NCBI GenBank assembly: GCA_030390025.1
Contig: JASTWF010000070.1
Coordinates: 1,364,001-1,428,000, forward strand
Direction of reading: 5' to 3'
DNA length: 64,000 nt
Source of the DNA: Squalus acanthias
Lineage: Eukaryota
Below are positions 1 through 64,000 of this stretch, piece by piece; position 1 is the first letter of the stretch; the number at the start of each line of letters is the position of its first letter. The notes below the pieces were generated by a model that made no database searches, had not been told where the DNA came from, and worked only from the letters and a program-made list of their open reading frames with translations. The translations under genes and the position numbers were made by a program.

Positions 1-295
1 CCGGCTCGCAGCTGTTAAATTCAAGTCAGGCTCCCAACTGCACTGTGGGACCCTGATTTAAATATTAAAATGAGGTTTCCCGCCTGAGAGCTTAGACATG
101 ACGGCAGGAGTTTATGCAGTGGGTTCAGGTGGGGTTAGCTCATTTTTATATGTGAACCACCCCCACCCCCCACATTCTCCCGCCCATCTTATTCCCATCC
201 ATTCCCCCAATAGGGTTCCCAGATCCTATTGCGTTCAGGAATGAATTGCTGGGTCAATAAAATATTCTAAGAGCACTGTATGTAGGTTACAGAGC

Positions 296-500
296 ACCAA
301 CAACAACATGTTTTTATACAGCGCCTTTAACGTAGTAAAACGTCCCAAGGTGCTGCACAGGAGCGCTTAACAAACAGAATTTGTTACTGATCCACATAAG
401 GAGATAGTGGGACAGGTGAGGAAAAGCTTGCTCAGGGAGGTGGGTTATCAGGAGTGTCTTAAAGGTGAAGAGAGAGGCGGAGAGGTTTAGAGAAGGGACT
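296..500 (-). mobile_element. L2-type LINE 3' tail fragment (paralog at about 14415-14620)
   Basis: Same tail as 11560-11780, 57800-58030 and 60620-60843, ending in (GTT)n. Confidence 0.7.
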
Positions 501-658
501 CGGGCAGATTGGGAAACATCGAGTTTCGCTACCAACAGTTAAAATTTGAAAATCTTCAGAAATTTGCGGGGAATCGAACAGGTGGAGCACTTTAAGTGAC
601 AGGAGTGTCAATCCCCCGCATTCACAGCTCCAGGATTGTCCTTTCGCTTTGGAGTCAA

Positions 659-2849
659 GGCCGGGGCTTTGCTTTGCTGGGCGGGTCCGGTGCGGACGGT
701 GGCCACGGCGTTCGCGACCCCGCTGCTAGCTCCATGCCTCTGCTGCAAATTAACTCACCTTAATGGGGCCTATTAAGCCCGTCCAGCGCGTTACCCGGCC
801 CAATGACATGGACCGAGTCTGGTGACGTCATTCATGACGCGTTATCAGCCGGGATCTTTGAAGGGACCATGGCCACATCACAGTTGAAGTTTAATCTTAC
901 ATCGTGCTGTCGTTGCACTAAGGGACATGGGGGAGAGATGATAGCGGGATCCTGACCCGCTGACAAAAAAATCAAAATTCCCTCTCGACCCCCCCACCGA
1001 GCTCGCCCGCTATCACACCGGAAAATACCGGCTGGGTCTGCACCGAGTTCTAATCGACTCCAACCTAAAGTCCAACTGCAATCTTAGGGGGGAATTTTCC
1101 TGGGGTTCAGCGGCGGGATCGGTAGCGGGTCAGGAGGGAAAATGTTTTTTTTACAGTGGTCGGGTTCCCGCTGTCAACCCGACACCACGCGCCTTTACCA
1201 AATGTCGGGTCTGTCAGCGCTAAACTGACCCGACACGTGGCGGCGGGGGAGGCAATTCAGGTCATTATGACCTTGTTAACAGAGCAGTAACAAGAATTAT
1301 TAGCTCACCTTTCGAACTTACCATCTCGCCAACGGGCTCCACGCTGCTGGGGCATCACGTCTGTTAATCTGGGCGGGAGTTGAAGCGCCATCTCATTATT
1401 TGATATCTGGAAAAGTGCTATAAAAGCTCCCATCTCACAGCTGTTCACTTTCCAAACTCAAAACCTGTTGCTTACTGCAGTTGGAAGAGTGATTGAACTT
1501 TAAGCAGATTTCAAGTGTTTGGAGCAAATTCGTTCATAGTACGTGTAAATATTACATCACCTCATTGCAACAACCTCTTCCACCATTGACAGATTCCTTC
1601 TCTCATCTCAAGTTCACCTGCCATCGATTCCATCAGCATGGGTACGGTTTATACTCTCCCACCTTGGTCCTCATAATCTGAGCACGATCAGCCACAACAT
1701 CAGCATCTCCAGGCACACCAGCAGCACTAACAACAACACCAACCTTCTCCGCAATCACCTGATGCTGCACAGGACAGAGGGCATCAGCACCCAAACACAT
1801 TGCTGTCCGGTGCTCCAGTGGTGGCCTCACCATGGCCAGATTTACTTCACTTGACGCTCCACACCCATATGGTTGCCACATGATGTGCCAGGTTGGCACC
1901 ACTCCAAACCAACAACGTAAAGCATCCCTACAATGCCCAAGCCATTCCTTTTTCACTCATCAACATTGCAGGGGTGGGGGTACGATTATGTTTCAACATT
2001 CACTGCAACTCACTAAGCCACTTTCAAAGGTGCACACCAATCTGTCGAAGAATGGAAGAAGTGTAGAAAAAAAAGATTTCCATGTCTCGTAACAGAAATT
2101 TCAAATGATAATTGGCTAAAACACAAAAGTGCCTATCCTTGTGTGTTGTCATTTGGTATGATTGGACTAGGCTGATGGTGAGTGTGAGAGGAGGCTAGTG
2201 ATATGTGAAAGTGAGAATGTAGATAGAGAGGGATGGGTAGAGGTGCAAGGTAAGTTGGTGTGAGGAAGGCTGTGCAGCAGTAGGACAGGGAAGACAGATT
2301 CATGGGGATGCTCCGAGTGGCACAGCAGGATGAGGTTGAGTGTGACTTTGCATTTACATTTCGTGTTCTACTGAGATCATTGAACGGTTTGTACCACTGA
2401 AGTCTGGTCCTCTTGACGATATCCCTGCTTCTGTCCTCCTGTACAATGTGCAACCAGGCTGCGTTGATCTCCTGGGGAGGTCTCTTCGGAAGGGAAAAGA
2501 GCCTCCCTACGTGCTCTGAAGGGAGTCAGGGGAGAGCGTGTGTGCAGCTGTTCACATCTGTGAAGTGCTTATCAATGTTTGCAGCACTTCAATGCTGCAG
2601 AACAGGAACAGCACTAATGTCAAAGTAAATTTGTGTATGGTCCCTTTAAGTAAACCGGCTGATGACGCGCCATTAAATGACGTCATCAGACACGCTTCCT
2701 TCAATTGGCTGGGAAACTCGCAAAACGGGATTAATAAGGCCAATCAGGGGCAAGTCATGTCGGAGGCCGAGATTGAGCCAGCAGCCAGGCCGCGACACAC
2801 CAACGACCTCGCCCGCCACGGACCCGCCCAGTTCGGGGAAATCGCGGCC
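659..2849. mobile_element. Degenerate PIF/Harbinger-like DNA transposon(s) with long imperfect inverted repeats
   Basis: 659-872 is an imperfect inverted copy of 2636-2849; 941-1031 is an inverted copy of 1087-1174; GG-starting termini; internal Myb/SANT-like remnant. Confidence 0.7.
2365..2483 (-). pseudogene. Myb/SANT-like DNA-binding domain remnant of a Harbinger element (paralog about 16500-16623)
   Basis: RPPQE(I/T)NAAWLHI(V/A)QE...KRTRLQW(Y/R)KPFNDL fits the W..IA..V...RT..QC.K.(W/F).DL pattern of Harbinger-associated Myb/SANT proteins. Confidence 0.65.
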
Positions 2850-3644
2850 TCGGTGTCTCCACAGCGAGTCTTTGACACAGACCTACTATACTGTGTGGGA
2901 AATGTTCATCTTTTCCTCTTTTGCCGACCCGCGTGTAGTTCCTAAACTATCCTCCACGTTCACAGCCCAGCCCAAACACCCTGAGCATACGTTCATTATC
3001 TGTGCTTTTCCGAGCAGGAAGATGTCCCCTTTCAATATTTGATTGAGCAACGGAATCAGACTAAATTTTAGCAATCTCTTTCATAATCTACTCCCAGAAT
3101 GATGCGTGGCGCTCTTTAATGAATGACCTGTAATGGCTCAATTTCGCATTTGAAGTTAGGGTGCCAAAGGTGACACCTGTGGTTTCAGCACCGATCTACA
3201 GAAGCTTAATGTTTGGAAATCAAACAGCCACGTGATGTGCGGTGTCAGAATAATCCTTATCCTTCACTGTAATATATGCTGGTGGACTCAAGAGATAGAG
3301 AGATTAATAATCTTTATTTATCAGCACAATTATAGAAACTTAGCACCTCCAGTGCTATGAGAATGATTTCAATTGTACTCACAAGCTCATCTATTTAATT
3401 ATGCAAAGGTAAGCAAGTTGATCGTACGTCAGCACGTTCATAGTACGTGTGATTATTACGTACGCACGCAGGATTAATATGTAAACTCGTTGGTGCTCAC
3501 GCATGCTACTCGCAGTCCCGCCTCCCCCCACCAGCCTTGCACATGTTAATTGGCGACACCCTCTGTCCAGTGTTCTCTGGACATTTCACATGTATGATTA
3601 ACCATATTCAGAATCCTCACTTGCTGATCTAGGAGCACAGGAAC

Positions 3645-4850
3645 AGGAGTAGATCCACAGTGGATTACCTCACATTCCCCCACATTGAGCGACATCTGTC
3701 ACATTTCCCTCCACTCACAATCTGTACATATCCCCTTCCAAATTGTTGCTCCCATCCACACAAGTTACTGTGCCTACTAACTTAACACCACCTGCAAACA
3801 GAGATATACAACTCCCTATTCCTTCACCCAAATCATTAATAAATAGAGTGGAAAGATTGAGGCTCCAGAACAGATCCCTGGGGAACACCACTTGTCACAT
3901 CCCGCCAATCTGTGTACCTACCCTTTATTCCGACTCTCTGTCTCCAGCTTCCCATCCAAACTCCAACCCAAATAAAACGGCTCCACCCATCCCATGTGGT
4001 CTCAACTTGTCCAATAATCTTTAATGTGGAACCTTATTGAATACCTTCTGAGATTCCATAGAGACAACATCCATAGACACTCCTTTCTGTATCTGATTAG
4101 TGACATCCTCAAGAAATGTAACTGGTTTAGTCAGATATGATTTACCTTTAAGAAAGCCATTCTGGCCCCCTCTGACCAGCTTATATTTGCTTAAATGTTC
4201 ACTCACTCTATCCCTAATGACAGATTCTATTAACTTCCCCACAACTGAGGTCGAACTGACAGGCCGGTAGTGACCTGGCTTCTCTCGCCCACCCTACTTC
4301 AATAATCCAGTATCTGGAGCACAGTTCTGGGCACCGCATCTCAGAAATGATATACTGGAGGGAGTTCAGCGTTGATTCACCAGAATGTTACCAGGGATCC
4401 AAGGGATAAATTACGAGGAGAGATTAAAGAAACTAGGCTTGAATTCCCTGGAATATTTAATATTAAGGGGTGATTTGTTTGAGGTTCATACGATTTTGTG
4501 AGGGATTGATAGGGTAGACAGAGAGAAACTACTCCTCCGGTGGGGGGACGTCCAGAACAAGGAAGCATAATCTTAAAATTAAGAAATCCAATAGGGAATT
4601 CAGGAGCATCCTTTTATACCCAGAGATTGCTGAGAATCTGGAACTCGCTACCATATGGAATAGTTGAATCGAATTGTATAGAAGCATTTAAGGGGAAGCT
4701 CGATGAGTACATGAGGGAGAAAGGAATAGAAGGATATGTTGATGGAGTGAGATGAATAGGGGTGGGAGGAGGCTCGTGTGGAGCATAAACACCGGCATAG
4801 ACTGATTGGGCTGAATGTCCTGTTTGTTCAGTACATTCCATGTAATCCAC
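3645..4850. mobile_element. Old CR1 LINE fragments: RT piece on - (about 3645-4300) joined to a 3' piece on + (about 4306-4850); paralog about 17785-18995
   Basis: YRPVSLTSVVG / QKVFNKVPH on -; FYTQR..R.WNSLP...FKGKLD on +. Confidence 0.85.
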
Positions 4851-4912
4851 TAAATGTCCCTTTAAGTGCTGAGTAAAGACGGACCACTTTAAGCTCGTGG
4901 CAGCATTTCATG

Positions 4913-4918
4913 TTTATT
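4913..4918 (-). terminator. IgL-A polyadenylation signal AATAAA
   Basis: About 310 nt downstream of the C stop codon; conserved in copy B. Confidence 0.7.
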
Positions 4919-5228
4919 AAGAGCTGTGTTACACAAGTTCCCAATCACAATACGGTCACAGACTAAAGGGAAATCTGTCCCCATTCTACACACAGCGAAA
5001 GTTTACACACAAGATTATGGGGACAGTTGTACAGAAAGTTCCATCTCACAAAGCTGGACAATCATTTCGTTCTCTTCTGATATTATTGAACATTCGGGTT
5101 GTTTGACAGAAATTGAAATTGCTACAGCGATTATAATGCAAAAAAAGACTTATTGCACACATTGAATGATTTGTTTCATTACATTAAACACTACCAAAAA
5201 TCAAACTCCACTGCGAACTCGCACCGCC

Positions 5229-5557
5229 TCAGTCTGAACACGAGGAGGCGCTGATGGTCTTGAGAAGAGGCGAGCTCAGGGAGCCGTGGCTGACGCTGCA
5301 GGAATAGCTGGAGCCCTTGTTCCAGGCGGCGGCGGGGACTCTCAGGTAACTGCTCAGGCTGTTGGTTTGATCGCTGTCCGGGGACACGGTGCCTGTCGTC
5401 ACCCCGCTGTCTGTCTCTTGGCCATCCACGCTCCAGCGGGGCCGCACCAAGCCCGGCTTAAAGCGACTGACCAGGCAGGACAGAGTGGCCGATCCCGAGC
5501 CGATTTCTTCCGAGGAGTGAGGGAGGAGAAGAACCGAGGGGCTTCGATCCTCGCTGC
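5229..5557 (-). CDS. IgL: Ig light chain cluster A, constant exon
   Basis: Acceptor CAG|GC at 5558/5557. SEDRSPSVLLLPHSSEEIGSGSATLSCLVSRFKPG...W...SYSCSVSHGSLSSPLLKTISASSCSD*; C1-set Cys/Trp pattern and near-terminal Cys; phase matches the J donor. Confidence 0.95.
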
Positions 5558-5736
5558 CTGTGTGTGGGGGCAGAGAAAATTCATTAGTTTATGGAATCCG
5601 TCAGCAGTGGGACGCTCTGATCTAAAATCAAAGACGCCAAAGAACCCCGAACAACATTAACTTTAAAATAAATTACTGATTAATACAGGAGTTCCAATAA
5701 ATTCTTAAATCTCTAATTCCTCTGCTCCTCAGCCAA

Positions 5737-5860
5737 TACTTTTCCCTACATTACAACAGTGACTTGGTTCAAAAGTACTTCATTGGCTGTAAAGCGCTTT
5801 GGGACGTCCTGAGGTCGTGAAAGTAGCTGTAGAAATACAAATCTTCTTTTCTTTCTTTCT
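5737..5860 (+). mobile_element. DeuSINE (SacSINE1-like) 3' fragment in the J-C intron (paralog about 19890-20005)
   Basis: Matches the 3' end of the SINE at 62789-63792. Confidence 0.75.
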
Positions 5861-5871
5861 TGTAAAATAGC

Positions 5872-6034
5872 ACAGAAAATGCAGAAATACAGACCGGGTC
5901 AGTCAGCATGTGTGAAGTGGAAAGATCAGTAACTGACCAGTTCAGGTGCAGGTTACACCCCCGGAACCGCACTAACCTGTCTGTTCACGTTACAGACACT
6001 GACCGACCCGCCGTGTATTCCCAGCATTTTCTGT
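5872..6034. repeat. About 160-bp foldback inverted repeat in the J-C intron, probably a decayed Penelope-derived palindrome (paralog about 20018-20180)
   Basis: ACAGAAAATGC...CGGGTCAGTCAG versus CTGACCGACCCG...GCATTTTCTGT; origin assigned from recall of shark repeats. Confidence 0.6.
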
Positions 6035-6474
6035 TTTTATTTGATTTTCTATAATTGCAGTTCTTTCCCGTTTTACTTCATTATAATAAAGCGTTTGATT
6101 GTCTTAAAATGGGTTGTGTTAACATTAAAGTGGTCGAGTCACGGAGCTGTGACCCGCTTTTCACCGAGAATCCACATTATGTTCTGATATCTCAAACTGA
6201 TGCAGCCCTTTCAAAGACCCGCCACAGGCAGGATGGGCCAAATGGCCTCCTTCTCTACTGAATTATTCAATAATACTCCGGAAAAAAAAATTCCAATACG
6301 GATTTTTTTTAGAATTGCCTGTTAGAATCTGATCCGCTTTAAATGTTGCGGGGATAATAATTGAGTCGGGTCTGTTACCGGATATTGAAGAGCTCACTGA
6401 ATAAAGAGAGGACATTGTACACGGGCTGGCAATTAATGTAGTGACTGTCTAACAATATTGTAAATGCTTTTCAT

Positions 6475-6870
6475 AGAATTACACAGAATATACAGCACAG
6501 TTCATTCGGCCCAACCAGTCCATGCCGGTGTTTATGATCCACTCCAGCCTCCTCCCTTACTTCCACATCTAAATCTATCAGCATAACCCTTTATTCCCTT
6601 CTAGCTCATGCGCTTATCTAGCCTCCCCTTAAGTCCATCTACACTATTCGCATCAACCACTCCCTGTGGTAGCGAGTTCCACATTCTCACCACACTCTGG
6701 GTAAAGAAGTTTCTCCTGAATTTCCTCTTGGATTTCTTGGTGACTATCTTATATTGATGGTTCCTAGTTATCCTCTTCCCCACAAGTGGAATCATTCTCT
6801 CTGTGTCTGCTCTATCAAAACCTTTCATCATTTTAAAAACCTCTATTCGGCTACCCCTCAACCTTCTCTT
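6475..6870 (-). mobile_element. CR1 LINE 3' fragment in the J-C intron (paralog about 20613-21020)
   Basis: IEVFKMMKGFDR...NFFTQ.VVRMWNSLP C-terminal ORF2 motif plus tail. Confidence 0.85.
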
Positions 6871-7537
6871 TGATGAAGGGTTTTCACGTTTTAATATTTC
6901 TAGTAAAGGGGGAACAAGGATTGTAAAAGTTACTCGCTGCAGAGGCAAGTAAGGATTCCTCCCCGCGCGGGTGAACTGATTTCTCTCTCGGGATCAGGTC
7001 AGTCTCGCCGGTCCCGGAGCGATCAGTTCAACACTGGGCGGTAGCGGAACCGACAGATCAACCCAGGAGAATCGGCGCTATCCCCGGGGGGACACTGGAC
7101 AGGAAGAGTCAGCAGACACAGCCTGGGGGAGGGGAGAGGGTCAGCAGCTAGAGAATGAGATGGAGAGAAAGTTCCCTTCAACAAGCATCACCCAGTCTCA
7201 CTCACACACACGGGGCTGGTCAGTAATTGTCACTGCGCCGTTCCATGGTAAAGCGCCGGTCGTGCTCTATAAACAGCGGGGAGATTGCGAATAATGAGCT
7301 CAGACAGATTAAATATCGGAACAGGTAATTCAGAATAAAACCGATCCCGTCAAACGAATACAATCCCGACTAGTCCCGGTGTTGCTGGCGACAGGGAGTC
7401 GATCCAACCGGTTGTGTGCTGGGACAGCGGGTCTCTGGAGGGTCCTCTCTCTCTCCCAGCCCAGAGCCGGACACCCGACGGCTGCGGTCAGGGGGACAAT
7501 ACGCCACAGGAATAAAACCAGCAAGCAACATTGAAAG

Positions 7538-7582
7538 TTGCAAATGACGGTAAATGGGTTGGGATTCCCCCGGGGGCTCGCC
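7538..7582. promoter_or_regulatory. Candidate J-C intronic enhancer motifs: octamer-like/E-box TTGCAAATG and NF-kB site GGGATTCCCC (paralog 21673-21718)
   Basis: GGGRNNYYCC match at 7561-7570 (GGGGTTCCCC in copy B), in non-TE intron sequence. Confidence 0.4.
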
Positions 7583-8121
7583 CACCGGCTCCGGGCAATC
7601 TATTTAAAATCGGACGGTGTCGACGCTGGACAATAGGAATAATTCCACATACACAAAGAGAATAAGTAAGGAACAGCGTAGAATCATACAGCACAGAAGG
7701 AGGCCATTCGGCCCATCGTGCCTGTGCCGGCTCTTTGAAAGAGCTCTCCGATTAGTCCCACTCCGCTGCTCTTTCCCCATAACCCTGCAATTTTCTCCCT
7801 TGAAGTCTCAGTGTAACACAGTGACATATTCAGTGTCCACTGTCAGAACTTCACAGTGTCGCTCACAACTTTCCTCTCTCTCTCCTCATCTCCCCCATTG
7901 AATGGGAGCAGGAAATGGTGTCAAATCTCATTTCAGCGCAGTATTATTCCCCGAGGCGCTTCAACAATTCTAATTCTGACCAGTTAAACATTGTTTGGTT
8001 ATAAATAGATTTAACATCAAAATTCACTGAATGGAGATTTCTCTGGCGCCCGGGAGTGAAAGCGACTGTAAATTAATAATAATTGAAACAATGTGAATGA
8101 TAGAATGAGAGAGTCACTTAC

Positions 8122-8475
8122 TCTTTACACTCAGGACGGTCCCCGGTCCGAAGATGAATCCCGACTCCCACACAGCACAGTAATAGACGGCGGAGTCACC
8201 GGGCACCAGGGTTCCGATGGTCAGAATGTAACTGTTACCGGAGGTGTCTCTGGAAGGTTGAAAACGGTCTGTGAAGCCGGTGCCTCGGAATATATCACCA
8301 TCTGTATCATGTCTTATCACCCAGACCGGAGCTTCCCCGGGTCGATGTCGGAACCAGTCCACATCCTCGCTGCTCACAGCCCCGTTCTCCATCGCACACT
8401 GTAACCGGGCGGTCTGACCCGCGGAGACAGGATCGGATATTGGGGACTGATTGAGGACGGGAGCCGCCAGGACAC
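8122..8475 (-). CDS. IgL: Ig light chain cluster A, germline-joined V-J exon (type I/NS5/sigma-cart-like)
   Basis: Polypyrimidine acceptor TTTCTTTTATTGAAG|GT at 8476/8475. Translates VLAAPVLNQSPISDPVSAGQTARLQCAMENG...WFRHRPGEAP...DSAVYYCAVWESGFIFGPGTVLSVK with both Cys, the Trp and the J motif FGxG in one frame. Donor A|GTAAGT at 8122/8121. Isotype assigned from recalled similarity to shark type I chains. Confidence 0.95.
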
Positions 8476-8627
8476 CTTCAATAAAAGAAAAAAATCAACC
8501 CATTCAGAGACTTGGAGCAAATAGGATGTTAATACGTCAATAAACACGGAGAGAAAACCGCTCGATTCTCGGTATTGAACCGATTTAGTTGCGGATAAAC
8601 CCGTGACTAAAACCATCCGTGTCTCAC

Positions 8628-8676
8628 CTGTTGAATGGATCAGCAGAGCCCACAGGAGATGCATCGCTGGAGCCAT
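8628..8676 (-). CDS. IgL: Ig light chain cluster A, leader exon (MAPAMHLLWALLIHST/G)
   Basis: ATG at 8676, hydrophobic signal peptide, phase-1 donor ACAG|GTGAGA at 8628/8627. Confidence 0.92.
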
Positions 8677-8793
8677 TTCCTCCGGAGAAGCGCCAACAGC
8701 CGCCGCTCAAATTTCCGACTGAACCGAGCGCTGTTCCTGTAAACTCCGGGACCCGGTCCGGTTACAGTGTCTGCAAACCCGAGACTCCGGGTC

Positions 8794-8816
8794 TATTTAT
8801 TACCCGGTATGCAAAT
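8794..8816 (-). promoter_or_regulatory. IgL-A promoter: octamer ATTTGCAT (8809-8816) and TATA-like TAATAAATA (8794-8802)
   Basis: Exact octamer in light-chain orientation about 130 nt upstream of the ATG; conserved in copy B. Confidence 0.85.
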
Positions 8817-9736
8817 GGCTGGGAGGGGCCAGGAAAAGGAAGGAGGCAGATTTTTAATTCGGGATTTTTATTTAAATCTTTTTGTGTCTGACTAAATTAT
8901 TACAATCTTAAACTTTTAATATACAAATATTTCATTTCCAATTGGAGTTTCTGTTAAGGGAAAGTTCCAAGATTCCGAAGATTTTTGCGATAATGAATAT
9001 TTAGTCTGTGTTCTACCCCACAAAAATGAGGGGCGGATTGTAGAGATACGGATCAGCTGATGCACTTCAGCCGGAATCGTTCTGATAACGCGCTGTTACT
9101 CTCTGATATAATGCATCAGATTTTAAAATAATCGTTTCCGCCTAAAATACATATTTCATAATAGACTGACGTCCCTTTCTCTAAATCAGCAGCAACACAT
9201 TTGTCAATCCCTTAAAAATTGTGGTGTCAATTGATAAATATGATTTGGGCTTCAGTCTGTAAATATATTTCTGATGAGAATATTCCTGAGGCGCAGTAAA
9301 GAGCTAATTAGATGAATGAGAAAGAGGGGAAGAAAGTGGAATTTTACAGCCTGCCCCGGATTAAAGAGAAGTTGTTCTATTATAGTCTGAGTCATCCCCT
9401 TTAACACTCAGGAGGACAAATAAAACTCGGCACAATATTAATAAAATGACACCTTGCCTTTAATTTGCTGCGGGTCCGATTAATGCGCGCAGCTCCCGTT
9501 TTAAACCCTGTTCCAGTTGAATTATTAAGCGGCGGGGTCAGTTGTTTCTGGGGCTCTGTGATGTTGAACACTTCCCCTGTTTGGAGTCAATCCCTAACTC
9601 CCCACAATGAGTCTTGGTTCATGTTTTTAAAAGTCAGATTGAAACTGGTTAGTGTCAGTTACTTGAGGGCGAAAGAAACATGCATCAAATTGTTAATAAT
9701 TGAGTTGTGTCGAGATATTAGCGTCAAAGGAATAAT

Positions 9737-10478
9737 GGCCCAAAAATTAGTGCCGCTACGCGAGAGTACGCACTGTGTACTCTCGCGTATTCTGTCTCCA
9801 ATTGCCGGTTTTCTGCATGCACTGCGCATGCGCTGAAAACCGGCACTTGGTGAATTCAAAAGGGGGCGGTTCCTAGGTGAACCGCGTGCGCGCTACAGGC
9901 TGCGCGCACGCAGTGCACTTAGTGCTTTGGACTCGCAGGTAAGCATGGAACATTTTAGACAGAAAGAAAGGAGGCGTAAGACCCTCTTTTAACAAGGTAA
10001 GTAGTTAATTAAATATTATTTTGAATTTTTTTTAACAGGTATATCTTTTTTAGAGACTTTAAAGACAGGTACGTTTATTTTTATAACTTTTTAAAAGATT
10101 ATAAATTTTTTCAAAAATTTTATTTTTTGTTTAAAATGGTTAATTTATTTAACTATACTTATTTTATTAATGTGATGGTTTTTTTTAAATTTAATTGAGG
10201 TTTAGCTGTTCTTTTGGTGGGGTATAGTATTCATAGCTTTCACAGCACTTATGTGAAAGCTATGAATGAAAGATGGTGTGCTGCCATTGGCTCTAACTGA
10301 GTCACGTGATCCCACAGCTTGCACGAATTAACTACGCCTGTGGGATACGGAAGCCCTGCACAGCTGCTGTCCAGAACATCAAGTTCGTGCGAGCTCGGAC
10401 TGAAAAAGCCAGCTCGCAGTGAGAGATTGCGGGGAGCCCTTACCCTCGCACGAAGGCTCACTCACGAATTTTTGGGCC
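9737..10478. mobile_element. MITE (PIF/Harbinger-related), 742 bp, AAT TSD
   Basis: TIR GGCCCAAAAATT(A/C)GTG 15/16 match; AAT at 9734-9736 and 10479-10481; homologous copy at 52955-53698. Confidence 0.9.
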
Positions 10479-10794
10479 AATATTTTTTGTTTAATAAATT
10501 GTGCATCTGTGATGTTAGGTATTCCCCTGTTTCTTAGAAAAAAACACAGAGCGGCCGGAGGGATTCTCGTCCTCTGGAGTAGCCGGCACTGAATTCGGGC
10601 AGCGATTGGTTCTCACCTGGACAAGGGGCTTTTCGGTGAAGCCCAGGTGCTTGGTTCTGTTTCTGCGCTTGAACTGATCACTGATTCCTCTGGTCTGTTA
10701 ATATTATTAAAGGGGCTTTGGTGCATTGAATGGAGCTGCTCCCTCAACCTTGCACAGGTCCCCAAAGCTTTGTCACTGCTGACACTGACACGGC

Positions 10795-10859
10795 TGATTG
10801 GAGAACCAATCATTGAAGAGCACTGGCAACACCGCGCATTGCACGTTGGGAACTGTAGT
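10795..10859 (-). promoter_or_regulatory. ZNF143/THAP11-type site plus paired CCAAT boxes (promoter signature)
   Basis: Minus strand ACTACAGTTCCCAACGTGCAATGCG (10835-10859); ATTGG 10797-10801 and CCAAT 10806-10810. Confidence 0.55.
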
Positions 10860-10889
10860 TCCATATTGGGCAATACATAAGATCAGCGT

Positions 10890-11780
10890 GTCTATTGACA
10901 CCACTGTGTCAGCTCTACCTCACCACGGCCTCTCTCGACTCCATCACTGTCTCTAAATTGTCACACTGCTTGTCCGACAACCAGCACTGGATTAGCAGAA
11001 ATTTCCTCCAACGAAATTTTGAAAGACCGAAGCCAGTCTCTTCGGTCTCCACCACAAATTCCATTCCCTCACCACCGACTCCATCCCTCTCCCTGGGAAC
11101 TGTCTGAGTCTGATACAGACTGTTGGCAACCATGATGTCATATCTGCCATAACTAAGACAGCCTATTTCCACCTCAATAACATTGCCCGACTCTACCGTG
11201 CCTCAGCTCATCATCTGCTGAAACCATCATGCGCAACGTTTTTACCCCTTGACTTTACTATATCAACACACACCTGGCCGGCCTCCCACTTTCTACCCTC
11301 CGTAAACTTGAGACTACGCAAGACATGCACCGAGTCCCTTCACCCCTGTGCTCGCTGACCTACATTGGCTCCCGGTTACATAACACTCAATATTTATAAG
11401 ATCATTCTTGCCTTCAAATCCGTCCATGGCCTCACCCCTCCCTGTCTCTGTCATCTCCTCCAGCCCTGCAACATTCCGAGATATCTGCGTTCCTCCAATT
11501 CTGGTCTCTTGCGCATCGCCCCACCATTGGTGGCAGTGCTTTCAGCTGGCTAGGCCCTCAGCTCTGGACTTCCCTCGCTGCACCTCTCTGCTTCTCTACC
11601 TCTCTTTCTGCCTTTAAGACACTCCTTAACACCTGACTCTTTGATCAAGCTTTTGGTCTTCGGCCCTAATATCTCCTTCTGTGGCTCGGTGTCAAAGTTT
11701 TTCATAACACTCCTATGAAGTAACTTTGGACGTTTTACTACATTAAAGGTGAGATATGAATACAAGTTGTTGTTGTTGTT
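10890..11780 (+). mobile_element. L2-type LINE 3' fragment
   Basis: LHWLP...YKIILAFKSVHGLTPPCL L2 ORF2 C-terminus; (GTT)n tail. Confidence 0.8.
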
Positions 11781-12159
11781 TGAGGTGCGACGGGACTTTA
11801 GGCAGGATTCACCTCGAACAGTTTACCTTCCAGGAAACAAACTCTATTTATTCTGCAAACCGAGTCTATTTAAGCAGTGCATGACAGCAAACAGTCTACA
11901 GGGTCTATTTAAAAAGAGCATGTACAAACTACAGCAAACAGAACTCATGACCAGAACTTAGCAACTTCGCCCGATTAAAGCTGGCTGATTTCTCCAGCAT
12001 AATGCAGTGAGTCGAGGATACTTAGAGAATACAAATTATGTGCGTAAAATGTTACTATTATATATTAAGGTGTTACCCAGAGGAGCTATAAGTCTTTTTA
12101 CAGTATTTATCACACTATCTAATGCCATAATTGAGCTGAATACATCGCATCTACTTACA

Positions 12160-13665
12160 TAGAATCACAGAATCATAGAAGATAGGAGCAGGAGTAGGCC
12201 ATTCGGCCAGTCGAGCAAGCTCCGCCATTCAATGCGATCACGCCTGATCATCCAAATTCAGTACCCTGTCACTGCTTTCTCCCCATATTCCTTGATCCCT
12301 TTATCCTGAAGAAATATATCCAACTCCTTCTTGAATCTATTTAATGAAATGCTCGCTACTGCCTTCTGTGGCAGAGAATTCCACAGGTTCACCACTCTCT
12401 GGGTGAAGAAATTCCTCCTCATTTCTGTGCTAAATGGCTTACCCCTAATCCTTAGACTGTGACCCCTGGTTCTGGACTCGCCCACCATCGGGAACATCCT
12501 TCCTGCATCTAGTTTTTCCTGTCCTGTCAGAATTTTATAAGTTGCAATGAGATCCCCTCTCATTCTTCTAAACTCCAGCGAGTATAATCCCAATCGAACC
12601 CAATCTCTCTTCATACGTCATTCCTGCCATCCCAGGTATCAGCCTTGTGAATATTCGCTGAACTCCTTCCAGGGCAAGAACATCTTTCCGCAGATAGGAC
12701 GACCAAAACTGCACATAGTACTCAAGGTGTGGTCTCACCAAGGCCCTGTACAACTGCAGCAAGACATCCTTGTTCCTGTACTCAAAACCTCTCGCTATGA
12801 AGGCCAACATACCATTTGCCTTCTTAACCGCCTGCTGCACCTGCATGCTTACTTTCAGCGACTGGTGCACAAGGACACCCAGGTCTCGTTGCACTTCCCC
12901 TTCTCCCAATCTATTGCCATTCAGATAATAATCTGCCTTTCTGTTTTTGACACCAAATTGGATAACCTCGTATTTATCCACGTTTTATTGCATCTGCCAC
13001 GCATCTGCCCAATCACCCAACCTGTCCGAATCATCCTGGACTTTCTCGGCATCCTCCTCGTAGCACACATTCCCACGCAGCTTTGTGTCGTCGGCAAACT
13101 TGGAGATATTACATCTAGTTCCCTTATCTAGATCATTAATGTATATTCTGAATAGCTGGGGTCCAAGGACCGATCCCTGCGGTACCACACTAGTCACTGC
13201 CTGCCACTCGGAAAAAGACCCGTTTATTCCAACTCTTTGCTTTCTGTCTGCCAACCAGTTCTCTATCCAAGTCAATACCTTGCCGCCAATCCCATGTGCC
13301 TTAACTTTACACGCTAATCTCTTATGCGGGACATTATCAAAAGCCTTTTGGAACGCCAAATACACCACATCCACTGTTTCTCCGTTATCTATTTTACCAG
13401 TTACATCCTCAAAAAATTCCAGTAGATTAGTCAAGCATGATTTACCTTTTGTAAATCCATGTTGACTTTGTCCGATCCTGTCACTGTTTTCCAAGTGCTC
13501 AGCTATTACATCTTTTATAATGGACTCTACCATTTTCCCCACTACCGATGTCAGGCTTACCGGTCTGTAATTCCCCATTTTCTCTCTACCACCCTTTTTG
13601 AATAGTGGGGTAACATTAGCTACCCTCCAATCTATGGGTACTTTTCCAGATTCCATCGTGTACGA
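12160..13665 (-). mobile_element. CR1 LINE, 5'-truncated, disrupted RT
   Basis: ORFs 12985..13677 (KFADDT), 12568..12981 and 12258..12614; (ATTCTATG)-type tail. Confidence 0.92.
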
Positions 13666-13719
13666 AATCACCAACACTGGAGATTAATATGGAAAGAAGG
13701 AAACGTGACGGATTATTAA

Positions 13720-14095
13720 TTATTGCTAGTAAAGTGCGCCTTTCTGGAAACATGTTGACAGGGTTTATAGCTCCATTTCAGTTCGTGAAGGGGATGGAGG
13801 AACAGAGAGACCTGGGGTTCAGGTACACCCATCTTTGAAGGTAGCAGGACAAGTTGCGAAGGCTGTTGAAATAGAGGTATAGATGACAAAACAAGGGCGT
13901 CATGCTGAACCTTAATAAACACTGGTTAGGCCTCAGCTGGAGTATTGTGTTCAATTCTGATCACCACACTTTAAGAAAGATGTCAAGACCTTGTAGAGGA
14001 GATTTACGAGAATGGTACCAGTGATGAGGGACTTCACTTATGTGGAGAGACTGGAATAGTTCTCGTTAGAGCAGGGAAGGTTAAGGGGAGATTTC
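13720..14095 (+). mobile_element. Degenerate CR1 fragment abutting the start of duplication copy B
   Basis: LVRPQLEYCVQF motif at about 13922-13958. Confidence 0.75.
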
Positions 14096-14778
14096 GATGC
14101 TGGGTTTCGTTAGCACCGGGAAACCCGAATCGCAGCCGTTAAATTCAAGTCCGGCTCCCAACTGCACTGTGGGAGCCTGATTTAAATATTATAATGAGGT
14201 ATCCCGCCTGAGAGCTTAGACATGACGGCAGGAGCTTATGCAGTTGGTTCAGGTGGGGTTAGCTCATTTTTATATGTAAACCCCACCCCCCACATTCTCC
14301 CGCCCATCTTATTCCCATCCATTCCCCCAATAGGGTTCCCAGGTCCTATTGCGTTCAGGAATGAATTGCTGGGTCAATAAAGTATTCTAAGAGCACTGTA
14401 TGTAGGTTACAGAGCACCAACAACAACGTGTTTTTATACAGCGCCTTTAACGTAGTAAAACGTCCCAAGGTGCTGCACAGGAGCGCTTAACAAACAATAT
14501 TTGTCATCGAGCCACATAAGGAGATATTGGGACAGGTGACTAAAAGCTTGCTCAGGGAGGTTGGTTATAAGGAGTGTCTTAAAGGTGAAGAGAGAGGCGG
14601 AGAGGTTTAGAGCAGGGACTCGGGCAGATTGGGAAACATCGAGTTTCGCTACCAACAGTGAAAATTTGAAAATCTTCAGAAATTTGCCGGGAATGGAACA
14701 GGTGGAGCACTTAAAGTGACAGGAGTGTCATTCCGCCGCATTCACAGCTCCAGGATTGTCCTTTCGCTTTGGAGTCAA

Positions 14779-16986
14779 GGCCAGGACTTTGCTTAGCTGG
14801 GCGGGTCCGGTGCGGACGGTGGCCACCGCGGGTCGCGACTCCCCTGCCTGCTCCATGCCTCTGCTGCAAATTAACTCACCTTAATGGAGCCTATTAAGCC
14901 CGACCAGCGCGTTACCCGGCCCAATGAGATGGAGCGAGTCTGGTGACGTCATTCATGACGCATTATCAGCCGGGATCTGTGAAGGGACCATGGCCACATC
15001 ACAGTTGAAGTTTAATCTTACATCGTGCTGTCGTTGCACTAAGGGACATGGGGGAGATATGATAGCGGGATCCTGACCCACTGACACAAAAATCAAAATT
15101 CCCTCTCGACCCCCCCACCGAGCTCGCCCGCTATCACACCGGAAAATACCGGCTGGGACTGCACCGAGTTCTAAACGACTCCAACCTAAAGTCCAACTGC
15201 AATCTTAGGGGGGAATTTTCCTGGGGTTCAGCGGCGGGATCGGTAGCGGGTCAGGAGGGAAAATGTATTTTTTTACACTGGTCGGGATCCCGCTGGCAAC
15301 CCGCCACCACGCGCCTTTACCAAATGTCGGGTCTGTCAGCGCTGAACAGACCCGACACGCAGCGGCGGGGGAGGTAATTCAGGTCATTATGACCTTGTTA
15401 ACAGAGCAGTAACAACAATTTTGAGCTCACCTTTAGAATTTACTATCTCGCCAACGGGCTCCACGCTGCTGGGGCATCACGTCTGTTAATCTGGGCGGGA
15501 GTTGAATCGCCATCTCATTATTTGATAACTGGAAATGTGCTATAAAAGCTCCCATCTCACAGCTGTTCACTTTCCAAACTCAAAACCTATTGCTTACTGC
15601 ATTTGGAAGAGAGATTGAGCTTAAAGCAGATTTCAAGTGTTTGGAGCAAACTCGTTCATAGTACGTGTAATTATTACGTACGTAAGCTCGTGTCACCTCA
15701 TTGCAACAACCTCTTTCACCATTGACAAATTCCTTCTCTCATCTCAAGTTCACCTGCCACCTATTCCATCACCATGGGTACGGTTTATACTCTCCCCCCT
15801 TGGTCCTCATAATCTGAGCACGATCAGCCACAACATCAGCATCACCAGGCACACCAGCAGCACTAACAACAACACCAACCTTCTCCGCAAATACCTGATG
15901 CTGCACAGGACAGAGGGCATCAGCACCTAACCACATTGCAGGGGTGGTGCTCCAGTGATGGCCTCACCGTGGCCAGATTTACTTCACTTGACGCTCCACA
16001 CCCATATGGCTGCCACATGATGCGCCAGGATTGCACAACCCCAAACCAACAACGTAAAGCATCCCTACAATGCCCAAGCCATTCCTTTTTCACTCATCAA
16101 CATTGCAGGGGTGTGGGTACGATTATGTTTCAACAGTCACTGCAACTCACTAAGCCACTTTCAAAGGTGCACACCAATCTGTCGAAGAATGGAAGAAGTG
16201 TAGAAAAAAAAGATTTCCATGTCTCGTAACAGAAATTTCAAATGATAATTGGCTAAAACACACAAGTGCCTATCGTTGTGTGTTGTTAATTGGTATGATT
16301 GGACTAGGATGATGGTGAGTGTGAGAGGTGGCTAGTGATATGTGCAAGTGAGAATGTAGATAGAGAGGGATGGCTAGAGGTGCAAGGTAAGTTGGTGTGA
16401 GGAAGGCTGTGCAGCAGTAGGGCAGGGAAGACAGAGTCATGGGGATGCTCTGAGTGGCACAGCAGGATGAGGTTGAGAGTGGCTTTGGATTAACATTTCG
16501 TGTTCTACTGAGATCATTGAACGGTTTCCGCCACTGAAGTCTGGTCCTCTTGACGATATCCCTGCTTCTGTCCTCCTGTGCAATGTGCAACCAGGCTGCG
16601 TTGGTCTCCTGTGGAGGTCTCACTGGAAGGGAGAAAAGCCTCCCTACGTGCTCTGAAGGGAGTCATGGAAGAGCGTGGGTGCAGCTGTGCACCTCTGTGA
16701 AGTGCTTATCAATGTTTGCAGCACTTCAATGCTGCAGAACAGGAACAGCACCAATGTCAAAGTAAATTTGTGCATGGTCCCTTTAATAAAACCGGCTGAT
16801 GACGCATCATTAAATGACGTAATCAGACCCGCTTCCTTCAATTCGCTGGGAAACTCGCAAACCGGGATTAACAAGGCCAATCAGGGGAAAATCATGTCGG
16901 AGGCCGAGATTGAGCCAGCAGCCAGGCCGCGACCCACCAACGACTTCGCCCGCCATGGACCCGCCCAGTTAGGAGAAATCGCGGCC
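14779..16986. mobile_element. Duplicate of the Harbinger-like element(s) at 659-2849
   Basis: Colinear paralog; flanks CAA/TAA are compatible with a decayed TAA TSD. Confidence 0.7.
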
Positions 16987-19058
16987 TAAGTGTCTCCACA
17001 GGGAGTCTTTGACACAGACCTACTATACTGTGTGCGAATTGTTCATCTTTTCCTCTTTTGCTGCCCCGCGTGTAGTTCCTAAACTATCCTCCAGTTCCCC
17101 GTTCACAGCCCAGCCCAGAGACCCTGACCATACGTTCGTTATCTGTGCTTTTCCGACCTGGATGTTGTCCCCTTTCAATACTTGATTGAGCAACGGAATC
17201 AGACTGAGTTTTAGCAATCTCTTTCATAATCTACTCCCAGAATGATGCGTGGCGCTCTTTAATGAATTACCTGTAATGGATCAATTTCGTTTTTGAAGTT
17301 AGGGCGCCAAAGTGACACATGTGGCCTCAGCACCGATCTACAGAAGCTTAAGTTATGGAAATCAAACAGCCACGTGATGTGTGATGTCAGAATAATCCTT
17401 ATCCTTCACTTTAATATATACTGGTGGACTCAAGAGATAGAGAGATTAATAATCTTTATTTATCTGTGCACTTATAGAAACTTAGCACCTCCAGTGCTAT
17501 GAGAATGAAATTAATTGTACTCACAAGCACATCTATTTAATTATGCAAGGTAAGCAAGTAGATCGTACGTCAGCACGTTCATAGTACGTGTGATTATTAC
17601 GTACGCACCCAGGATTAATATGCAAACTCGTTGGTGCTCACGCATGCTACTCGCAGTCCCGCCTCCCCCCACCAGCCTTGCACATGCTCATTGGCGACAC
17701 TCTCTGTCCAGTGTTCTCTGGACATTTCACATGTATGATTAACCATATTCAGAATCCTCACTTGCTGATCGAGGAGCACAGGAACAGGAGTAGATCCATA
17801 GTGGATTACCTCACACTTCCCCACATTGAGCGACATCTGTCACATTTCCCTCCACTCACAATCTGTACATATCCCCTTCCAAATTGTTGCTCCCATCTAC
17901 ACAAGTTACTGGGCCTACGAACTTAACACCACCTGCAAACAGGGATATACAACTCCCTATTCCTTCATCCAAATCATGAATAAATACGGGTGGAAAGATT
18001 GAGGCTCCAGAACAGATCCCTGGGGAACCCACTGTCACATCCCGCCAATCTCTGTACCTACTCTTTATTCGACTCTCTGTCTCCTGCTTCCCATCCAAAC
18101 TCCAACCCAAATAAAAAGGCTCAACCCATCCCATGTGGTCTCAACTTGTCCAATAATCTTTAATGTGCAACCTTATTGAATACCTTCTGGGATTCCATAT
18201 AGACAACATCCATAGACACTCCTTTCTGTATCTGATTAGTGACATCCTCAAGAAATGTAACTGGATTAGTCAGATATGATTTACCTTTAAGAAAGCCTTT
18301 CTGGCCCCCTCTGACCAGCTCATATTTGCTTAAATGTTCACTCACTCTATCCTTAATGACCGATTCTATTAACTGCCCCACAACTGACGTTAAACTGACA
18401 GGCCGGTACTGACCTGGCTTCTCTCTCCCACCCTGCTTAAATAATCCAGTATCTGGAGCACAGTGTACAGGTTCTGGGCACCGCATCTCAGAAATGATAT
18501 ACTGGAGGGAGTTCAGCGCTGATTCAGCAGAATGTACCAGGGATCCAAGTGTTAAATTACGAGGAGAGATTAAAGAAACTAGGCTTGTATGCCCTGGAAT
18601 ATGTAATGTTAAGGGATAATGTGATTGAGGTTCATAGGATTTTGTGAGGGATTTATAGGGTAGACAGAGAGAAACTACTCCTCCGGTGGGGGGACGTCCA
18701 GAACAAGGAAGCATGAACTTAAAATTTAGAAATCCAATAGGGAATTCAGGAGAAAACATTTATACCCAGAGAGTGCTGAGAATGTGGAACTCACTACCAT
18801 ATGGAACAGCTGAGTCGAATAGTGTAGAAGCATTAAAGGGGAAGCTCGATAAGTACATGAGGGAGAAAGGAATAGAACGATATGTTGATGGGGTGAGATG
18901 AATAGGGGTGGGAGGAGGCTCGTGTGGAGCATAAACACCGGCATAGACTGATTGGGCTGAAGGACCTGTTTGTGCTGTACATTCCATGTAATCCACTCAA
19001 TGTCCCTTTAAGTACTCAGTAAAGACGGAACACTTTAAGCTCGTGGCAGCATTTCATG

Positions 19059-19064
19059 TTTATT
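19059..19064 (-). terminator. IgL-B polyadenylation signal AATAAA
   Basis: Paralogous to 4913-4918. Confidence 0.7.
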
Positions 19065-19374
19065 AAGAGCTGTGTTGCACAAGTTCCCAATCACAATATG
19101 GTCACAGCCTAAAGGGAAATCTGTCCCCATTCTACACACAGCGAAAGTTTACACACAAGATATTGGGGACAGTTGTACAGACAGTTCCATCTCACAAAGC
19201 TGGACAATCATGTCGATCTCTTCTGATATTAATGAACATTCGGGTTGTTTGTCAAAAATTGAAATTGCTACAGCGATTACATTGCAAAAAAAAGGCGATT
19301 GCACACATCAAATGATTTGTTTCATTACATTAAACACTAGCAAAAATCAAACTCCACTGCCAACTCGCACCGCC

Positions 19375-19703
19375 TCAGTCTGAACACGAGGAGGCGCTGA
19401 TGGTCTTGAGAAGAGGCGAGCTCAGGGAGCCGTGGCTGACGCTGCAGGAATAGCTGGAGCCCTTGTTCCAGGCGGCGGCGGGGACTCTCAGGTAACTGCT
19501 CAGGCTGTAGGTTTGATCGCTGTCCGGGGACACGGCGCCTGTCGTCACCCCGCTGTCTGTCTCTTGGCCATCCACGCTCCAGCGGAGCCGCACCAAGCCC
19601 GGCTTAAAGTGACTGACCAGGCAGGACAGAGTGGCCGATCCCGAGCCGATTTCTTCCGAGGAGGGAGGGAGGAGAAGAACCGAGGGGCTTTGATCCTCGC
19701 TGC
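19375..19703 (-). CDS. IgL: Ig light chain cluster B, constant exon
   Basis: SEDQSPSVLLLPPSSEEIGSGSATLSCLVSHFKPGLVRLRWSVDG...QTYSLSSYL...SCSD*; intact acceptor. Confidence 0.95.
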
Positions 19704-22700
19704 CTGTGTGTGGGGGGAGAGAAAATTCATTAGTTTATGCAATCCGTCAGCAGTGGGACGCTCTGATCTGAAATCAAAGACACCAAAGAACCCCGAACAA
19801 CATTCACTTTAAAATAAATTACTGATTAATACAGGAGTTCCAATAAATTCTTAAATCTCTAATTCCTCTGCTCCTCTGCCAATTCTTTTGCCTACATTAC
19901 AACAGTGACTTGGTTCAAAAGTATTTATTTGGCTATAAAACGCTTTTTGGACGTCCTGAGGTCGTGAGCGGCGCTGTAAAAAATGCAAGTCTTTCTTTCT
20001 TTCTTGTAAAATAACAATAGAAAATGCAGAAATACAGACCGGGTCAGTCAGCATGTGTGAGGTGGAAAGATCAGTAACTGACCAGTTCAGGTGTAGGTTC
20101 CACCCCCGGAACCGCACTAACCTGTCTGTTCCCGTTACAGACACTGACCGACCGGCCGTGTTTTCCCAGCATTTTCTGTTTTTATTTGAATTTCTATAAT
20201 TGCAGTTCTTTCCCTTTTTACTTGAATATAATAAAGCGTTTGATTGTCTTAAAATGCGGTCAGTGTTAACATTAAAGAGGTGAATTCACGGAGCTCTGAC
20301 CCGCTTTTCACCGAGAGTCCACATATGTTCTGATATCTCAAACTGATGCAGCCCTTTCAAAGAACCGCCACAGGCACGATAGTCCGAATGGCCTCCTTCT
20401 GTCCTGCATCATTATATAAGAGTCCGGAAGTTTTTTTTACGATTCATGTTTTTTTAGAATTGCGTGTTAGAAACTGATCCGCTTTAAATGTTGCGGCAAT
20501 TGAGCCGGGTCTGTTACCGGGTATTGAAGAGCTCACTGAATAAAGAGAGGACATTGTACACGAGCTGGAAATTAATGTAGTGACTCTGCCTAACAATATT
20601 GTAAATTATTTACATAGAATTACACGGAATATTCAGCACAGAAACAGTTCATTCGGCGCAACCAGTCCATGCCGGTGTTTATGATCCACTCGAGCCTCCT
20701 CCCTTACTTCCACATCTAACTCTATCAGCATAACCCTCTATTCCCTTCTCCCTCATGTGCTTATCCAGCTTCCCCTTAAATGCATCTATACTGTTCGCCT
20801 CAACCACTCCCTGTGGTACCGAGTTCCACATTCTCACCACTCTCTGGGTAAAGAATTTTATCCTGAATTCCCTATTAGATTTCTTGCTGACTATCTTATA
20901 TTGATGGTTCCTAGTTATCCTCTTCCCCACAAGTGGAAACATTCTCTCTGCAGCTACTCTATCAAAACCTTTCATCATTTTAAAGACCTCTATTCGGTCA
21001 CCCCTCAGCCTTCTCTTTGATGAAGGGTTTTCACGTTTTAATATTTCTAGTAAAGGGGGAACAAGGATTGTAAAAGTTACTCGCTGCAGAGGCAAGCCAG
21101 GATTCCTCCCCGCGCGGGTGAACTGAATTCTCTCTCGGGATCAGGTCAGTCTCGCTGGTCCCGGAGCGAGCCGTTCAACACTGGGCAGTAGCGGGACCCG
21201 GCAGATCAACCCAGGAGAATCGGCGCTATCCCCGGGGGGACACTGGACAGGGAGAGTCAGCAGACACAGCCTGGGGGAGGTGAGAGGGTCAGCAGCGAGA
21301 GAATAAGATGGAGAGAAAGTTCCCTTCAACAAGCATCACCCAGTCTCACTCACACACACGGGGCTGGTCAGTCATTGTCACTGCGCCGCTCCATGGTAAA
21401 GAGGGGTTCTGCTCTATAAACAGCGGGGAGATTGCGAATAATAAACTCAGACAGATTAAATATCGGAGCACGAATTTCAGATCCCGTCAAACGAATTCAA
21501 TCCCGACTCGTCCTGGTGTTGCTGGCGACAGGGAGTCGATCCAACCGGCTGTGTGCTGGGACAGCGGGTGTCGGGAGGTCATCTCTCTCTCCCAGCCCAG
21601 AGCCGGACACCCGACGGCTGCAGTCAGGGGGACAATCCGCCACAGGAATAAAACCAGCAGCAACATTGAAAGTTGCAAATGACGGTAAATGGGTTGGGGT
21701 TCCCCCGGGGGCTCTCCCGCCGGCTCCGGGCAATCTTTCTAAAATCGGGCGGTGTCCACTCTGGACAATAGGAATAATTCTACATACACTAAGAGCAGAA
21801 GTAAGGAACAGCTTAGAATCATACAGCACAGAAGGAGGCCATTCGGCCGATCGTGCCAGTGCCGGCTCTTTGAAAGAGCTCTCCAATCAGTCCCACTCCC
21901 CTGCTCTTTCCCCATCGCCCTGCAATTTTCTCAGTGTAACATAGTGACATATTCAGTGTCCACTGTCAGAACTTCACAGTGTAGCTCACAACTTTCCTCT
22001 CTCTCTCTCTGTCTCTTGCTGCACCCGAATGATACCGGCGCTTAGAGGGATAAATACGAGGACGGGTTGCATAAACTTGGTTTGTATTCCCTTGAGTTGA
22101 GAAGATTCAGGGGTGATCTGATCGAGGTGTTTAAAATGTAAAAAAGGATTCGATCGGGTAAACACAGAGAAACGATTTCCTCCGGTCGGGGAATCAAGAA
22201 CCAGGGACATCAACTGAAAATTAGAGCCCGGCCATTTAGGAGGGAAGCACTTTTTCACACAGGCTCGAGTGGCTGAATGGCCTCCTCCTGTTCCTCTGTC
22301 ACTATTTTATCAATCAGTGCAACTCTAAGGACATTCAGCCCATCGTGTCTCTGCCGGCTCTTTGAATAGAGCTCTCCAATTATTCCCTCTCCCCTGCTCT
22401 TTCCCCAAAGCCCTGCATTTATCCTTTTCAAGTGTTTATCCAATTCCCTTTTGAAAGTTACGATTGAATCTGCTTCCACCGCCCTTTCAGGCAGCGCATT
22501 CCAGAACACAATAACTCGCTGCGTCAAAAGAACACTTCTCCTCATCTCCCCTATTGAATGGGAGCAGGAACTTGTGTCAAACTTAATTTCAGCGCAGTAT
22601 TATTCCCTGAGGCGCTTCAACAATTCCAATTCTGATCAGTTTAACATTGTTTGGGTATAAATAGATCCAACATCAAAATTCACTGAATGGAGATTTCTCT

Positions 22701-22777
22701 GGCGCCCGGGAATGAAAGCGACTGTAAATTAATAATAATTGAAACAATGTGAATGACAGAATGAGAGAGTCACTTAC

Positions 22778-23131
22778 TCTTTATACTCAGGACGGTCCCC
22801 GGTCCGAAGATGTATCCCGAGTCCCACACAGCACAGTAATAGACGGCGGAGTCACCGGGCACCAGGGTTCCGATGGTCAGAATGTAACTGTTACCGGAGG
22901 CGTCTCTGGAAGGTTGAAAACGGTCTGTGAAGCCGGTGCCTCGGTATATATCACCATCCGTATCATGTCTTATCACCCACACCGGAGCTTCACCGGGTCG
23001 CTGTCGGTACCAGTACACATTCTTGCTGCTCACAGCCCCGTTCTCCATCGCACACTGTAACCGGGCGGTCTGACCCGCGGAGACAGGATCGGATATTGGG
23101 GACTGATTGAGGACGGGAGCCGCCAGGACAC
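22778..23131 (-). CDS. IgL: Ig light chain cluster B, germline-joined V-J exon (type I/NS5/sigma-cart-like)
   Basis: Open frame ...QCAMENGAVSSKNVYWYRQRPGEAP...YYCAVWDSGYIFGPGTVLSIK; canonical splice sites; no RSS between V and J. Confidence 0.95.
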
Positions 23132-23283
23132 CTTCAATAAAAGAAAAAAATCAACTCATTCAGAGACTTGGAGCAAATAGGAAGCTAATGCTTCAATAAA
23201 CACGGAGAGAAAACCGCCCGATTCTCGGTATTGAACCGATTTAGTTGCGGATAAACCCGTGACTAAAACCATCCGTCTCTCAC

Positions 23284-23332
23284 CTGTTAAATGGATCAAC
23301 AGAGCCCACAGGAGATGCATCGCTGGAGCCAT
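23284..23332 (-). CDS. IgL: Ig light chain cluster B, leader exon (MAPAMHLLWALLIHLT/G)
   Basis: Paralog of 8628-8676; intact ATG and GT donor. Confidence 0.92.
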
Positions 23333-23448
23333 TTCGTCCGGAGAAGCGCCAACAGCCGCCGCTCAAATTCCGACTGAACCGTGCGCTGTTCCTGTAAACT
23401 CCGGGACCCGGTCCGGTTACAGTGTCTGCAAACCCGAGACTCCGGGTC

Positions 23449-23471
23449 TATTTATTACCCGGTATGCAAAT
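23449..23471 (-). promoter_or_regulatory. IgL-B promoter: octamer (23464-23471) and TATA-like element (23449-23457)
   Basis: Same motifs and spacing as copy A. Confidence 0.85.
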
Positions 23472-23720
23472 GGATGGGAGGGGCCAGGGAAAGGAAGGAG
23501 GCAGATTTTTAATTCGGGATTTTTTAAAATATTTTTGTGCCTGATCAAATTATTAAAATCTTAAACCTTTACTTTATAAAAATGTGTAATCGCCAATTGG
23601 AGTTTCTGTTAAGGGAATGTTCCAAGATTTTGAAGATTTTTGCGTTTAATGAATATTTAGTCTGTGTTCTACCCCAGAAAAATGAGGGGCGGATTGTAGA
23701 GATACGGATCCGCTGATGCA

Positions 23721-24185
23721 GTTAGGGACATAGGGACAGGAGGAGGCCATTCAGCCCCTCGAGCCTTTTCCGCCATTCAAACAGATCACGGCTGATCTGT
23801 ACCTTAACTCATCGACCCGCCTTGGTTCGGGGACCCTTACCCAACCAACATCTATCAATCTCAGTTTTGACATTTTCAATTGACCCCCAGCCTCGACAGC
23901 GTTTTAGGGGAGAGAGTTTCAGATATTCACCACCCTTTGTGTGAAGAAGTGCTTCCTGACATCACACCTGAACGGTTTGGCTTTAATTTTAAGGTGATGC
24001 CCCCCTTGTTCTGGACTCCCCCCACCAGAGGAAATAGTTTCTCTCTCTATCTACCCTATCAACTCCTTCAATCATCTTAAACACCTCAATCAGATCACCC
24101 CTTAATCTTCTATACTCGACGGAATACAAGCCCAGTCTGTGCAACCTGTCCTCGTAATTTAACCCTTTTAGCCCCGGTATCACCA
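23721..24185 (-). mobile_element. CR1 3' fragment inserted upstream of the IgL-B promoter (absent in copy A)
   Basis: Splits GCTGATGCA|CTTCA, which is contiguous at about 9056-9069. Confidence 0.85.
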
Positions 24186-24344
24186 CTTCACCCGAATCAC
24201 ACTGTTACTCTCTGATATTTCGCTTGAAATTTTTAAATAACTTTTTTCCCTAAAGTGCATATTTCATAATACACCGATGTCCATTTCTCTAAATCGGCAG
24301 AAAGCCAACCCTGAATTGATCGATTCCTTAAAAATTTGCGATTC

Positions 24345-26625
24345 ATTTTTTTCATTTGTTCCTGGGATGTGTGCGTCGCTGGCAAGGTCAGCATTTATTG
24401 CCCATCCCTAATTACCCTTGAGAAGGTGATGGTGAGCCGCCTTCTTGAAACGCTGCAGTCCCGTGTGGTGAAGTTGCTCCCACAGCGCTGTTAGGGAGGG
24501 AGTTCCGGGATTTTGACCCAGCGACGATGAAGGAACAGCCCGATATATTTCCTATACATATTTCCAAGATATATGGGGAACGGTAGCATAGTGGTTATGT
24601 TACTTGACTAGTAATCCAGAGGCCTGGACTAACGATCCATGAGACATGAGTCCCACCAAATCCCACCACGGCAGCTGGGGAATTTAAATTCAATTAAATA
24701 AATTTTAAAAATCTGGAATAAAAAGCTAGCATCAGAAATGGTGGCTCAGGACAAACCCATCTGGTTCACTAATGTCCTTTAGGGAAGGAAATCTGCCGTC
24801 CTTACACGGTCTGGCCCATATGTGGTTGACTCTTAACTGCCCTCTGAAATGGCCTAGCAAGCCATTACAGCTGTTTTCAAGAAAGCAGCTCACCACCACC
24901 TTCTCCAAGACAATTAGGGATGGGCAACAAATGCTGGCCTTGCCAGTGACGTTCACATGAATAAAAAATAAGTCAGGATGGTGTGTGACTTGGAGGGAGT
25001 CTTCGAGGTGGTTGTGTTCCCATGCGCCTGCTGCCCTTGTCCTTCTAGGTGGTGGAGGTTGCGGGTTTGGGAGGTGCTGTCGAAGAAGCCTTGGCGAGTG
25101 GCTGCAGTGCATCATAAGAACAATAGAACATAAGAAATAGGAGCAGGAGTAGGCCATTTGGCCCCTCGAACCTGCTCTGCCATTCAATTAGATCATGGCT
25201 GATCTGGTCTTGGCCTCAACTCCACTTCCCCGCCCGCTCCCCATAACCCTTGACGCCCTTACCTTTCAAAAATCTGTCTATCTCCACCTTAAATATATTC
25301 AATGACCCAGCTCTCTGGGGAAGAGAATTCAAAAGATTCACGACCCTCTGAGATAAGAAATTCCACCTCATCTCCGATTTAAATGGGCGACCCCTTATTC
25401 TGAAACTCTGCCCCTAGTTCTAGATTCCCCCACGAAGGGAAACATCCTCTCAGCATCCACCCTGTCGAGCCCCCTCAGAATCATATATGTTTCAATAAGA
25501 TCACTTCTCATTCTTCTAAACTCCAATGAGTATAGGCCCAACCTGCTCAACCTTTCTTCATAAGACAACCCCCTTCATCTCAGGAATCAACCTAGTGAAC
25601 CTTCTCTGAACTGCCTCCAATGCAGGTATATCCTTCCTTAAATAAGGAGACCAAAACTGTATGCGGTACTCCAGGTGTGGTCTCACCAGCACCCTGTACA
25701 GTTGTACTTTTATACTCCATCCCCCTTGCAATAAAGGCCACCATTACATTTGTCTTCCTAATTACTTGCTGTACCTGCATGTTAACTTCTTGTATTTCAT
25801 GTACAAGGACACCCAGATCCCTCTGTACTGCAGCATTTTGTAATCTCTCTCCATCTAAATAATTATTTTATTTTTTATTTTTTCTACCAAAGTGGATAAC
25901 CTCACATTTTCCCACATTATACTCCATCTGCCAAATTTTTGCCCACTCACTTAGCCTATCTATAAATCTTTGCAGATTTTTGTGTCCTCTTCACAACTTG
26001 CTTTCCCGCCTATCTTTGTATCATCAGCAAATTTGGCTACATTACACTCGTTCCCTTCATCCAAGTCATTAATGTAGATTGTAAATAGTTGAGGCCCCAG
26101 CACTGATCTCTGTGACACCCCACTAGTTACAGTTTGCCAACCGGAAAATTGCCCATTTATCCCGACATTCTCTTTTCTGTTAGTTAGCCAATCCTCTATC
26201 CATGCTAATATATTACCCCCAACCCCATGAGCTCTTATCTTGTGCAGTAACCTTTTATGTGGCACCTTATCGAATGCCTTCTGGAAATCCAAATACACCA
26301 CATCCACTGGTTTCCCTTTATACACTCTGCTCGTTACATCCTCAAAGAACTCCAGCAAATTTGTCAAACATGATTTCCCTTTCATAAAACCACGCTGACT
26401 GCTTGAGAGATGATACACACTGCAGCCACGGTGCGCCGGTGGTGGAGGGAGTGAATGTTTAAGGTGGTGGATGGGGTGCCAGTCAAGCGGGCTGCTTTGT
26501 CCTGGATGGTGTCGAGCTTCTTGAGTGTTGCTGGAGCCGCACTCATCCAGGCAAGTGAGAGTATTCCATCACACTCCTGCCCTGTGCCTTGTAGATGGTG
26601 GAGAGGCTTTGGGTAGTCAGGAGGT
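24345..26625 (-). mobile_element. Second LINE family ('LINE-B', CR1/L2 group) 3' fragment with a nested SINE and a nested CR1 (about 25110-26400)
   Basis: Same 3' sequence as the LINE-B copies at 34.6-56.4 kb; nested CR1 RT ORF 25960..26418. Confidence 0.85.
24575..24968 (+). mobile_element. tRNA-headed SINE sharing its 3' tail with LINE-B (partial copy about 26890-27160)
   Basis: A-box-like GGTAGCATAGTGG head; tail ...CTCACCACCACCTTCTC...AATTAGGGATGGGCAA.AAATGCTGGCCTTGCCAG shared with LINE-B. Confidence 0.75.
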
Positions 26626-27474
26626 AATTGACCTCAGATGTGTTTCAGGCTTCAGTCTGTAAATACATTTCTGATGAGAATATTCCTGAGGCGGAGTAAA
26701 GAGCTAATGAGATGAGTGATAAAGAGGGGAAGAAAGCGGCATTTTACATCCAGCCCCGGATTAAAGAGAAGTTGTTCTATTATAGTCTGAGTCACTCCCT
26801 TTAAAACTCAGGAGGGCAAATAAAACTCGGAACGATATTAATAAAATGACACCTTGCCTTTAATTTGCTTCAGGTCGGATTAATGCGTGCTAAATACGCT
26901 AGTGTCAATAATGGTGACCATGAAACTACCGGATTGTCGTAAAAACCCATCTGGTTCACTAATGTCCTATAGGGAAAGAAATCTGCCGTCCTTACCCGGT
27001 CTGGCCGATATGTGACTCCAGACCCACAGCAACGGGGCTGACTCTTAACTGCCCTCTGAAATGGCGGCTCACCACCACCCTCGCAAAGGCAATTAGGGAT
27101 GGGCAATAAATGCTGGCCTTGCCAGCGCTGTCCATATCCCAGGAACGAATAAAATCAAAGTTCCCATGTTAGTTCCCTAGGCACAAAAGGCATCAAGGGG
27201 AGAGAGGGGGAATATGGTATTGAGATAGAGGATCAGCCATGATCATATTGAATGACGGAGCAGGCTCGAAGGGCCGCATGGCCTACACCTGCTCCTGTTT
27301 TTCTATGTTTCTTAAACCCTGTTGAATTATTAAGCGGCGGGCTCAGTTCCTTCTGGGGCTCTGTGATGTTGAACACTTCCCCTGTTTGGAGTCAATCCCT
27401 AACTCCCCACACTGAGTCCTGGTTCATGTTTTTAAAAGTCACGTTGAAACACTACTGTGTCAGCCAATGAAAAG

Positions 27475-27690
27475 AAAAGAAAGACTTGCATTTCTACAGC
27501 ACCTTTCATGACCTCAGGACATCCCAAAGCACTTTACAGCCAATTAAGTACTTTTTGAAGTGTAGTCACTATTGTAATGTAGGGAACGCGGCAGCCAATT
27601 TGCGCACAGCAAGCTCCAACGAACAGCAATGTGATAATTATCAGATCATCTGTTTTTGTTATGCTGATTGAGGGATAAATATTGGCCTAG
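27475..27690 (-). mobile_element. DeuSINE (SacSINE1-like) 3' half
   Basis: Reverse complement of 63590-63792. Confidence 0.8.
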
Positions 27691-30340
27691 ACTAGAGTCT
27701 ATAATTAAGGACTAGAATACAAGGGGGCAGAAGTTATGCTGCAGCTACCCAAAACCCCGGTTGGACCACACCTGGAGTACTGTGAGCAGTTCTGGGCATC
27801 ACACCTTCGGAAGGATATATTGGCCTTGGAGGGAGTGCAGCGTAGGTTTACCAGAATGATACTCAGACTCCAGGAGTTAAATTACGAGGAGAAATTACAC
27901 AAACTAGGGTTGTATTGCCTGGAATGTAGACGGTTACAGGCTGATTAGATCGAAGCATTCAAGATATTACGGGGAACTTAAGAAATAGGAGCAGGAGTCG
28001 GCCATTTGGCCCTTCGAGCCTGCTCCGCCAGTCAATCAGATCATGGCTGATGTTCGACCTCAACTCCACTTTCCCGCACTATCCTCATATCACTTGATAC
28101 CCTTAATATTCAAAAATCTATCGATCTCTGTCTTGAATATATTCAGCTACCACAGCCCTCTGCGGTAGAGAATTCCAAAGGTTCACCACCCTCTGAGTGA
28201 AGAAATTTTTCCTCATCTCAGTCCTAAATGGCCAACCCCTTATCCTGAGTGGATGCATTGGTTGTCATCTTTCAAAATTCTATAGATTATGGAACAGTTC
28301 CGGCAGATTGGAGGGTGGCAATTGTAACCCCACTATTTAAAAAAGGAGGGAGAGAGAAAAGCGGGAACTACAGACCAGTTAGCCTAACATCAGTACGAGG
28401 GCAAATGCTAGAGTCTATTATAAAGGATGTGATAGCAGGACACTTAGAAAATGTCAACGGGATTAGACAAAGTCAACATGGATTTATGAAAGGGAAATCC
28501 TGTTTGACAAAACTACCGGAGTTTTTTGAGGATGTAACTGGTAGAATAGATAAGGGAGAACCAGTGGATGTGGTGTATTTGGATTTTCAGAAGGCCTTTG
28601 ATAAAGTCCCACATAAGAGGTTAGTGTGCAAAATTAAAGCACATGGGATTGGAGGTAATATACTGGCATGGATTGAAAATTAGTGAACAGACAGGAAACA
28701 GAGAGCAGGATTAAATGGGTCTTTTTCGGGGTGGCAGGCGGTGACTGGTGGGGTACCGCAGGGATCAGTGCTTGGGCCCCAGCTATTCACAATATATATC
28801 AATGATTTGGATGAGGGAACCAAATGTAATATTTCCAAGTTTGCTGACGACACAAAACTAGGTGGGTTTGTGAGTTGTGAGGAGGATGCAAAGAGGCTTC
28901 AAGGCGATTTAGACAAGTTGAGTGAGCGGGCAAATACATGGCAAATGCAGTATAACGTGGATAAATGTGAAGTTATCCACTTAGGTAGGAAAAACAGAAA
29001 GGTAGAATATTATTTAAATGGTGATAGATTGGGAAATGCTGATGTACAAAGGAACCTGGGTGTCCTTGTACACCAGTCACTGAAAGCAAACATGCAGGTG
29101 CAGCAAGCAGTTAGGAAGGCAAATGGTATGTTGGCCTTCATTGCAACAGGATTTGAGTATAGGAGCAAGGATGTCTTACTACAGTTGTACAGGACCTTGG
29201 TGAGACCACACCTGGAGTACTGTGTGCAGTTTTGGTCTCCTTACTTCAGAAAGGATATACTTGCCATAGAGGAAGTGCAGCGAAGGTTCACCAGACTGAT
29301 CCCTGGGATGGCAGCACTGTCGTATGAGGAGAGATTGGGTCGACTAGGCCTGTATTCACTAGAGTTTAGAAGAATGAGAGGGGATCTCATTGAAACGTAT
29401 AAAATTCTGACAGGGCTAGACAGACTGGATTCAGGGAGGATGTTTCCCCTGGCTGGGGGGGTCTAGAACGAGGGGTTGCAGTCTCAGGATACGGGGTAGG
29501 ACATTTAGGACTGAGATGAGGAGAAATTTCTTCACTCAGAGGGTAGTGAACCTATGGAGTTCTCTACCACAGAAGGCTGTGGAGGCAAAGTCACTGAATA
29601 TATTTAAGAAGGAGATAGATAGACTTCTAGACACGAAAGGCATCAAGAGGTATGGCGAGAGAGTGGGAATATGGTATTGAGATAGAGGATCAGCCATGAT
29701 CATATTGAATGGTGGAGCAGTCTCGAAGGGCCGAATGGCCTACTCCTGCTCCTATTTTTCTATGTTTCTATGTTTCTGGACTATGCCCCCTCGTTCTCGA
29801 CTCTCCAGCCAGGGGAAACATCCTCCCTGCATCTGCATTGTCAATCCCCCTCAGAATTTTAGGCATTTCAATGAGATCACCTCTCATTCTTCTAAACTGT
29901 AGAGAATATAGACCTAGTCTACTCAATCTCTCCTCATAGGACAATCCAGCCCATCCCAGGAACCAGTCTGGTGAACCTTCGTTTCACTCCCTGTATGGCA
30001 AGTATATCCTTCCTTAGGTAAGGAGACCAAAACTCTACACCATACACCAGGTGTGGTCTCACCAGGGCCCTATATAATTGCAGCAAGACGGCTTTACTCT
30101 TATACTCAAATCCTCTTGTAATAAAGGCCAACATACCATTTGCTTTCCTAATTGCTTGCTGTACCTGCATGTTAACTTTCAGTGATTCGTGTACAAGGAC
30201 ACCCAGGTCCCTCTGAACACCAACATTTCCCAATCTTTCACAATTTAAAAAAAACTCTGCTTTTCTATTTTTCCGACCAAAGTGGATAGCTTCACTTTTC
30301 CCACATTATATTCCATTTGCCATGTTCTTGCCCACTCAAT
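27690..30340. mobile_element. Nest of CR1 fragments in both orientations (largest about 28249-29775 on +)
   Basis: ORFs 27736..27948, 28249..28683 and 28741..29466 (+); 29934..30233 (-). Confidence 0.9.
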
Positions 30341-32500
30341 TAGAAACATAGAAACATCGAACCATAGAAGATAGGAGCAGGAGTAGGCCATTCGGCCCCT
30401 CGAGCCTGCTCCACCATTCGATGAGATCATGGCTGATCATCCAAACTCAGTACCCTGTACCTGCCTTCTCCCCATATCCCTTGATACCTTTAGCTTTAAG
30501 AAATATATCTAACTCATTCTTGAATATATTTAATGACTTGGCCTCAACTACCTTCTGTGGTAGAGAATTCCACAGGTTCACCACTCTCTGGGTGAAGAAA
30601 TTCTTCCTCATTTCTGTCCTAAATGGCTTACCCCTTATCCTTAGATTATGACCCCTGGTTCTGGACTCTCCGACCATCAGGAACATTCTTCCTGCATCTA
30701 GTTTGTCCAGTCCAGTTAGAATTTTATATGTTTCGATGAGATCCCCTCTCATTCTTCTAAACTCCAGCGAGTATAAGCCCAATCGACCCAATCTCTCCTC
30801 ATATGTCATTCCTGCCATCCCAGGTATCAGCCTTGTGAATCTTCGCTGATCTCCTTCCATGGCAAGAACATCCTTCCTCAGATAAGGCGACCAAAACTGC
30901 ACACAGTACTCAAGGTGTGGTCTCACCAAGGCCCTGTACAACTGCAGCAGGACATCCCTGTTCCTATACTCAAACCCTTTCGCTATGAAGGCCAACATAC
31001 CATTTGCCTTCTTCACCGCCTGCTGCACTTGCATGCTTACCTTCAGCGACTGGTGCACAAGGACACCCAGGTCTCGTTGCACTTCCCCTTCTCCCAATCT
31101 ATTACCATTCAGATAATAGTCTGCCTTTCTGTTTTTGACACCAAAGTGGATAACCTCGCATTTATCCACGTTATATTGCATCTGCCACGCTTCTGCCCAC
31201 TCACTCAACCTGTCCAAATCATCCTGGAGTTTCTCGGTATCCTCCTCGCAGCACACACGCCCACCCAGCGTTGTATCATCTGCAAACTTGGAGATATTAC
31301 ATTTAGTTCCCTTATCTAGATCATTAATGTATATTGTGAATAGCTGGGGTCCAAGGACCGATCCCTGCGGTACCCCACTAGTCACTGCTTGCCACTCGGA
31401 AAAAGACCCATTAATTCCTACTCTCTGCTTTCTGTCTGCCAACCAGTTCTCTATCCAAGTCAATACCTTGCCCCCAATCCCATGTGCCTTAACTTTACAC
31501 GGTAATCTCTTATGCGGGACCTTATCAAAAGCCTTTTGAAAGTCCAAATACACCACATCTACTGGTTCTCCCTTATCTATTTTCCCAGTTACATCCTCAA
31601 AAAATTCCAGTAGATTAGTCAAGCACGATTTACCTTTTGTAAATCCATGTTGACTTTGTCCGATCCTGTCACTGTTTTTCAAGTGCTCAGCTATTACATC
31701 CTTTATAATCGACTCTAGCATTTTCCCCACTACCGATGTCAGGCTTACCGGTCTGTAATTCCCCGCTTTCTCTCTACCACCCTTTTTGAATAGTGGGGTA
31801 ACATTAGCTACCCTCCAATCCATGGGTACAGTTCCAGATTCCATCGAATGTTGGAAGATGATCAGCAATGCATCTACTATTTCTAGGGCCACTTCCTTAA
31901 GTACCCTAGGATGTAGATAATCAGGCCCTGGGGATTTATCGGCCTTCAATCCCGTCAATTTCCCTAACACCTTTTCCCTGCAAATACTGATTTCTTTCAG
32001 TTCCTCCCTTTCATCAGACCCTATGTTCTCCAACATCTCTGGGAGGTTATTTGTGTCCTCTTTGTGAAGACAGAACCAAAATATGCATTTAATTGGGCTG
32101 CCATTTCTTTGTTCCCCGTTATAACTTCCCCCGCTTCTGACTGCAAGGGACCTACAATTGATTTCACTAATCTTTTTCTCTTCACGTATCTATAAAAGCT
32201 CTTACAGTCAGTTTTTATGTTCCTTGAAAGCTTACTTTCATATTCTATTTTCCCCTTCTTAATTAATCCCTTTGTCCTCCTTTGTTGAATCCTAAACTGC
32301 TCCCAATCCTCAGGGTTACCGCTTTTTCTGGCCAATTTATATGCCCTGTCCTTGGATCTTATGCTATCCCTAACTTCCCTTGTTAGCCACGGTTGAGTCA
32401 CCCTTTTTGTTTTATTCTTATGCCACACTGGGATGAACAAATTCTGTAGTTCATCCATGCAGTCTTTGAATGTTTGCCATTCCCTATCCACCGTCAACCC
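30341..32500 (-). mobile_element. Young CR1 LINE, 5'-truncated, with an uninterrupted 529-aa RT/C-terminal ORF
   Basis: ORF 30447..32036 with QHGF, DFQKAFD, GVPQGSVLGP and KFADDT; frameshift near 32050; no endonuclease domain. Confidence 0.95.
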
Positions 32501-32506
32501 TTTGAG

Positions 32507-34100
32507 TTATAGCATGTCTATATCCCCTTGAAGCCACCTTGCATCTTCCTCACAACTTACATTCCCACCCAGTTTTGTATCATCAACAAACTTGGATATA
32601 TTACATTTGGTCCCCTCATCCAAATCATTGATGTAGATTGTGAATAGCTGAGGCCCAAGCACTGATCCTTGCAGTAACCCATTAGTTATTGCCTGCCAAC
32701 CCGAAAATGACCCGTTTATTCCTACTCTCTGTTTTCTGTCCGTTAAACAATCCTCAATCCATGCTTGTATATTACCCCCAATCCCATGAGCCCTAATTTT
32801 GTTTAATAACCTCTTGTGTGGCACCTTATCGAATGCCTTCTGAAAATCCAAATACACCACATCCACTAGTTCCCCCTTATCTATTCTGTTAGTTACAACC
32901 TCAAAAATCTCTAACAGATTTGTCAAACACGATTTCATAAATCCGTGTTGACTCTGCCCAATCCTATTATTATTTTCTAAGTGCCCATACCACGTCTTTA
33001 ATAATAAATTCTAGCATTTTCCCGACTACTGACGTCAGGCTAACTGGTCTGTAGTTCCCCGTTTTCTCTCTCCCTCCTTTCTTAAATAGTTGGGTTACAT
33101 TTGCTACCTTCCAATCCACGGGAACCGTTCTAGAATCTATGGAATTTTGGAAAATGACAACCAATGCATCCACTATCTCTGTAGCCAACTCTTTCAAAAC
33201 CCTAGGATGTAGGTCACCAGGTCCAGGGGATTCATCGGCTTTCAGTCCCATTAATTTCTCCAGTACTACTTTTTTACTAATACTAATTTCTTTCAGTTCC
33301 TCATTCTCGCTAGAGCCTTCATTATTTCTGGAAACTTATTTGCGCCTTCTTCCATGAAGACAGACACAAAGTATTTGTTTAATTTTTCTGCCATTTCCTT
33401 ATTCCCCATTATAATTTCTCCTGTCTCAGCCTGTAAGGGACCCACATTTATTTTCACCAATCTTTGCCTTGTTACATACCTAAAGAAGCTTGTACAGTCT
33501 GTTTTTATGTCTCTCACTAATTTACTCTCATATTCTATTTCCCTTTTCTTTATCAATTTCTTGGTCCTCCTTTTGCTGAATTCTAAAATCCTCCCAATCC
33601 TCAGGCTTACTACTCTTTTTGGCAACATTATTAGCCTCTTCCTTTGGTCTAATACTACCTTTAACTTCTCTTCTTAGCCACGGTTGGACCATTTTTCCTG
33701 TGGGGTTTTTGTGCCTTAAAGGAATGTATATTTGTTGTAAATGATGTATTAATTCTTTAAATGCTAGCCATTGCTCATCCACTGTCATACCTTTTAATGT
33801 CGTTTCCCAATCTATCTTTGCCAACTCGCCACTCATACCTATGTAGTTTGCTTTGTTTAGATGTAAGACCCTAGTTTCGGATTTAACTAAGTCACTTTCA
33901 AACTCAATATAAAATTCTATCATATTATGGTCACTCTTCCCTAAAGGCTCCTTTACTGCAAGGTTATTAATTAACCCTTTCTCATTTCACAATACTAGAT
34001 CTAAAATAACAAGTTGTTTCCTCAAAATACTGATCGAGAAAACTATCTTGCATACATTCCATGAATTCGTCCTCCACACTATTACAGCAAATTTGGTTTG
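32507..34100 (-). mobile_element. CR1 ORF2 fragment (end of endonuclease region to RT), frameshifted
   Basis: ORFs 33528..33923, 33293..33628, 32970..33251 and 32507..32938. Confidence 0.9.
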
Positions 34101-35479
34101 CCCAGTCTATATGTAGAGACTGGAGAAGCTGGGGTTATCCTCCTTAGAGCAGAGAAGGTTAGAGCAGATTTGATAGAGGCGTTCAAAATCATAAGGAGTC
34201 TGGACAGAGTAGATAGAGATAAACTGTTCCCATTGGCGGAAGGGTCGGCAACCAGAGGACACAGATTTAATGTGATTGGCAGAAGAACCAAAGGCGACAG
34301 GAAGAATATTTTTTTACGCAGCGAGTGGTTAGGATTTGCAATGCACTGCCTGTAAGGCTGGTGGAGGCAGATTCAATCGTGGCTTTCAAAAGGGAATTGG
34401 ATAGGTACCTGAAGGAAAAATAATTGCAGGGCTAAGGCGAAAGGGCGGCCGAGTGGGACTACCTGAGTGCTCTTGCGGAGTGCTGGCACGGGCTCAATGG
34501 GCCGAATGGCGTCCTTCTGTGTTGTAACCATTCTACGATTCCATTCCATAACAAACTGATGGAGAGGGAGCGGATGTTACAGCGCCACCTGCTGGAGAGG
34601 GAGCATATGCTCAGCTTGGGTATCTCCAGGACCACTCGGCTGCAGACATCATTACAGCCTTGTTCCAAACATGGACAAAAGAGTTGAATTCCAGAGGTGA
34701 GGGAGAGTGGCTGCCCTTGACATCAAGGCAGCATTTGGCCAAGTGTGGCATCAAGGAACCCTAGTAAAATTGAAGTCAACGGGAATCAGGGGTAAAACTC
34801 TCCACTGGCTGGAGTCATACCTTGCACAAAGAAAGATATTTGTGGTTGTCGGAGGCCAATCATCTCAGCCCCAGGACATCGCTGCAGGAGTTCCTTAGGG
34901 CAGCATCCTACCCCAAACCATCTTCAGCTGCTTCATCAATGACCTCCCCTCCATAATAAGGTCAGAAGTGAGGATGTTCGCTGATGATTGCACAGTGTTC
35001 AGTTCCATTCGCAACTCCTCCGATAATGAAGCAGTCCATGCCCGCATGCAGCAAGACCTGGACGACATTCAAGCTTGGACTGATAAGTGGCAGGTAACAT
35101 TTGCGTAACTCAAATGCCAAGCAATGACTATAATAAACAAGAGAGAGTCTACCCACCTCCCCTTGACATTCAACGGCATTGCCATCACCGAATCCCCCAC
35201 CATCAACAACCTGGGGGACACCATTGACCTGAAACTTAACTGGACCAGCCACAGAAATACTGTGACAGCAAGAGCAAGTCAGAGGCTGGGTATTCTGTGG
35301 CGAGAGCCTCACCTCCTGACTCCCCAAAAACTTTCCATCATCTACAAGGCACAAGTAAGGAGTGTGATGGAATAATCTCCACTTGCCTGGATGAGTGCAG
35401 CTCCAACAAGACTCAAGAAGCTCGACACCATCCAGGACAAAGCAGCCCGCTGGATTGGCACCCCATCCACCACCTTAAA

Positions 35480-36385
35480 TGATGATACAAAGCTAGGTGG
35501 GGCAGTAAGCTGTGAGGAGAAAACAAAGAGTCTGCAAAGGGATATAGGTAGACTAAGTGAGTGGGCAGTAGGGTGGTAGATGGAGTATAATGTAGGGAAA
35601 TGTGAAGTTATTCACATTGGTAGGAAGAATAGAATAACAGAATATTTTTAAATGGTGAGAAACTTTCAAATGTTGGTGTTCAGAGAGATTTGGGTGTCCT
35701 CGTGCAAGAAACACAGAAAGCTAGCATGCAGGTACAGCAAGCAATAAGGAAGGCAAATGGCATGTTGGCCTTTATTGCAAGGGGGTTGGAGTATAAGAGT
35801 AAGGAAGTCTTGCTACAATTGTACAGGGCCTTGGTGAGACCACACCTGGAGTATTGTGCACAGTTTTGGTCTCCTCATCTAAGGAAGGATATACTTGTCT
35901 TGGAGGTGGTGCAACGAAGGTTCACTAGATTGATTCCTGGGATGAGAGGGCTATCCTATGATGAGAGATTGAATAGATTGGGCCTATACTCTCTGGAGTT
36001 TAGAAGAATGAGAGGTGATCTTATTGAAACATACAAGATTCTGAAGGGGATTGACAGGGTAGATACTGAGAGGTTGTTTCCCCCTGGCTGGAGAGTCTAG
36101 AACTAGGGGGCACAGTCTCAGGATAAGGGGTAGGCCATTTAAGACTGAGATGAGGAAGAATTTCTTCACTCGGAGAGTTGTGAATCTTTGGAATTCTCTG
36201 CCCCAGAGGGCTGTGCATGCTGAGATAGATAGATTTTTGGACTCTATGGGAATCAAGGGACATGGGGATCAGGCGGGAAAGTGGAGTTGAGGTCGATGAT
36301 CAGCCATGATCTTATTGAATGGCGGAGTAGGCTCGAGGGGCCGTATAGCCTAGTCCTGCTCTTATTTCTTATGTTCTTATGTTCT
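35480..36385 (+). mobile_element. CR1 3' fragment nested in LINE-B of macro-unit 1
   Basis: Splits ACCACCTTAAA|CATTCACTCC; ORF 35690..36100. Confidence 0.9.
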
Positions 36386-39255
36386 TAAACATTCACTCCC
36401 TCCACCACCGGTGCACCGTGGCTGCAGTGTGCACCATCTACAAGATGCACTGCAGCAACTCACCAAGGCTTCTTCGGCAGCATCTCCCAAACCCGTGACC
36501 TCTTCCACCTAGAAGGACATGGGCAGCAGGCGCATGGGAACACCACCACCTCCAAGTTCCCCTCCAAGTCACACACCATCCTGACTTGGAAATATACCGG
36601 CCGTTCCTTCATCGTTGCTGGGTCAAAATCCTGGAACTCCCTCCCTAACAGCACTGCGGGAGCACCTTCACCACACGGATTGCAGCGGTTCTAAAAGACG
36701 GCTCACCACCACCTTCTCAAGGGCAATTAGGGATGGGCAATAAATGCCGGCATTGCCAGCAGTGCCCACATCCCAAGAATGATTTTAAAATAATGTTACC
36801 GCGCCACCTGCTGTAGAGGGAGCCGTTGCTCAGTTCGGGTTTTTGCCAGGCTTACTCGCCTCCAGACCTCATTACGGACCTGGTCCAAACATGGACAAAA
36901 GAACTGAATTCCAGAGAATGGTTACCAGGATGAGTGACTTAAGTTACGTGGATAGACTGGAGAAGCTTGGGTTGTTCTCCTTAGAGCAGAGAAAATTGAT
37001 GAGGCGATTTGATAGAGGTGTTCAAAATCATGAGGGGGTCTAGACAGAGTAGATATAGAGAAACTGTTCCCATTGGCGGAAGGGTCGAGAAACACACGAC
37101 ACAGATTTAAGGTGATTGGCAGTGGAACCGAAGACGACATGAGGAAAAACTTTTTCTGCAGTGAGTGGTTAGGATCTGGAATGCATTGCCTGAAAGGGTG
37201 GTGGAGGCAGATTCAATCGTGGCTTTCAAACGAGAATTGGATAAGTAGCTGAATGAAAAACATTTCCTGGGACTACGGGGAAAGGACTGGACAGTGGGAC
37301 TAGCTGAAGTGCTCTTGCAAAGAGCCGGCACGGGCCCGACGGGCCGAATGGCCTCCTTCTGTGCTGTATCCATTCTATGATTCCATTCTATAAGACACTG
37401 AGAGGAGTCCCACAGGAATCCTGCTAGAGATGGGCGGATGTTACAGCGCCACCTGCTGGAGAGGGAGCGGAAGTTACAGCGTCGTCTGCTGGAGAGGGAG
37501 CGGGTGTTACAGCGCCACCTGCTGCAGAGGGAGCGGATGCTCAATTCGGGTCCGACAGGACCACTCGGCTCCAGACCTCATTACAGCCTTGTTCCAAACA
37601 TGGACAAAGGTGCTGACTTCCAGAGGTGAGGTGATGATTGCACAGTGTTCAGTTCCATTTGCAACTGCTCCGATAACGAAGCAGTCCATGCCCACATGCA
37701 GCAAAACCTGGACGACATTCAGGCTTGGGCCGATAAGTGGCAAGTAATGTTCGCGCCACACAAGTGCCAGGCAATGACTATCTCCAACAAGCGAGAGTCT
37801 AACCACCACCCCTTGACATTCAACGGCATTACCATATCCGAATCCCCCACCATCAACATCCTGGGGGCTACTATTGACCAGAAACTTAACTGGACCAGCC
37901 GCATAAATATTCTGGCTACAAGAGCAGGTCAGAGGCTGGGTATTCTGCGGCAAGTGTCTCACCTCCTGAATCCCCAATTCTTTTCTACCATCTACAAGGC
38001 ACAAGTCAGGAGTGTGATGGAATACTCTCCACTTGCCTGGATGAGTGCAGCTCCAACAACACTCAAGGTGCTCGACACAATCCAAGACAAAGCAGTCCGC
38101 TTGATTGGCACCCCATCCACCACCTTAAACATTCACTCCCTCCTCCACTGGCGCACCGTGGCTGCAGTGTGTACCATCTACAAGATGCACTGCAACAACT
38201 CGCCAAGGCTTCATCGACAGCACCTCCCTAACCCACAATCTCAACCATCTAGAAGGACAAGGGCAGCAGGCGCATGGGAACATTATCACCTCCAAGTTCC
38301 CCTCCAAGTCACACACTATCCTGACTTGGAAATATATCGCCGTTCCTTCATCGTCGCTGGGACAGAATCCAGGAACTCCCTCCCTAACAGCACTATGTGA
38401 GTAGCTTCACGTCACGGACTGCGGTGGTTCAAGAAGATGGCTCACCACCACCTTCTCAAGGGCAATTAGGGATGGGCAATAAATGCTGGTCTTGCCAGCG
38501 ACGCCCACGTCCCAGGAACGAATTTTAAAAATGTTACAGCGCCACCTGCTGTACAGGGAGCGAATGTTGCAGCGCCACCTGCTGTAGATGTAGCGGATGT
38601 TACAGCGCCACCTGCTGTAGAGGGAGCTGGTGTTACAGCACCACCTGCTGTAGAGGGAGCGGATGTTGCAGCGCCACCTGCTGTAGAGGTAGCTGATGTT
38701 ACAGCGCCACCTGCTGTAGTGGAAGCGGATGCTCAGTTCAGGTTTTGCCAGGACCACTCGGCTCCAGATCTCATTACAGCCTTGGTCCAAACATGGACAA
38801 AAGAGCTGAATTCCACGGAATGGTTCCAGGGATGAGGGACTTCAGTAGGTGGATGGACAGGAGAGGCTGGGGTTGTTCTCCTTAGAGCAGAGAGGTTTGA
38901 AAGGAGATTTGATAGAGGTGTTCAAAATCATGAGGGGTCAAGACAGAGTAGAAAGAGAGAACCGGTTCCCATTGGCGGAAGGGTCGTCAACCAGAGGACA
39001 CAGATTTAAGGTGATTGGCAGAAGAACCAAATGCGACAGGAGGAATAACTTTTTTACGCAACCAGTGGTTAGGATCTGGAATGCGCTGCCTGAAAGGGTG
39101 GTGGAGGCACACTCAATCGTGTCTTTCAAAAGGGAATTGGATAAATACCGGAAGGGAAAACATTTGATGGGGTACAGGGAAAGGGCAGGGAACTGGGACT
39201 AGCTGAGGTGCTCTTGCAGAGAGCCGGCACAGACTCGACGGATCGAATGGGCTCA

Positions 39256-42200
39256 TAGAGTCATATACTCATAGAGTGATACAGCACAGAAAGAGGCCCT
39301 TCGGCCCATCGTGTCCACGCCGGCCATCAAGCCCTGTCTATTCTAATCCCATTTTCCAGCACTTGGTCCGTAGCCTTGTATGCTATGGCGTTTCAAGTGC
39401 TCATCTAAATGCTTCTTGAATGTTGTGAGGGTTCCTGCCTCTACCACCCATTCAGGCAGTGAGTTCCAGATTCCAACCACCCTCTGGGTGAAAATGTTTT
39501 TCCTCAAATCCGCTCTAAACCTCCTGCCCCTTACCTTGAAACTATGCCCCCTGGTTATTGACCCCTCTACTAAGGGGGAAAGTTCCTTTCTATCTACCCT
39601 AACTATGCCCCTCATAATTTTGTACACCCCAATCAGGTCCCCCCTCAGCCTTCTCGGCTCCAAGGAAAACAACCCCAGCCTGTCCAGTCTCTCCTCATAG
39701 CTGATGCACTCCAGCCCAGGTAACATCCTGGTGAATCTCCTCTGCACCCTCTCCAATGCAATCACATCCTTCCTATAGTGTGGCGACCAGAACTGCACAC
39801 AGTATTCCAGCTGTGGCCTAACTAGCGTTTTGTACAGTTCCATCATAACCTCCCAGCTCTTATATTCTATGCCTCGGCTAATGAAGGCAAGTATCCCATA
39901 TGCCTTTTTAACCACCTTATCTACCTGTCCTGCTGCCTTCAGGGATCTATGTACATGCACACCAAGGTCCCTCTGATCCTCTGTCCTACCATTCATTGTA
40001 TATTCCCTTGCCTTGTTAGTCCTCCCAAAATGCATCACCTCACACTTTTCAGGGTTAAATTCCATTTGCCACTGTTCTGCCCATCTAACCAACCCGTCTA
40101 TATCGTCCTGTAGCCTGAGGCTTCCCTCCTCGCTATTTACCACTCCACCAATTTTCGTTTCATCTGCGAACTTACTGATCATACCTTCTACATTCATATC
40201 TAAATCATTAATATACAATACAAGCAGCAAAGGACCCAGCACCGATCCCTTCCTGCCACTAAGCCAATTTTTGATCCAATGTGCCAAATTGCCCTGGAAC
40301 CCATGGGCTCTTACCTTCTTGACCAGTCTCCCATGCGGGACTTTGTCAAAAGCCTTACTGAAGTCCATATAGACTGCAGCAACTGCACTACCCTCATCCA
40401 CACACCTAGTCACCCCCTCGAAAAATCCAATCAATTTGGTTAGACATGATCTCCCCCTAACAAAGCCATGCTGACTATCCTTGATTAATCCTTGCCTCTC
40501 CAAGTGGAGACTAATTCTGTCCCTCAGAATTTTTTCCAATAATTTCCCTACCACTGATGTTAGGCTCACTGGCCTATAATTCCCTGGTTTATCCCTACTA
40601 CCCTTCTTGAATAATGGTACTACGTTAGCTATTCTCCAGTCCTCTGGCACCTCCCCTGTGGCCAGAGAGGTTCTGAAAATTTGTGTCAGAGCCCCTGCAA
40701 TCTCCTCCCTTGCCTCACACAGCAGCCTGGGATACACCTCGTCTGGGCCTGGGGATGTATCCACTTTTAAGCCCACTAAAACCGCTAGTACCTCCTCCCT
40801 CTCAATGCTAATTTGTTCAAGTATATCACAATCCCCCTGCCTGATTTCTATGCCTACATCGTCCTTCTCCATTGTGAACACAGATGCAAAATATTCATTT
40901 AAAACCTCACCTACATCTTTCGGCTCTACACACAGATTGCCACTTGGGTCCCTAATAGGACCTACTCTTTTCCTGGTTATCCTCTTGTCCTTAATATACT
41001 TATAAAACACCTTGGGATTTTCCTTTATTTTGCACGCCAGTGTTTTTTCATGCCCCCTCTTCGCTCTCCTAATTTCTTTTTTAAATACCCCCCTGCACTT
41101 TCTATACTCCTCTACGGCTTCCACTGTTTTTAGTCCTTTGTATCTGCCAAAAGCCTCCCTTTTTTTGCTAATCCATTCTTGTATATCCCTTGACATCCAG
41201 GGTTCCCTGGACTTGTTGGTCCCACCTTTGACCTTTACAGGAACATGTTGGCGCTGTACTCTCTCTATTTCCTTTCTGAATGACTTCCACTGCTCTGATG
41301 TGGATTTTCCTACAAGTAGCTGATCCCAGTCTACTTTGGCCAGATCCTGCCTTATCATATTAAAATCGGCCTTCCCCCAATTTAGAACCTTTATTTCTGG
41401 TCCATCTTTATCCTTTTCCATGACTACCTTAAATCTGACCGAATAACTTCACTGTCACTGTCACCAAAATGCTCTCCTATTGCCACTTCTATCATTTGCC
41501 CGGCTACATTCCCTAGAATTAGGTCCAGTACCGCCCCCTCTCTTGTAGGACTTTCTACATGCTAGCTCAAAAAGCTCTCCTGAATGCACTTTAAGAATTC
41601 TGCACCCTCTAAGCCTTCCACACTCTGACTATCCCAGTTAATATTGGGGGAAGTTGAAATCCCCTACTATTATTACCCTATTATTTCTACACTTCTCTGA
41701 GATTTGCCTACATATCTGTTCCTCTATCTCCCCCTGACTGTTTGGGGGCCTATAGTACACTCCCAGCAAAGTGCTTGCCCCCTTTTTGTTTTTAAGTTCT
41801 ACCCATATGCCCTCATTAGAGGCACCTGCTAAGATATCATCCCTCCTTACAGCAGTAATTGACTCCTTGATTAATATTGCCAGGCCCCCTCCTCTTTTAC
41901 ACCCCCCTGTGTCTCGCCTGAAGATTCTATACCCTGGAATATTGAGCTGCCCGTCCTACCCCTCCCTCCACCATGTCTCTGTGATAGCAACAATATCAGA
42001 CTCCCATGTGTTCATCAACACCTTCAATTCATCTGCCTTACTCGCAAGACTCCTTGCATTAAAATAAATGCCATCCAGCCTTGCCATACTCCCTTGTGCC
42101 GTTACATATTTCCTCTGCCTGGCTTGTTTTTTCCTCTATATTTGGCTGTGCATTACCCCCTACTATAGCTCCCATCCCCCTGCCAAGTTAGTTTAACCCC

Positions 42201-42490
42201 CCCCCCCCCAACAGCACTAGCAAACCTCCCCGCAAGGATGTTGGTCCCGTTCCGGTTCAGGTGCAACCCGTCCGACTTGTACAGGTCCCACCTTCCCCAG
42301 AAGCAGACCCAGTGATCCAGGAAACTAAAGCCCTCCCTCCTGCACCAACTCTTTAGCCACGCATTCATCTGCTCTATCCTCCTATTCCTATACTCACTAG
42401 CACGTGGCACCGGGAGTAATCCAGAGATTACAACCTTTGAGGTCCTGCTTTTTAATCTGCTACCTAGCTCCCTAAATTCTCCCTAGCTCC
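39256..42490 (-). mobile_element. Long CR1 LINE: end of ORF1 (SGNH-esterase-like), endonuclease and RT with internal deletions
   Basis: 42153..42410 LDHW..FWGRWDLYKSDGLHLN (DxxH esterase motif); 692-aa ORF 39343..41421 lacking the segment between WLSGR and GSVLGP. Confidence 0.92.
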
Positions 42491-42824
42491 TCCTGAGCTG
42501 TAACCATTCCTTAATTCCATTCTATAACACACTGAGAAGTATCCCACAGGAATCCTGCTGGAGAGGGAGCTGATCTTACAGCGCCACCTGCTGGAGAGGG
42601 CGCGAATGTTACAGCGCCACCTGCTGGACAGGGAGCACATGCTCAGTTCGTGTTCCACCAGGACCCCACTGGGCTCCCGACATGGACAAATGAGCTGAAT
42701 TCCAGAGGTGAGGTGAGAGTGACTGCCCTTGACATCAAGGCAGCATTCGGCCAAGTGTGGCATCAAGGAGCCCTAGTAAAACTGAAGTCAATGGGAATCA
42801 GGGGGGAAACTCTCCACTGGCTGG

Positions 42825-44269
42825 TGGAAGATTTCAAAAAGTGTAATAAAACCGCGTGTAGATCGAAATTGCGAACGATTTGTAAGATGATAACGGACGG
42901 ATTCAAAATGTAGGAAATCGGCCTGTGTTCTTTGTTTGTCACATGGACAAGAAGGAAGAACTTGATTGACAAGGAAGTCCCGCCCCCATACATCTCACAG
43001 GAACAGGAACGTGACATGCGGAAGGAACTCCAATCAGGGAAGGTTTGGAGTGGAACTGACCTATCTAAGGGAGGCAGAGAGTTCTTTATGATCAACGAGG
43101 CCTTATAACCCAGTGGCGGGAGCTTTCAGAGAACAAAGAAGAAGCCCAGAAGACAGAACAGGAGAAACAATGGACTGAGAAAGCTGGCCAGTCTCTGTTT
43201 CGAATTACAATTTTCCCTGGACCGATCACCCAGAGACAATGTACGAGACTCGGATATATAGACATAGACATAGACATAGAAGATAGGAGCAGGAGTAGGC
43301 CATTCGGCCCCTCGAGCCTGCTCCGGCATTCGATGAGATCATGGCTGATCATCCAAACTCAGTACCCTGTCCCTGCCTTCTCCCCATATCCCTTGATACC
43401 TTTAGCTTTAAGAAATATATCTAACTCATTCTTGAATATATTTAATGACTTCGCCTCAACTGCCTTCTGTGGTAGAGAATTCCACAGGTTCACCACTCTC
43501 TGGGTGAAGAAATTCTTCCTCATTTCTGTCCTAAATGGCTTACCCCTTATCCTTAGATTATGACCCCTGGTTCTGGACTCTCCGACCATCGGGAACATTC
43601 TTCCTGCATCCAGTTTGTCCAGACCTGTCAGAATTTTATATGTTTCGATGAGAGCCCCTCTCATTCTGCTATACTCCAGCGAGTATAAGCCCAATCGACC
43701 CAATCTCTCCTCATATGTCATTCCTGCCATCCCAGGTATCAGCCTTGTGAATCTTCGCTGAACTCCTTCCATGACAAGAACATCCTTCCTCAGATAAGGC
43801 GACCAAAACTGCACACAGTACTCAAGGTGTGGTCTCACCAAGGCCCTGTACAACTGCAGCAGGACATCCCTGTTCCTATACTCAAACCCTTTCGCTATGA
43901 AGGCCAACATACCATTTGCCTTCTTCACCGCCTGCTGCACCTGCATGCTTACCTTCAGCGACTGGTGCACAAGGACACCCAGGTCTCGTTGCACTTCCCC
44001 TTCTCCCAATCTATAAGCTTAGATGTTGTTAAGGGGGTACTTTTATGTACGTTTGAATCATTAAAGGGGCACTTTTATATACTTTGAATTGATAAGTTGC
44101 AGGCATATTTATTGCCGGGAGTTCTTTGAATTTGTTGCCAAAGGTGCTTTTATGTACACTTGAATTTTGAACTACAGTCTGATTAAAAGACCAATTTTAT
44201 TGATCACATCCTTGTCTGTCATTCTTAAGCTAATTCGTAATTCTCGAGGTAGTAAGAGAAAGTCTTACA
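42825..44269 (+). mobile_element. Solo LTR (about 690 bp net) with CTGG TSD, interrupted by a CR1 fragment
   Basis: TGGAAGATTT...AAAGTCTTACA termini; CTGG at 42821-42824 and 44270-44273; host LINE-B resumes; ATTAAA near 44182. Confidence 0.8.
43257..44013 (-). mobile_element. Young CR1 3' fragment, nearly identical to about 30360-31100
   Basis: ORF 43359..44009 almost matches the C-terminal part of 30447..32036. Confidence 0.92.
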
Positions 44270-47213
44270 CTGGAGACATACCTAGCACAAAGAAGAAAGT
44301 TGTGGTTGTTGGAGGCCAATCGTCTCAGCAACAGGACATCGCTGCAGGTGTTCCTCAGGGCAGTGTCCTAGCCCGACCATCTTCAGCTGCTTCATCAATG
44401 ACCTCCCCTCCATCATAAGGTCAGAAATGGGGATGTTCGCTGATGACTGCACAGTGTTCAGCGCCATTCACAACTCCTCAGATAATGAAGCAGTCCATGC
44501 TCGCATGCAACAAGAACTGCATGACATTAAGGCTTGGGCTGATAAGTGGCAAGTAACATTTGCGCCACATAAGTGCCAGGCAATGACTATCTCCAACAAG
44601 CGAGAGTCTAACCACTGCCCTTTGACATTCAACAGCATTACCATCGCCGAATCCCCCACCATCAACATCCTGGGGGTCACCATTCATAAGAAACTTAACT
44701 GGACCAGCTACATAAAAACTGTGGCTACAAGAGCAGGTCAGAGGCTGGGTATTCTGTGGCGACTGTCTCACTTCCTGACTCGCCAAAGCCTTTCCACCAT
44801 CTACAAGGCACAAGTCAGGAGTGTGATGGAAAACTCTCCACTTGCCTGGATGAGTGCAGCTCCAACAACACTCAAGGTGCTCGACACCATCCAAGATAAA
44901 GCAACCCGCTTGATTGGCACCCCATCCACCACATTAAATATTCGCTCCCTCCACCACCGGTGTACCGTGGCTGCAGTGTGTACCATCTACAAGATGCACT
45001 GCAACAACTCACCAAGGCTTCTTCGACAGCACCTCCCAAACCCGCGACCTCTACCACCTAGAAGGACAAGGGCAGCAGGTGCATGGGAACACCGCCACCT
45101 CCAAGTCACACACCATCCTGACTTGGAAATATGTTGCCACCCTTCATCGTTGCTGGGTCAAAATCCTGGAACTCCCTCCCTAAAGGCACTATGGGAGTAA
45201 CTTCACATCACGGACTGCAGTGGTTCAAGGGGGCGGCTCACCACCAGCTTCTCAAGGACAATGAGGGACAGGCAATAAATACTGGTGTTGCCGGCGACGC
45301 CCACATCCCAGGAACGAATAAAAAAAATGTTACAGCGCCACCTGCTGTAGAGGGAGCGGATGTTACAGCGCCACCTGCTCGAGAGGGAGCGGATGCTCAG
45401 TTCGGGTTTTGCCAGGATCACTCGGCTCCGGACCTCATTACAGCCTTGGTCCAAACATGGACAAAAGAGCTGAATTCCAGAGAATGGTTCCAGCGATGAG
45501 GGACTTCAGTTACGTGGATAGACTGGAGAAGCTGGGGATTATCTCTTTACAGCAGAGCAGTTTGAGAGGAGATTTGATAGAGGTGTTCAAAATCATGAGG
45601 GGTCCGGACAGAGTAGATAGAGAGAAACTGCTTCCATTGGCAGAAGGGTCAAGAACCAGAGGACTTGATTTAAGGTGATTGGCAGAAGAGCCAAAGGTGA
45701 CATGAGGAAAAACTTTTTTACGCAGCGATTGGTTAGGATCTGGAATGCGCTGCCTGAAAGGGTGTTGGAGGCAGACTCAATCGTGGCTTTCAAAAGGCAA
45801 TTGGGTAAGTACCTGAAGGGAAAACATTTGCTGGACTACAGGGAAAGGGCGGGGGAGTGGGACTAGCTCAAGTGCTCTTGCAGAGAGCCGGCTCGGGCTC
45901 CACGGTCCGAATGAGCTCCTTCTGTGCTGTAATCATCCTATGATTCCATTCTATAGCACACTGAGAGCGGTCCCACAGGAATCCTGCTGGAGCGGGAGCA
46001 GATGTTACAGCGCCGCCTGCTGGAGCGGGAGCGGATGTTACAGCGCCGCCTGCTGGAGCGGGAGCGGATGTTACAGCGCCACCTGCTGGAGAGGGCACGG
46101 ATGTTTCAGCGCCACCTGCTGGAGAGGGAGAGTTTGCTCAGTTCGGGTTCCGCCAAGACCACTCGGCTCATTACAGCCTTGTTCCAAACATGGACAAAAG
46201 AGCTGAATTCCAGAGGTGAGGTGAGAGTGGCTGCCCTTGACGTCAAGGCAGCATTTGACCAAGTGTGGCATCAAAAAGCCCTAGTAAAATTGCAGTCAAT
46301 GGTAATCAGGGGGGAAACTCTCCACTGTCCTGAGACATACCGAGCACAAAGGAAGATGGTTGTGGTTGTTGGTGGTCAATCATCACAGCCCCAGGACACA
46401 GCTGCAGGAGTTCCTCAGGGCAGTGTCATAGGCCCAACCATCTTCATCTGCTTCATCAATGACCTCCCCTCCATCATAAGGTCAGAAGTGGGAATGTTCG
46501 CTGATGATTGCACAGTGTTCAGTTCCATATTTCAACACCTCCAACAATGAAGCAGCCCATGCTCGCATGCAACAAGACCTGGATGACATTCAGGCTTGGG
46601 CTGATAAGTGGCAAGTAACATTCGCGCCACACAAGTGCCAGGCATTGATTATCTCAAACAAGCGAGAATCTAACCACTGCCACTTGACATTCAACAGCAT
46701 TACCATCGCCGAATCCCCCACCATCAACATCCTGGATTTCACCATTGACCAGAAACTTAACTGGACCAGCCACATAAATACTGTGGCTACAAGAGCAGGT
46801 CAGAAGCTGGGTATTCTGCATCGAGTGTCTCACCTCCTGACTCCCCAAAGCCTTTCTACCATCTACAGGGCACAAGTCAGGAGTGTGATGGAACACCCTC
46901 CACTTGCCTGGATGAGTGCAGCTCCAACAACACTCAAGAAGCTCGACACCACCCAGGACAAAGCAGCCCGCTTGATCGGCACCCCATCCACCACCTTAAA
47001 CATTCACTCCCTCCACCACCGGCGCACCGTGGCTGCAGTGTGTACCATCTACAAGACGCATTGCAGCAACTCGCCAAGGCTTCTTCGACAGCAGCTCCCA
47101 AACACGCGACCTCTACCATCTAGAAGGACGAGGGCAGCAGGCGCATGGGAACACCACCACCTCCAAGTTCCCCTCCAAGTCACACACCATCCTGAATTGG
47201 AAATATATCGGGC

Positions 47214-48446
47214 TGTAGGCTTCGCAAAATCCCCCAGAAACTCGAACAGAGCCCTAAAGGGAGTGATTTTTGGACTTTTCATACAAACTTGGGATGATGG
47301 GGCCTAAGTGAAGTGATTTGATGTAAAAACCTAAAGATCAGAGAAGAAAAAACCTGAGGAAACTGACTTTTTGAATCTTACTGTTGGGAGAGACACCTTT
47401 CACAGACACAAGCTGCGAGGGGCGTGGCCAGGCAGTGAACAAATCAAGCTGTCTGGGAATTGTTTACACTACAAATCCTACCAAGGTGCAAGAGACAAAG
47501 TAAAAACTCACAAACACATTCAAATATGAATCCCCAGGGGCAAACAAGATGCTGGAAATCTAAAAACGATTCCTGACAATAAAACTTCCAGCACACAGTT
47601 TCACAGCCATTATCCCATCAAAAAAACTAATCAACCAGGTATCCACAGAACAGATTTAAAAGCCTGCCGAAAGACCTAGGACATTAGGGGGAGATTTGGC
47701 GTGTAGATAAGGCTGTGTTTAAATCGGGAAACGATCAAGACATGTTTAACACTGAGCAAAAGCCATCGGAACTGGCAAGCCCGCCAAAACTAGACAATTG
47801 GACTAAGCAAGGTTCATTTGCAACCAAAAGGAATCCGTTTTAGTAAGGGTTTTTTGGGCGCGAAAAAGAAACAGTATAATTTGAAAGCCTGTGCCATAAT
47901 TTCTCTCTCTTTCGGACTGGCTGACCACGCGGACACAGCTCTCTCCCTGCTCCAGCAAAACCTACCACAAGCTACGAGGAAGAAGGCCAGAAAACAGACC
48001 AGCATGCAAGAAGAAACCAGAGCGACTGCCTCAGTGACCATCGGACACCTTGCAGCAACAAGGGCCTTACGGAGTCTTTTAAACAAAAGACTCTAAAATC
48101 CTGTCAAGGATTCGTTGGTGAGCATTATCCCTGATCTCCTGAAACCAAAAACCTAGCCAGATAGTGGGATCTTTGGGAGGGATAAGGTTTTGTTTGATAT
48201 ATTGTCATTTCCCTCGCTTGTACCGTGTGCTCCCCAATCTGTGTTTAAGTAATAAGTGTGTTTCAAGTTTGTTACCTTTTTCTTTTAATAAAGTAAAATT
48301 CTTTCATCAGAACCTGTCATTTACTGCAATTTTGTTCACAACCCCTAAATAAGTCCAAAGTCTAGGAACCGGAGGGGTGTGGGAGCGATTCGAACCGCTC
48401 ACTGTGTCAGAAAGCGAAGGCTGACCCCATTAAGATACCCCTTACA
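47214..48446 (+). mobile_element. Solo LTR, 1233 bp, GGGC TSD (ERV1-like or Gypsy)
   Basis: TGTAGG...CCTTACA termini; GGGC at 47210-47213 and 48447-48450; AATAAA 48287-48292; host LINE-B resumes. Confidence 0.85.
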
Positions 48447-51400
48447 GGGCCAATCCTTCATCGTCGCTGGGTCAAAATCCTGGAACTCCCTCCCTAACAG
48501 CACTGTGGGAGCACCTTCACCACACGGACTGCAGCGGTTCAAGAAGGCAGCTCACCGCCACCTTCTCGAGGGCAATTAGGGATGTGCAATAAATGCTGGC
48601 CTTGCCGGCGATGCCCACATCCCAGGGACGAATAAATAAAATGTTACAGCGCCACCTGCTGTAGAGGGGGCCGTTGCTCAGTTCGGCTTTTGCCAGGATC
48701 ACTCGCCTCCAGACCTCATTAGGGCTTTGGTCCAAACATGGACAAAAGAACTGAATTTCAGAGAATGGTTCCCGGGATGAGGGACTTCAGTTACGTGGCT
48801 AGACTGGAGAAGTTCGGGTTGTTCTCCTTAGAGCAGAGAAGATTGAGAGGAGATTTGATAGAGATGTTCAAAATCATGAAGCGTCTGGACAGAGTAGATA
48901 GAGAGAAACTGTTCCCATTGGCGGATGGGGCGAGAACCAGAGGACACAGATTTAAGGTGATACCCAGAAGAACCAAAGGTGACATGAAGAAAAACTTTTT
49001 TTTAAGTGGCAATTGGTTAGGATCTTGAATACACTGCCTGAAAGGATGTTGGAGGCAGACTCAATCGTGGCTTTCAAAAGGGAGTTGGATAAGTACCTGA
49101 AGGAAAAACATTGGCTGGGTTACGGGGAAAGGCTGGGGGAGTGGGACTAGCTGAGGTGCTCCTGCAGAGAGCCGGCACGGGCTTGACGGGCCGAATGGCC
49201 TCCTTCTGTGCTGTTACCATTCTATGATTCCATTCTGTAACACACTGAGAGGAGTCCCACAGGAATCCTGCTGGAGAGGGAGCGGATGTTACAGCGCCAC
49301 CTGCAGGAGAGAGAGTGGATGTTTCAGCGCCACCTGCTGGAGAGGGAGCGTATGCTCAGTTCGGGTTTCGCCAGGACCACTCGGCTCCAAACCTCATTAC
49401 AGCCTTGTTCCAAACATGACAAAGGAGCTGAATTCCAGAGGTGAGGTGAGAGTGACTGCCCTTGACATCAAGGCAGCATTTAGCTAAGTGTGGCATCAAG
49501 GAGCCCTAGTAAAATTGAAGTCAATGGGAATCAGGGGGGAAACTCTCCACTGGCTGGAGACATACTGAGCACAAAGGAAGAAAGTTGTGGCTGTTGGAGG
49601 CCAATCATCTCAGCCCCAGGACATCGCTGCAGGAGTTCCTCAGGGCAGTGTCCTAGGCCCAACCATCTTCATCTGCTTCATCAATGACCTCCCCTCCATC
49701 ATAAGGTCAGAAGTGGGGATGTTCGCTGGTGATTGCACAGTGTTCAGTTCCATATTGCAACACCTCCAACAATGAAGCAGTCCATGCTCGCATGCAGCAA
49801 GACCTGGACGACATTCAGGCTTGGGCTGATAAGTGGCAAGTAACATCCGCGCCACACAAGTGCCAGGCAATGATTATCTCAAACAAGCGAGAGTCGAACC
49901 ACTGCCCCTTGACATTCAACAGCTTTCCGATCACCAAACCCCCATCATCAATATCCTGGGAGTCACCATTGAGCAGAAACTTAACTGGACCAGCCACATA
50001 AATACTGTGGCTACAAGAGCAGGTCAGAGGCTGGGTGTTCTGCATCGAGTGTCTCACCTCCTGACTCCCCGAAGCATTTCTGCCATCTACAAGGCACAAG
50101 TCAGGATTGTGATGGAATACTCTCCACTTGCCTGGATAAGTGCAGCTCCAACAACACTCAGAAGCTCAATACCATCCAGGACAAAGCAGCCCGCTTAATT
50201 GGCACCCCATCCACCACCTTAAACATTCACTCCCTCCACCACCGGCGCACCGTGGCTGCAGTGTGTACCATCTTCAAGATGCACTGCAGCGACTCGCCAA
50301 GGCTTCTTCGGCAGCACCTCCCAAACCCGTGACCTCTTCCACCTAGAAGGACAAGGGCATCAGGCGCATGGGAACACCACCACCTCCAAGATCCCCTCCG
50401 AGTCACTCACGCACCATCCTGACTTGGGAACATATCGACCGTTCCTTCATCGTCGCTGGGTCAAAATCCTGGAACTCCCTCCCTAACAGCACTGTGGGAG
50501 GACCTTCACCACACGGACTGCAGCGGTTCAAGAAGGCGGCTCACCACCACCTTCTCAAGGGCAATTAACAATGCGCAATAAATTCTGACCTTGCCAGCGA
50601 CACCCACATCCCAGGAACAAATAAAAAATTGTTACAGCGCCACCTGCTGTAGAGGGAGTCATAGAGTCATAATGTTATACAGCACAGAAAGAGGGCCTTC
50701 TGCCCACCGTGTCCGCGCCGGCCATCAAGCCCTGTCTATTCTAATCCCATTTTCCAGCACTTGGTCCGTAGCTTTGTATGCTATGGCATTTCAAGTGCTC
50801 AACTAAATGCTTCTTGAATGTTGTGAGAGTTCCTGCCTCTACCACCCTTTCAGGCAGTGAGTTCCAGATTCCAACCACCCTCTGGGTGAAAAAGATTTTC
50901 CTCAAATCCCCTCTAAACCTCCTGCTCCTTACCTTGAAACTATGCCCCCTGGTTATTGACCGCTCTACCAAGGGGAAAAGTTCCTTTCTATCTACCCTAT
51001 CTATGCCCCTCATAATTTTGTACACCTCAATCAGGTCCCCCTCAGCCTTCTCTGCTCTAAGGAAAACAACCCCAGCCTGTCCAGTCTCTCTTCATAGCTG
51101 AAGCGCTGCAGCCCAGGTAACATCCTGGTGAATCTCCTCTGCACCCTCTCCAACGCAATCACATCCTTCCTATAGTGTGGCGACCAGAACTGCACACAGT
51201 ATTCCAGCTATGGCCTAACTAGCGTTTTGTACAGCTCCATCATAACCTCCCTGCTCTTATATTCTATGCCTCGGCTAATGAAGGCAAATATCCCATATGC
51301 CTTTTTAACCACGTTATCTACCTGTCCTGCTGCTTTCAGGGATCTATGTACATGCGCACCAAGGTCCCTCTGATCCTCTGTCCTTCCTAGGGTCCTACCA

Positions 51401-52132
51401 TTCATTGTGTATTCCCTTGCCTTGTTAGTCCTCCCAAAATGCATCACCTCACACTTTTTAGGGTTAAATTCCATTTGCCACTGTTCTGCCCATCTAAGCA
51501 ACCCGTCTATATCGTCCTGTAGCCTAAGGCTTCCCTCCTCGTTATTTACCACTCCACCAATTTTCGTGTCATCTGCGAACTTACTGATCATACCTCCTAC
51601 ATTCATATTTAAATCATCAATGTACACTACAAACAGCAAAGGACCCAGCACCGATCCCTGTGGTACAACACTAGACACAGTCTTCCAGTCACAAAAACAA
51701 CTTTCGACCATCACCCTCTGCCTCCTGCCACTAAGCCAATTTTGGATCCAATGTGCCAAATTGCCCTGGATCCCATGGGCTCTTACCCTCTTGACCAGTC
51801 TCCCCTGCGGGACTTTGTCAAAAGCCTTACTGAAGTCCATGTAGACTACATCAACTGCACTACCCTCATCCACATACCTAGTCACCCCCTCGAAAAATTC
51901 AATCAAATTGGTTAGACATGATCTCCCCCTGACAAAGCCATGCTGACTATCCTTGATTAATCCTTGCCTCTCCAAGTGGAGACTAATTCTGTCCCTCAGA
52001 ATTTTTTCCAATAATTTCCCTACCACTGATGTTAGGCTCACTGGTCTGTAATTCCCTGGTTTATCCCTACTACCCTTCTTGAATAATGGTACTACGTTAG
52101 CTGTTCACCAGTCCTCTGGCACCTCCCCTTTG

Positions 52133-52242
52133 TATCTAATTATCTTCACCTGAGGAAGGAGCAAATCGATAGCTCCGAAAGCTTGTGATTTCAAATAAAA
52201 CTGTTGGACTATAACCTGGTGTTGTGCGACCTCTCAATTTTG
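52133..52242 (+). mobile_element. 110-bp Penelope-type terminal-repeat fragment with 12-bp TSD
   Basis: ACCTCCCCTTTG at 52121-52132 and 52243-52254; empty site seen in the sister CR1 near 40650. Confidence 0.75.
52146..52188 (+). ncRNA. Minimal type I hammerhead ribozyme motif
   Basis: TCAC-CTGAGGA-A-GGAGC(loop)GCTCC-GAAA-GCTT-GTGA: CUGANGA/GAAA core, stems I and II, palindromic minimal stem III. Confidence 0.7.
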
Positions 52243-52954
52243 ACCTCCCCTTTGGCCAGAGAGGTTCTGAAAATTTGTGTCAGAGCCCCTGCAATCTCCT
52301 CCCTTGCCTCACACAGCAGCCTGGGATACATCTCGTCTGGGCCTGGGGATTTATCCACTTTTAAGCCCGCTAAAACCGCTTGTACCTCCTCCCTCTCAAT
52401 ACTAATTTGTTCAAGTATATCACAATCCCCCTGCCTGATTTCTATGCCTACATCGTCCTTCTCCATAGTGAACACAGATGCAAAATATTCATTTAAAACC
52501 TCACCTACATCTTCCGGCTCTACACACAGATTGCCACTTTGGTCCCTAATGGGCCCTACTCTTTCCCTGGTTATCCTCTTGCCCTTAATATACTTATAAA
52601 ACACCTTGGGATTTTCCTTTATTTTGCCCGCCAGTGTTTTTTCATGCCCCTCTTCGCTCTCCTAATTTATTTTTTAAGTATCCCTCTGCACTTTCTATAC
52701 TCCTCCACGGCTTCCATAGTTTTTAGTCCTTTGTATCTGCCAAAAGCCTCCCTTTTTTTCCTAATCCATTCTTGTATATCCCTTGACATCCAGGGTTCCC
52801 TGGGCTTGTTGGTCCCACCCTTGACCTTTATGGGAACATGTTGGTGTTGTACTCTCTCTATTTCCTTTCTGAAAGACTCCCACTGCTCTGATCTGGATTT
52901 TCCTACAAGTAGCTGATCCCAGTTCACTTTGGCCAGATCCTGCCTTATCATATT

Positions 52955-53698
52955 GGGCCAAAAATTCATCCCGCGACGCGAGAGTACGCACTGCGTACTC
53001 TCGCGTATTCTCTCTCCAATTGCCGGTTTTCTGCATGCCCTGCACATGCGCTGAAAACCGGCACTTGGTCTTTTGAAAAGGGGGCGGTTCCTCGGTGCAT
53101 CGCATGCGCGCTACAGGCTGCGCGCACGCTGTGCACTTCATGCTTTGGATGCGCAGGTAAGTACGGAAGATTTTAGAAATGGAAAAAGGAGGAGTAAGAC
53201 CCACTTTTAACAAGGTAAGTAGTGAATTAAGTATTTTTTTGATTTTTTTTTAACAGGTATATCTTTTTTAGAGACTTTAAAGACAGGTAAGTTTATTTTT
53301 ATAACTTTTTAAAAGATTTTAAATTTTTTCAAAAATTTAATTTTTTATTTAAAATGGTTAATTTATTTAACTATACTTATTTTATTAATGTGATGGGTTT
53401 TTTTTTAAATTTAATTGAGGTTTAGCTGTTATTTTGGGGGGGTGTAAGATTCATAGATTTCACAGCACGGACATGAAACTTATGAATGGAAGATGGTGTG
53501 CTGCCATTGGCTCTAACTGAGTCACGTGATCCCACAGCTCGCACGAATTCACTACGCCGGTGGGATACGCAAGCACTGCCCAGCTGATGTCTGGAACATC
53601 AAGTTCGTGCGAGCTGGATCTGAAAAAGCACAAGCGGAGTGAGAGATCGCGGGGATGCCTTACCCCCGCGGGAACAGAGCGAGATCAATTTCTGGGCC
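52955..53698. mobile_element. MITE, second copy of the 9737-10478 family, ATT TSD
   Basis: TIR 16/20 match; ATT at 52952-52954 and 53699-53701; empty site TTATCAT-ATT-AAAATCGGC at about 41352-41370. Confidence 0.92.
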
Positions 53699-56391
53699 AT
53701 TATAATCGGCCTTCCCCCAATTTAGAACCTTTATTTCTGGTCCATCTTTATCCTTTTCCATGACTACCTTAAATCTCACCGAATTGTGGTCACGGTCACC
53801 AAAATGTTCTCCTACTGACACTTCTATCACTTGCCCGGCTACATTCCCTAGAATTAGGTCCAGTACCGCCCCCTCTCTTGTAGGACTTTCTACATGCTGG
53901 CTCAAAAAGCTCTCCTGGATGCACTTTAAGAATTCCGCACCCTCTAAGCCTTTCACACTCTGACTATCCCAGTTAATATTGGGGAAGTTGAAATCCCCTA
54001 CTATTATTACCCTATTATTTCTACACTTCTCTGAGATTTGCCTACATATCTATTCCTCTATCTCCCCCTGACTGTTTCGGGGCCTATAGTACACTCCCAG
54101 CAAAGTGCTTGCCCCCTTTTTGTTTTTAAGTTCTACCCATATGCCCTCATTAGAGGAACCTGCTAAGATATCATCCCTCCTTACAGCAGTAATTGACTCC
54201 TTGATTAATATTGCGACACCCCCTCCTCTTTTACTCCCCCCTCTGTCTCGCCTGAAGATTCTATACCTAGCTGCCAGTCCTGCCCCTCCCTCAACCATGT
54301 CTCTGTGATAGCAACAATATCATACTCCCATGTGTTCATCAACACCTTCAATTCATCTGCCTTACTCGCAAGACTCCTTGCATTAAAATAAATGCCATCC
54401 AGCCTTGCCATACTCCCTTGTGCCATTACATATTAGCTCTGCCTTCCAGGCTGACTTGTTTTTTCCTCTATATTTGGCTGTGCATCACCCCCTACTATAG
54501 CTCTACTCCGTATCCCATCCCCCTGCCAAGTTAGTTTAACACCCCCACCCCCTACAGTACTAGCAAGTGGATGCTCAGATCGAGTTTTGCCAGGATTACT
54601 CGGTTCCAGACCTCATTACAGCCTTGGTCCAAACATCGACAAAAGAACTGAATTCCAGAGGGGTTCAAAATCATGAGGGGTCTAGAGAAGTAGATAGAGA
54701 GAAACTGTTCCCATTGGCGGAAGGGTCGAAAACCAGAGGACACAGATTTAAGGTGATTGGCAGCAATTCCAAAGGCGACATGAGGGACAACTTTTTACGC
54801 AGCGATTGCTTAGAATCTGGAATGCACTGCCTGAAAGGGTGGTGGAGGCAGATACAATCACGGCTTTCAAAAGGGAATTGGATAGGTACCAGAAGGAAAA
54901 AAAATTGAATGGCTACAGGGAAAGAGCGGGGGAGTGGGACTAGCTGAAGTGCTTTTGCAGAGAGTCAGCTTGGGCTCGACGGGCCGAATGGGCTCCTTCT
55001 GTGCTGTAACCATTCTATGATTCCATTCTATAACACACTGAGAGGAGTCCCTCAGGAATCCTGCTGGAGAGGGAGCGGATGTTAGAGCGCCACCTGCTGG
55101 AGAGGGAGAGAATGTTACAGCGCCACCTGCTGGAGAGGTAGCAGATGCTCAGTTCAGGTTCCGCCAAGACCACTCGGCTCCAGACCTCATTACAGCCTTG
55201 TTCCAAACATGGACAAAAGAACTGAATTCCAGAGGTGAGGTGAGAGTGGCTGCCCTTGACATCAAGGCAGCATTTGACCGAGTGTGGCATCAAGGAGCCC
55301 TAGTAAAACTGAAGTCAATGGGAATCAGGGGGAAAACTCTCCACTGGCTGGAGTCATACCTAGCACAAAGGAAGAAAGTTGTGGTGGTTGGAGGTCAATC
55401 ATCTCAGCCCAGGACATCGCTGCAGCTGTTTCTCAGGGCAGTGTCCTAGGCCCAAACATCTTCAGCTGATTCATTAATGAACTCCCCTCCATCATATGCT
55501 CAGAAGTGGGGATGTTTGCTGATGATTGCACAGTGTTCAGCGCCATTCACAACTCCTCAGAGAATGAAGCAGTCCATGCTCGCATGCAGCAAGACCTGGA
55601 CGACATTCAGGCTTGGGCTGAAAAGTGGCAGGTAGCATTAGCGCCACACAAGTGGCAGGTAATGACAATCTCCAACAAGCGAGTGTCAAACCACCGCTCC
55701 TTGACATTCAGTGGCATTACCATCACCGAATCCCCCCACCATCAACATCCTGGGGGTCACCATAGACCAGAGACTGGACCAGCCACATAAATACTGTGGC
55801 TACAAGAGCAGGTCAGAGGCTGGGTATTCTGCGCTGAGTGTCTCACCTCCTGACTCCCCAAAGCCTCTCCACCATCTACAAGGCACAAGTCAGGAGTGTG
55901 ATGGAATACTCCCCACTTGCCTGGATGAGTGCAGCTCCAACAATACTCAACAAGCTCAAGGAAAAACTTTATTATGCAGTGAGTGGTGAGGACCTGGAAC
56001 TCGCAGCCGACGGAAGTGGTGGAAGCGGAGACACTCAATGTTTTCAAGGGGAGACTGGATAGGCACTTGAGGGAAATAAACTTGCAGGGCTACGGGGATA
56101 GAGTGGGGGAATGGGACTGACCGGATTGCTCTACAGAGAGCCGGCACGGACCCGATGGGCCGAATGGCCTCCTTCTGTGCCGTTATGACTCTATGACTCT
56201 ATGACCAGCAAGTACAAAGCAGCCCGTTTGATTGGCACCCCATCTACCACCTTAAACTCTCTCCCTAACAGCACTATGGGAGTAACTTCAGCTCATGGAC
56301 TGCAGCGGTTCAAGACGATGGCTCTCTACCACCTTCTCAAGGGCAATTAGGGATGGGCAATAAATGTTGGCCTTGCCAGCGATGCCCAGGA

Positions 56392-57250
56392 ACATAGAAA
56401 CATAGAAAAATAGGAGCAGGAGTGGGTCATTCGGCCCTTCGAGCCTGCTCCACCATTCAATATGATCATGGTTGATCCTCTATCTCAATACCATATTCCC
56501 GCTCTCTCCCCATACCCCTTGATGCCTTTTGTGTCTAGAAATCTATCTCCTTCTTAAATATATTCAGTGACTTGGCCTCCACAGCCTTCTGTGGTAGAGA
56601 ATTCCACAGGTTCACCACCCTCTGAGTGAAGAAATTTCTCCTCATCTCAGTCCTAAATGTCCTGCCCCGTATCCTGAGACTGTGACCCCTCGTTCTAGAC
56701 CCCCGGCCCCCCCCAGCCAGGGAAGCATCCTCCCTGCATCCAGTCTGTCTAGCCCTGTCAGAATTTTATACGTTTCAATGAGATTCTCTCTCATTCTTCT
56801 AAACTCTAGTGAATACAGGCCTAGTCGACCCAATCTCTCCTCATATGACAGTCCTGCCATCCCAGGAATCAGTCTGGTGAACCTTCGCTGCACTCCCTCT
56901 ATGGCAAGTATATCCTTTCTTAAGTAAGGAGACCAAAACTGCACACAGTACTCCAGGTGTGGTCTCACCAAGGCCTTGTACAACTGTAGTAAGACATCCT
57001 TGCTCCTGTACTCAAATCCCCTTGCAATGAAGGCCAACACACCATTTTCCTTCCTAACTGCTTGCTGCACCTGCATGTTTGCTTTCAGTGACTGGTGTAC
57101 AAGGACACCCAGGTCCCTTTGTACATCAACATTTCCCAATCTATCACCATTTAAGTAATACTCTGCCTTTCTGTTTTTCCTACCGAAGTGGATAACTTCA
57201 CATTTACCCACGTTATACTGCATCTGCCATGTATTTGCCCACTTGCTCGA
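56392..57250 (-). mobile_element. CR1 3' fragment inserted in the LINE-B tail of macro-unit 6
   Basis: ORF 56642..57349 (WANTWQMQYNV...). Confidence 0.9.
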
Positions 57251-57464
57251 CAATGAAAGAAATTTTACAGCGCCACCTGCTGGAGAGGGAGCGGGTGTTA
57301 CAGCGCCACCTGCTGGAGAGGGGGCGGCTGTGCAGTTGCTTCGCTCCAAAGGGTGTCACCAGAGAACAGATTCCAGGAGGAGCCCCGATCACACGCCTTA
57401 AAGGGGCCGTTTCCTTAACACGGTATTAATTGGGATCTTCACCCTCCTGTGGATGCCCAGCCCC

Positions 57465-58030
57465 TTACACTTCTATTCTGACGCTCTCCTGGCCGGCTTC
57501 CCACGTTCCGCCCTCCGTAAACTTGAGCTCCTCCGAAGCTCTTCTGCCCCCGTGTCCTAACTCGCACCGAGTCCCGTTCACCCATCACCCCCTGTTGCTC
57601 GCTGACCTACATTGACTCCCGGTCCGGCAATGCCTCGATTTCAATATTCCCATCTTCCTGTTCAAATACCTCCGTGGCCTCCTCGCCCCCTCTCCCTATC
57701 TCTGTAAACTCCGCCAGCCCCACAACCCTCCCAGATCTCGGCGCTCCTCCAATTCTGGCCTCTTGCGCATCCCCCGATTTCCATCGCTCCACCATTGGTG
57801 GCCGTGCCTTCAGCTGCCTGGGCCCTGAGCTCTGGGATTCCCTCCCTAAACCTCTCTGCCTCTCTCTCCTCCTTTAAGACGCTCCTTAAAACCGACCTCT
57901 TTGACCAAGCTTTTGGTCGCCTGTCCCAATATCTCCTGATGTGGCTCGGTGTTGAATTTTCTCTGACAATCGCTCCTGTGAAGCACCTTGGGACATTAAA
58001 GGCGCTATATCAATGCAAGTTGTTGTTGTT
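57465..58030 (+). mobile_element. L2-type LINE 3' fragment
   Basis: Homologous to 11270-11780; (GTT)n tail. Confidence 0.8.
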
Positions 58031-58709
58031 AGAGGGGTTGGAAAATCTGTGGTGGGGAGGGGAAGGCGAGGCCTTGCCTTCGGCACAGGCTGGGATCGCA
58101 CTGCTCATTTTATTTTTATGGCTGAGCTGTGCTGCGTTCACAGGAGGCTGTTCGACCAGGGTGTGCAGCATGATTTCAGCGTTATGTCAATTAGGGCACT
58201 GACTCCCCACCCTTGCATCTCGCACCCTCTGCCCCAGGAATCCAACATCACCACTGATAGGCCCACTCAAAGCCAGGCAACATATCCACCCTCACTTCCT
58301 GGCCTTTGACAGGATTATCTGAGGTGTGGTTGGTTGGTATGAATGCGAGCAGATGCTGTGTGGCGCCATAACTGGAGCCGAGGGCAGCCTTGAGCCATTC
58401 AGCCCATCGCCCCGTGCTCTCTCTCTGAAAGTCCTCTCCCCTTAGTCCCGTTCCCCTGCCCTTTTAAACTTTAATTTCCCAAATATTTACCCATTTCCCT
58501 TTTAAAAGCTACTCTGGACTCTGCTACCACCGCTGTTTCTGGCCGGATAGTCCCTGTCCAACAGGCCTCTGTGTAAAAGATATTCTCCCGGCCTCGCGCA
58601 CGCTTCCTCTGACGATGATCTGAAATTGAAGCCTTCTGGATACTGACTCACCGACCGGTGCTAACGGTCGATGTGTCCGTGACGAGAGCGCGGGCGGAAG
58701 GAGGCGGTG

Positions 58710-59630
58710 ACGATACAAAGCTAGGTGGGACAGTAAGCTGTGAGGAGCACACATAGAGTCTGCAAAGAGATATAGACAGGTTCAGTGAGTGGGCAGTAAG
58801 GTGGCAGATGGAGTATAATGTGGGGAAATGTGAAATTATCCACTTTGGTCGGAAGAATAAAAAAAGCCGAATATTTTTTATAAGTTGAGAGATTAGTAAA
58901 TGTTAGTGTTCAGAGGGATTGGGGTGTCCTTGTACACGAATCACAGAAAGTTAACATGCAGGTACAGCAAGCAATTAGGAAGGCAAATGGCATGTTGGCC
59001 TTTATTGCAAGGGGGTTGGAGTATAAGAGTAAGGAAGTCTTGCTACAATTGTACAGGGCCTTGGTGAGACCACACCTGGAGTACTGCGCACAGTTTTGGA
59101 CTCCTTATCTAAGGAAGGATATACTTGCCTTGGAGGCGGTGCAACGAAGGTTCACTAGATTGATTCCTGGGATGAGAGGGCTGTCCTATGAGGAGAGATT
59201 GAGTAGATTGGGCCTATACTCTCTGGCGTTTAGAAGAATGAGAGGCGATCTCATTGAAATGTATAAGATTCTGAGGGGGATTGACAGGGTAGATGCTGAG
59301 AGGCTGTTTCCCCCTGGCTGGAGAGTCTAGAACCAGGGGTCACAGTCTCAGGATAAGGGGTCGGCCATTTAGGACTGAGATGAGGAGGAATTTCTTCACT
59401 CAGAGGGTGGTGAATCTTTGGAATTCTCTGCCCCAGAGGGCTGTGGAGGCTCAGTCGTTGAGTATATTCGAGGCTTAAATCGATAGATTTTTGGATATTA
59501 AGGGAATCAAGGGATATGGGGATCGGGCGGGGAAGGCGGAGTTCAGGTCGATGATCAGCCATGATATTGAATGGAGGAGCAGGCTCGAGGGGCCGAATGG
59601 CCGACTCCTGCTCCTAATTCTTAAGTTCTT
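58710..59630 (+). mobile_element. CR1 3' fragment
   Basis: ORFs 58956..59330 and 59293..59478. Confidence 0.9.
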
Positions 59631-59839
59631 GTGTGAGACGGTCGGGAGGCGGGGGGTGAGTTCTGTAAACAGGGGAATGGGTTTGCGGATTTAATGGGGT
59701 ATTTTCTCTGTTCCCTCAAAGCTCTTGTCGGCCATCAGAAGCAGTCAGTCCTGTTAAATCCACGACGGTGATGATTCACATGGCCGAACAGCCGGATCCC
59801 AGCCTGTGTCTGAGAGCGGCACTGAATGCAGCTTGGCAG

Positions 59840-60110
59840 CTCGCCATCTCCCCACGGGGGACTTGGGCGGTGTTTCGAAAGCCTTTATTTAGCCGCCGAT
59901 ACCCAAATCGCTGCCGTTTTTGTCTTGTTTGTGAAGCTCTGCAGGTGGTGCGGTCGCTCGCCCCGGGGGGGGAGAGCAGGGCTGGGGAGGAACTGAAAGC
60001 TGCCTGCTCACTGGGCGATAAGCGATGGCGCGTGGCACCAGCTGCCCTGCACTGAATCAGCACAGACCAAGACTGCGGTTTCACACACGAGCAGGACAGG
60101 AAGCTGAGAA
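59840..60110. promoter_or_regulatory. Candidate B-cell enhancer (EICE, E-boxes, RUNX, EBF-like, ETS, MEF2-like)
   Basis: GAGGAACTGAAAGC 59987-60000; CAGGTG 59942; CAGCTG 60039; TGCGGT 59949; TGCGGTTT 60074; CCCNNGGG near 59851 and 59961; CAGGAAG 60097. Confidence 0.5.
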
Positions 60111-60279
60111 GCAACGTTAACCGTTCACATTCTGGGACACGACACACAGCAACAGAAAAACATCTCATTGTCTGGACTGGGACACTCAGCAAAACTGAAC
60201 TCCAGCTCTTCACCCCCTTGGCTGTTTCTCTGCCTTTTTATGCTTTCTATTAATTACATCTTCCCCGGTCCAGGTTTAT

Positions 60280-60843
60280 CTCCCTCTTCAGCCCACCTCC
60301 CATCGTCCGCCCTCCATAAACCTCAGTTCATCCAAGACTCCACTGCCCCCGTGTCCTAACTCGCGCCGAGTCCCGCTTACCCATCGTCCACTGTTGCTCG
60401 CTGACCTACATTGGCTCCCGGTCCGGCAACGCCTCGATTTTAAAATTCTCCATCCTTGTTTTCAAATCCCTCCGTGACCTCCTCGCCCCCCCCCCTCCCT
60501 ATCTCTGTAACCACCTCCAGCCCCCACAACCCTCCGAGATCTCTGTGCTCCTCCAATTCTGGCCTCTTGCTCATCCCCCGATTTCCATCGCTCCACCATT
60601 GGCGGCCGCGCCTTCAGCTGCCTGGGCCCCGAGCTCTGGAATTCCCTCCCTAAACCTCTCCGCCTCTCTCTCTCCTCCTTTAAGATGCTCCTTTAAACCT
60701 CTTTGAACAAGCTTTTGGTCACCTGTCCTAATATCTCCTTATGTGGCTCGGTGTCAAATTTTGTCTGATAATCGCTCCTGTGAAGCGCCCTGGGACGTTT
60801 TACTACATTAAAGGCGCTGGATAAATACAAGTTGTTGTTGTTG
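60280..60843 (+). mobile_element. L2-type LINE 3' fragment
   Basis: LHWLPVRQRLDFKILHP motif; (GTT)n tail. Confidence 0.82.
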
Positions 60844-61049
60844 AACTTATTCCTTTTATTCCGATCATTCCGTCCCCTCCAGGACATGTGCCTGGTTTGG
60901 TCCTGAGGCACATAGTTCAAAGAAGGCCCAGGTTTCATCCCCCCGGTCTGTGCTCACCCATAAAGAACCCCCACTGGCTTGCCTGCACCCTAACTGAGGG
61001 GGGGCTGAGATTAACTGTACCACCTGTCCTGCCGAGGTTAAGTATATAA

Positions 61050-61637
61050 GAATGTAACAACATTAGAAATAGGAGCAGGAGTCGGCCATTCGGCCCCTCG
61101 AGCCTGCTCCGCCATTCAATAAGATCATGGCTGATCTTCGACCTCAACCCCACCTTCCCGCACTATCCCCATATCTCTCGATTCCCTTAATATCCAAAAA
61201 TCGATCGATCTCAGCCTTGAATATACTCAACCACTGAGCCTCCACAGCCCTCTGGGGTAGAGAATTCCAAAGATTCTCCACCCTCTGAGTGAAGAAATTT
61301 CTCCTCATCTCAGTCCTAAATGGCCGACCCCTTATCCTGAGACTGTGACCCCTGGTTCTAGACTCTCCAGCCAGGGGAAAACATCCTCCCAGCATCTACT
61401 CCGTCAATCCCCCTCAGAATTTTAGACATTTCAATGAGATCACCTCTCATTCTTCCAGGGAATATAGGACTAATCTACTCAACCTCTCCTCATAGGGCAA
61501 TCCCCCCAATCCCAGGAACCAGTCTGGTGAACCTTTGTTGCACTCCCTCTGCGGCAAGTATATCCTTCCTCAGGTAAGGAGACCAAAACTGTACACAATA
61601 CTCCAGGTGTGGTCTCACCAGGGCCCTATATAATTGA
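61050..61637 (-). mobile_element. CR1 3' fragment
   Basis: ORF 61144..61395. Confidence 0.88.
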
Positions 61638-61919
61638 GGTCAACGAACTCATCCCAGACCAGAGATGGAATCTCCCATTTCACTTGGTGCCCAGTGATCG
61701 GGAGGTTATTTATTGAAGGAATCAAGGGTTTCAATGAATTCTCCGCAGCAGAATAAACAGGGGTCATTTCAACCTTCGGATATGCTGTAGAATGGGTGCT
61801 ATTGAATAACCCACCCATTGAAAAAGAAATTTGTGTGTGTTGCATAATGGGCGGCTATGTCAATATTGCCCATTTCACACTATCACCTGGACAGGGGTAT
61901 GGTCCCTGGGCTGTTCCTG

Positions 61920-62380
61920 AGCCAAGATAAAGCAGCCCGCTTGATCGGCACCCCATCCACCACCTAAAACACCCACACCCTCCACCGCCGGCGTACCGTG
62001 GCTGCAGTGTGTACCATCTACAGGATGCACTGCAGCAACTCGCCAAGGCTTCTTCGTCAGCACCTCCCAAACCCGCGACCTCTTCCACCTAGAAGGACAA
62101 GGGCAGCAGGCGCACGGGAACACCACCACCTCCAAGTTCCCCTCCGAGTCACACACCATCCTGACTTGGAAATATATCGGGCCATTCCTTCATCGTCGCT
62201 GGGTCAAAATCCTGGAACTCCCTCCCTAACAGCACTGTAGGAGCACCTTCACCACACGGACTGCAGCGGTTCAAGAAGGCGGCTCACCACCACCTTCTCG
62301 AGGGGCGATTAGGGGATGGGCAATAAATGCTGGCCTTGCCAGGGACGCCCACATCCCGAGAATGAATATATTAAAAATGA
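61920..62380 (+). mobile_element. Free LINE-B 3' fragment (no adjacent 33-bp repeat)
   Basis: AAVCTIYRMHCSNSPRLLRQHLPNPRP motif and the shared tail. Confidence 0.85.
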
Positions 62381-62788
62381 TTTAAGATTAGCTTCCAGGT
62401 TTCCAGCGTCATTCCCTTCCCAGCCTTGCCCTGCCCCTATCCTGCATTCTGATTGGTTTTGGACTGGATAAATGTTAGGAGAGGGGAGGAAAATCAGTTG
62501 GAGATATCAGTGAAAGAAATGGGAGCAGGGGGAGTAATTTTAACTTTGGAGGAACGGTCTAAAACAGGCAATAAAGGGTCAGGCCGCTGTTATACATCTC
62601 TCCCTATTTTCAACATCTAACAGGCAGCTGATTTGACATTGCCCAGTTTATACTGTCACCCAAAGTCAACATTTACCCCAGGGAGTTGATTTTATAAGTA
62701 TCGATCATAAAGAACTGTCGCAGGTTTAAACTGACAGCCGCTCGCCCACAGAATTCGGACTAGTATTAATTTTTAAACTAGTTTCAAG

Positions 62789-63792
62789 GTGTCAGCCGTG
62801 TCTCAGAGGGTCACACACTCTCCCTCGCTTCTGGGTCAGCAGGTTAGGGGTTCAAGACCCCACTCCAGAGACTTGATCACATAATTCAAGCTGACACTCC
62901 CAGTGCCAGTGCTGAGGGAGCGGCGCACTGTCGGAGGGGCGGTACTGAGGGAGCGCCGCACTGTCGGAGGGGCGGTACTGAGGGAGCGTCACACTGTCGG
63001 AGGGGCGGTACTGAGGGAGCGCAGCACTGTTGGAGGGGCGGTACTGAGGGAGCGCCGCACTGTCGAAGGGGCAGTACTGAGGTAGCGCCCCACTGTCGGA
63101 GGGGCGGTACTGAGGGAGCGCCGCACTGTCGGAGGGGCAGTACTGAAGGAGCGCTGCACTGTCGGAGGGGCAGTACTGAGGGAGCGTCGCACTGTGGGAG
63201 GGGCAGTACTGAGGGAGCGCCGCACTGTCGGAGGGGCAGTACTGAGGGAGCGTCGCACTGTCGGAGGGGCTGTACTGAGGGAGCGCCGCACTGTCGGAGG
63301 GGCTGTACTGAGGGAGCGCCGCACTGTCGGAGGGGCAGTACTGAGGGAGCGCCGCACTGTCGGAGGGGCAGTGCTGAGGGAGCGCCGCGCTGTCGGATGA
63401 GCAGTACTGAGGGAGTGCCGCACTGTCGGAGGGGCAGTACTGAGGGAGCGCAGCACTGTCAGAGGTGCAGTACTGAGGGAGCGCCGCACTGTCAGAGGTG
63501 CTGTCTTTCAGATGTGACGTTAAACCGAGGCCCCTTCAAGTGGATGTAAAAGATCGAAGAAGAGCAGGGGGGAGTTCTCCCTGGCGTCCTGGCCAATATT
63601 TATCACTCAACCAACATTACTAAAAGAAAGATTATCTGCTTGTTTGTGGGAGCTTGCTGTGCGCAAATTGGCTGCGCATTTCCTGCATTACAACAGTGAC
63701 TACACCTCAAAAAATATTTAATTGGCTGTAAAGCGCTTTGGGACATCCTGAGGTCATGAAAAGTGCTGTATAAATGCGAGTCTTTCTTTTTT
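62789..63792 (+). mobile_element. Full-length DeuSINE (SacSINE1-like) with internal minisatellite expansion
   Basis: tRNA-like head (GGTTCAAG B box), Deu-like core (TTAAACCGAGGCCCC...CCTGGCCAATATTTATC), L2-like tail ending TCTTTCTTT; family name from recall. Confidence 0.8.
62907..63500 (+). repeat. 30-bp minisatellite, about 20 copies (CAGTACTGAGGGAGCGCCGCACTGTCGGAGGGG-type)
   Basis: Directly visible; produces the 10-aa repeat ORFs in the track. Confidence 0.95.
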
Positions 63793-64000
63793 TCAAAGCA
63801 AAGGGTGCTCGCACTTAATGAGTGCATCGAACGGTCAGGACATTTTAACTTGACTGAAATTGTATCCCAGTGAGTGATTTCAGGAGAGATGGGGAGGGTT
63901 TAAATTTACATAAAACACCAACGTGCGAAGCCAGATATTGTTTCTCTTTTCACAGAATCTCACAGCACAGAAGGAGGCCATTCGGCCCATCGTGCCTGTG

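What the first reader, a model, noticed from the sequence alone, without database searches (positions are those of the whole stretch)
34580..57316. Array of about 27 co-oriented CTCF motifs facing the Ig light-chain clusters: candidate shark 'super-anchor' or insulator
Seen: a 33-bp unit TGTTACAGCGCCACCTGCTG(G/T)AGAGGGAGCGGA occurs in 12 mini-arrays (manual count 1,1,3,6,2,2,4,1,2,1,2,2), starting at 34580, 36799, 37444, 38537, 42579, 45333, 46008, 48647, 49292, 50635, 55085 and 57268, always on the same strand. The GCGCCACCTGC core looks better preserved than the rest of the unit. Known: CCAGCAGGTGGCGCTG is essentially the vertebrate CTCF consensus. Reverse-strand motifs anchor loops extending toward lower coordinates. 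The mouse IgH locus is bounded by a cluster of co-oriented CTCF elements. Inference: this 23-kb block is a strong directional boundary 11-34 kb upstream of the two IgL clusters, built by local amplification. It could help regulate clustered shark Ig genes autonomously. I saw no convincing convergent partner site inside the window. The core also contains the E2A/ZEB E-box CAGGTG.
Basis: partly seen in the sequence, partly recalled or inferred. Interest (0 to 1): 0.88.

Follow-up and report, generated by a model that had tools for sequence, protein, structure and literature searches.

The report
Co-oriented CTCF-motif repeat block beside IgL genes
Next to two shark antibody light-chain genes lies a 23-kb locally amplified repeat that carries 27 same-direction copies of the DNA word recognised by the chromatin-looping protein CTCF, and that word has been kept unusually intact, so it is a good but untested candidate for a chromatin boundary.

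Summary
The core fits the published CTCF consensus: 12 units fit perfectly and 13 have one mismatch. No other such site lies anywhere in the 64 kb.

The block, 34117-57328, is a macrosatellite of six ~2-kb macro-units. Each is built from two 5'-truncated LINE fragments, with a mini-array at each junction. Six later TE insertions interrupt it.

Contigs from four public runs show that the LINE parts are dispersed in huge numbers. Dispersed copies stop at the array edge, and at most 5 variant-carrying contigs are listed per array place. So the unit is not TE-borne genome-wide.

The motif columns differ from consensus at 2.5% of cells, against 6.8% in the flanking macro-unit DNA and 8.2% in the rest of the unit. 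The motif's CpG survives in 26 of 27 units, against 16 of 27 for the unit's other CpG.

Two germline-joined IgL genes lie 11-29 kb away, on the side the motifs face.

CTCF binding and boundary function are inferred, not shown. The closest known kind is the DXZ4-type tandem-repeat CTCF array, or the Igh 3' CTCF cluster. Other first readers of this scan noted CTCF-like arrays elsewhere in this genome; those notes are unchecked.

The parts
34117..57328 (.). Whole block: a macrosatellite of six ~2-kb macro-units (A-array-B-array), interrupted by six later TE insertions
   Evidence: Self-BLAST maps. Pairwise divergence between macro-units is 8-17%.
34575..34607 (-). Mini-array 1 (1 unit, after A1). 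The CTCF-type motif reads on the - strand.
36794..36826 (-). Mini-array 2 (1 unit, after B1, T-type at column 21)
37439..37537 (-). Mini-array 3 (3 units). The middle unit, 37472, has a decayed core.
38532..38729 (-). Mini-array 4 (6 units, all T-type)
42574..42639 (-). Mini-array 5 (2 units)
45328..45393 (-). Mini-array 6 (2 units)
46003..46134 (-). Mini-array 7 (4 units). At most 5 variant-carrying contigs are listed per place here in each of 4 runs.
48642..48674 (-). Mini-array 8 (1 unit)
49287..49352 (-). Mini-array 9 (2 units)
50630..50662 (-). Mini-array 10 (1 unit). Its last few bases are replaced by the LINE insertion that starts at 50656; the core is intact.
55080..55145 (-). Mini-array 11 (2 units)
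57263..57328 (-). Mini-array 12 (2 units) at the right edge of the block, followed by non-LINE sequence
48675..49286 (+). Reference copy of segment A. It holds 90 bp of reverse-transcriptase coding sequence shared with B, then ~500 bp of the 3' end of a second LINE family ending in short ATTCTRTG-like repeats, then a decayed partial unit.
   Evidence: Sequence. 74% match to the 3' part of the LINE at 50656-51659. Loose ends at 45481 and 49230.
49353..50629 (+). Reference copy of segment B: a 5'-truncated LINE holding the reverse-transcriptase 3' half plus the 3' UTR
   Evidence: The equivalent copy 46002-46550 matches RVT_1 at 3.7e-18 from profile position 41. Loose ends at 45327 and 48624.
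35480..36383 (.). Later LINE-fragment insertion inside B1
39258..42486 (-). Later insertion splitting the third A copy. It includes a LINE with an open 692-aa reading frame at 39343-41421.
   Evidence: RVT_1 1.3e-27
42825..44269 (.). Later insertion inside the third B copy (LINE fragment at 43262-44014)
47211..48448 (.). Later insertion inside B5. Contigs that skip it exist. The element is found in the organism A runs, with almost no coverage in organisms B and G.
   Evidence: joint 47209-48449; depth table
50656..54566 (-). Later LINE insertion directly behind mini-array 10. It is 92-96% identical to 39258-42223.
55959..57243 (.). Later LINE-fragment insertion(s) between B7 and mini-array 12
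22773..23150 (-). Germline-joined VJ exon of the nearer IgL gene; its C exon is at 19378-19734 (-)
   Evidence: It belongs to the 93-94% duplicate of the cluster tested.
8117..8494 (-). Germline-joined VJ exon of the farther IgL gene; its C exon is at 5232-5588 (-)
   Evidence: V-set 1.6e-11, C1-set 1.3e-19

Best explanation
Structure (shown). The block 34117-57328 is a locally amplified macrosatellite. Its ancestral ~2-kb unit was a patchwork of two 5'-truncated LINE fragments, A and B. Each fragment was preceded by a short 33-bp minisatellite. The unit was duplicated in tandem to six copies, and six TE insertions followed. The arrays are older than the amplification: a diagnostic base at column 21 is T in the first unit of every array that directly follows an intact B end and G in the arrays after A. 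Array 12, which follows a TE insertion behind the truncated B7, is G-type. Each 33-bp unit carries a canonical vertebrate CTCF core on the minus strand.

Constraint (shown as a statistical pattern). That core, including its CpG, has been kept while the rest of the unit and the surrounding macro-unit drifted at the local background rate.

Function (inferred). CTCF binds these sites, at least in the germline and probably in lymphoid cells. Twelve closely spaced groups of sites then act together as a multi-site, one-directional barrier that stalls cohesin extruding from the lower-coordinate side. That side holds the two IgL genes and, by unchecked notes, a larger IgL array. The barrier would insulate that domain from what lies beyond.

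Because these IgL genes are germline-joined, the role would be insulation of transcription or enhancer action rather than RAG scanning.
For: - Count, strand and chance: 27 units, all on one strand; 26 core hits against 0.03 expected.
- Fit to the consensus CCASYAGRKGGCRS: 12 of 27 units fit perfectly, 13 have one mismatch and 2 have two. No other site with up to 1 mismatch exists in 64 kb on either strand (1.01 expected).
- The 14-base core is identical to a mouse site picked for high CTCF occupancy.
- Constraint: core columns 6-20 have 10 mismatches in 405 cells (2.5%). Flanking A/B DNA has 688 in 10144 (6.8%; Fisher 2e-4). Unit columns 22-30 have 20 in 243 (8.2%), not different from the flank (p=0.37). 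Only 2.0% of CpG-containing 15-column flank windows are as conserved as the core.
- CpG: the core CpG is kept in 26 of 27 units, the unit's other CpG in 16 of 27, and flank CpGs in 209 of 312 cells.
- The perfect 13-mer is kept in the first unit of 10 of 12 arrays, including all 4 single-unit arrays.
- Not a dispersed TE part: hundreds of contigs per run leave the reference exactly at the LINE ends next to the arrays (loose ends at 45327, 48624, 49230).
- Units are also seen in runs of two other coded organisms.
- IgL genes lie on the side the motifs face.
- Loop-extrusion signatures are reported for a cartilaginous fish, the little skate (passage in bioRxiv 10.64898/2026.10.19.759930).
Against: - There are no binding, methylation or contact data of any kind.
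- The cells counted are not independent, because the units share ancestry. The tree-respecting empirical test is modest: 2.0% of CpG-containing windows, but 9.7% of all flank windows, are as conserved as the core. With one unit per array, core against columns 22-30 gives only p=0.06.
- No convergent partner lies in the window, and no CTCF-like site lies within the IgL clusters themselves.
- Six TE insertions were tolerated in the block, so spacing is not constrained.
- Units 33 bp apart are probably too close to all be occupied together (recalled footprint size).
- Ten units (the T-type ones) have A instead of C at motif position 1.
- Read laying itself warns that contig depth is not copy number, so a handful of further loci with this unit cannot be excluded.
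- Whether IgL clusters continue beyond the window's high end is unknown.
Confidence: 0.5

Rival explanations
1. A neutral macrosatellite with an accidental CTCF-like word. A minisatellite that happened to resemble the CTCF motif was copied passively when the LINE patchwork duplicated. The better-kept core then reflects minisatellite turnover (gene conversion, or preferential propagation of units with a recombination-prone core) or chance, not protein binding.
For: - The block is made of TE debris and tolerates TE insertions.
- Array sizes vary from 1 to 6, as in unstable minisatellites.
- 9.7% of all 15-column flank windows are as conserved as the core.
- One unit per array gives only p=0.06.
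- A conserved core inside variable units is a classic minisatellite trait (recalled, not tested).
Against: - Homogenisation should act on the whole 33 bp. Yet columns 22-30 diverge at the flank rate, 8.2% against 6.8%.
- All four single-unit arrays, where no intra-array turnover is possible, keep the perfect 13-mer.
- The hypermutable CpG in the core is kept in 26 of 27 units, against 16 of 27 for the other CpG of the same unit.
- The conserved stretch spans about 20 bp and coincides with a full CTCF-type motif.
Confidence: 0.27
2. The sites are functional, but the reader is another factor, for example an E-box protein (E2A, ZEB or Snail type) on CACCTG, or another zinc-finger protein. The block would then be a lymphoid enhancer or silencer cluster rather than a loop anchor.
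For: The core contains CACCTG/CAGGTG, and the neighbours are Ig genes. E2A sites in Ig enhancers are established knowledge (recalled).
Against: - Conservation covers columns 8-20 and 1-4, far more than a 6-bp E-box.
- The only column changed in three units is column 13, inside the E-box. It breaks CACCTG but leaves a one-mismatch CTCF fit.
- E-box function does not predict strict co-orientation.
Confidence: 0.1
3. The unit is part of a transposable element (a promoter or tail repeat of a LINE or composite retroposon), so the motifs are scattered genome-wide and their nearness to IgL genes is accidental.
For: Every array abuts LINE-derived sequence, and the 90 bp after each array is reverse-transcriptase coding sequence. 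TE-borne CTCF sites are well known in mammals (recalled).
Against: - In all four runs, dispersed copies of both LINE families end at the array borders and continue into unrelated sequence: 376-743 contigs at 45327 (three runs), 321-585 at 48624 (three runs) and 577-647 at 49230 (two runs).
- Dispersed A copies continue upstream into LINE sequence instead of the 90-bp piece (loose end at 45481).
- Array places list 0-5 variant-carrying contigs, against up to the 128 cap on LINE places.
- Other B 3' ends in the window (61922-62379, 24344-24552) are not followed by the unit.
Confidence: 0.05

Closest known systems
DXZ4 / ICCE / FIRRE-type tandem-repeat CTCF arrays of the mammalian X chromosome (also the human 1q23.3 tRNA VNTR boundary)
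   Same: A kb-scale unit is repeated in tandem, each unit carries a CTCF motif, and the motifs are co-oriented. The surrounding repeat sequence diverges quickly while the CTCF motif is kept. [quoted passage not shown]
   Different: The shark block has only six macro-units, and they are old (8-17% diverged), built from LINE fragments and riddled with TE insertions. The motif itself sits in a nested 33-bp minisatellite (1-6 copies, two arrays per macro-unit). The block is autosomal or unknown in location and lies next to Ig genes. No binding has been shown. My conservation test compares paralogous units within one locus, not orthologues between species.
Mouse Igh 3' CTCF-binding elements (3'CBEs, hs5-7 'super-anchor') and other clustered CTCF boundaries
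   Same: A dense cluster of CTCF sites sits at one side of an antigen-receptor locus and is oriented toward it. The mouse region is described as a potential insulator and 'end' of the locus (abstract of PMC3499808). An architectural stripe from the 3'CBE cluster and clustered-CTCF boundaries are known to me from listings only.
   Different: The mouse sites are about ten unique, dispersed elements, not a repeat. They lie downstream of the constant genes of a rearranging translocon locus. The shark block lies upstream of the V of non-rearranging, germline-joined cluster genes. Its position at a locus end is not established, and no convergent partner was seen.
TE-borne CTCF sites spread by retrotransposition (SINE B2 type; recalled, not looked up)
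   Same: The motifs are embedded in TE-derived DNA and multiplied by a copying process.
   Different: Here the copying was local tandem duplication. The motif is not part of the dispersed LINE families.

Membership tests
Vertebrate CTCF binding site | Sequence fits the core consensus CCASYAGRKGGCRS | tested here: met
   12 of 27 units fit with 0 mismatches, 13 with 1 and 2 with 2. The consensus is as quoted in PMC6746451. The 14-mer is identical to a high-occupancy mouse site.
Vertebrate CTCF binding site | Occupied by CTCF in vivo | not testable with these tools
   No ChIP or CUT&Tag data are reachable. The runs found were DNA contigs only.
Vertebrate CTCF binding site | Motif CpG unmethylated where bound | tested here: inconclusive
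   Only an evolutionary proxy is available. The core CpG is kept in 26 of 27 units, against 16 of 27 for the second CpG and 209 of 312 for flank CpGs. This is consistent with germline hypomethylation or with selection; it is not a methylation measurement.
Clustered CTCF boundary / antigen-receptor-locus super-anchor (Igh 3'CBE type) | Several co-oriented CTCF sites within a few tens of kb | tested here: met
   25 consensus-grade sites in 12 groups over 22.8 kb, all on the - strand.
Clustered CTCF boundary / antigen-receptor-locus super-anchor (Igh 3'CBE type) | Lies at the edge of the locus, with motifs pointing into it | tested here: inconclusive
   IgL genes lie at 5.2-23.2 kb on the side the motifs face. 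In my six-frame motif screen nothing Ig-like turned up beyond the block up to 64000. Eight unchecked notes place further IgL clusters only at lower coordinates (8 of 128 notes shown). DNA beyond the window could not be read.
Clustered CTCF boundary / antigen-receptor-locus super-anchor (Igh 3'CBE type) | Convergent partner sites inside the domain | tested here: not met
   No + strand site with up to 1 mismatch in the window, and no site at all with up to 2 mismatches in 1-34000. A partner could lie outside the window.
Clustered CTCF boundary / antigen-receptor-locus super-anchor (Igh 3'CBE type) | Insulation, or a stripe or loop anchor, in contact maps | not testable with these tools
   No Hi-C data are available.
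Tandem-repeat CTCF array (DXZ4 type) | kb-scale unit in head-to-tail tandem copies, each with a CTCF motif | tested here: met
   Six A-array-B-array macro-units of ~2 kb, each with two arrays.
Tandem-repeat CTCF array (DXZ4 type) | Conservation concentrated on the CTCF motif | tested here: met
   2.5% against 6.8% (flank) and 8.2% (rest of unit), measured among paralogous copies. A between-species test was not possible.
Dispersed TE-borne CTCF motif | The motif belongs to the consensus of a dispersed TE family | tested here: not met
   Dispersed LINE copies end at the array borders, and array places list at most 5 variant-carrying contigs per run.

The most novel reading that the evidence does not exclude
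The block is a selection-maintained CTCF 'super-anchor' that closes one end of a shark IgL cluster array more than 1 Mb long. On this reading, loop-extrusion boundaries were already part of antigen-receptor locus design in cartilaginous fish, even for germline-joined cluster genes that need no RAG scanning. Such an anchor could be built de novo by nesting a 33-bp CTCF minisatellite inside a LINE-fragment macrosatellite. Together with the unchecked notes of CTCF arrays at TCR V segments in the same genome, this would point to a genome-wide habit of making CTCF anchors by tandem repetition at immune loci.
Probability: 0.22. Interest if true: 0.72.

Novelty: new member of a known kind. Interest (0 to 1): 0.5.

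Why it matters
How cartilaginous fish regulate their many small Ig clusters is poorly understood. That includes which clusters are expressed and how neighbouring clusters and interspersed non-Ig genes are kept apart. Two full-text searches brought up no shark-Ig/CTCF paper among the 27 listed of 1,808 matching papers. If bound, this block would be a concrete, strongly predicted CTCF boundary next to Ig genes in an early-branching jawed vertebrate. One ChIP or CUT&Tag experiment and one Hi-C map would test it. It would also be a clear case of a CTCF site cluster made by tandem amplification outside mammals. If not bound, it is a useful warning that perfect, co-oriented motif arrays can arise and persist in repeat DNA.

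Tried and rejected
- TE-borne motif: rejected on the contig evidence and because other B-type LINE 3' ends in the window lack the unit.
- Structured RNA or tRNA-derived SINE: none found. Rfam at gathering threshold gave 0 matches and ARAGORN gave 0 genes.
- Common origin with the 33-bp satellite at 62907-63498: only a shared 9-mer, with shuffle p=0.04. Not accepted.
- Coding origin of the unit: the array is not in frame with the reverse-transcriptase sequence that follows it. The ORFs across arrays are repeat artefacts.
- Search for the same unit in other windows of this genome by sequence: blank. Word searches gave only unchecked first-reader notes.
- A first literature search for a 15-letter consensus string found nothing. 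A second found the 14-letter form in print.
- I did not identify the species, because run names are coded. I ran no further search on it.
- No JASPAR matrix or FIMO was available, so motif quality rests on the IUPAC consensus and one validated mouse site.
- Supplementary files of papers were not opened. They might hold CTCF matrices or shark or skate boundary lists that bear on this.
- Papers and what I saw of each: PMC6746451, one figure-legend passage. bioRxiv 10.1101/407031, one methods passage. bioRxiv 10.64898/2026.10.19.759930, passages. PMC3491370 and PMC3499808, abstracts and outlines. All others, search listings only.
- Recalled, not taken from any call: the assignment 'motif on the minus strand faces lower coordinates', the CTCF footprint size, the minisatellite-core idea, SINE B2, and the label 'CR1-like' for segment A.
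Full report
**1. Observation**

The 13-base core with up to one mismatch occurs 26 times in the window. All hits are on the + strand and lie between 34582 and 57315. Shuffles give 0.03 expected. A whole-unit scan on both strands, tolerating up to 9 substitutions, returns 27 full units (0-5 mismatches) and one half-decayed unit at 34542.

Tandem Repeats Finder independently reports the 33-bp period for the arrays of two or more units. The window contains no N.

**2. Anatomy**

Self-comparison, the sequence of a clean stretch and ORFs show that 34117-57328 is a tandem macro-repeat. One macro-unit reads as follows:
- a mini-array;
- 90 bp of reverse-transcriptase coding sequence;
- segment A, about 500 bp, the 3' end of one LINE family, ending in short ATTCTRTG-like repeats;
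- a second mini-array;
- the same 90 bp, continuing into segment B, about 1.3 kb: the reverse-transcriptase 3' half and 3' UTR of a second LINE family.

B matches Pfam RVT_1 (3.7e-18) only from profile position 41, so it is 5'-truncated. A is 74% identical to the 3' part of the LINE at 50656-51659. The label 'CR1-like' for A is recalled.

There are six macro-units. They differ pairwise by 8-17%. Six later insertions interrupt them: 35480-36383, 39258-42486, 42825-44269, 47211-48448, 50656-54566 and 55959-57243. None destroys a core. The insertion at 50656 replaces only the last bases of the unit at 50630.

Column 21 of the unit is T in the first unit of every array that directly follows an intact B 3' end, and G in the arrays after A (one unit has C). 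Array 12 at 57263 follows a TE insertion behind the truncated B7 and is G-type. So both arrays existed in the ancestral macro-unit and were copied with it. Array lengths changed afterwards.

The two IgL clusters are 93-94% identical. Their duplication is therefore younger than the amplification of the block.

**3. Is the unit a part of the transposons?**

I laid Logan contigs of four runs on 45200-50700 at 85% likeness. Two runs are from coded organism A and one each from organisms B and G.

The bin holding the four-unit array collects 1.3-2.1x10^3. The array places listed among the differences show 0-5 variant-carrying contigs. The tool warns that contig depth is not copy number, so I lean on where contigs lie:
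- 743, 535 and 376 contigs (X1, X3, X6) run off into mutually unlike sequence exactly at 45327, the B 3' end before an array.
- 321-585 contigs do so at 48624.
- 577-647 contigs do so at 49230, the A 3' end.
- 190 contigs (X1) continue upstream of 45481 into LINE sequence rather than into the 90-bp piece.

So the dispersed LINE families do not carry the unit, and the A/B/array junctions are specific to this locus or to very few loci. Two other B 3' ends inside the window (61922-62379, 24344-24552) also lack the unit. A few contigs of organisms B and G cover units, so the unit also occurs in two other coded organisms. Orthology could not be assessed. The insertion 47211-48448 is covered in the two organism A runs and almost uncovered in the other two.

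**4. Is it a CTCF motif?**

The reverse complement of the unit contains CCAGCAGGTGGCGC. A figure legend in PMC6746451 quotes the human genome-wide consensus as CCASYAGRKGGCRS. The methods of bioRxiv 10.1101/407031 list a mouse site containing the same 14 bases, chosen for high CTCF occupancy.

Scanning the window with the consensus at up to 1 mismatch gives 25 hits. All are in the units and all are on the - strand; 1.01 are expected. Twelve hits are perfect. At up to 2 mismatches all 27 units are hit, 8 further weak hits lie at or beyond 34249, and none lies in 1-34000. So there is no convergent partner in the window and no CTCF-like site inside the IgL clusters.

**5. Constraint**

| Stretch | Mismatches to consensus / cells | Rate |
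|---|---|---|
| Unit columns 6-20 (core) | 10 / 405 | 2.5% |
| Unit columns 1-20 | 17 / 540 | 3.1% |
| Unit columns 22-30 | 20 / 243 | 8.2% |
| Aligned A and B flanks, substitutions only | 688 / 10144 | 6.8% |

I left out column 21 (subfamily marker), columns 31-33 (array-end junctions) and the 134-bp fragment A4.

- Core against flank gives Fisher p=2e-4. Columns 22-30 against flank gives p=0.37.
- The cells share ancestry, so I also used the flanks as an empirical null. Of all 15-column flank windows, 9.7% are as conserved as the core; of those containing a CpG, 2.0% are.
- With one unit per array the contrast shrinks: 4/180 against 8/108, p=0.06.
- The perfect 13-mer survives in 21 of 27 units and in the first unit of 10 of 12 arrays, including all four single-unit arrays. 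Flank 13-mers survive in 42% of copies, and CpG-containing flank 13-mers in 30%.
- The core CpG is intact in 26 of 27 units. The unit's other CpG is intact in 16 of 27 (11 of 15 if array-end units are dropped). Flank CpGs are intact in 209 of 312 cells; that set is biased upward because I required at least 2 copies with CG.
- Unit 37472 shows that single units in multi-unit arrays can decay.

Together this points to a real but moderately supported constraint on a stretch of about 20 bp that coincides with the CTCF motif. It is wider than the CACCTG E-box. The one column hit three times (column 13) breaks the E-box but leaves a one-mismatch CTCF fit.

**6. Context**

Germline-joined VJ exons lie at 8117-8494 and 22773-23150, and C exons at 5232-5588 and 19378-19734. 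All are on the - strand. Pfam confirms V-set (1.6e-11) and C1-set (1.3e-19) for the first pair.

The block starts 11.4 kb upstream of the nearer V. By the convergent rule, minus-strand motifs face lower coordinates, that is, the IgL genes. The strand assignment is recalled; the principle appears. Loop-extrusion signatures are reported for the little skate.

Eight unchecked first-reader notes, of 128 that fit the query, place more IgL clusters 23 kb to 1.13 Mb before the window and none after it. I could not read beyond the window. Beyond the block, 57.3-64 kb matches LINE fragments and other in-window repeats plus a 33-bp satellite.

**7. Mechanism and rivals**

The most likely reading (0.5) is a cluster of CTCF sites acting as a one-directional cohesin barrier beside the IgL genes.
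- Shown: the structure, the motif fit, co-orientation, local origin and relative conservation.
- Inferred: binding, barrier function and the target domain.

The rivals are:
- a neutral minisatellite-in-macrosatellite whose core conservation comes from repeat turnover or chance (0.27);
- another DNA-binding reader, such as an E-box factor (0.1);
- a TE-borne dispersed motif (0.05), largely excluded.

**8. Comparison and novelty**

The closest known kinds are the DXZ4-type tandem-repeat CTCF arrays, for which conservation across mammals is restricted to the CTCF motif (abstract), and the CTCF-dense region downstream of the Igh 3' regulatory region (abstract). This block shares tandem, co-oriented, motif-focused conservation with the first and a position beside an antigen-receptor locus with the second.

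It differs in four ways: the nested 33-bp minisatellite, the LINE-fragment origin, the old and TE-riddled state, and the position upstream of non-rearranging cluster genes. Two full-text searches brought up no shark-Ig/CTCF paper among those listed: 15 of 1,636 papers and 12 of 172.

I file it as a new member of a known kind, with membership in 'bound CTCF boundary' untested. Other first readers of this scan noted CTCF-like arrays at TCR V segments elsewhere in this genome. Those notes are unchecked and were not used as support.

**9. Verdict**

Interest is 0.5: a well-defined, cheaply testable candidate boundary at a shark Ig locus, but of a known class and without functional data.

Noticed in passing
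window 62907-63498: A second 33-bp tandem repeat with 17.9 copies and 91% matches. It shares only the 9-mer GAGGGAGCG with the CTCF-type unit (shuffle p=0.04) and has no CTCF-consensus hit. A 166-aa repeat-artefact ORF lies on the - strand.
   Followed up: partly
window 39343-41421 (-): An uninterrupted 692-aa reading frame with a reverse-transcriptase domain (RVT_1 1.3e-27) in a LINE inserted into the block. A 92-96% identical copy lies at 50656-54566, itself interrupted by an extra ~0.7-kb insert (52950-53669, which matches 9732-10449). This suggests a young, possibly active LINE family.
   Followed up: partly
window 47211-48448: A 1.24-kb insertion in one B copy. It is covered by many contigs in both organism A runs and almost none in the runs of organisms B and G. 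This suggests a lineage-specific mid-repetitive element of unknown type.
   Followed up: partly
window 1-34000: No match to the CTCF consensus with up to 2 mismatches on either strand in the 34 kb holding both IgL clusters. About 7 would be expected pro rata from the shuffles (14 per 64 kb).
   Followed up: partly
window 6-9064 and 14130-23720: The two IgL clusters are a 93-94% identical duplication with a period of about 14.1 kb. That makes the duplication younger than the 8-17% diverged macro-units of the block, which were not included in it.
   Followed up: partly
window 49246-49286 and equivalent A ends (e.g. 34542-34574): Each array after segment A is preceded by a decayed partial unit that has lost the CTCF core. 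It may be a relic of the unit's origin, or of an older unit that escaped constraint.
   Followed up: no
window 59700-60230: Another first-reader note calls this a B-cell enhancer-like island just outside the block. If real, the CTCF block would lie between it and the IgL genes, and so would block that enhancer from them rather than serve it. Not examined.
   Followed up: no

Follow-up and report, generated by a model that had tools for sequence, protein, structure and literature searches.

How is expression restricted to one immunoglobulin (Ig) gene per cell when the genes are already joined in the germ line? Pre-joined genes cannot use V(D)J recombination for this purpose, and exclusion among the many clusters of sharks is a long-standing puzzle, which PMC2435157 raises for heavy chains. 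The window, by which we mean the whole 64,000-nucleotide stretch of Squalus acanthias DNA analysed here (C3553:1,364,001-1,428,000), contains two germline-joined light-chain genes of the isotype known as type I, sigma-cart or sigma-2 (three names for one isotype, PMC4279169), a tandem array of CTCF-like sites and, just outside the latter, an island of non-repeat DNA that had been predicted from its motifs to be a shark Ig enhancer. A single 300-bp element with known factor sites would make the question of exclusion testable. The features are as follows, with a strand given where one was assigned:

5227..8816, minus strand: germline-joined sigma-2 gene 1, intact, VJ-C
19373..23471, minus strand: germline-joined sigma-2 gene 2, intact, last of the array and nearest to the island; likely the main target
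34583..57316, minus strand: CTCF-like sites in tandem (11 strict matches; 25 one-mismatch matches), every one facing the gene array
57290..57490, minus strand: last CTCF unit and its flank, with an old paralogue 2.7 kb from the island copy on C24
58031..58707, no strand: neighbouring segment with two extra RUNX matches, outside the element
58708..59634, no strand: dispersed repeat at the left border of the island; the window contains many 74-88% copies of it
59635..60297, no strand: candidate B-cell enhancer, a non-repeat island of 663 bp in all, motif core 59850-60105
60298..60843, no strand: dispersed repeat bounding the island on the right, common to organism C, absent from organism D and from the C24 copy

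The island is probably a B-cell enhancer that serves the neighbouring sigma-2 array from the array's edge, and we treat it as a candidate for this role. This is the part of the original prediction that stands, as the best reading of the motif rank, of the motifs found across organisms and of a copy beside another light-chain gene, whereas its assignment to a next cluster, the shielding of the genes by the CTCF block and the extension of the element by further RUNX sites could not be upheld. The island lies 36 kb from the promoter of gene 2, on its 5' side, and 2.3 kb past the end of the CTCF-like array, beyond 25 gene-facing sites. It had been described as unique and indeed has no further copy inside the 64-kb window; searching the genome with the island or with its core, however, gave two copies each time (2/2 candidates), the second being 98.5% identical and situated on C24, so that the island is not unique. 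The left-bounding repeat is presumably a CR1 element, as originally labelled, and the TGTGGT matches at 58048 and 58325, across this repeat, had been thought to extend the element. They are lost in the C185 paralogues (89-91% identical) and fall outside the C24 copy, and 58390-58660, the right half of their segment, is a common repeat with 944 candidates; we therefore leave them out of the element. On the other side, 62907-63504 is a 33-bp satellite that is common in the region. The repeat of the CTCF unit is 33 bp too and loosely resembles this satellite, from which it may derive.

The second copy of the island (C24:46,620,997-46,621,603) keeps every motif core. It is located on the 3' side of a C exon, at a distance of 16 kb, and the promoter of an intact joined gene is 26 kb away; thus, both copies are linked in cis to sigma-2 exons within 16-36 kb. 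A single CTCF-like site faces the genes on C24, 2.7 kb from the island copy, and its flank is an old paralogue of window unit 57290..57490 (120 of 227 columns identical; 68.6% over 137 bp), so the order gene - CTCF unit - island is found at both loci. The C24 locus would thus be an old gene-CTCF-island module in which the island and the C exon (98-99%) were recently copied or homogenised: two such young parts in an old module suggest that sequence was copied of late, or passed by gene conversion, between paralogous positions. The C24 gene itself (C24:46,643,186-46,647,850) is germline-joined, its V being 56% and its C 99% identical to those of the array, and has a 33-bp J-donor segment tandemly repeated behind the V exon. 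Another sigma-2 cluster, on C185, has DNA homologous to the window up to position 58960 and lacks the island. None of its five VJ genes is intact, versus 13 of the 29 examined on C3553, two of the five being copies of one another within a 99.6% inverted duplicate. This duplicate, of 24 kb (C185:740,007-763,913 and 916,095-940,000), frames the cluster.

Within the island, the following sites were identified:

59851..59858, no strand: EBF-like core 1, CCCNNGGG, flanking bases not optimal
59883..59892, no strand: MEF2-like CTTTATTTAG, one mismatch
59888..59915, no strand: longest block unchanged in organisms B, C and D, 28 bp; the C24 copy differs at one position
59942..59947, plus strand: E-box CAGGTG (E2A type), no change in B, C, D or the C24 copy
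59949..59954, plus strand: RUNX site 1, TGCGGT (TGYGGT), sole change C>T at degenerate position 59951, in B and C
59961..59969, no strand: EBF-like core 2, CCCNNGGG, in an indel-prone C/G run
59987..60000, plus strand: ETS-IRF composite (EICE) GAGGAACTGAAAGC, GGAAnnGAAA, part of a 23-bp stretch (59984-60006) that has no change in B, C or D
60039..60044, no strand: E-box CAGCTG, this lineage only
60074..60081, plus strand: RUNX site 2, TGCGGTTT, sole change C>T at degenerate position 60076, in B and D
60097..60103, plus strand: ETS site CAGGAAG, unchanged in B, C and D

Every motif of the original list was found at its place, the EBF cores being judged against what we take to be the EBF consensus. 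The two E-boxes differ in their fate: CAGGTG is kept in all three organisms, whereas CAGCTG is absent from all three, broken by G>C at 60044 in B, C and D and by G>A at 60041 in D. EBF-like core 1 shows no listed change in C or D, nor among the 25 of 32 changed places that are listed for B; core 2 has insertions at 59959-59964 in B, C and D and, by our reading of the listed changes, appears to match the EBF consensus in organisms B and C and, in D, to be without its GGG half. In the MEF2-like site, position 59886 is changed in B, C and D and position 59887 in D, always within A/T, leaving one mismatch in all four organisms, a quality of match that is present in 37% of background windows. Past the end of this site, the 28-bp block contains no nameable motif and possibly holds an unrecognised binding site. 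The EICE, also unchanged in the C24 copy, shares 13 of 14 letters with the mouse kappa 3' PU.1-IRF4 site, GAGGAACTGAAAAC, whose form as given in the original prediction agrees with Fig S5 of PMC3972084. Taken alone it is weak evidence, because its 11-mer AGGAACTGAAA has three matches in the window, two of them in a dispersed repeat (31995, 33291), and GGAAnnGAAA has 17 in 200 kb of random genome. No NF-kB site was matched in 57500-61000, and the octamer is likewise absent from the island; lacking an NF-kB site, the island was not filed as a lambda- or kappa-type enhancer.

We propose that PU.1 or Spi-B together with IRF4/8, as well as E2A, RUNX and EBF1, would bind the island in B cells; the importance of such motifs has been shown for Ig enhancers of birds and mammals (PMC3972084). 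The island may also target hypermutation, by analogy with DIVAC elements. Cohesin extruding the array would stall at the gene-facing CTCF sites and so bring the octamer promoters beside the enhancer, which sits just behind these sites; the most frequent contact would be with the nearest promoter, at 36 kb, and gene 2 would then be the gene used most. Rather than forming a wall, the tandem sites would be a leaky anchor by which access is graded.

All 25 one-mismatch CTCF-like matches, which are motif matches, fall on a single strand, and a genome search with the CTCF unit gave 13 matches, all within the 34583..57316 block; both the CTCF consensus and the orientation rule applied here are what we take to be the accepted ones. 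No strict CTCF match was found within the gene array in C3553 1-50 kb or 764-1,388 kb, and no convergent site in the sigma-2 promoters, the pieces scanned (820 of 1,364 kb) having scattered one-mismatch matches only. The literature cuts both ways, since PMC7087399 describes tandem CTCF sites as permeable and as balancing promoter choice in the Pcdh and Igh clusters, yet as enhancer-blocking. Against the enhancer reading stand the position of the island outside up to 25 CTCF-like sites, conservation of the core that, in the comparison with organism D, equals that of the flanks, the loss of the second E-box, the instability of EBF-like core 2, the mismatch in the MEF2-like site and the lack of NF-kB and octamer sites.

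If the island is an enhancer, how far does it reach? About 48 joined V loci, counted among the best 150 of 1236 candidates scored, lie between 24 and 1,387 kb of C3553. The array (C3553:24,000-1,388,000) is arranged mostly head-out, tail-in, on the plus strand to 370 kb and on the minus strand from 386 kb. The two target genes have continuous VJ frames, with V and J fused in the germ line, and the C domain of gene 1 shares 72% identity with Leucoraja type I light chain and 82-83% with Heterodontus light chains; a PDB search confirmed an Ig C domain and nothing further. The gene 1 C exon (5227-5560) has three amino-acid changes at places where other copies agree, and is not among the deposited proteins. 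Many array genes are broken, for part of which assembly errors may account: intact genes make up eight of 12 at 1,140-1,388 kb, two of 10 at 764-1,135 kb and three of seven at 24-390 kb. A decay of genes with distance from the island was considered and is not counted as support, being post hoc and not monotonic. We also rejected the idea that C3553 is no more than a haplotig: the part duplicating C24:48.84-48.91 Mb is confined to 111-178 kb, and its dermatopontin-like gene is single-copy. The duplicate itself (C3553:111,253-178,250 versus C24:48,840,221-48,907,087, 98-99.7% identical) ends at an N gap, which suggests that C3553 belongs in that gap of C24.

Deposited proteins offer a view of which genes are used. 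A sole Squalus cluster was found among 66 homologues, with 10 distinct proteins under 11 consecutive accessions, in which leader, V and C are joined. Among the genes compared, gene 2 is the best match for eight of the 10 distinct proteins (nine of the 11 accessions), with 112-118 of 118 positions in V (one exact) and 105-108 of 108 in C, and for one protein this was confirmed genome-wide; the remaining two have their best V at C3553 1,187 kb (111 and 105 of 118). The gene directly behind the CTCF block thus appears to be expressed. The proteins probably come from one study, so primer or clonal bias is possible; a primer in the leader would not by itself account for the skew, because many genes share the leader of gene 2, but a single study, few animals or clonal bias could. 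In the J-C intron, EBF-like, ETS and NF-kB-like motifs occur at 7060-7140 and 7560-7575, with homologues in most genes, and this group is a possible intronic enhancer; the region is deleted or shortened in some copies, e.g. at 1,242 kb and 1,354 kb.

These data bear on the strongest of the rival explanations, namely that the enhancer is real and effectively private to gene 2 and the C24 gene, most other clusters being silent, decaying or driven from their introns and the CTCF block being a domain boundary. It overlaps with the reading of a shared enhancer and differs from it in reach only. We regard it as rather unlikely, while taking it seriously, as it would accommodate the predominance of gene 2 among the deposited proteins, the low proportion of intact genes at 764-1,135 kb, the position of the C24 island, placed like an ordinary 3' enhancer of one gene, and the presence in introns of motif groups of their own. 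In contrast, another family member accounts for two of the 10 deposited proteins, intact genes are still present at distances above 1 Mb (at 163, 367 and 390 kb), and the scanned 820 kb of the 1,364-kb array contain no comparable motif cluster. The other extreme is a full model in which one edge enhancer, metered by a locally amplified CTCF array, is shared by some 48 joined VJ genes, which would then not be autonomous, and engages only one promoter at a time, giving each B cell a RAG-independent choice of a single light chain and a hierarchy favouring the nearest gene, with the two loci kept in step by gene conversion. As a whole we find this model doubtful, more so than the private enhancer.

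Can the candidate enhancer instead be a chance cluster of short motifs in slow-evolving, unconstrained DNA between repeats, with the C24 copy a passenger of segmental duplication? To score motif density we used 300-bp windows and eight B-cell motif classes, each weighted by its background frequency, two of which (NF-kB and octamer) are absent from the island. For all classes but the E-box, the patterns are what we take to be their consensus. The E-box pattern, CASSTG, follows PMC3972084. The resulting figures are optimistic, because the motif classes are mostly those of the original prediction and the background is repeat-rich and holds many duplicates: the island and its C24 copy rank first in 1,064,000 bases (7.75; next 5.85) and in 1,864,000 bases (7.88; next 6.93), and the score of the island was matched by none of 3000 dinucleotide shuffles, by none of 40 letter-permuted decoy motif sets over 1.06 Mb (best 7.64 vs 7.77) and by none of 640 decoy 64-kb blocks, a low-complexity filter having kept 87,735 of 106,395 windows for the decoy test. 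By rank, shuffles and decoys, the dense signature that had been claimed is denser than expected by chance. A looser rule (EICE, E-box, RUNX and EBF together) selects four regions, two of them the island copies, and scoring the cross-organism-kept motifs only gives 5.91, a value that one further region of the 1.86 Mb equals besides both copies. The second-ranked region, C24:48,973,711 (6.93; two octamers, two E-boxes and an ETS site), lies about 120 kb past the far end of the array and is unrelated to the island, of which no homologue was found at that end (C24:48.80-49.02 Mb).

Conservation gives a less uniform picture. Six of the 13 sequence runs matching all or part of the island were compared (run X6 spans 60186-60297 only). 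No RNA run was listed among the 13, which speaks neither for nor against transcription, and contigs of organisms B, C and D span most or all of the island at about 87-95% identity; changes were taken from the listed places, which are 25 of 32 for B and 34 of 35 for C, the core being complete for D. All three retain the EICE, the CAGGTG E-box, the two RUNX sites and the ETS site. Changes affect two of 59 constrained motif bases vs 37 of 237 other bases (Fisher p=0.007; p=0.02 when the indel in EBF-like core 2 is counted as a break), with the degenerate positions picked post hoc, after the data had been seen; the RUNX sites changed by CpG transitions, a common event in any case, and B and C are not independent, as they are close relatives. 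Over all bases originally named the corresponding counts, six of 73 vs 33 of 223, are not significantly different (p=0.10). Against organism D the motif core and the island flanks do not differ, having 27 of 311 (8.7%) and 28 of 331 (8.5%) bases changed. Together, these counts at most suggest constraint on the motif bases.

The explanation by chance gains from the last two of these results, from a motif list that is largely post hoc and a best decoy set that comes close, from the occurrence of the EICE 11-mer in a repeat and from the tract shared by C24 and the window (58390-60237), which includes a repeat insertion. Yet it has to contend with the rank, shuffle and decoy results, with an EICE that sits within a 23-bp invariant block, and with a C24 copy 1.4 kb from an old paralogue of the CTCF unit, a position that random placement would rarely produce. 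On balance we consider it unlikely.

The candidate enhancer might also be real and insulated from the Ig array, as first thought, acting on genes to the right or being stranded in a boundary. The original prediction had tentatively assigned it to a next cluster beyond the window, which is unsupported, since no match to V, C or an Ig promoter was found in the 250 kb to the right (C3553:1,428,001-1,678,000), and every Ig gene lies on the other side of the island. What lies at C3553:1,434,000-1,625,000 instead are dermatopontin-, PEX11-, perilipin-, Ras-, TLR-, methyltransferase- and L24-like genes, the TLR-like one with a single-exon frame of 849 aa, a set reminiscent of human 1q21-24; the Pfam scan covered the longest 140 of 566 repeat-free frames, so short exons could be missed. 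These non-Ig genes are next on the right, starting with the dermatopontin-like gene 10 kb from the island, and the island is flanked by the left-facing CTCF block on one side and by a right-facing CTCF-like site (C3553:1,434,040, ahead of the first right-hand gene) on the other. In Pcdh and beta-globin tests, moreover, CTCF sites have a blocking effect when they intervene between an enhancer and a promoter (PMC7087399). On the other side of the balance, the C24 copy adjoins Ig genes and has no dermatopontin-like gene beside it, that gene being single-copy, the motif set is of the B-cell type, and the right-facing site separates the island from the right-hand genes as well. The nearest Ig gene also dominates the deposited proteins: that the gene just behind the block best fits eight of 10 argues against shielding by the block, if the island is that gene's enhancer, and the same order recurs on C24. 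Shielding may still occur if the genes run on their own intronic elements. Altogether we judge insulation from the array to be distinctly improbable.

That the island is a coding exon, a structured RNA or a transposon remnant is very hard to believe, for although stop-to-stop frames of up to 153 aa overlap it and 14 letters around the EICE match a repeat of the window, its relatives carry indels of 1, 7 and 10 bases, no Rfam match was found at E<=1, the folding z-score is -0.18, and there are only two copies, with no extended repeat alignment at word size 7.

An enhancer at the edge of the sigma-2 array thus remains our preferred reading. No Ig enhancer of a cartilaginous fish was described in the literature searched, which is mostly open-access and so no proof of absence, nor in the excerpts of PMC2435157, PMC2193156, PMC4279169, PMC5192425, PMC12227049, PMC9936319, PMC3308330 and PMC2192082. 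If the island is active, an enhancer grammar of PU.1-IRF, E2A and RUNX sites, possibly with targeting of hypermutation, would date to the base of jawed vertebrates, and if the array shares this one enhancer, its gene units would not be regulated one by one.

How does this arrangement compare with known systems? At mouse Igh, too, one end of the locus combines B-cell enhancers, those of the 3' regulatory region, with CTCF sites that stand in tandem and face the locus, the 3' CTCF cluster. Those enhancers lie inside the CTCF cluster and serve one rearranging locus; unlike there, the island lies outside the CTCF cluster and the genes are pre-joined miniclusters. The Pcdh clusters (PMC7087399) also combine an edge enhancer with tandem co-oriented CTCF sites that face a promoter array, but each Pcdh alpha promoter has a convergent CTCF site (PMC7087399), whereas the scanned parts of the sigma-2 array have no strict match, and Pcdh choice is balanced whereas the deposited sigma-2 proteins suggest a proximal bias.

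Similar in composition are the Ig lambda enhancers, or DIVAC elements, of chicken, mouse and human, which according to PMC3972084 hold, like the island, some 200 bp that include a PU.1-IRF4 composite, an E-box and a MEF2 or MEF2-like site, the last being upstream of the EICE (Fig S4, PMC3972084); the mammalian ones and this shark further agree in an E-box 50 bp downstream of the PU.1 site (PMC3972084). The island differs from them in having no NF-kB site, in its extra RUNX and EBF-like sites and in a downstream E-box that other sharks have not kept; in addition its main copy lies 5' of the nearest genes, outside the CTCF array. With the Ig kappa 3' enhancer it shares 13 of 14 letters of the EICE, nearby E-boxes and, in the C24 copy, a position 3' of a C exon, but it adjoins sigma-2, a separate isotype (PMC4279169), and has no NF-kB site, and the EICE match probably reflects convergence on a strong site. 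Finally, the type I (sigma-2) light chains of the skate, the same isotype, number 89 clusters or more, every one of them joined in the germ line, with expression and possibly mutation (PMC2192082); here, genes of this kind are placed in one 1.36-Mb array, together with a candidate control element.
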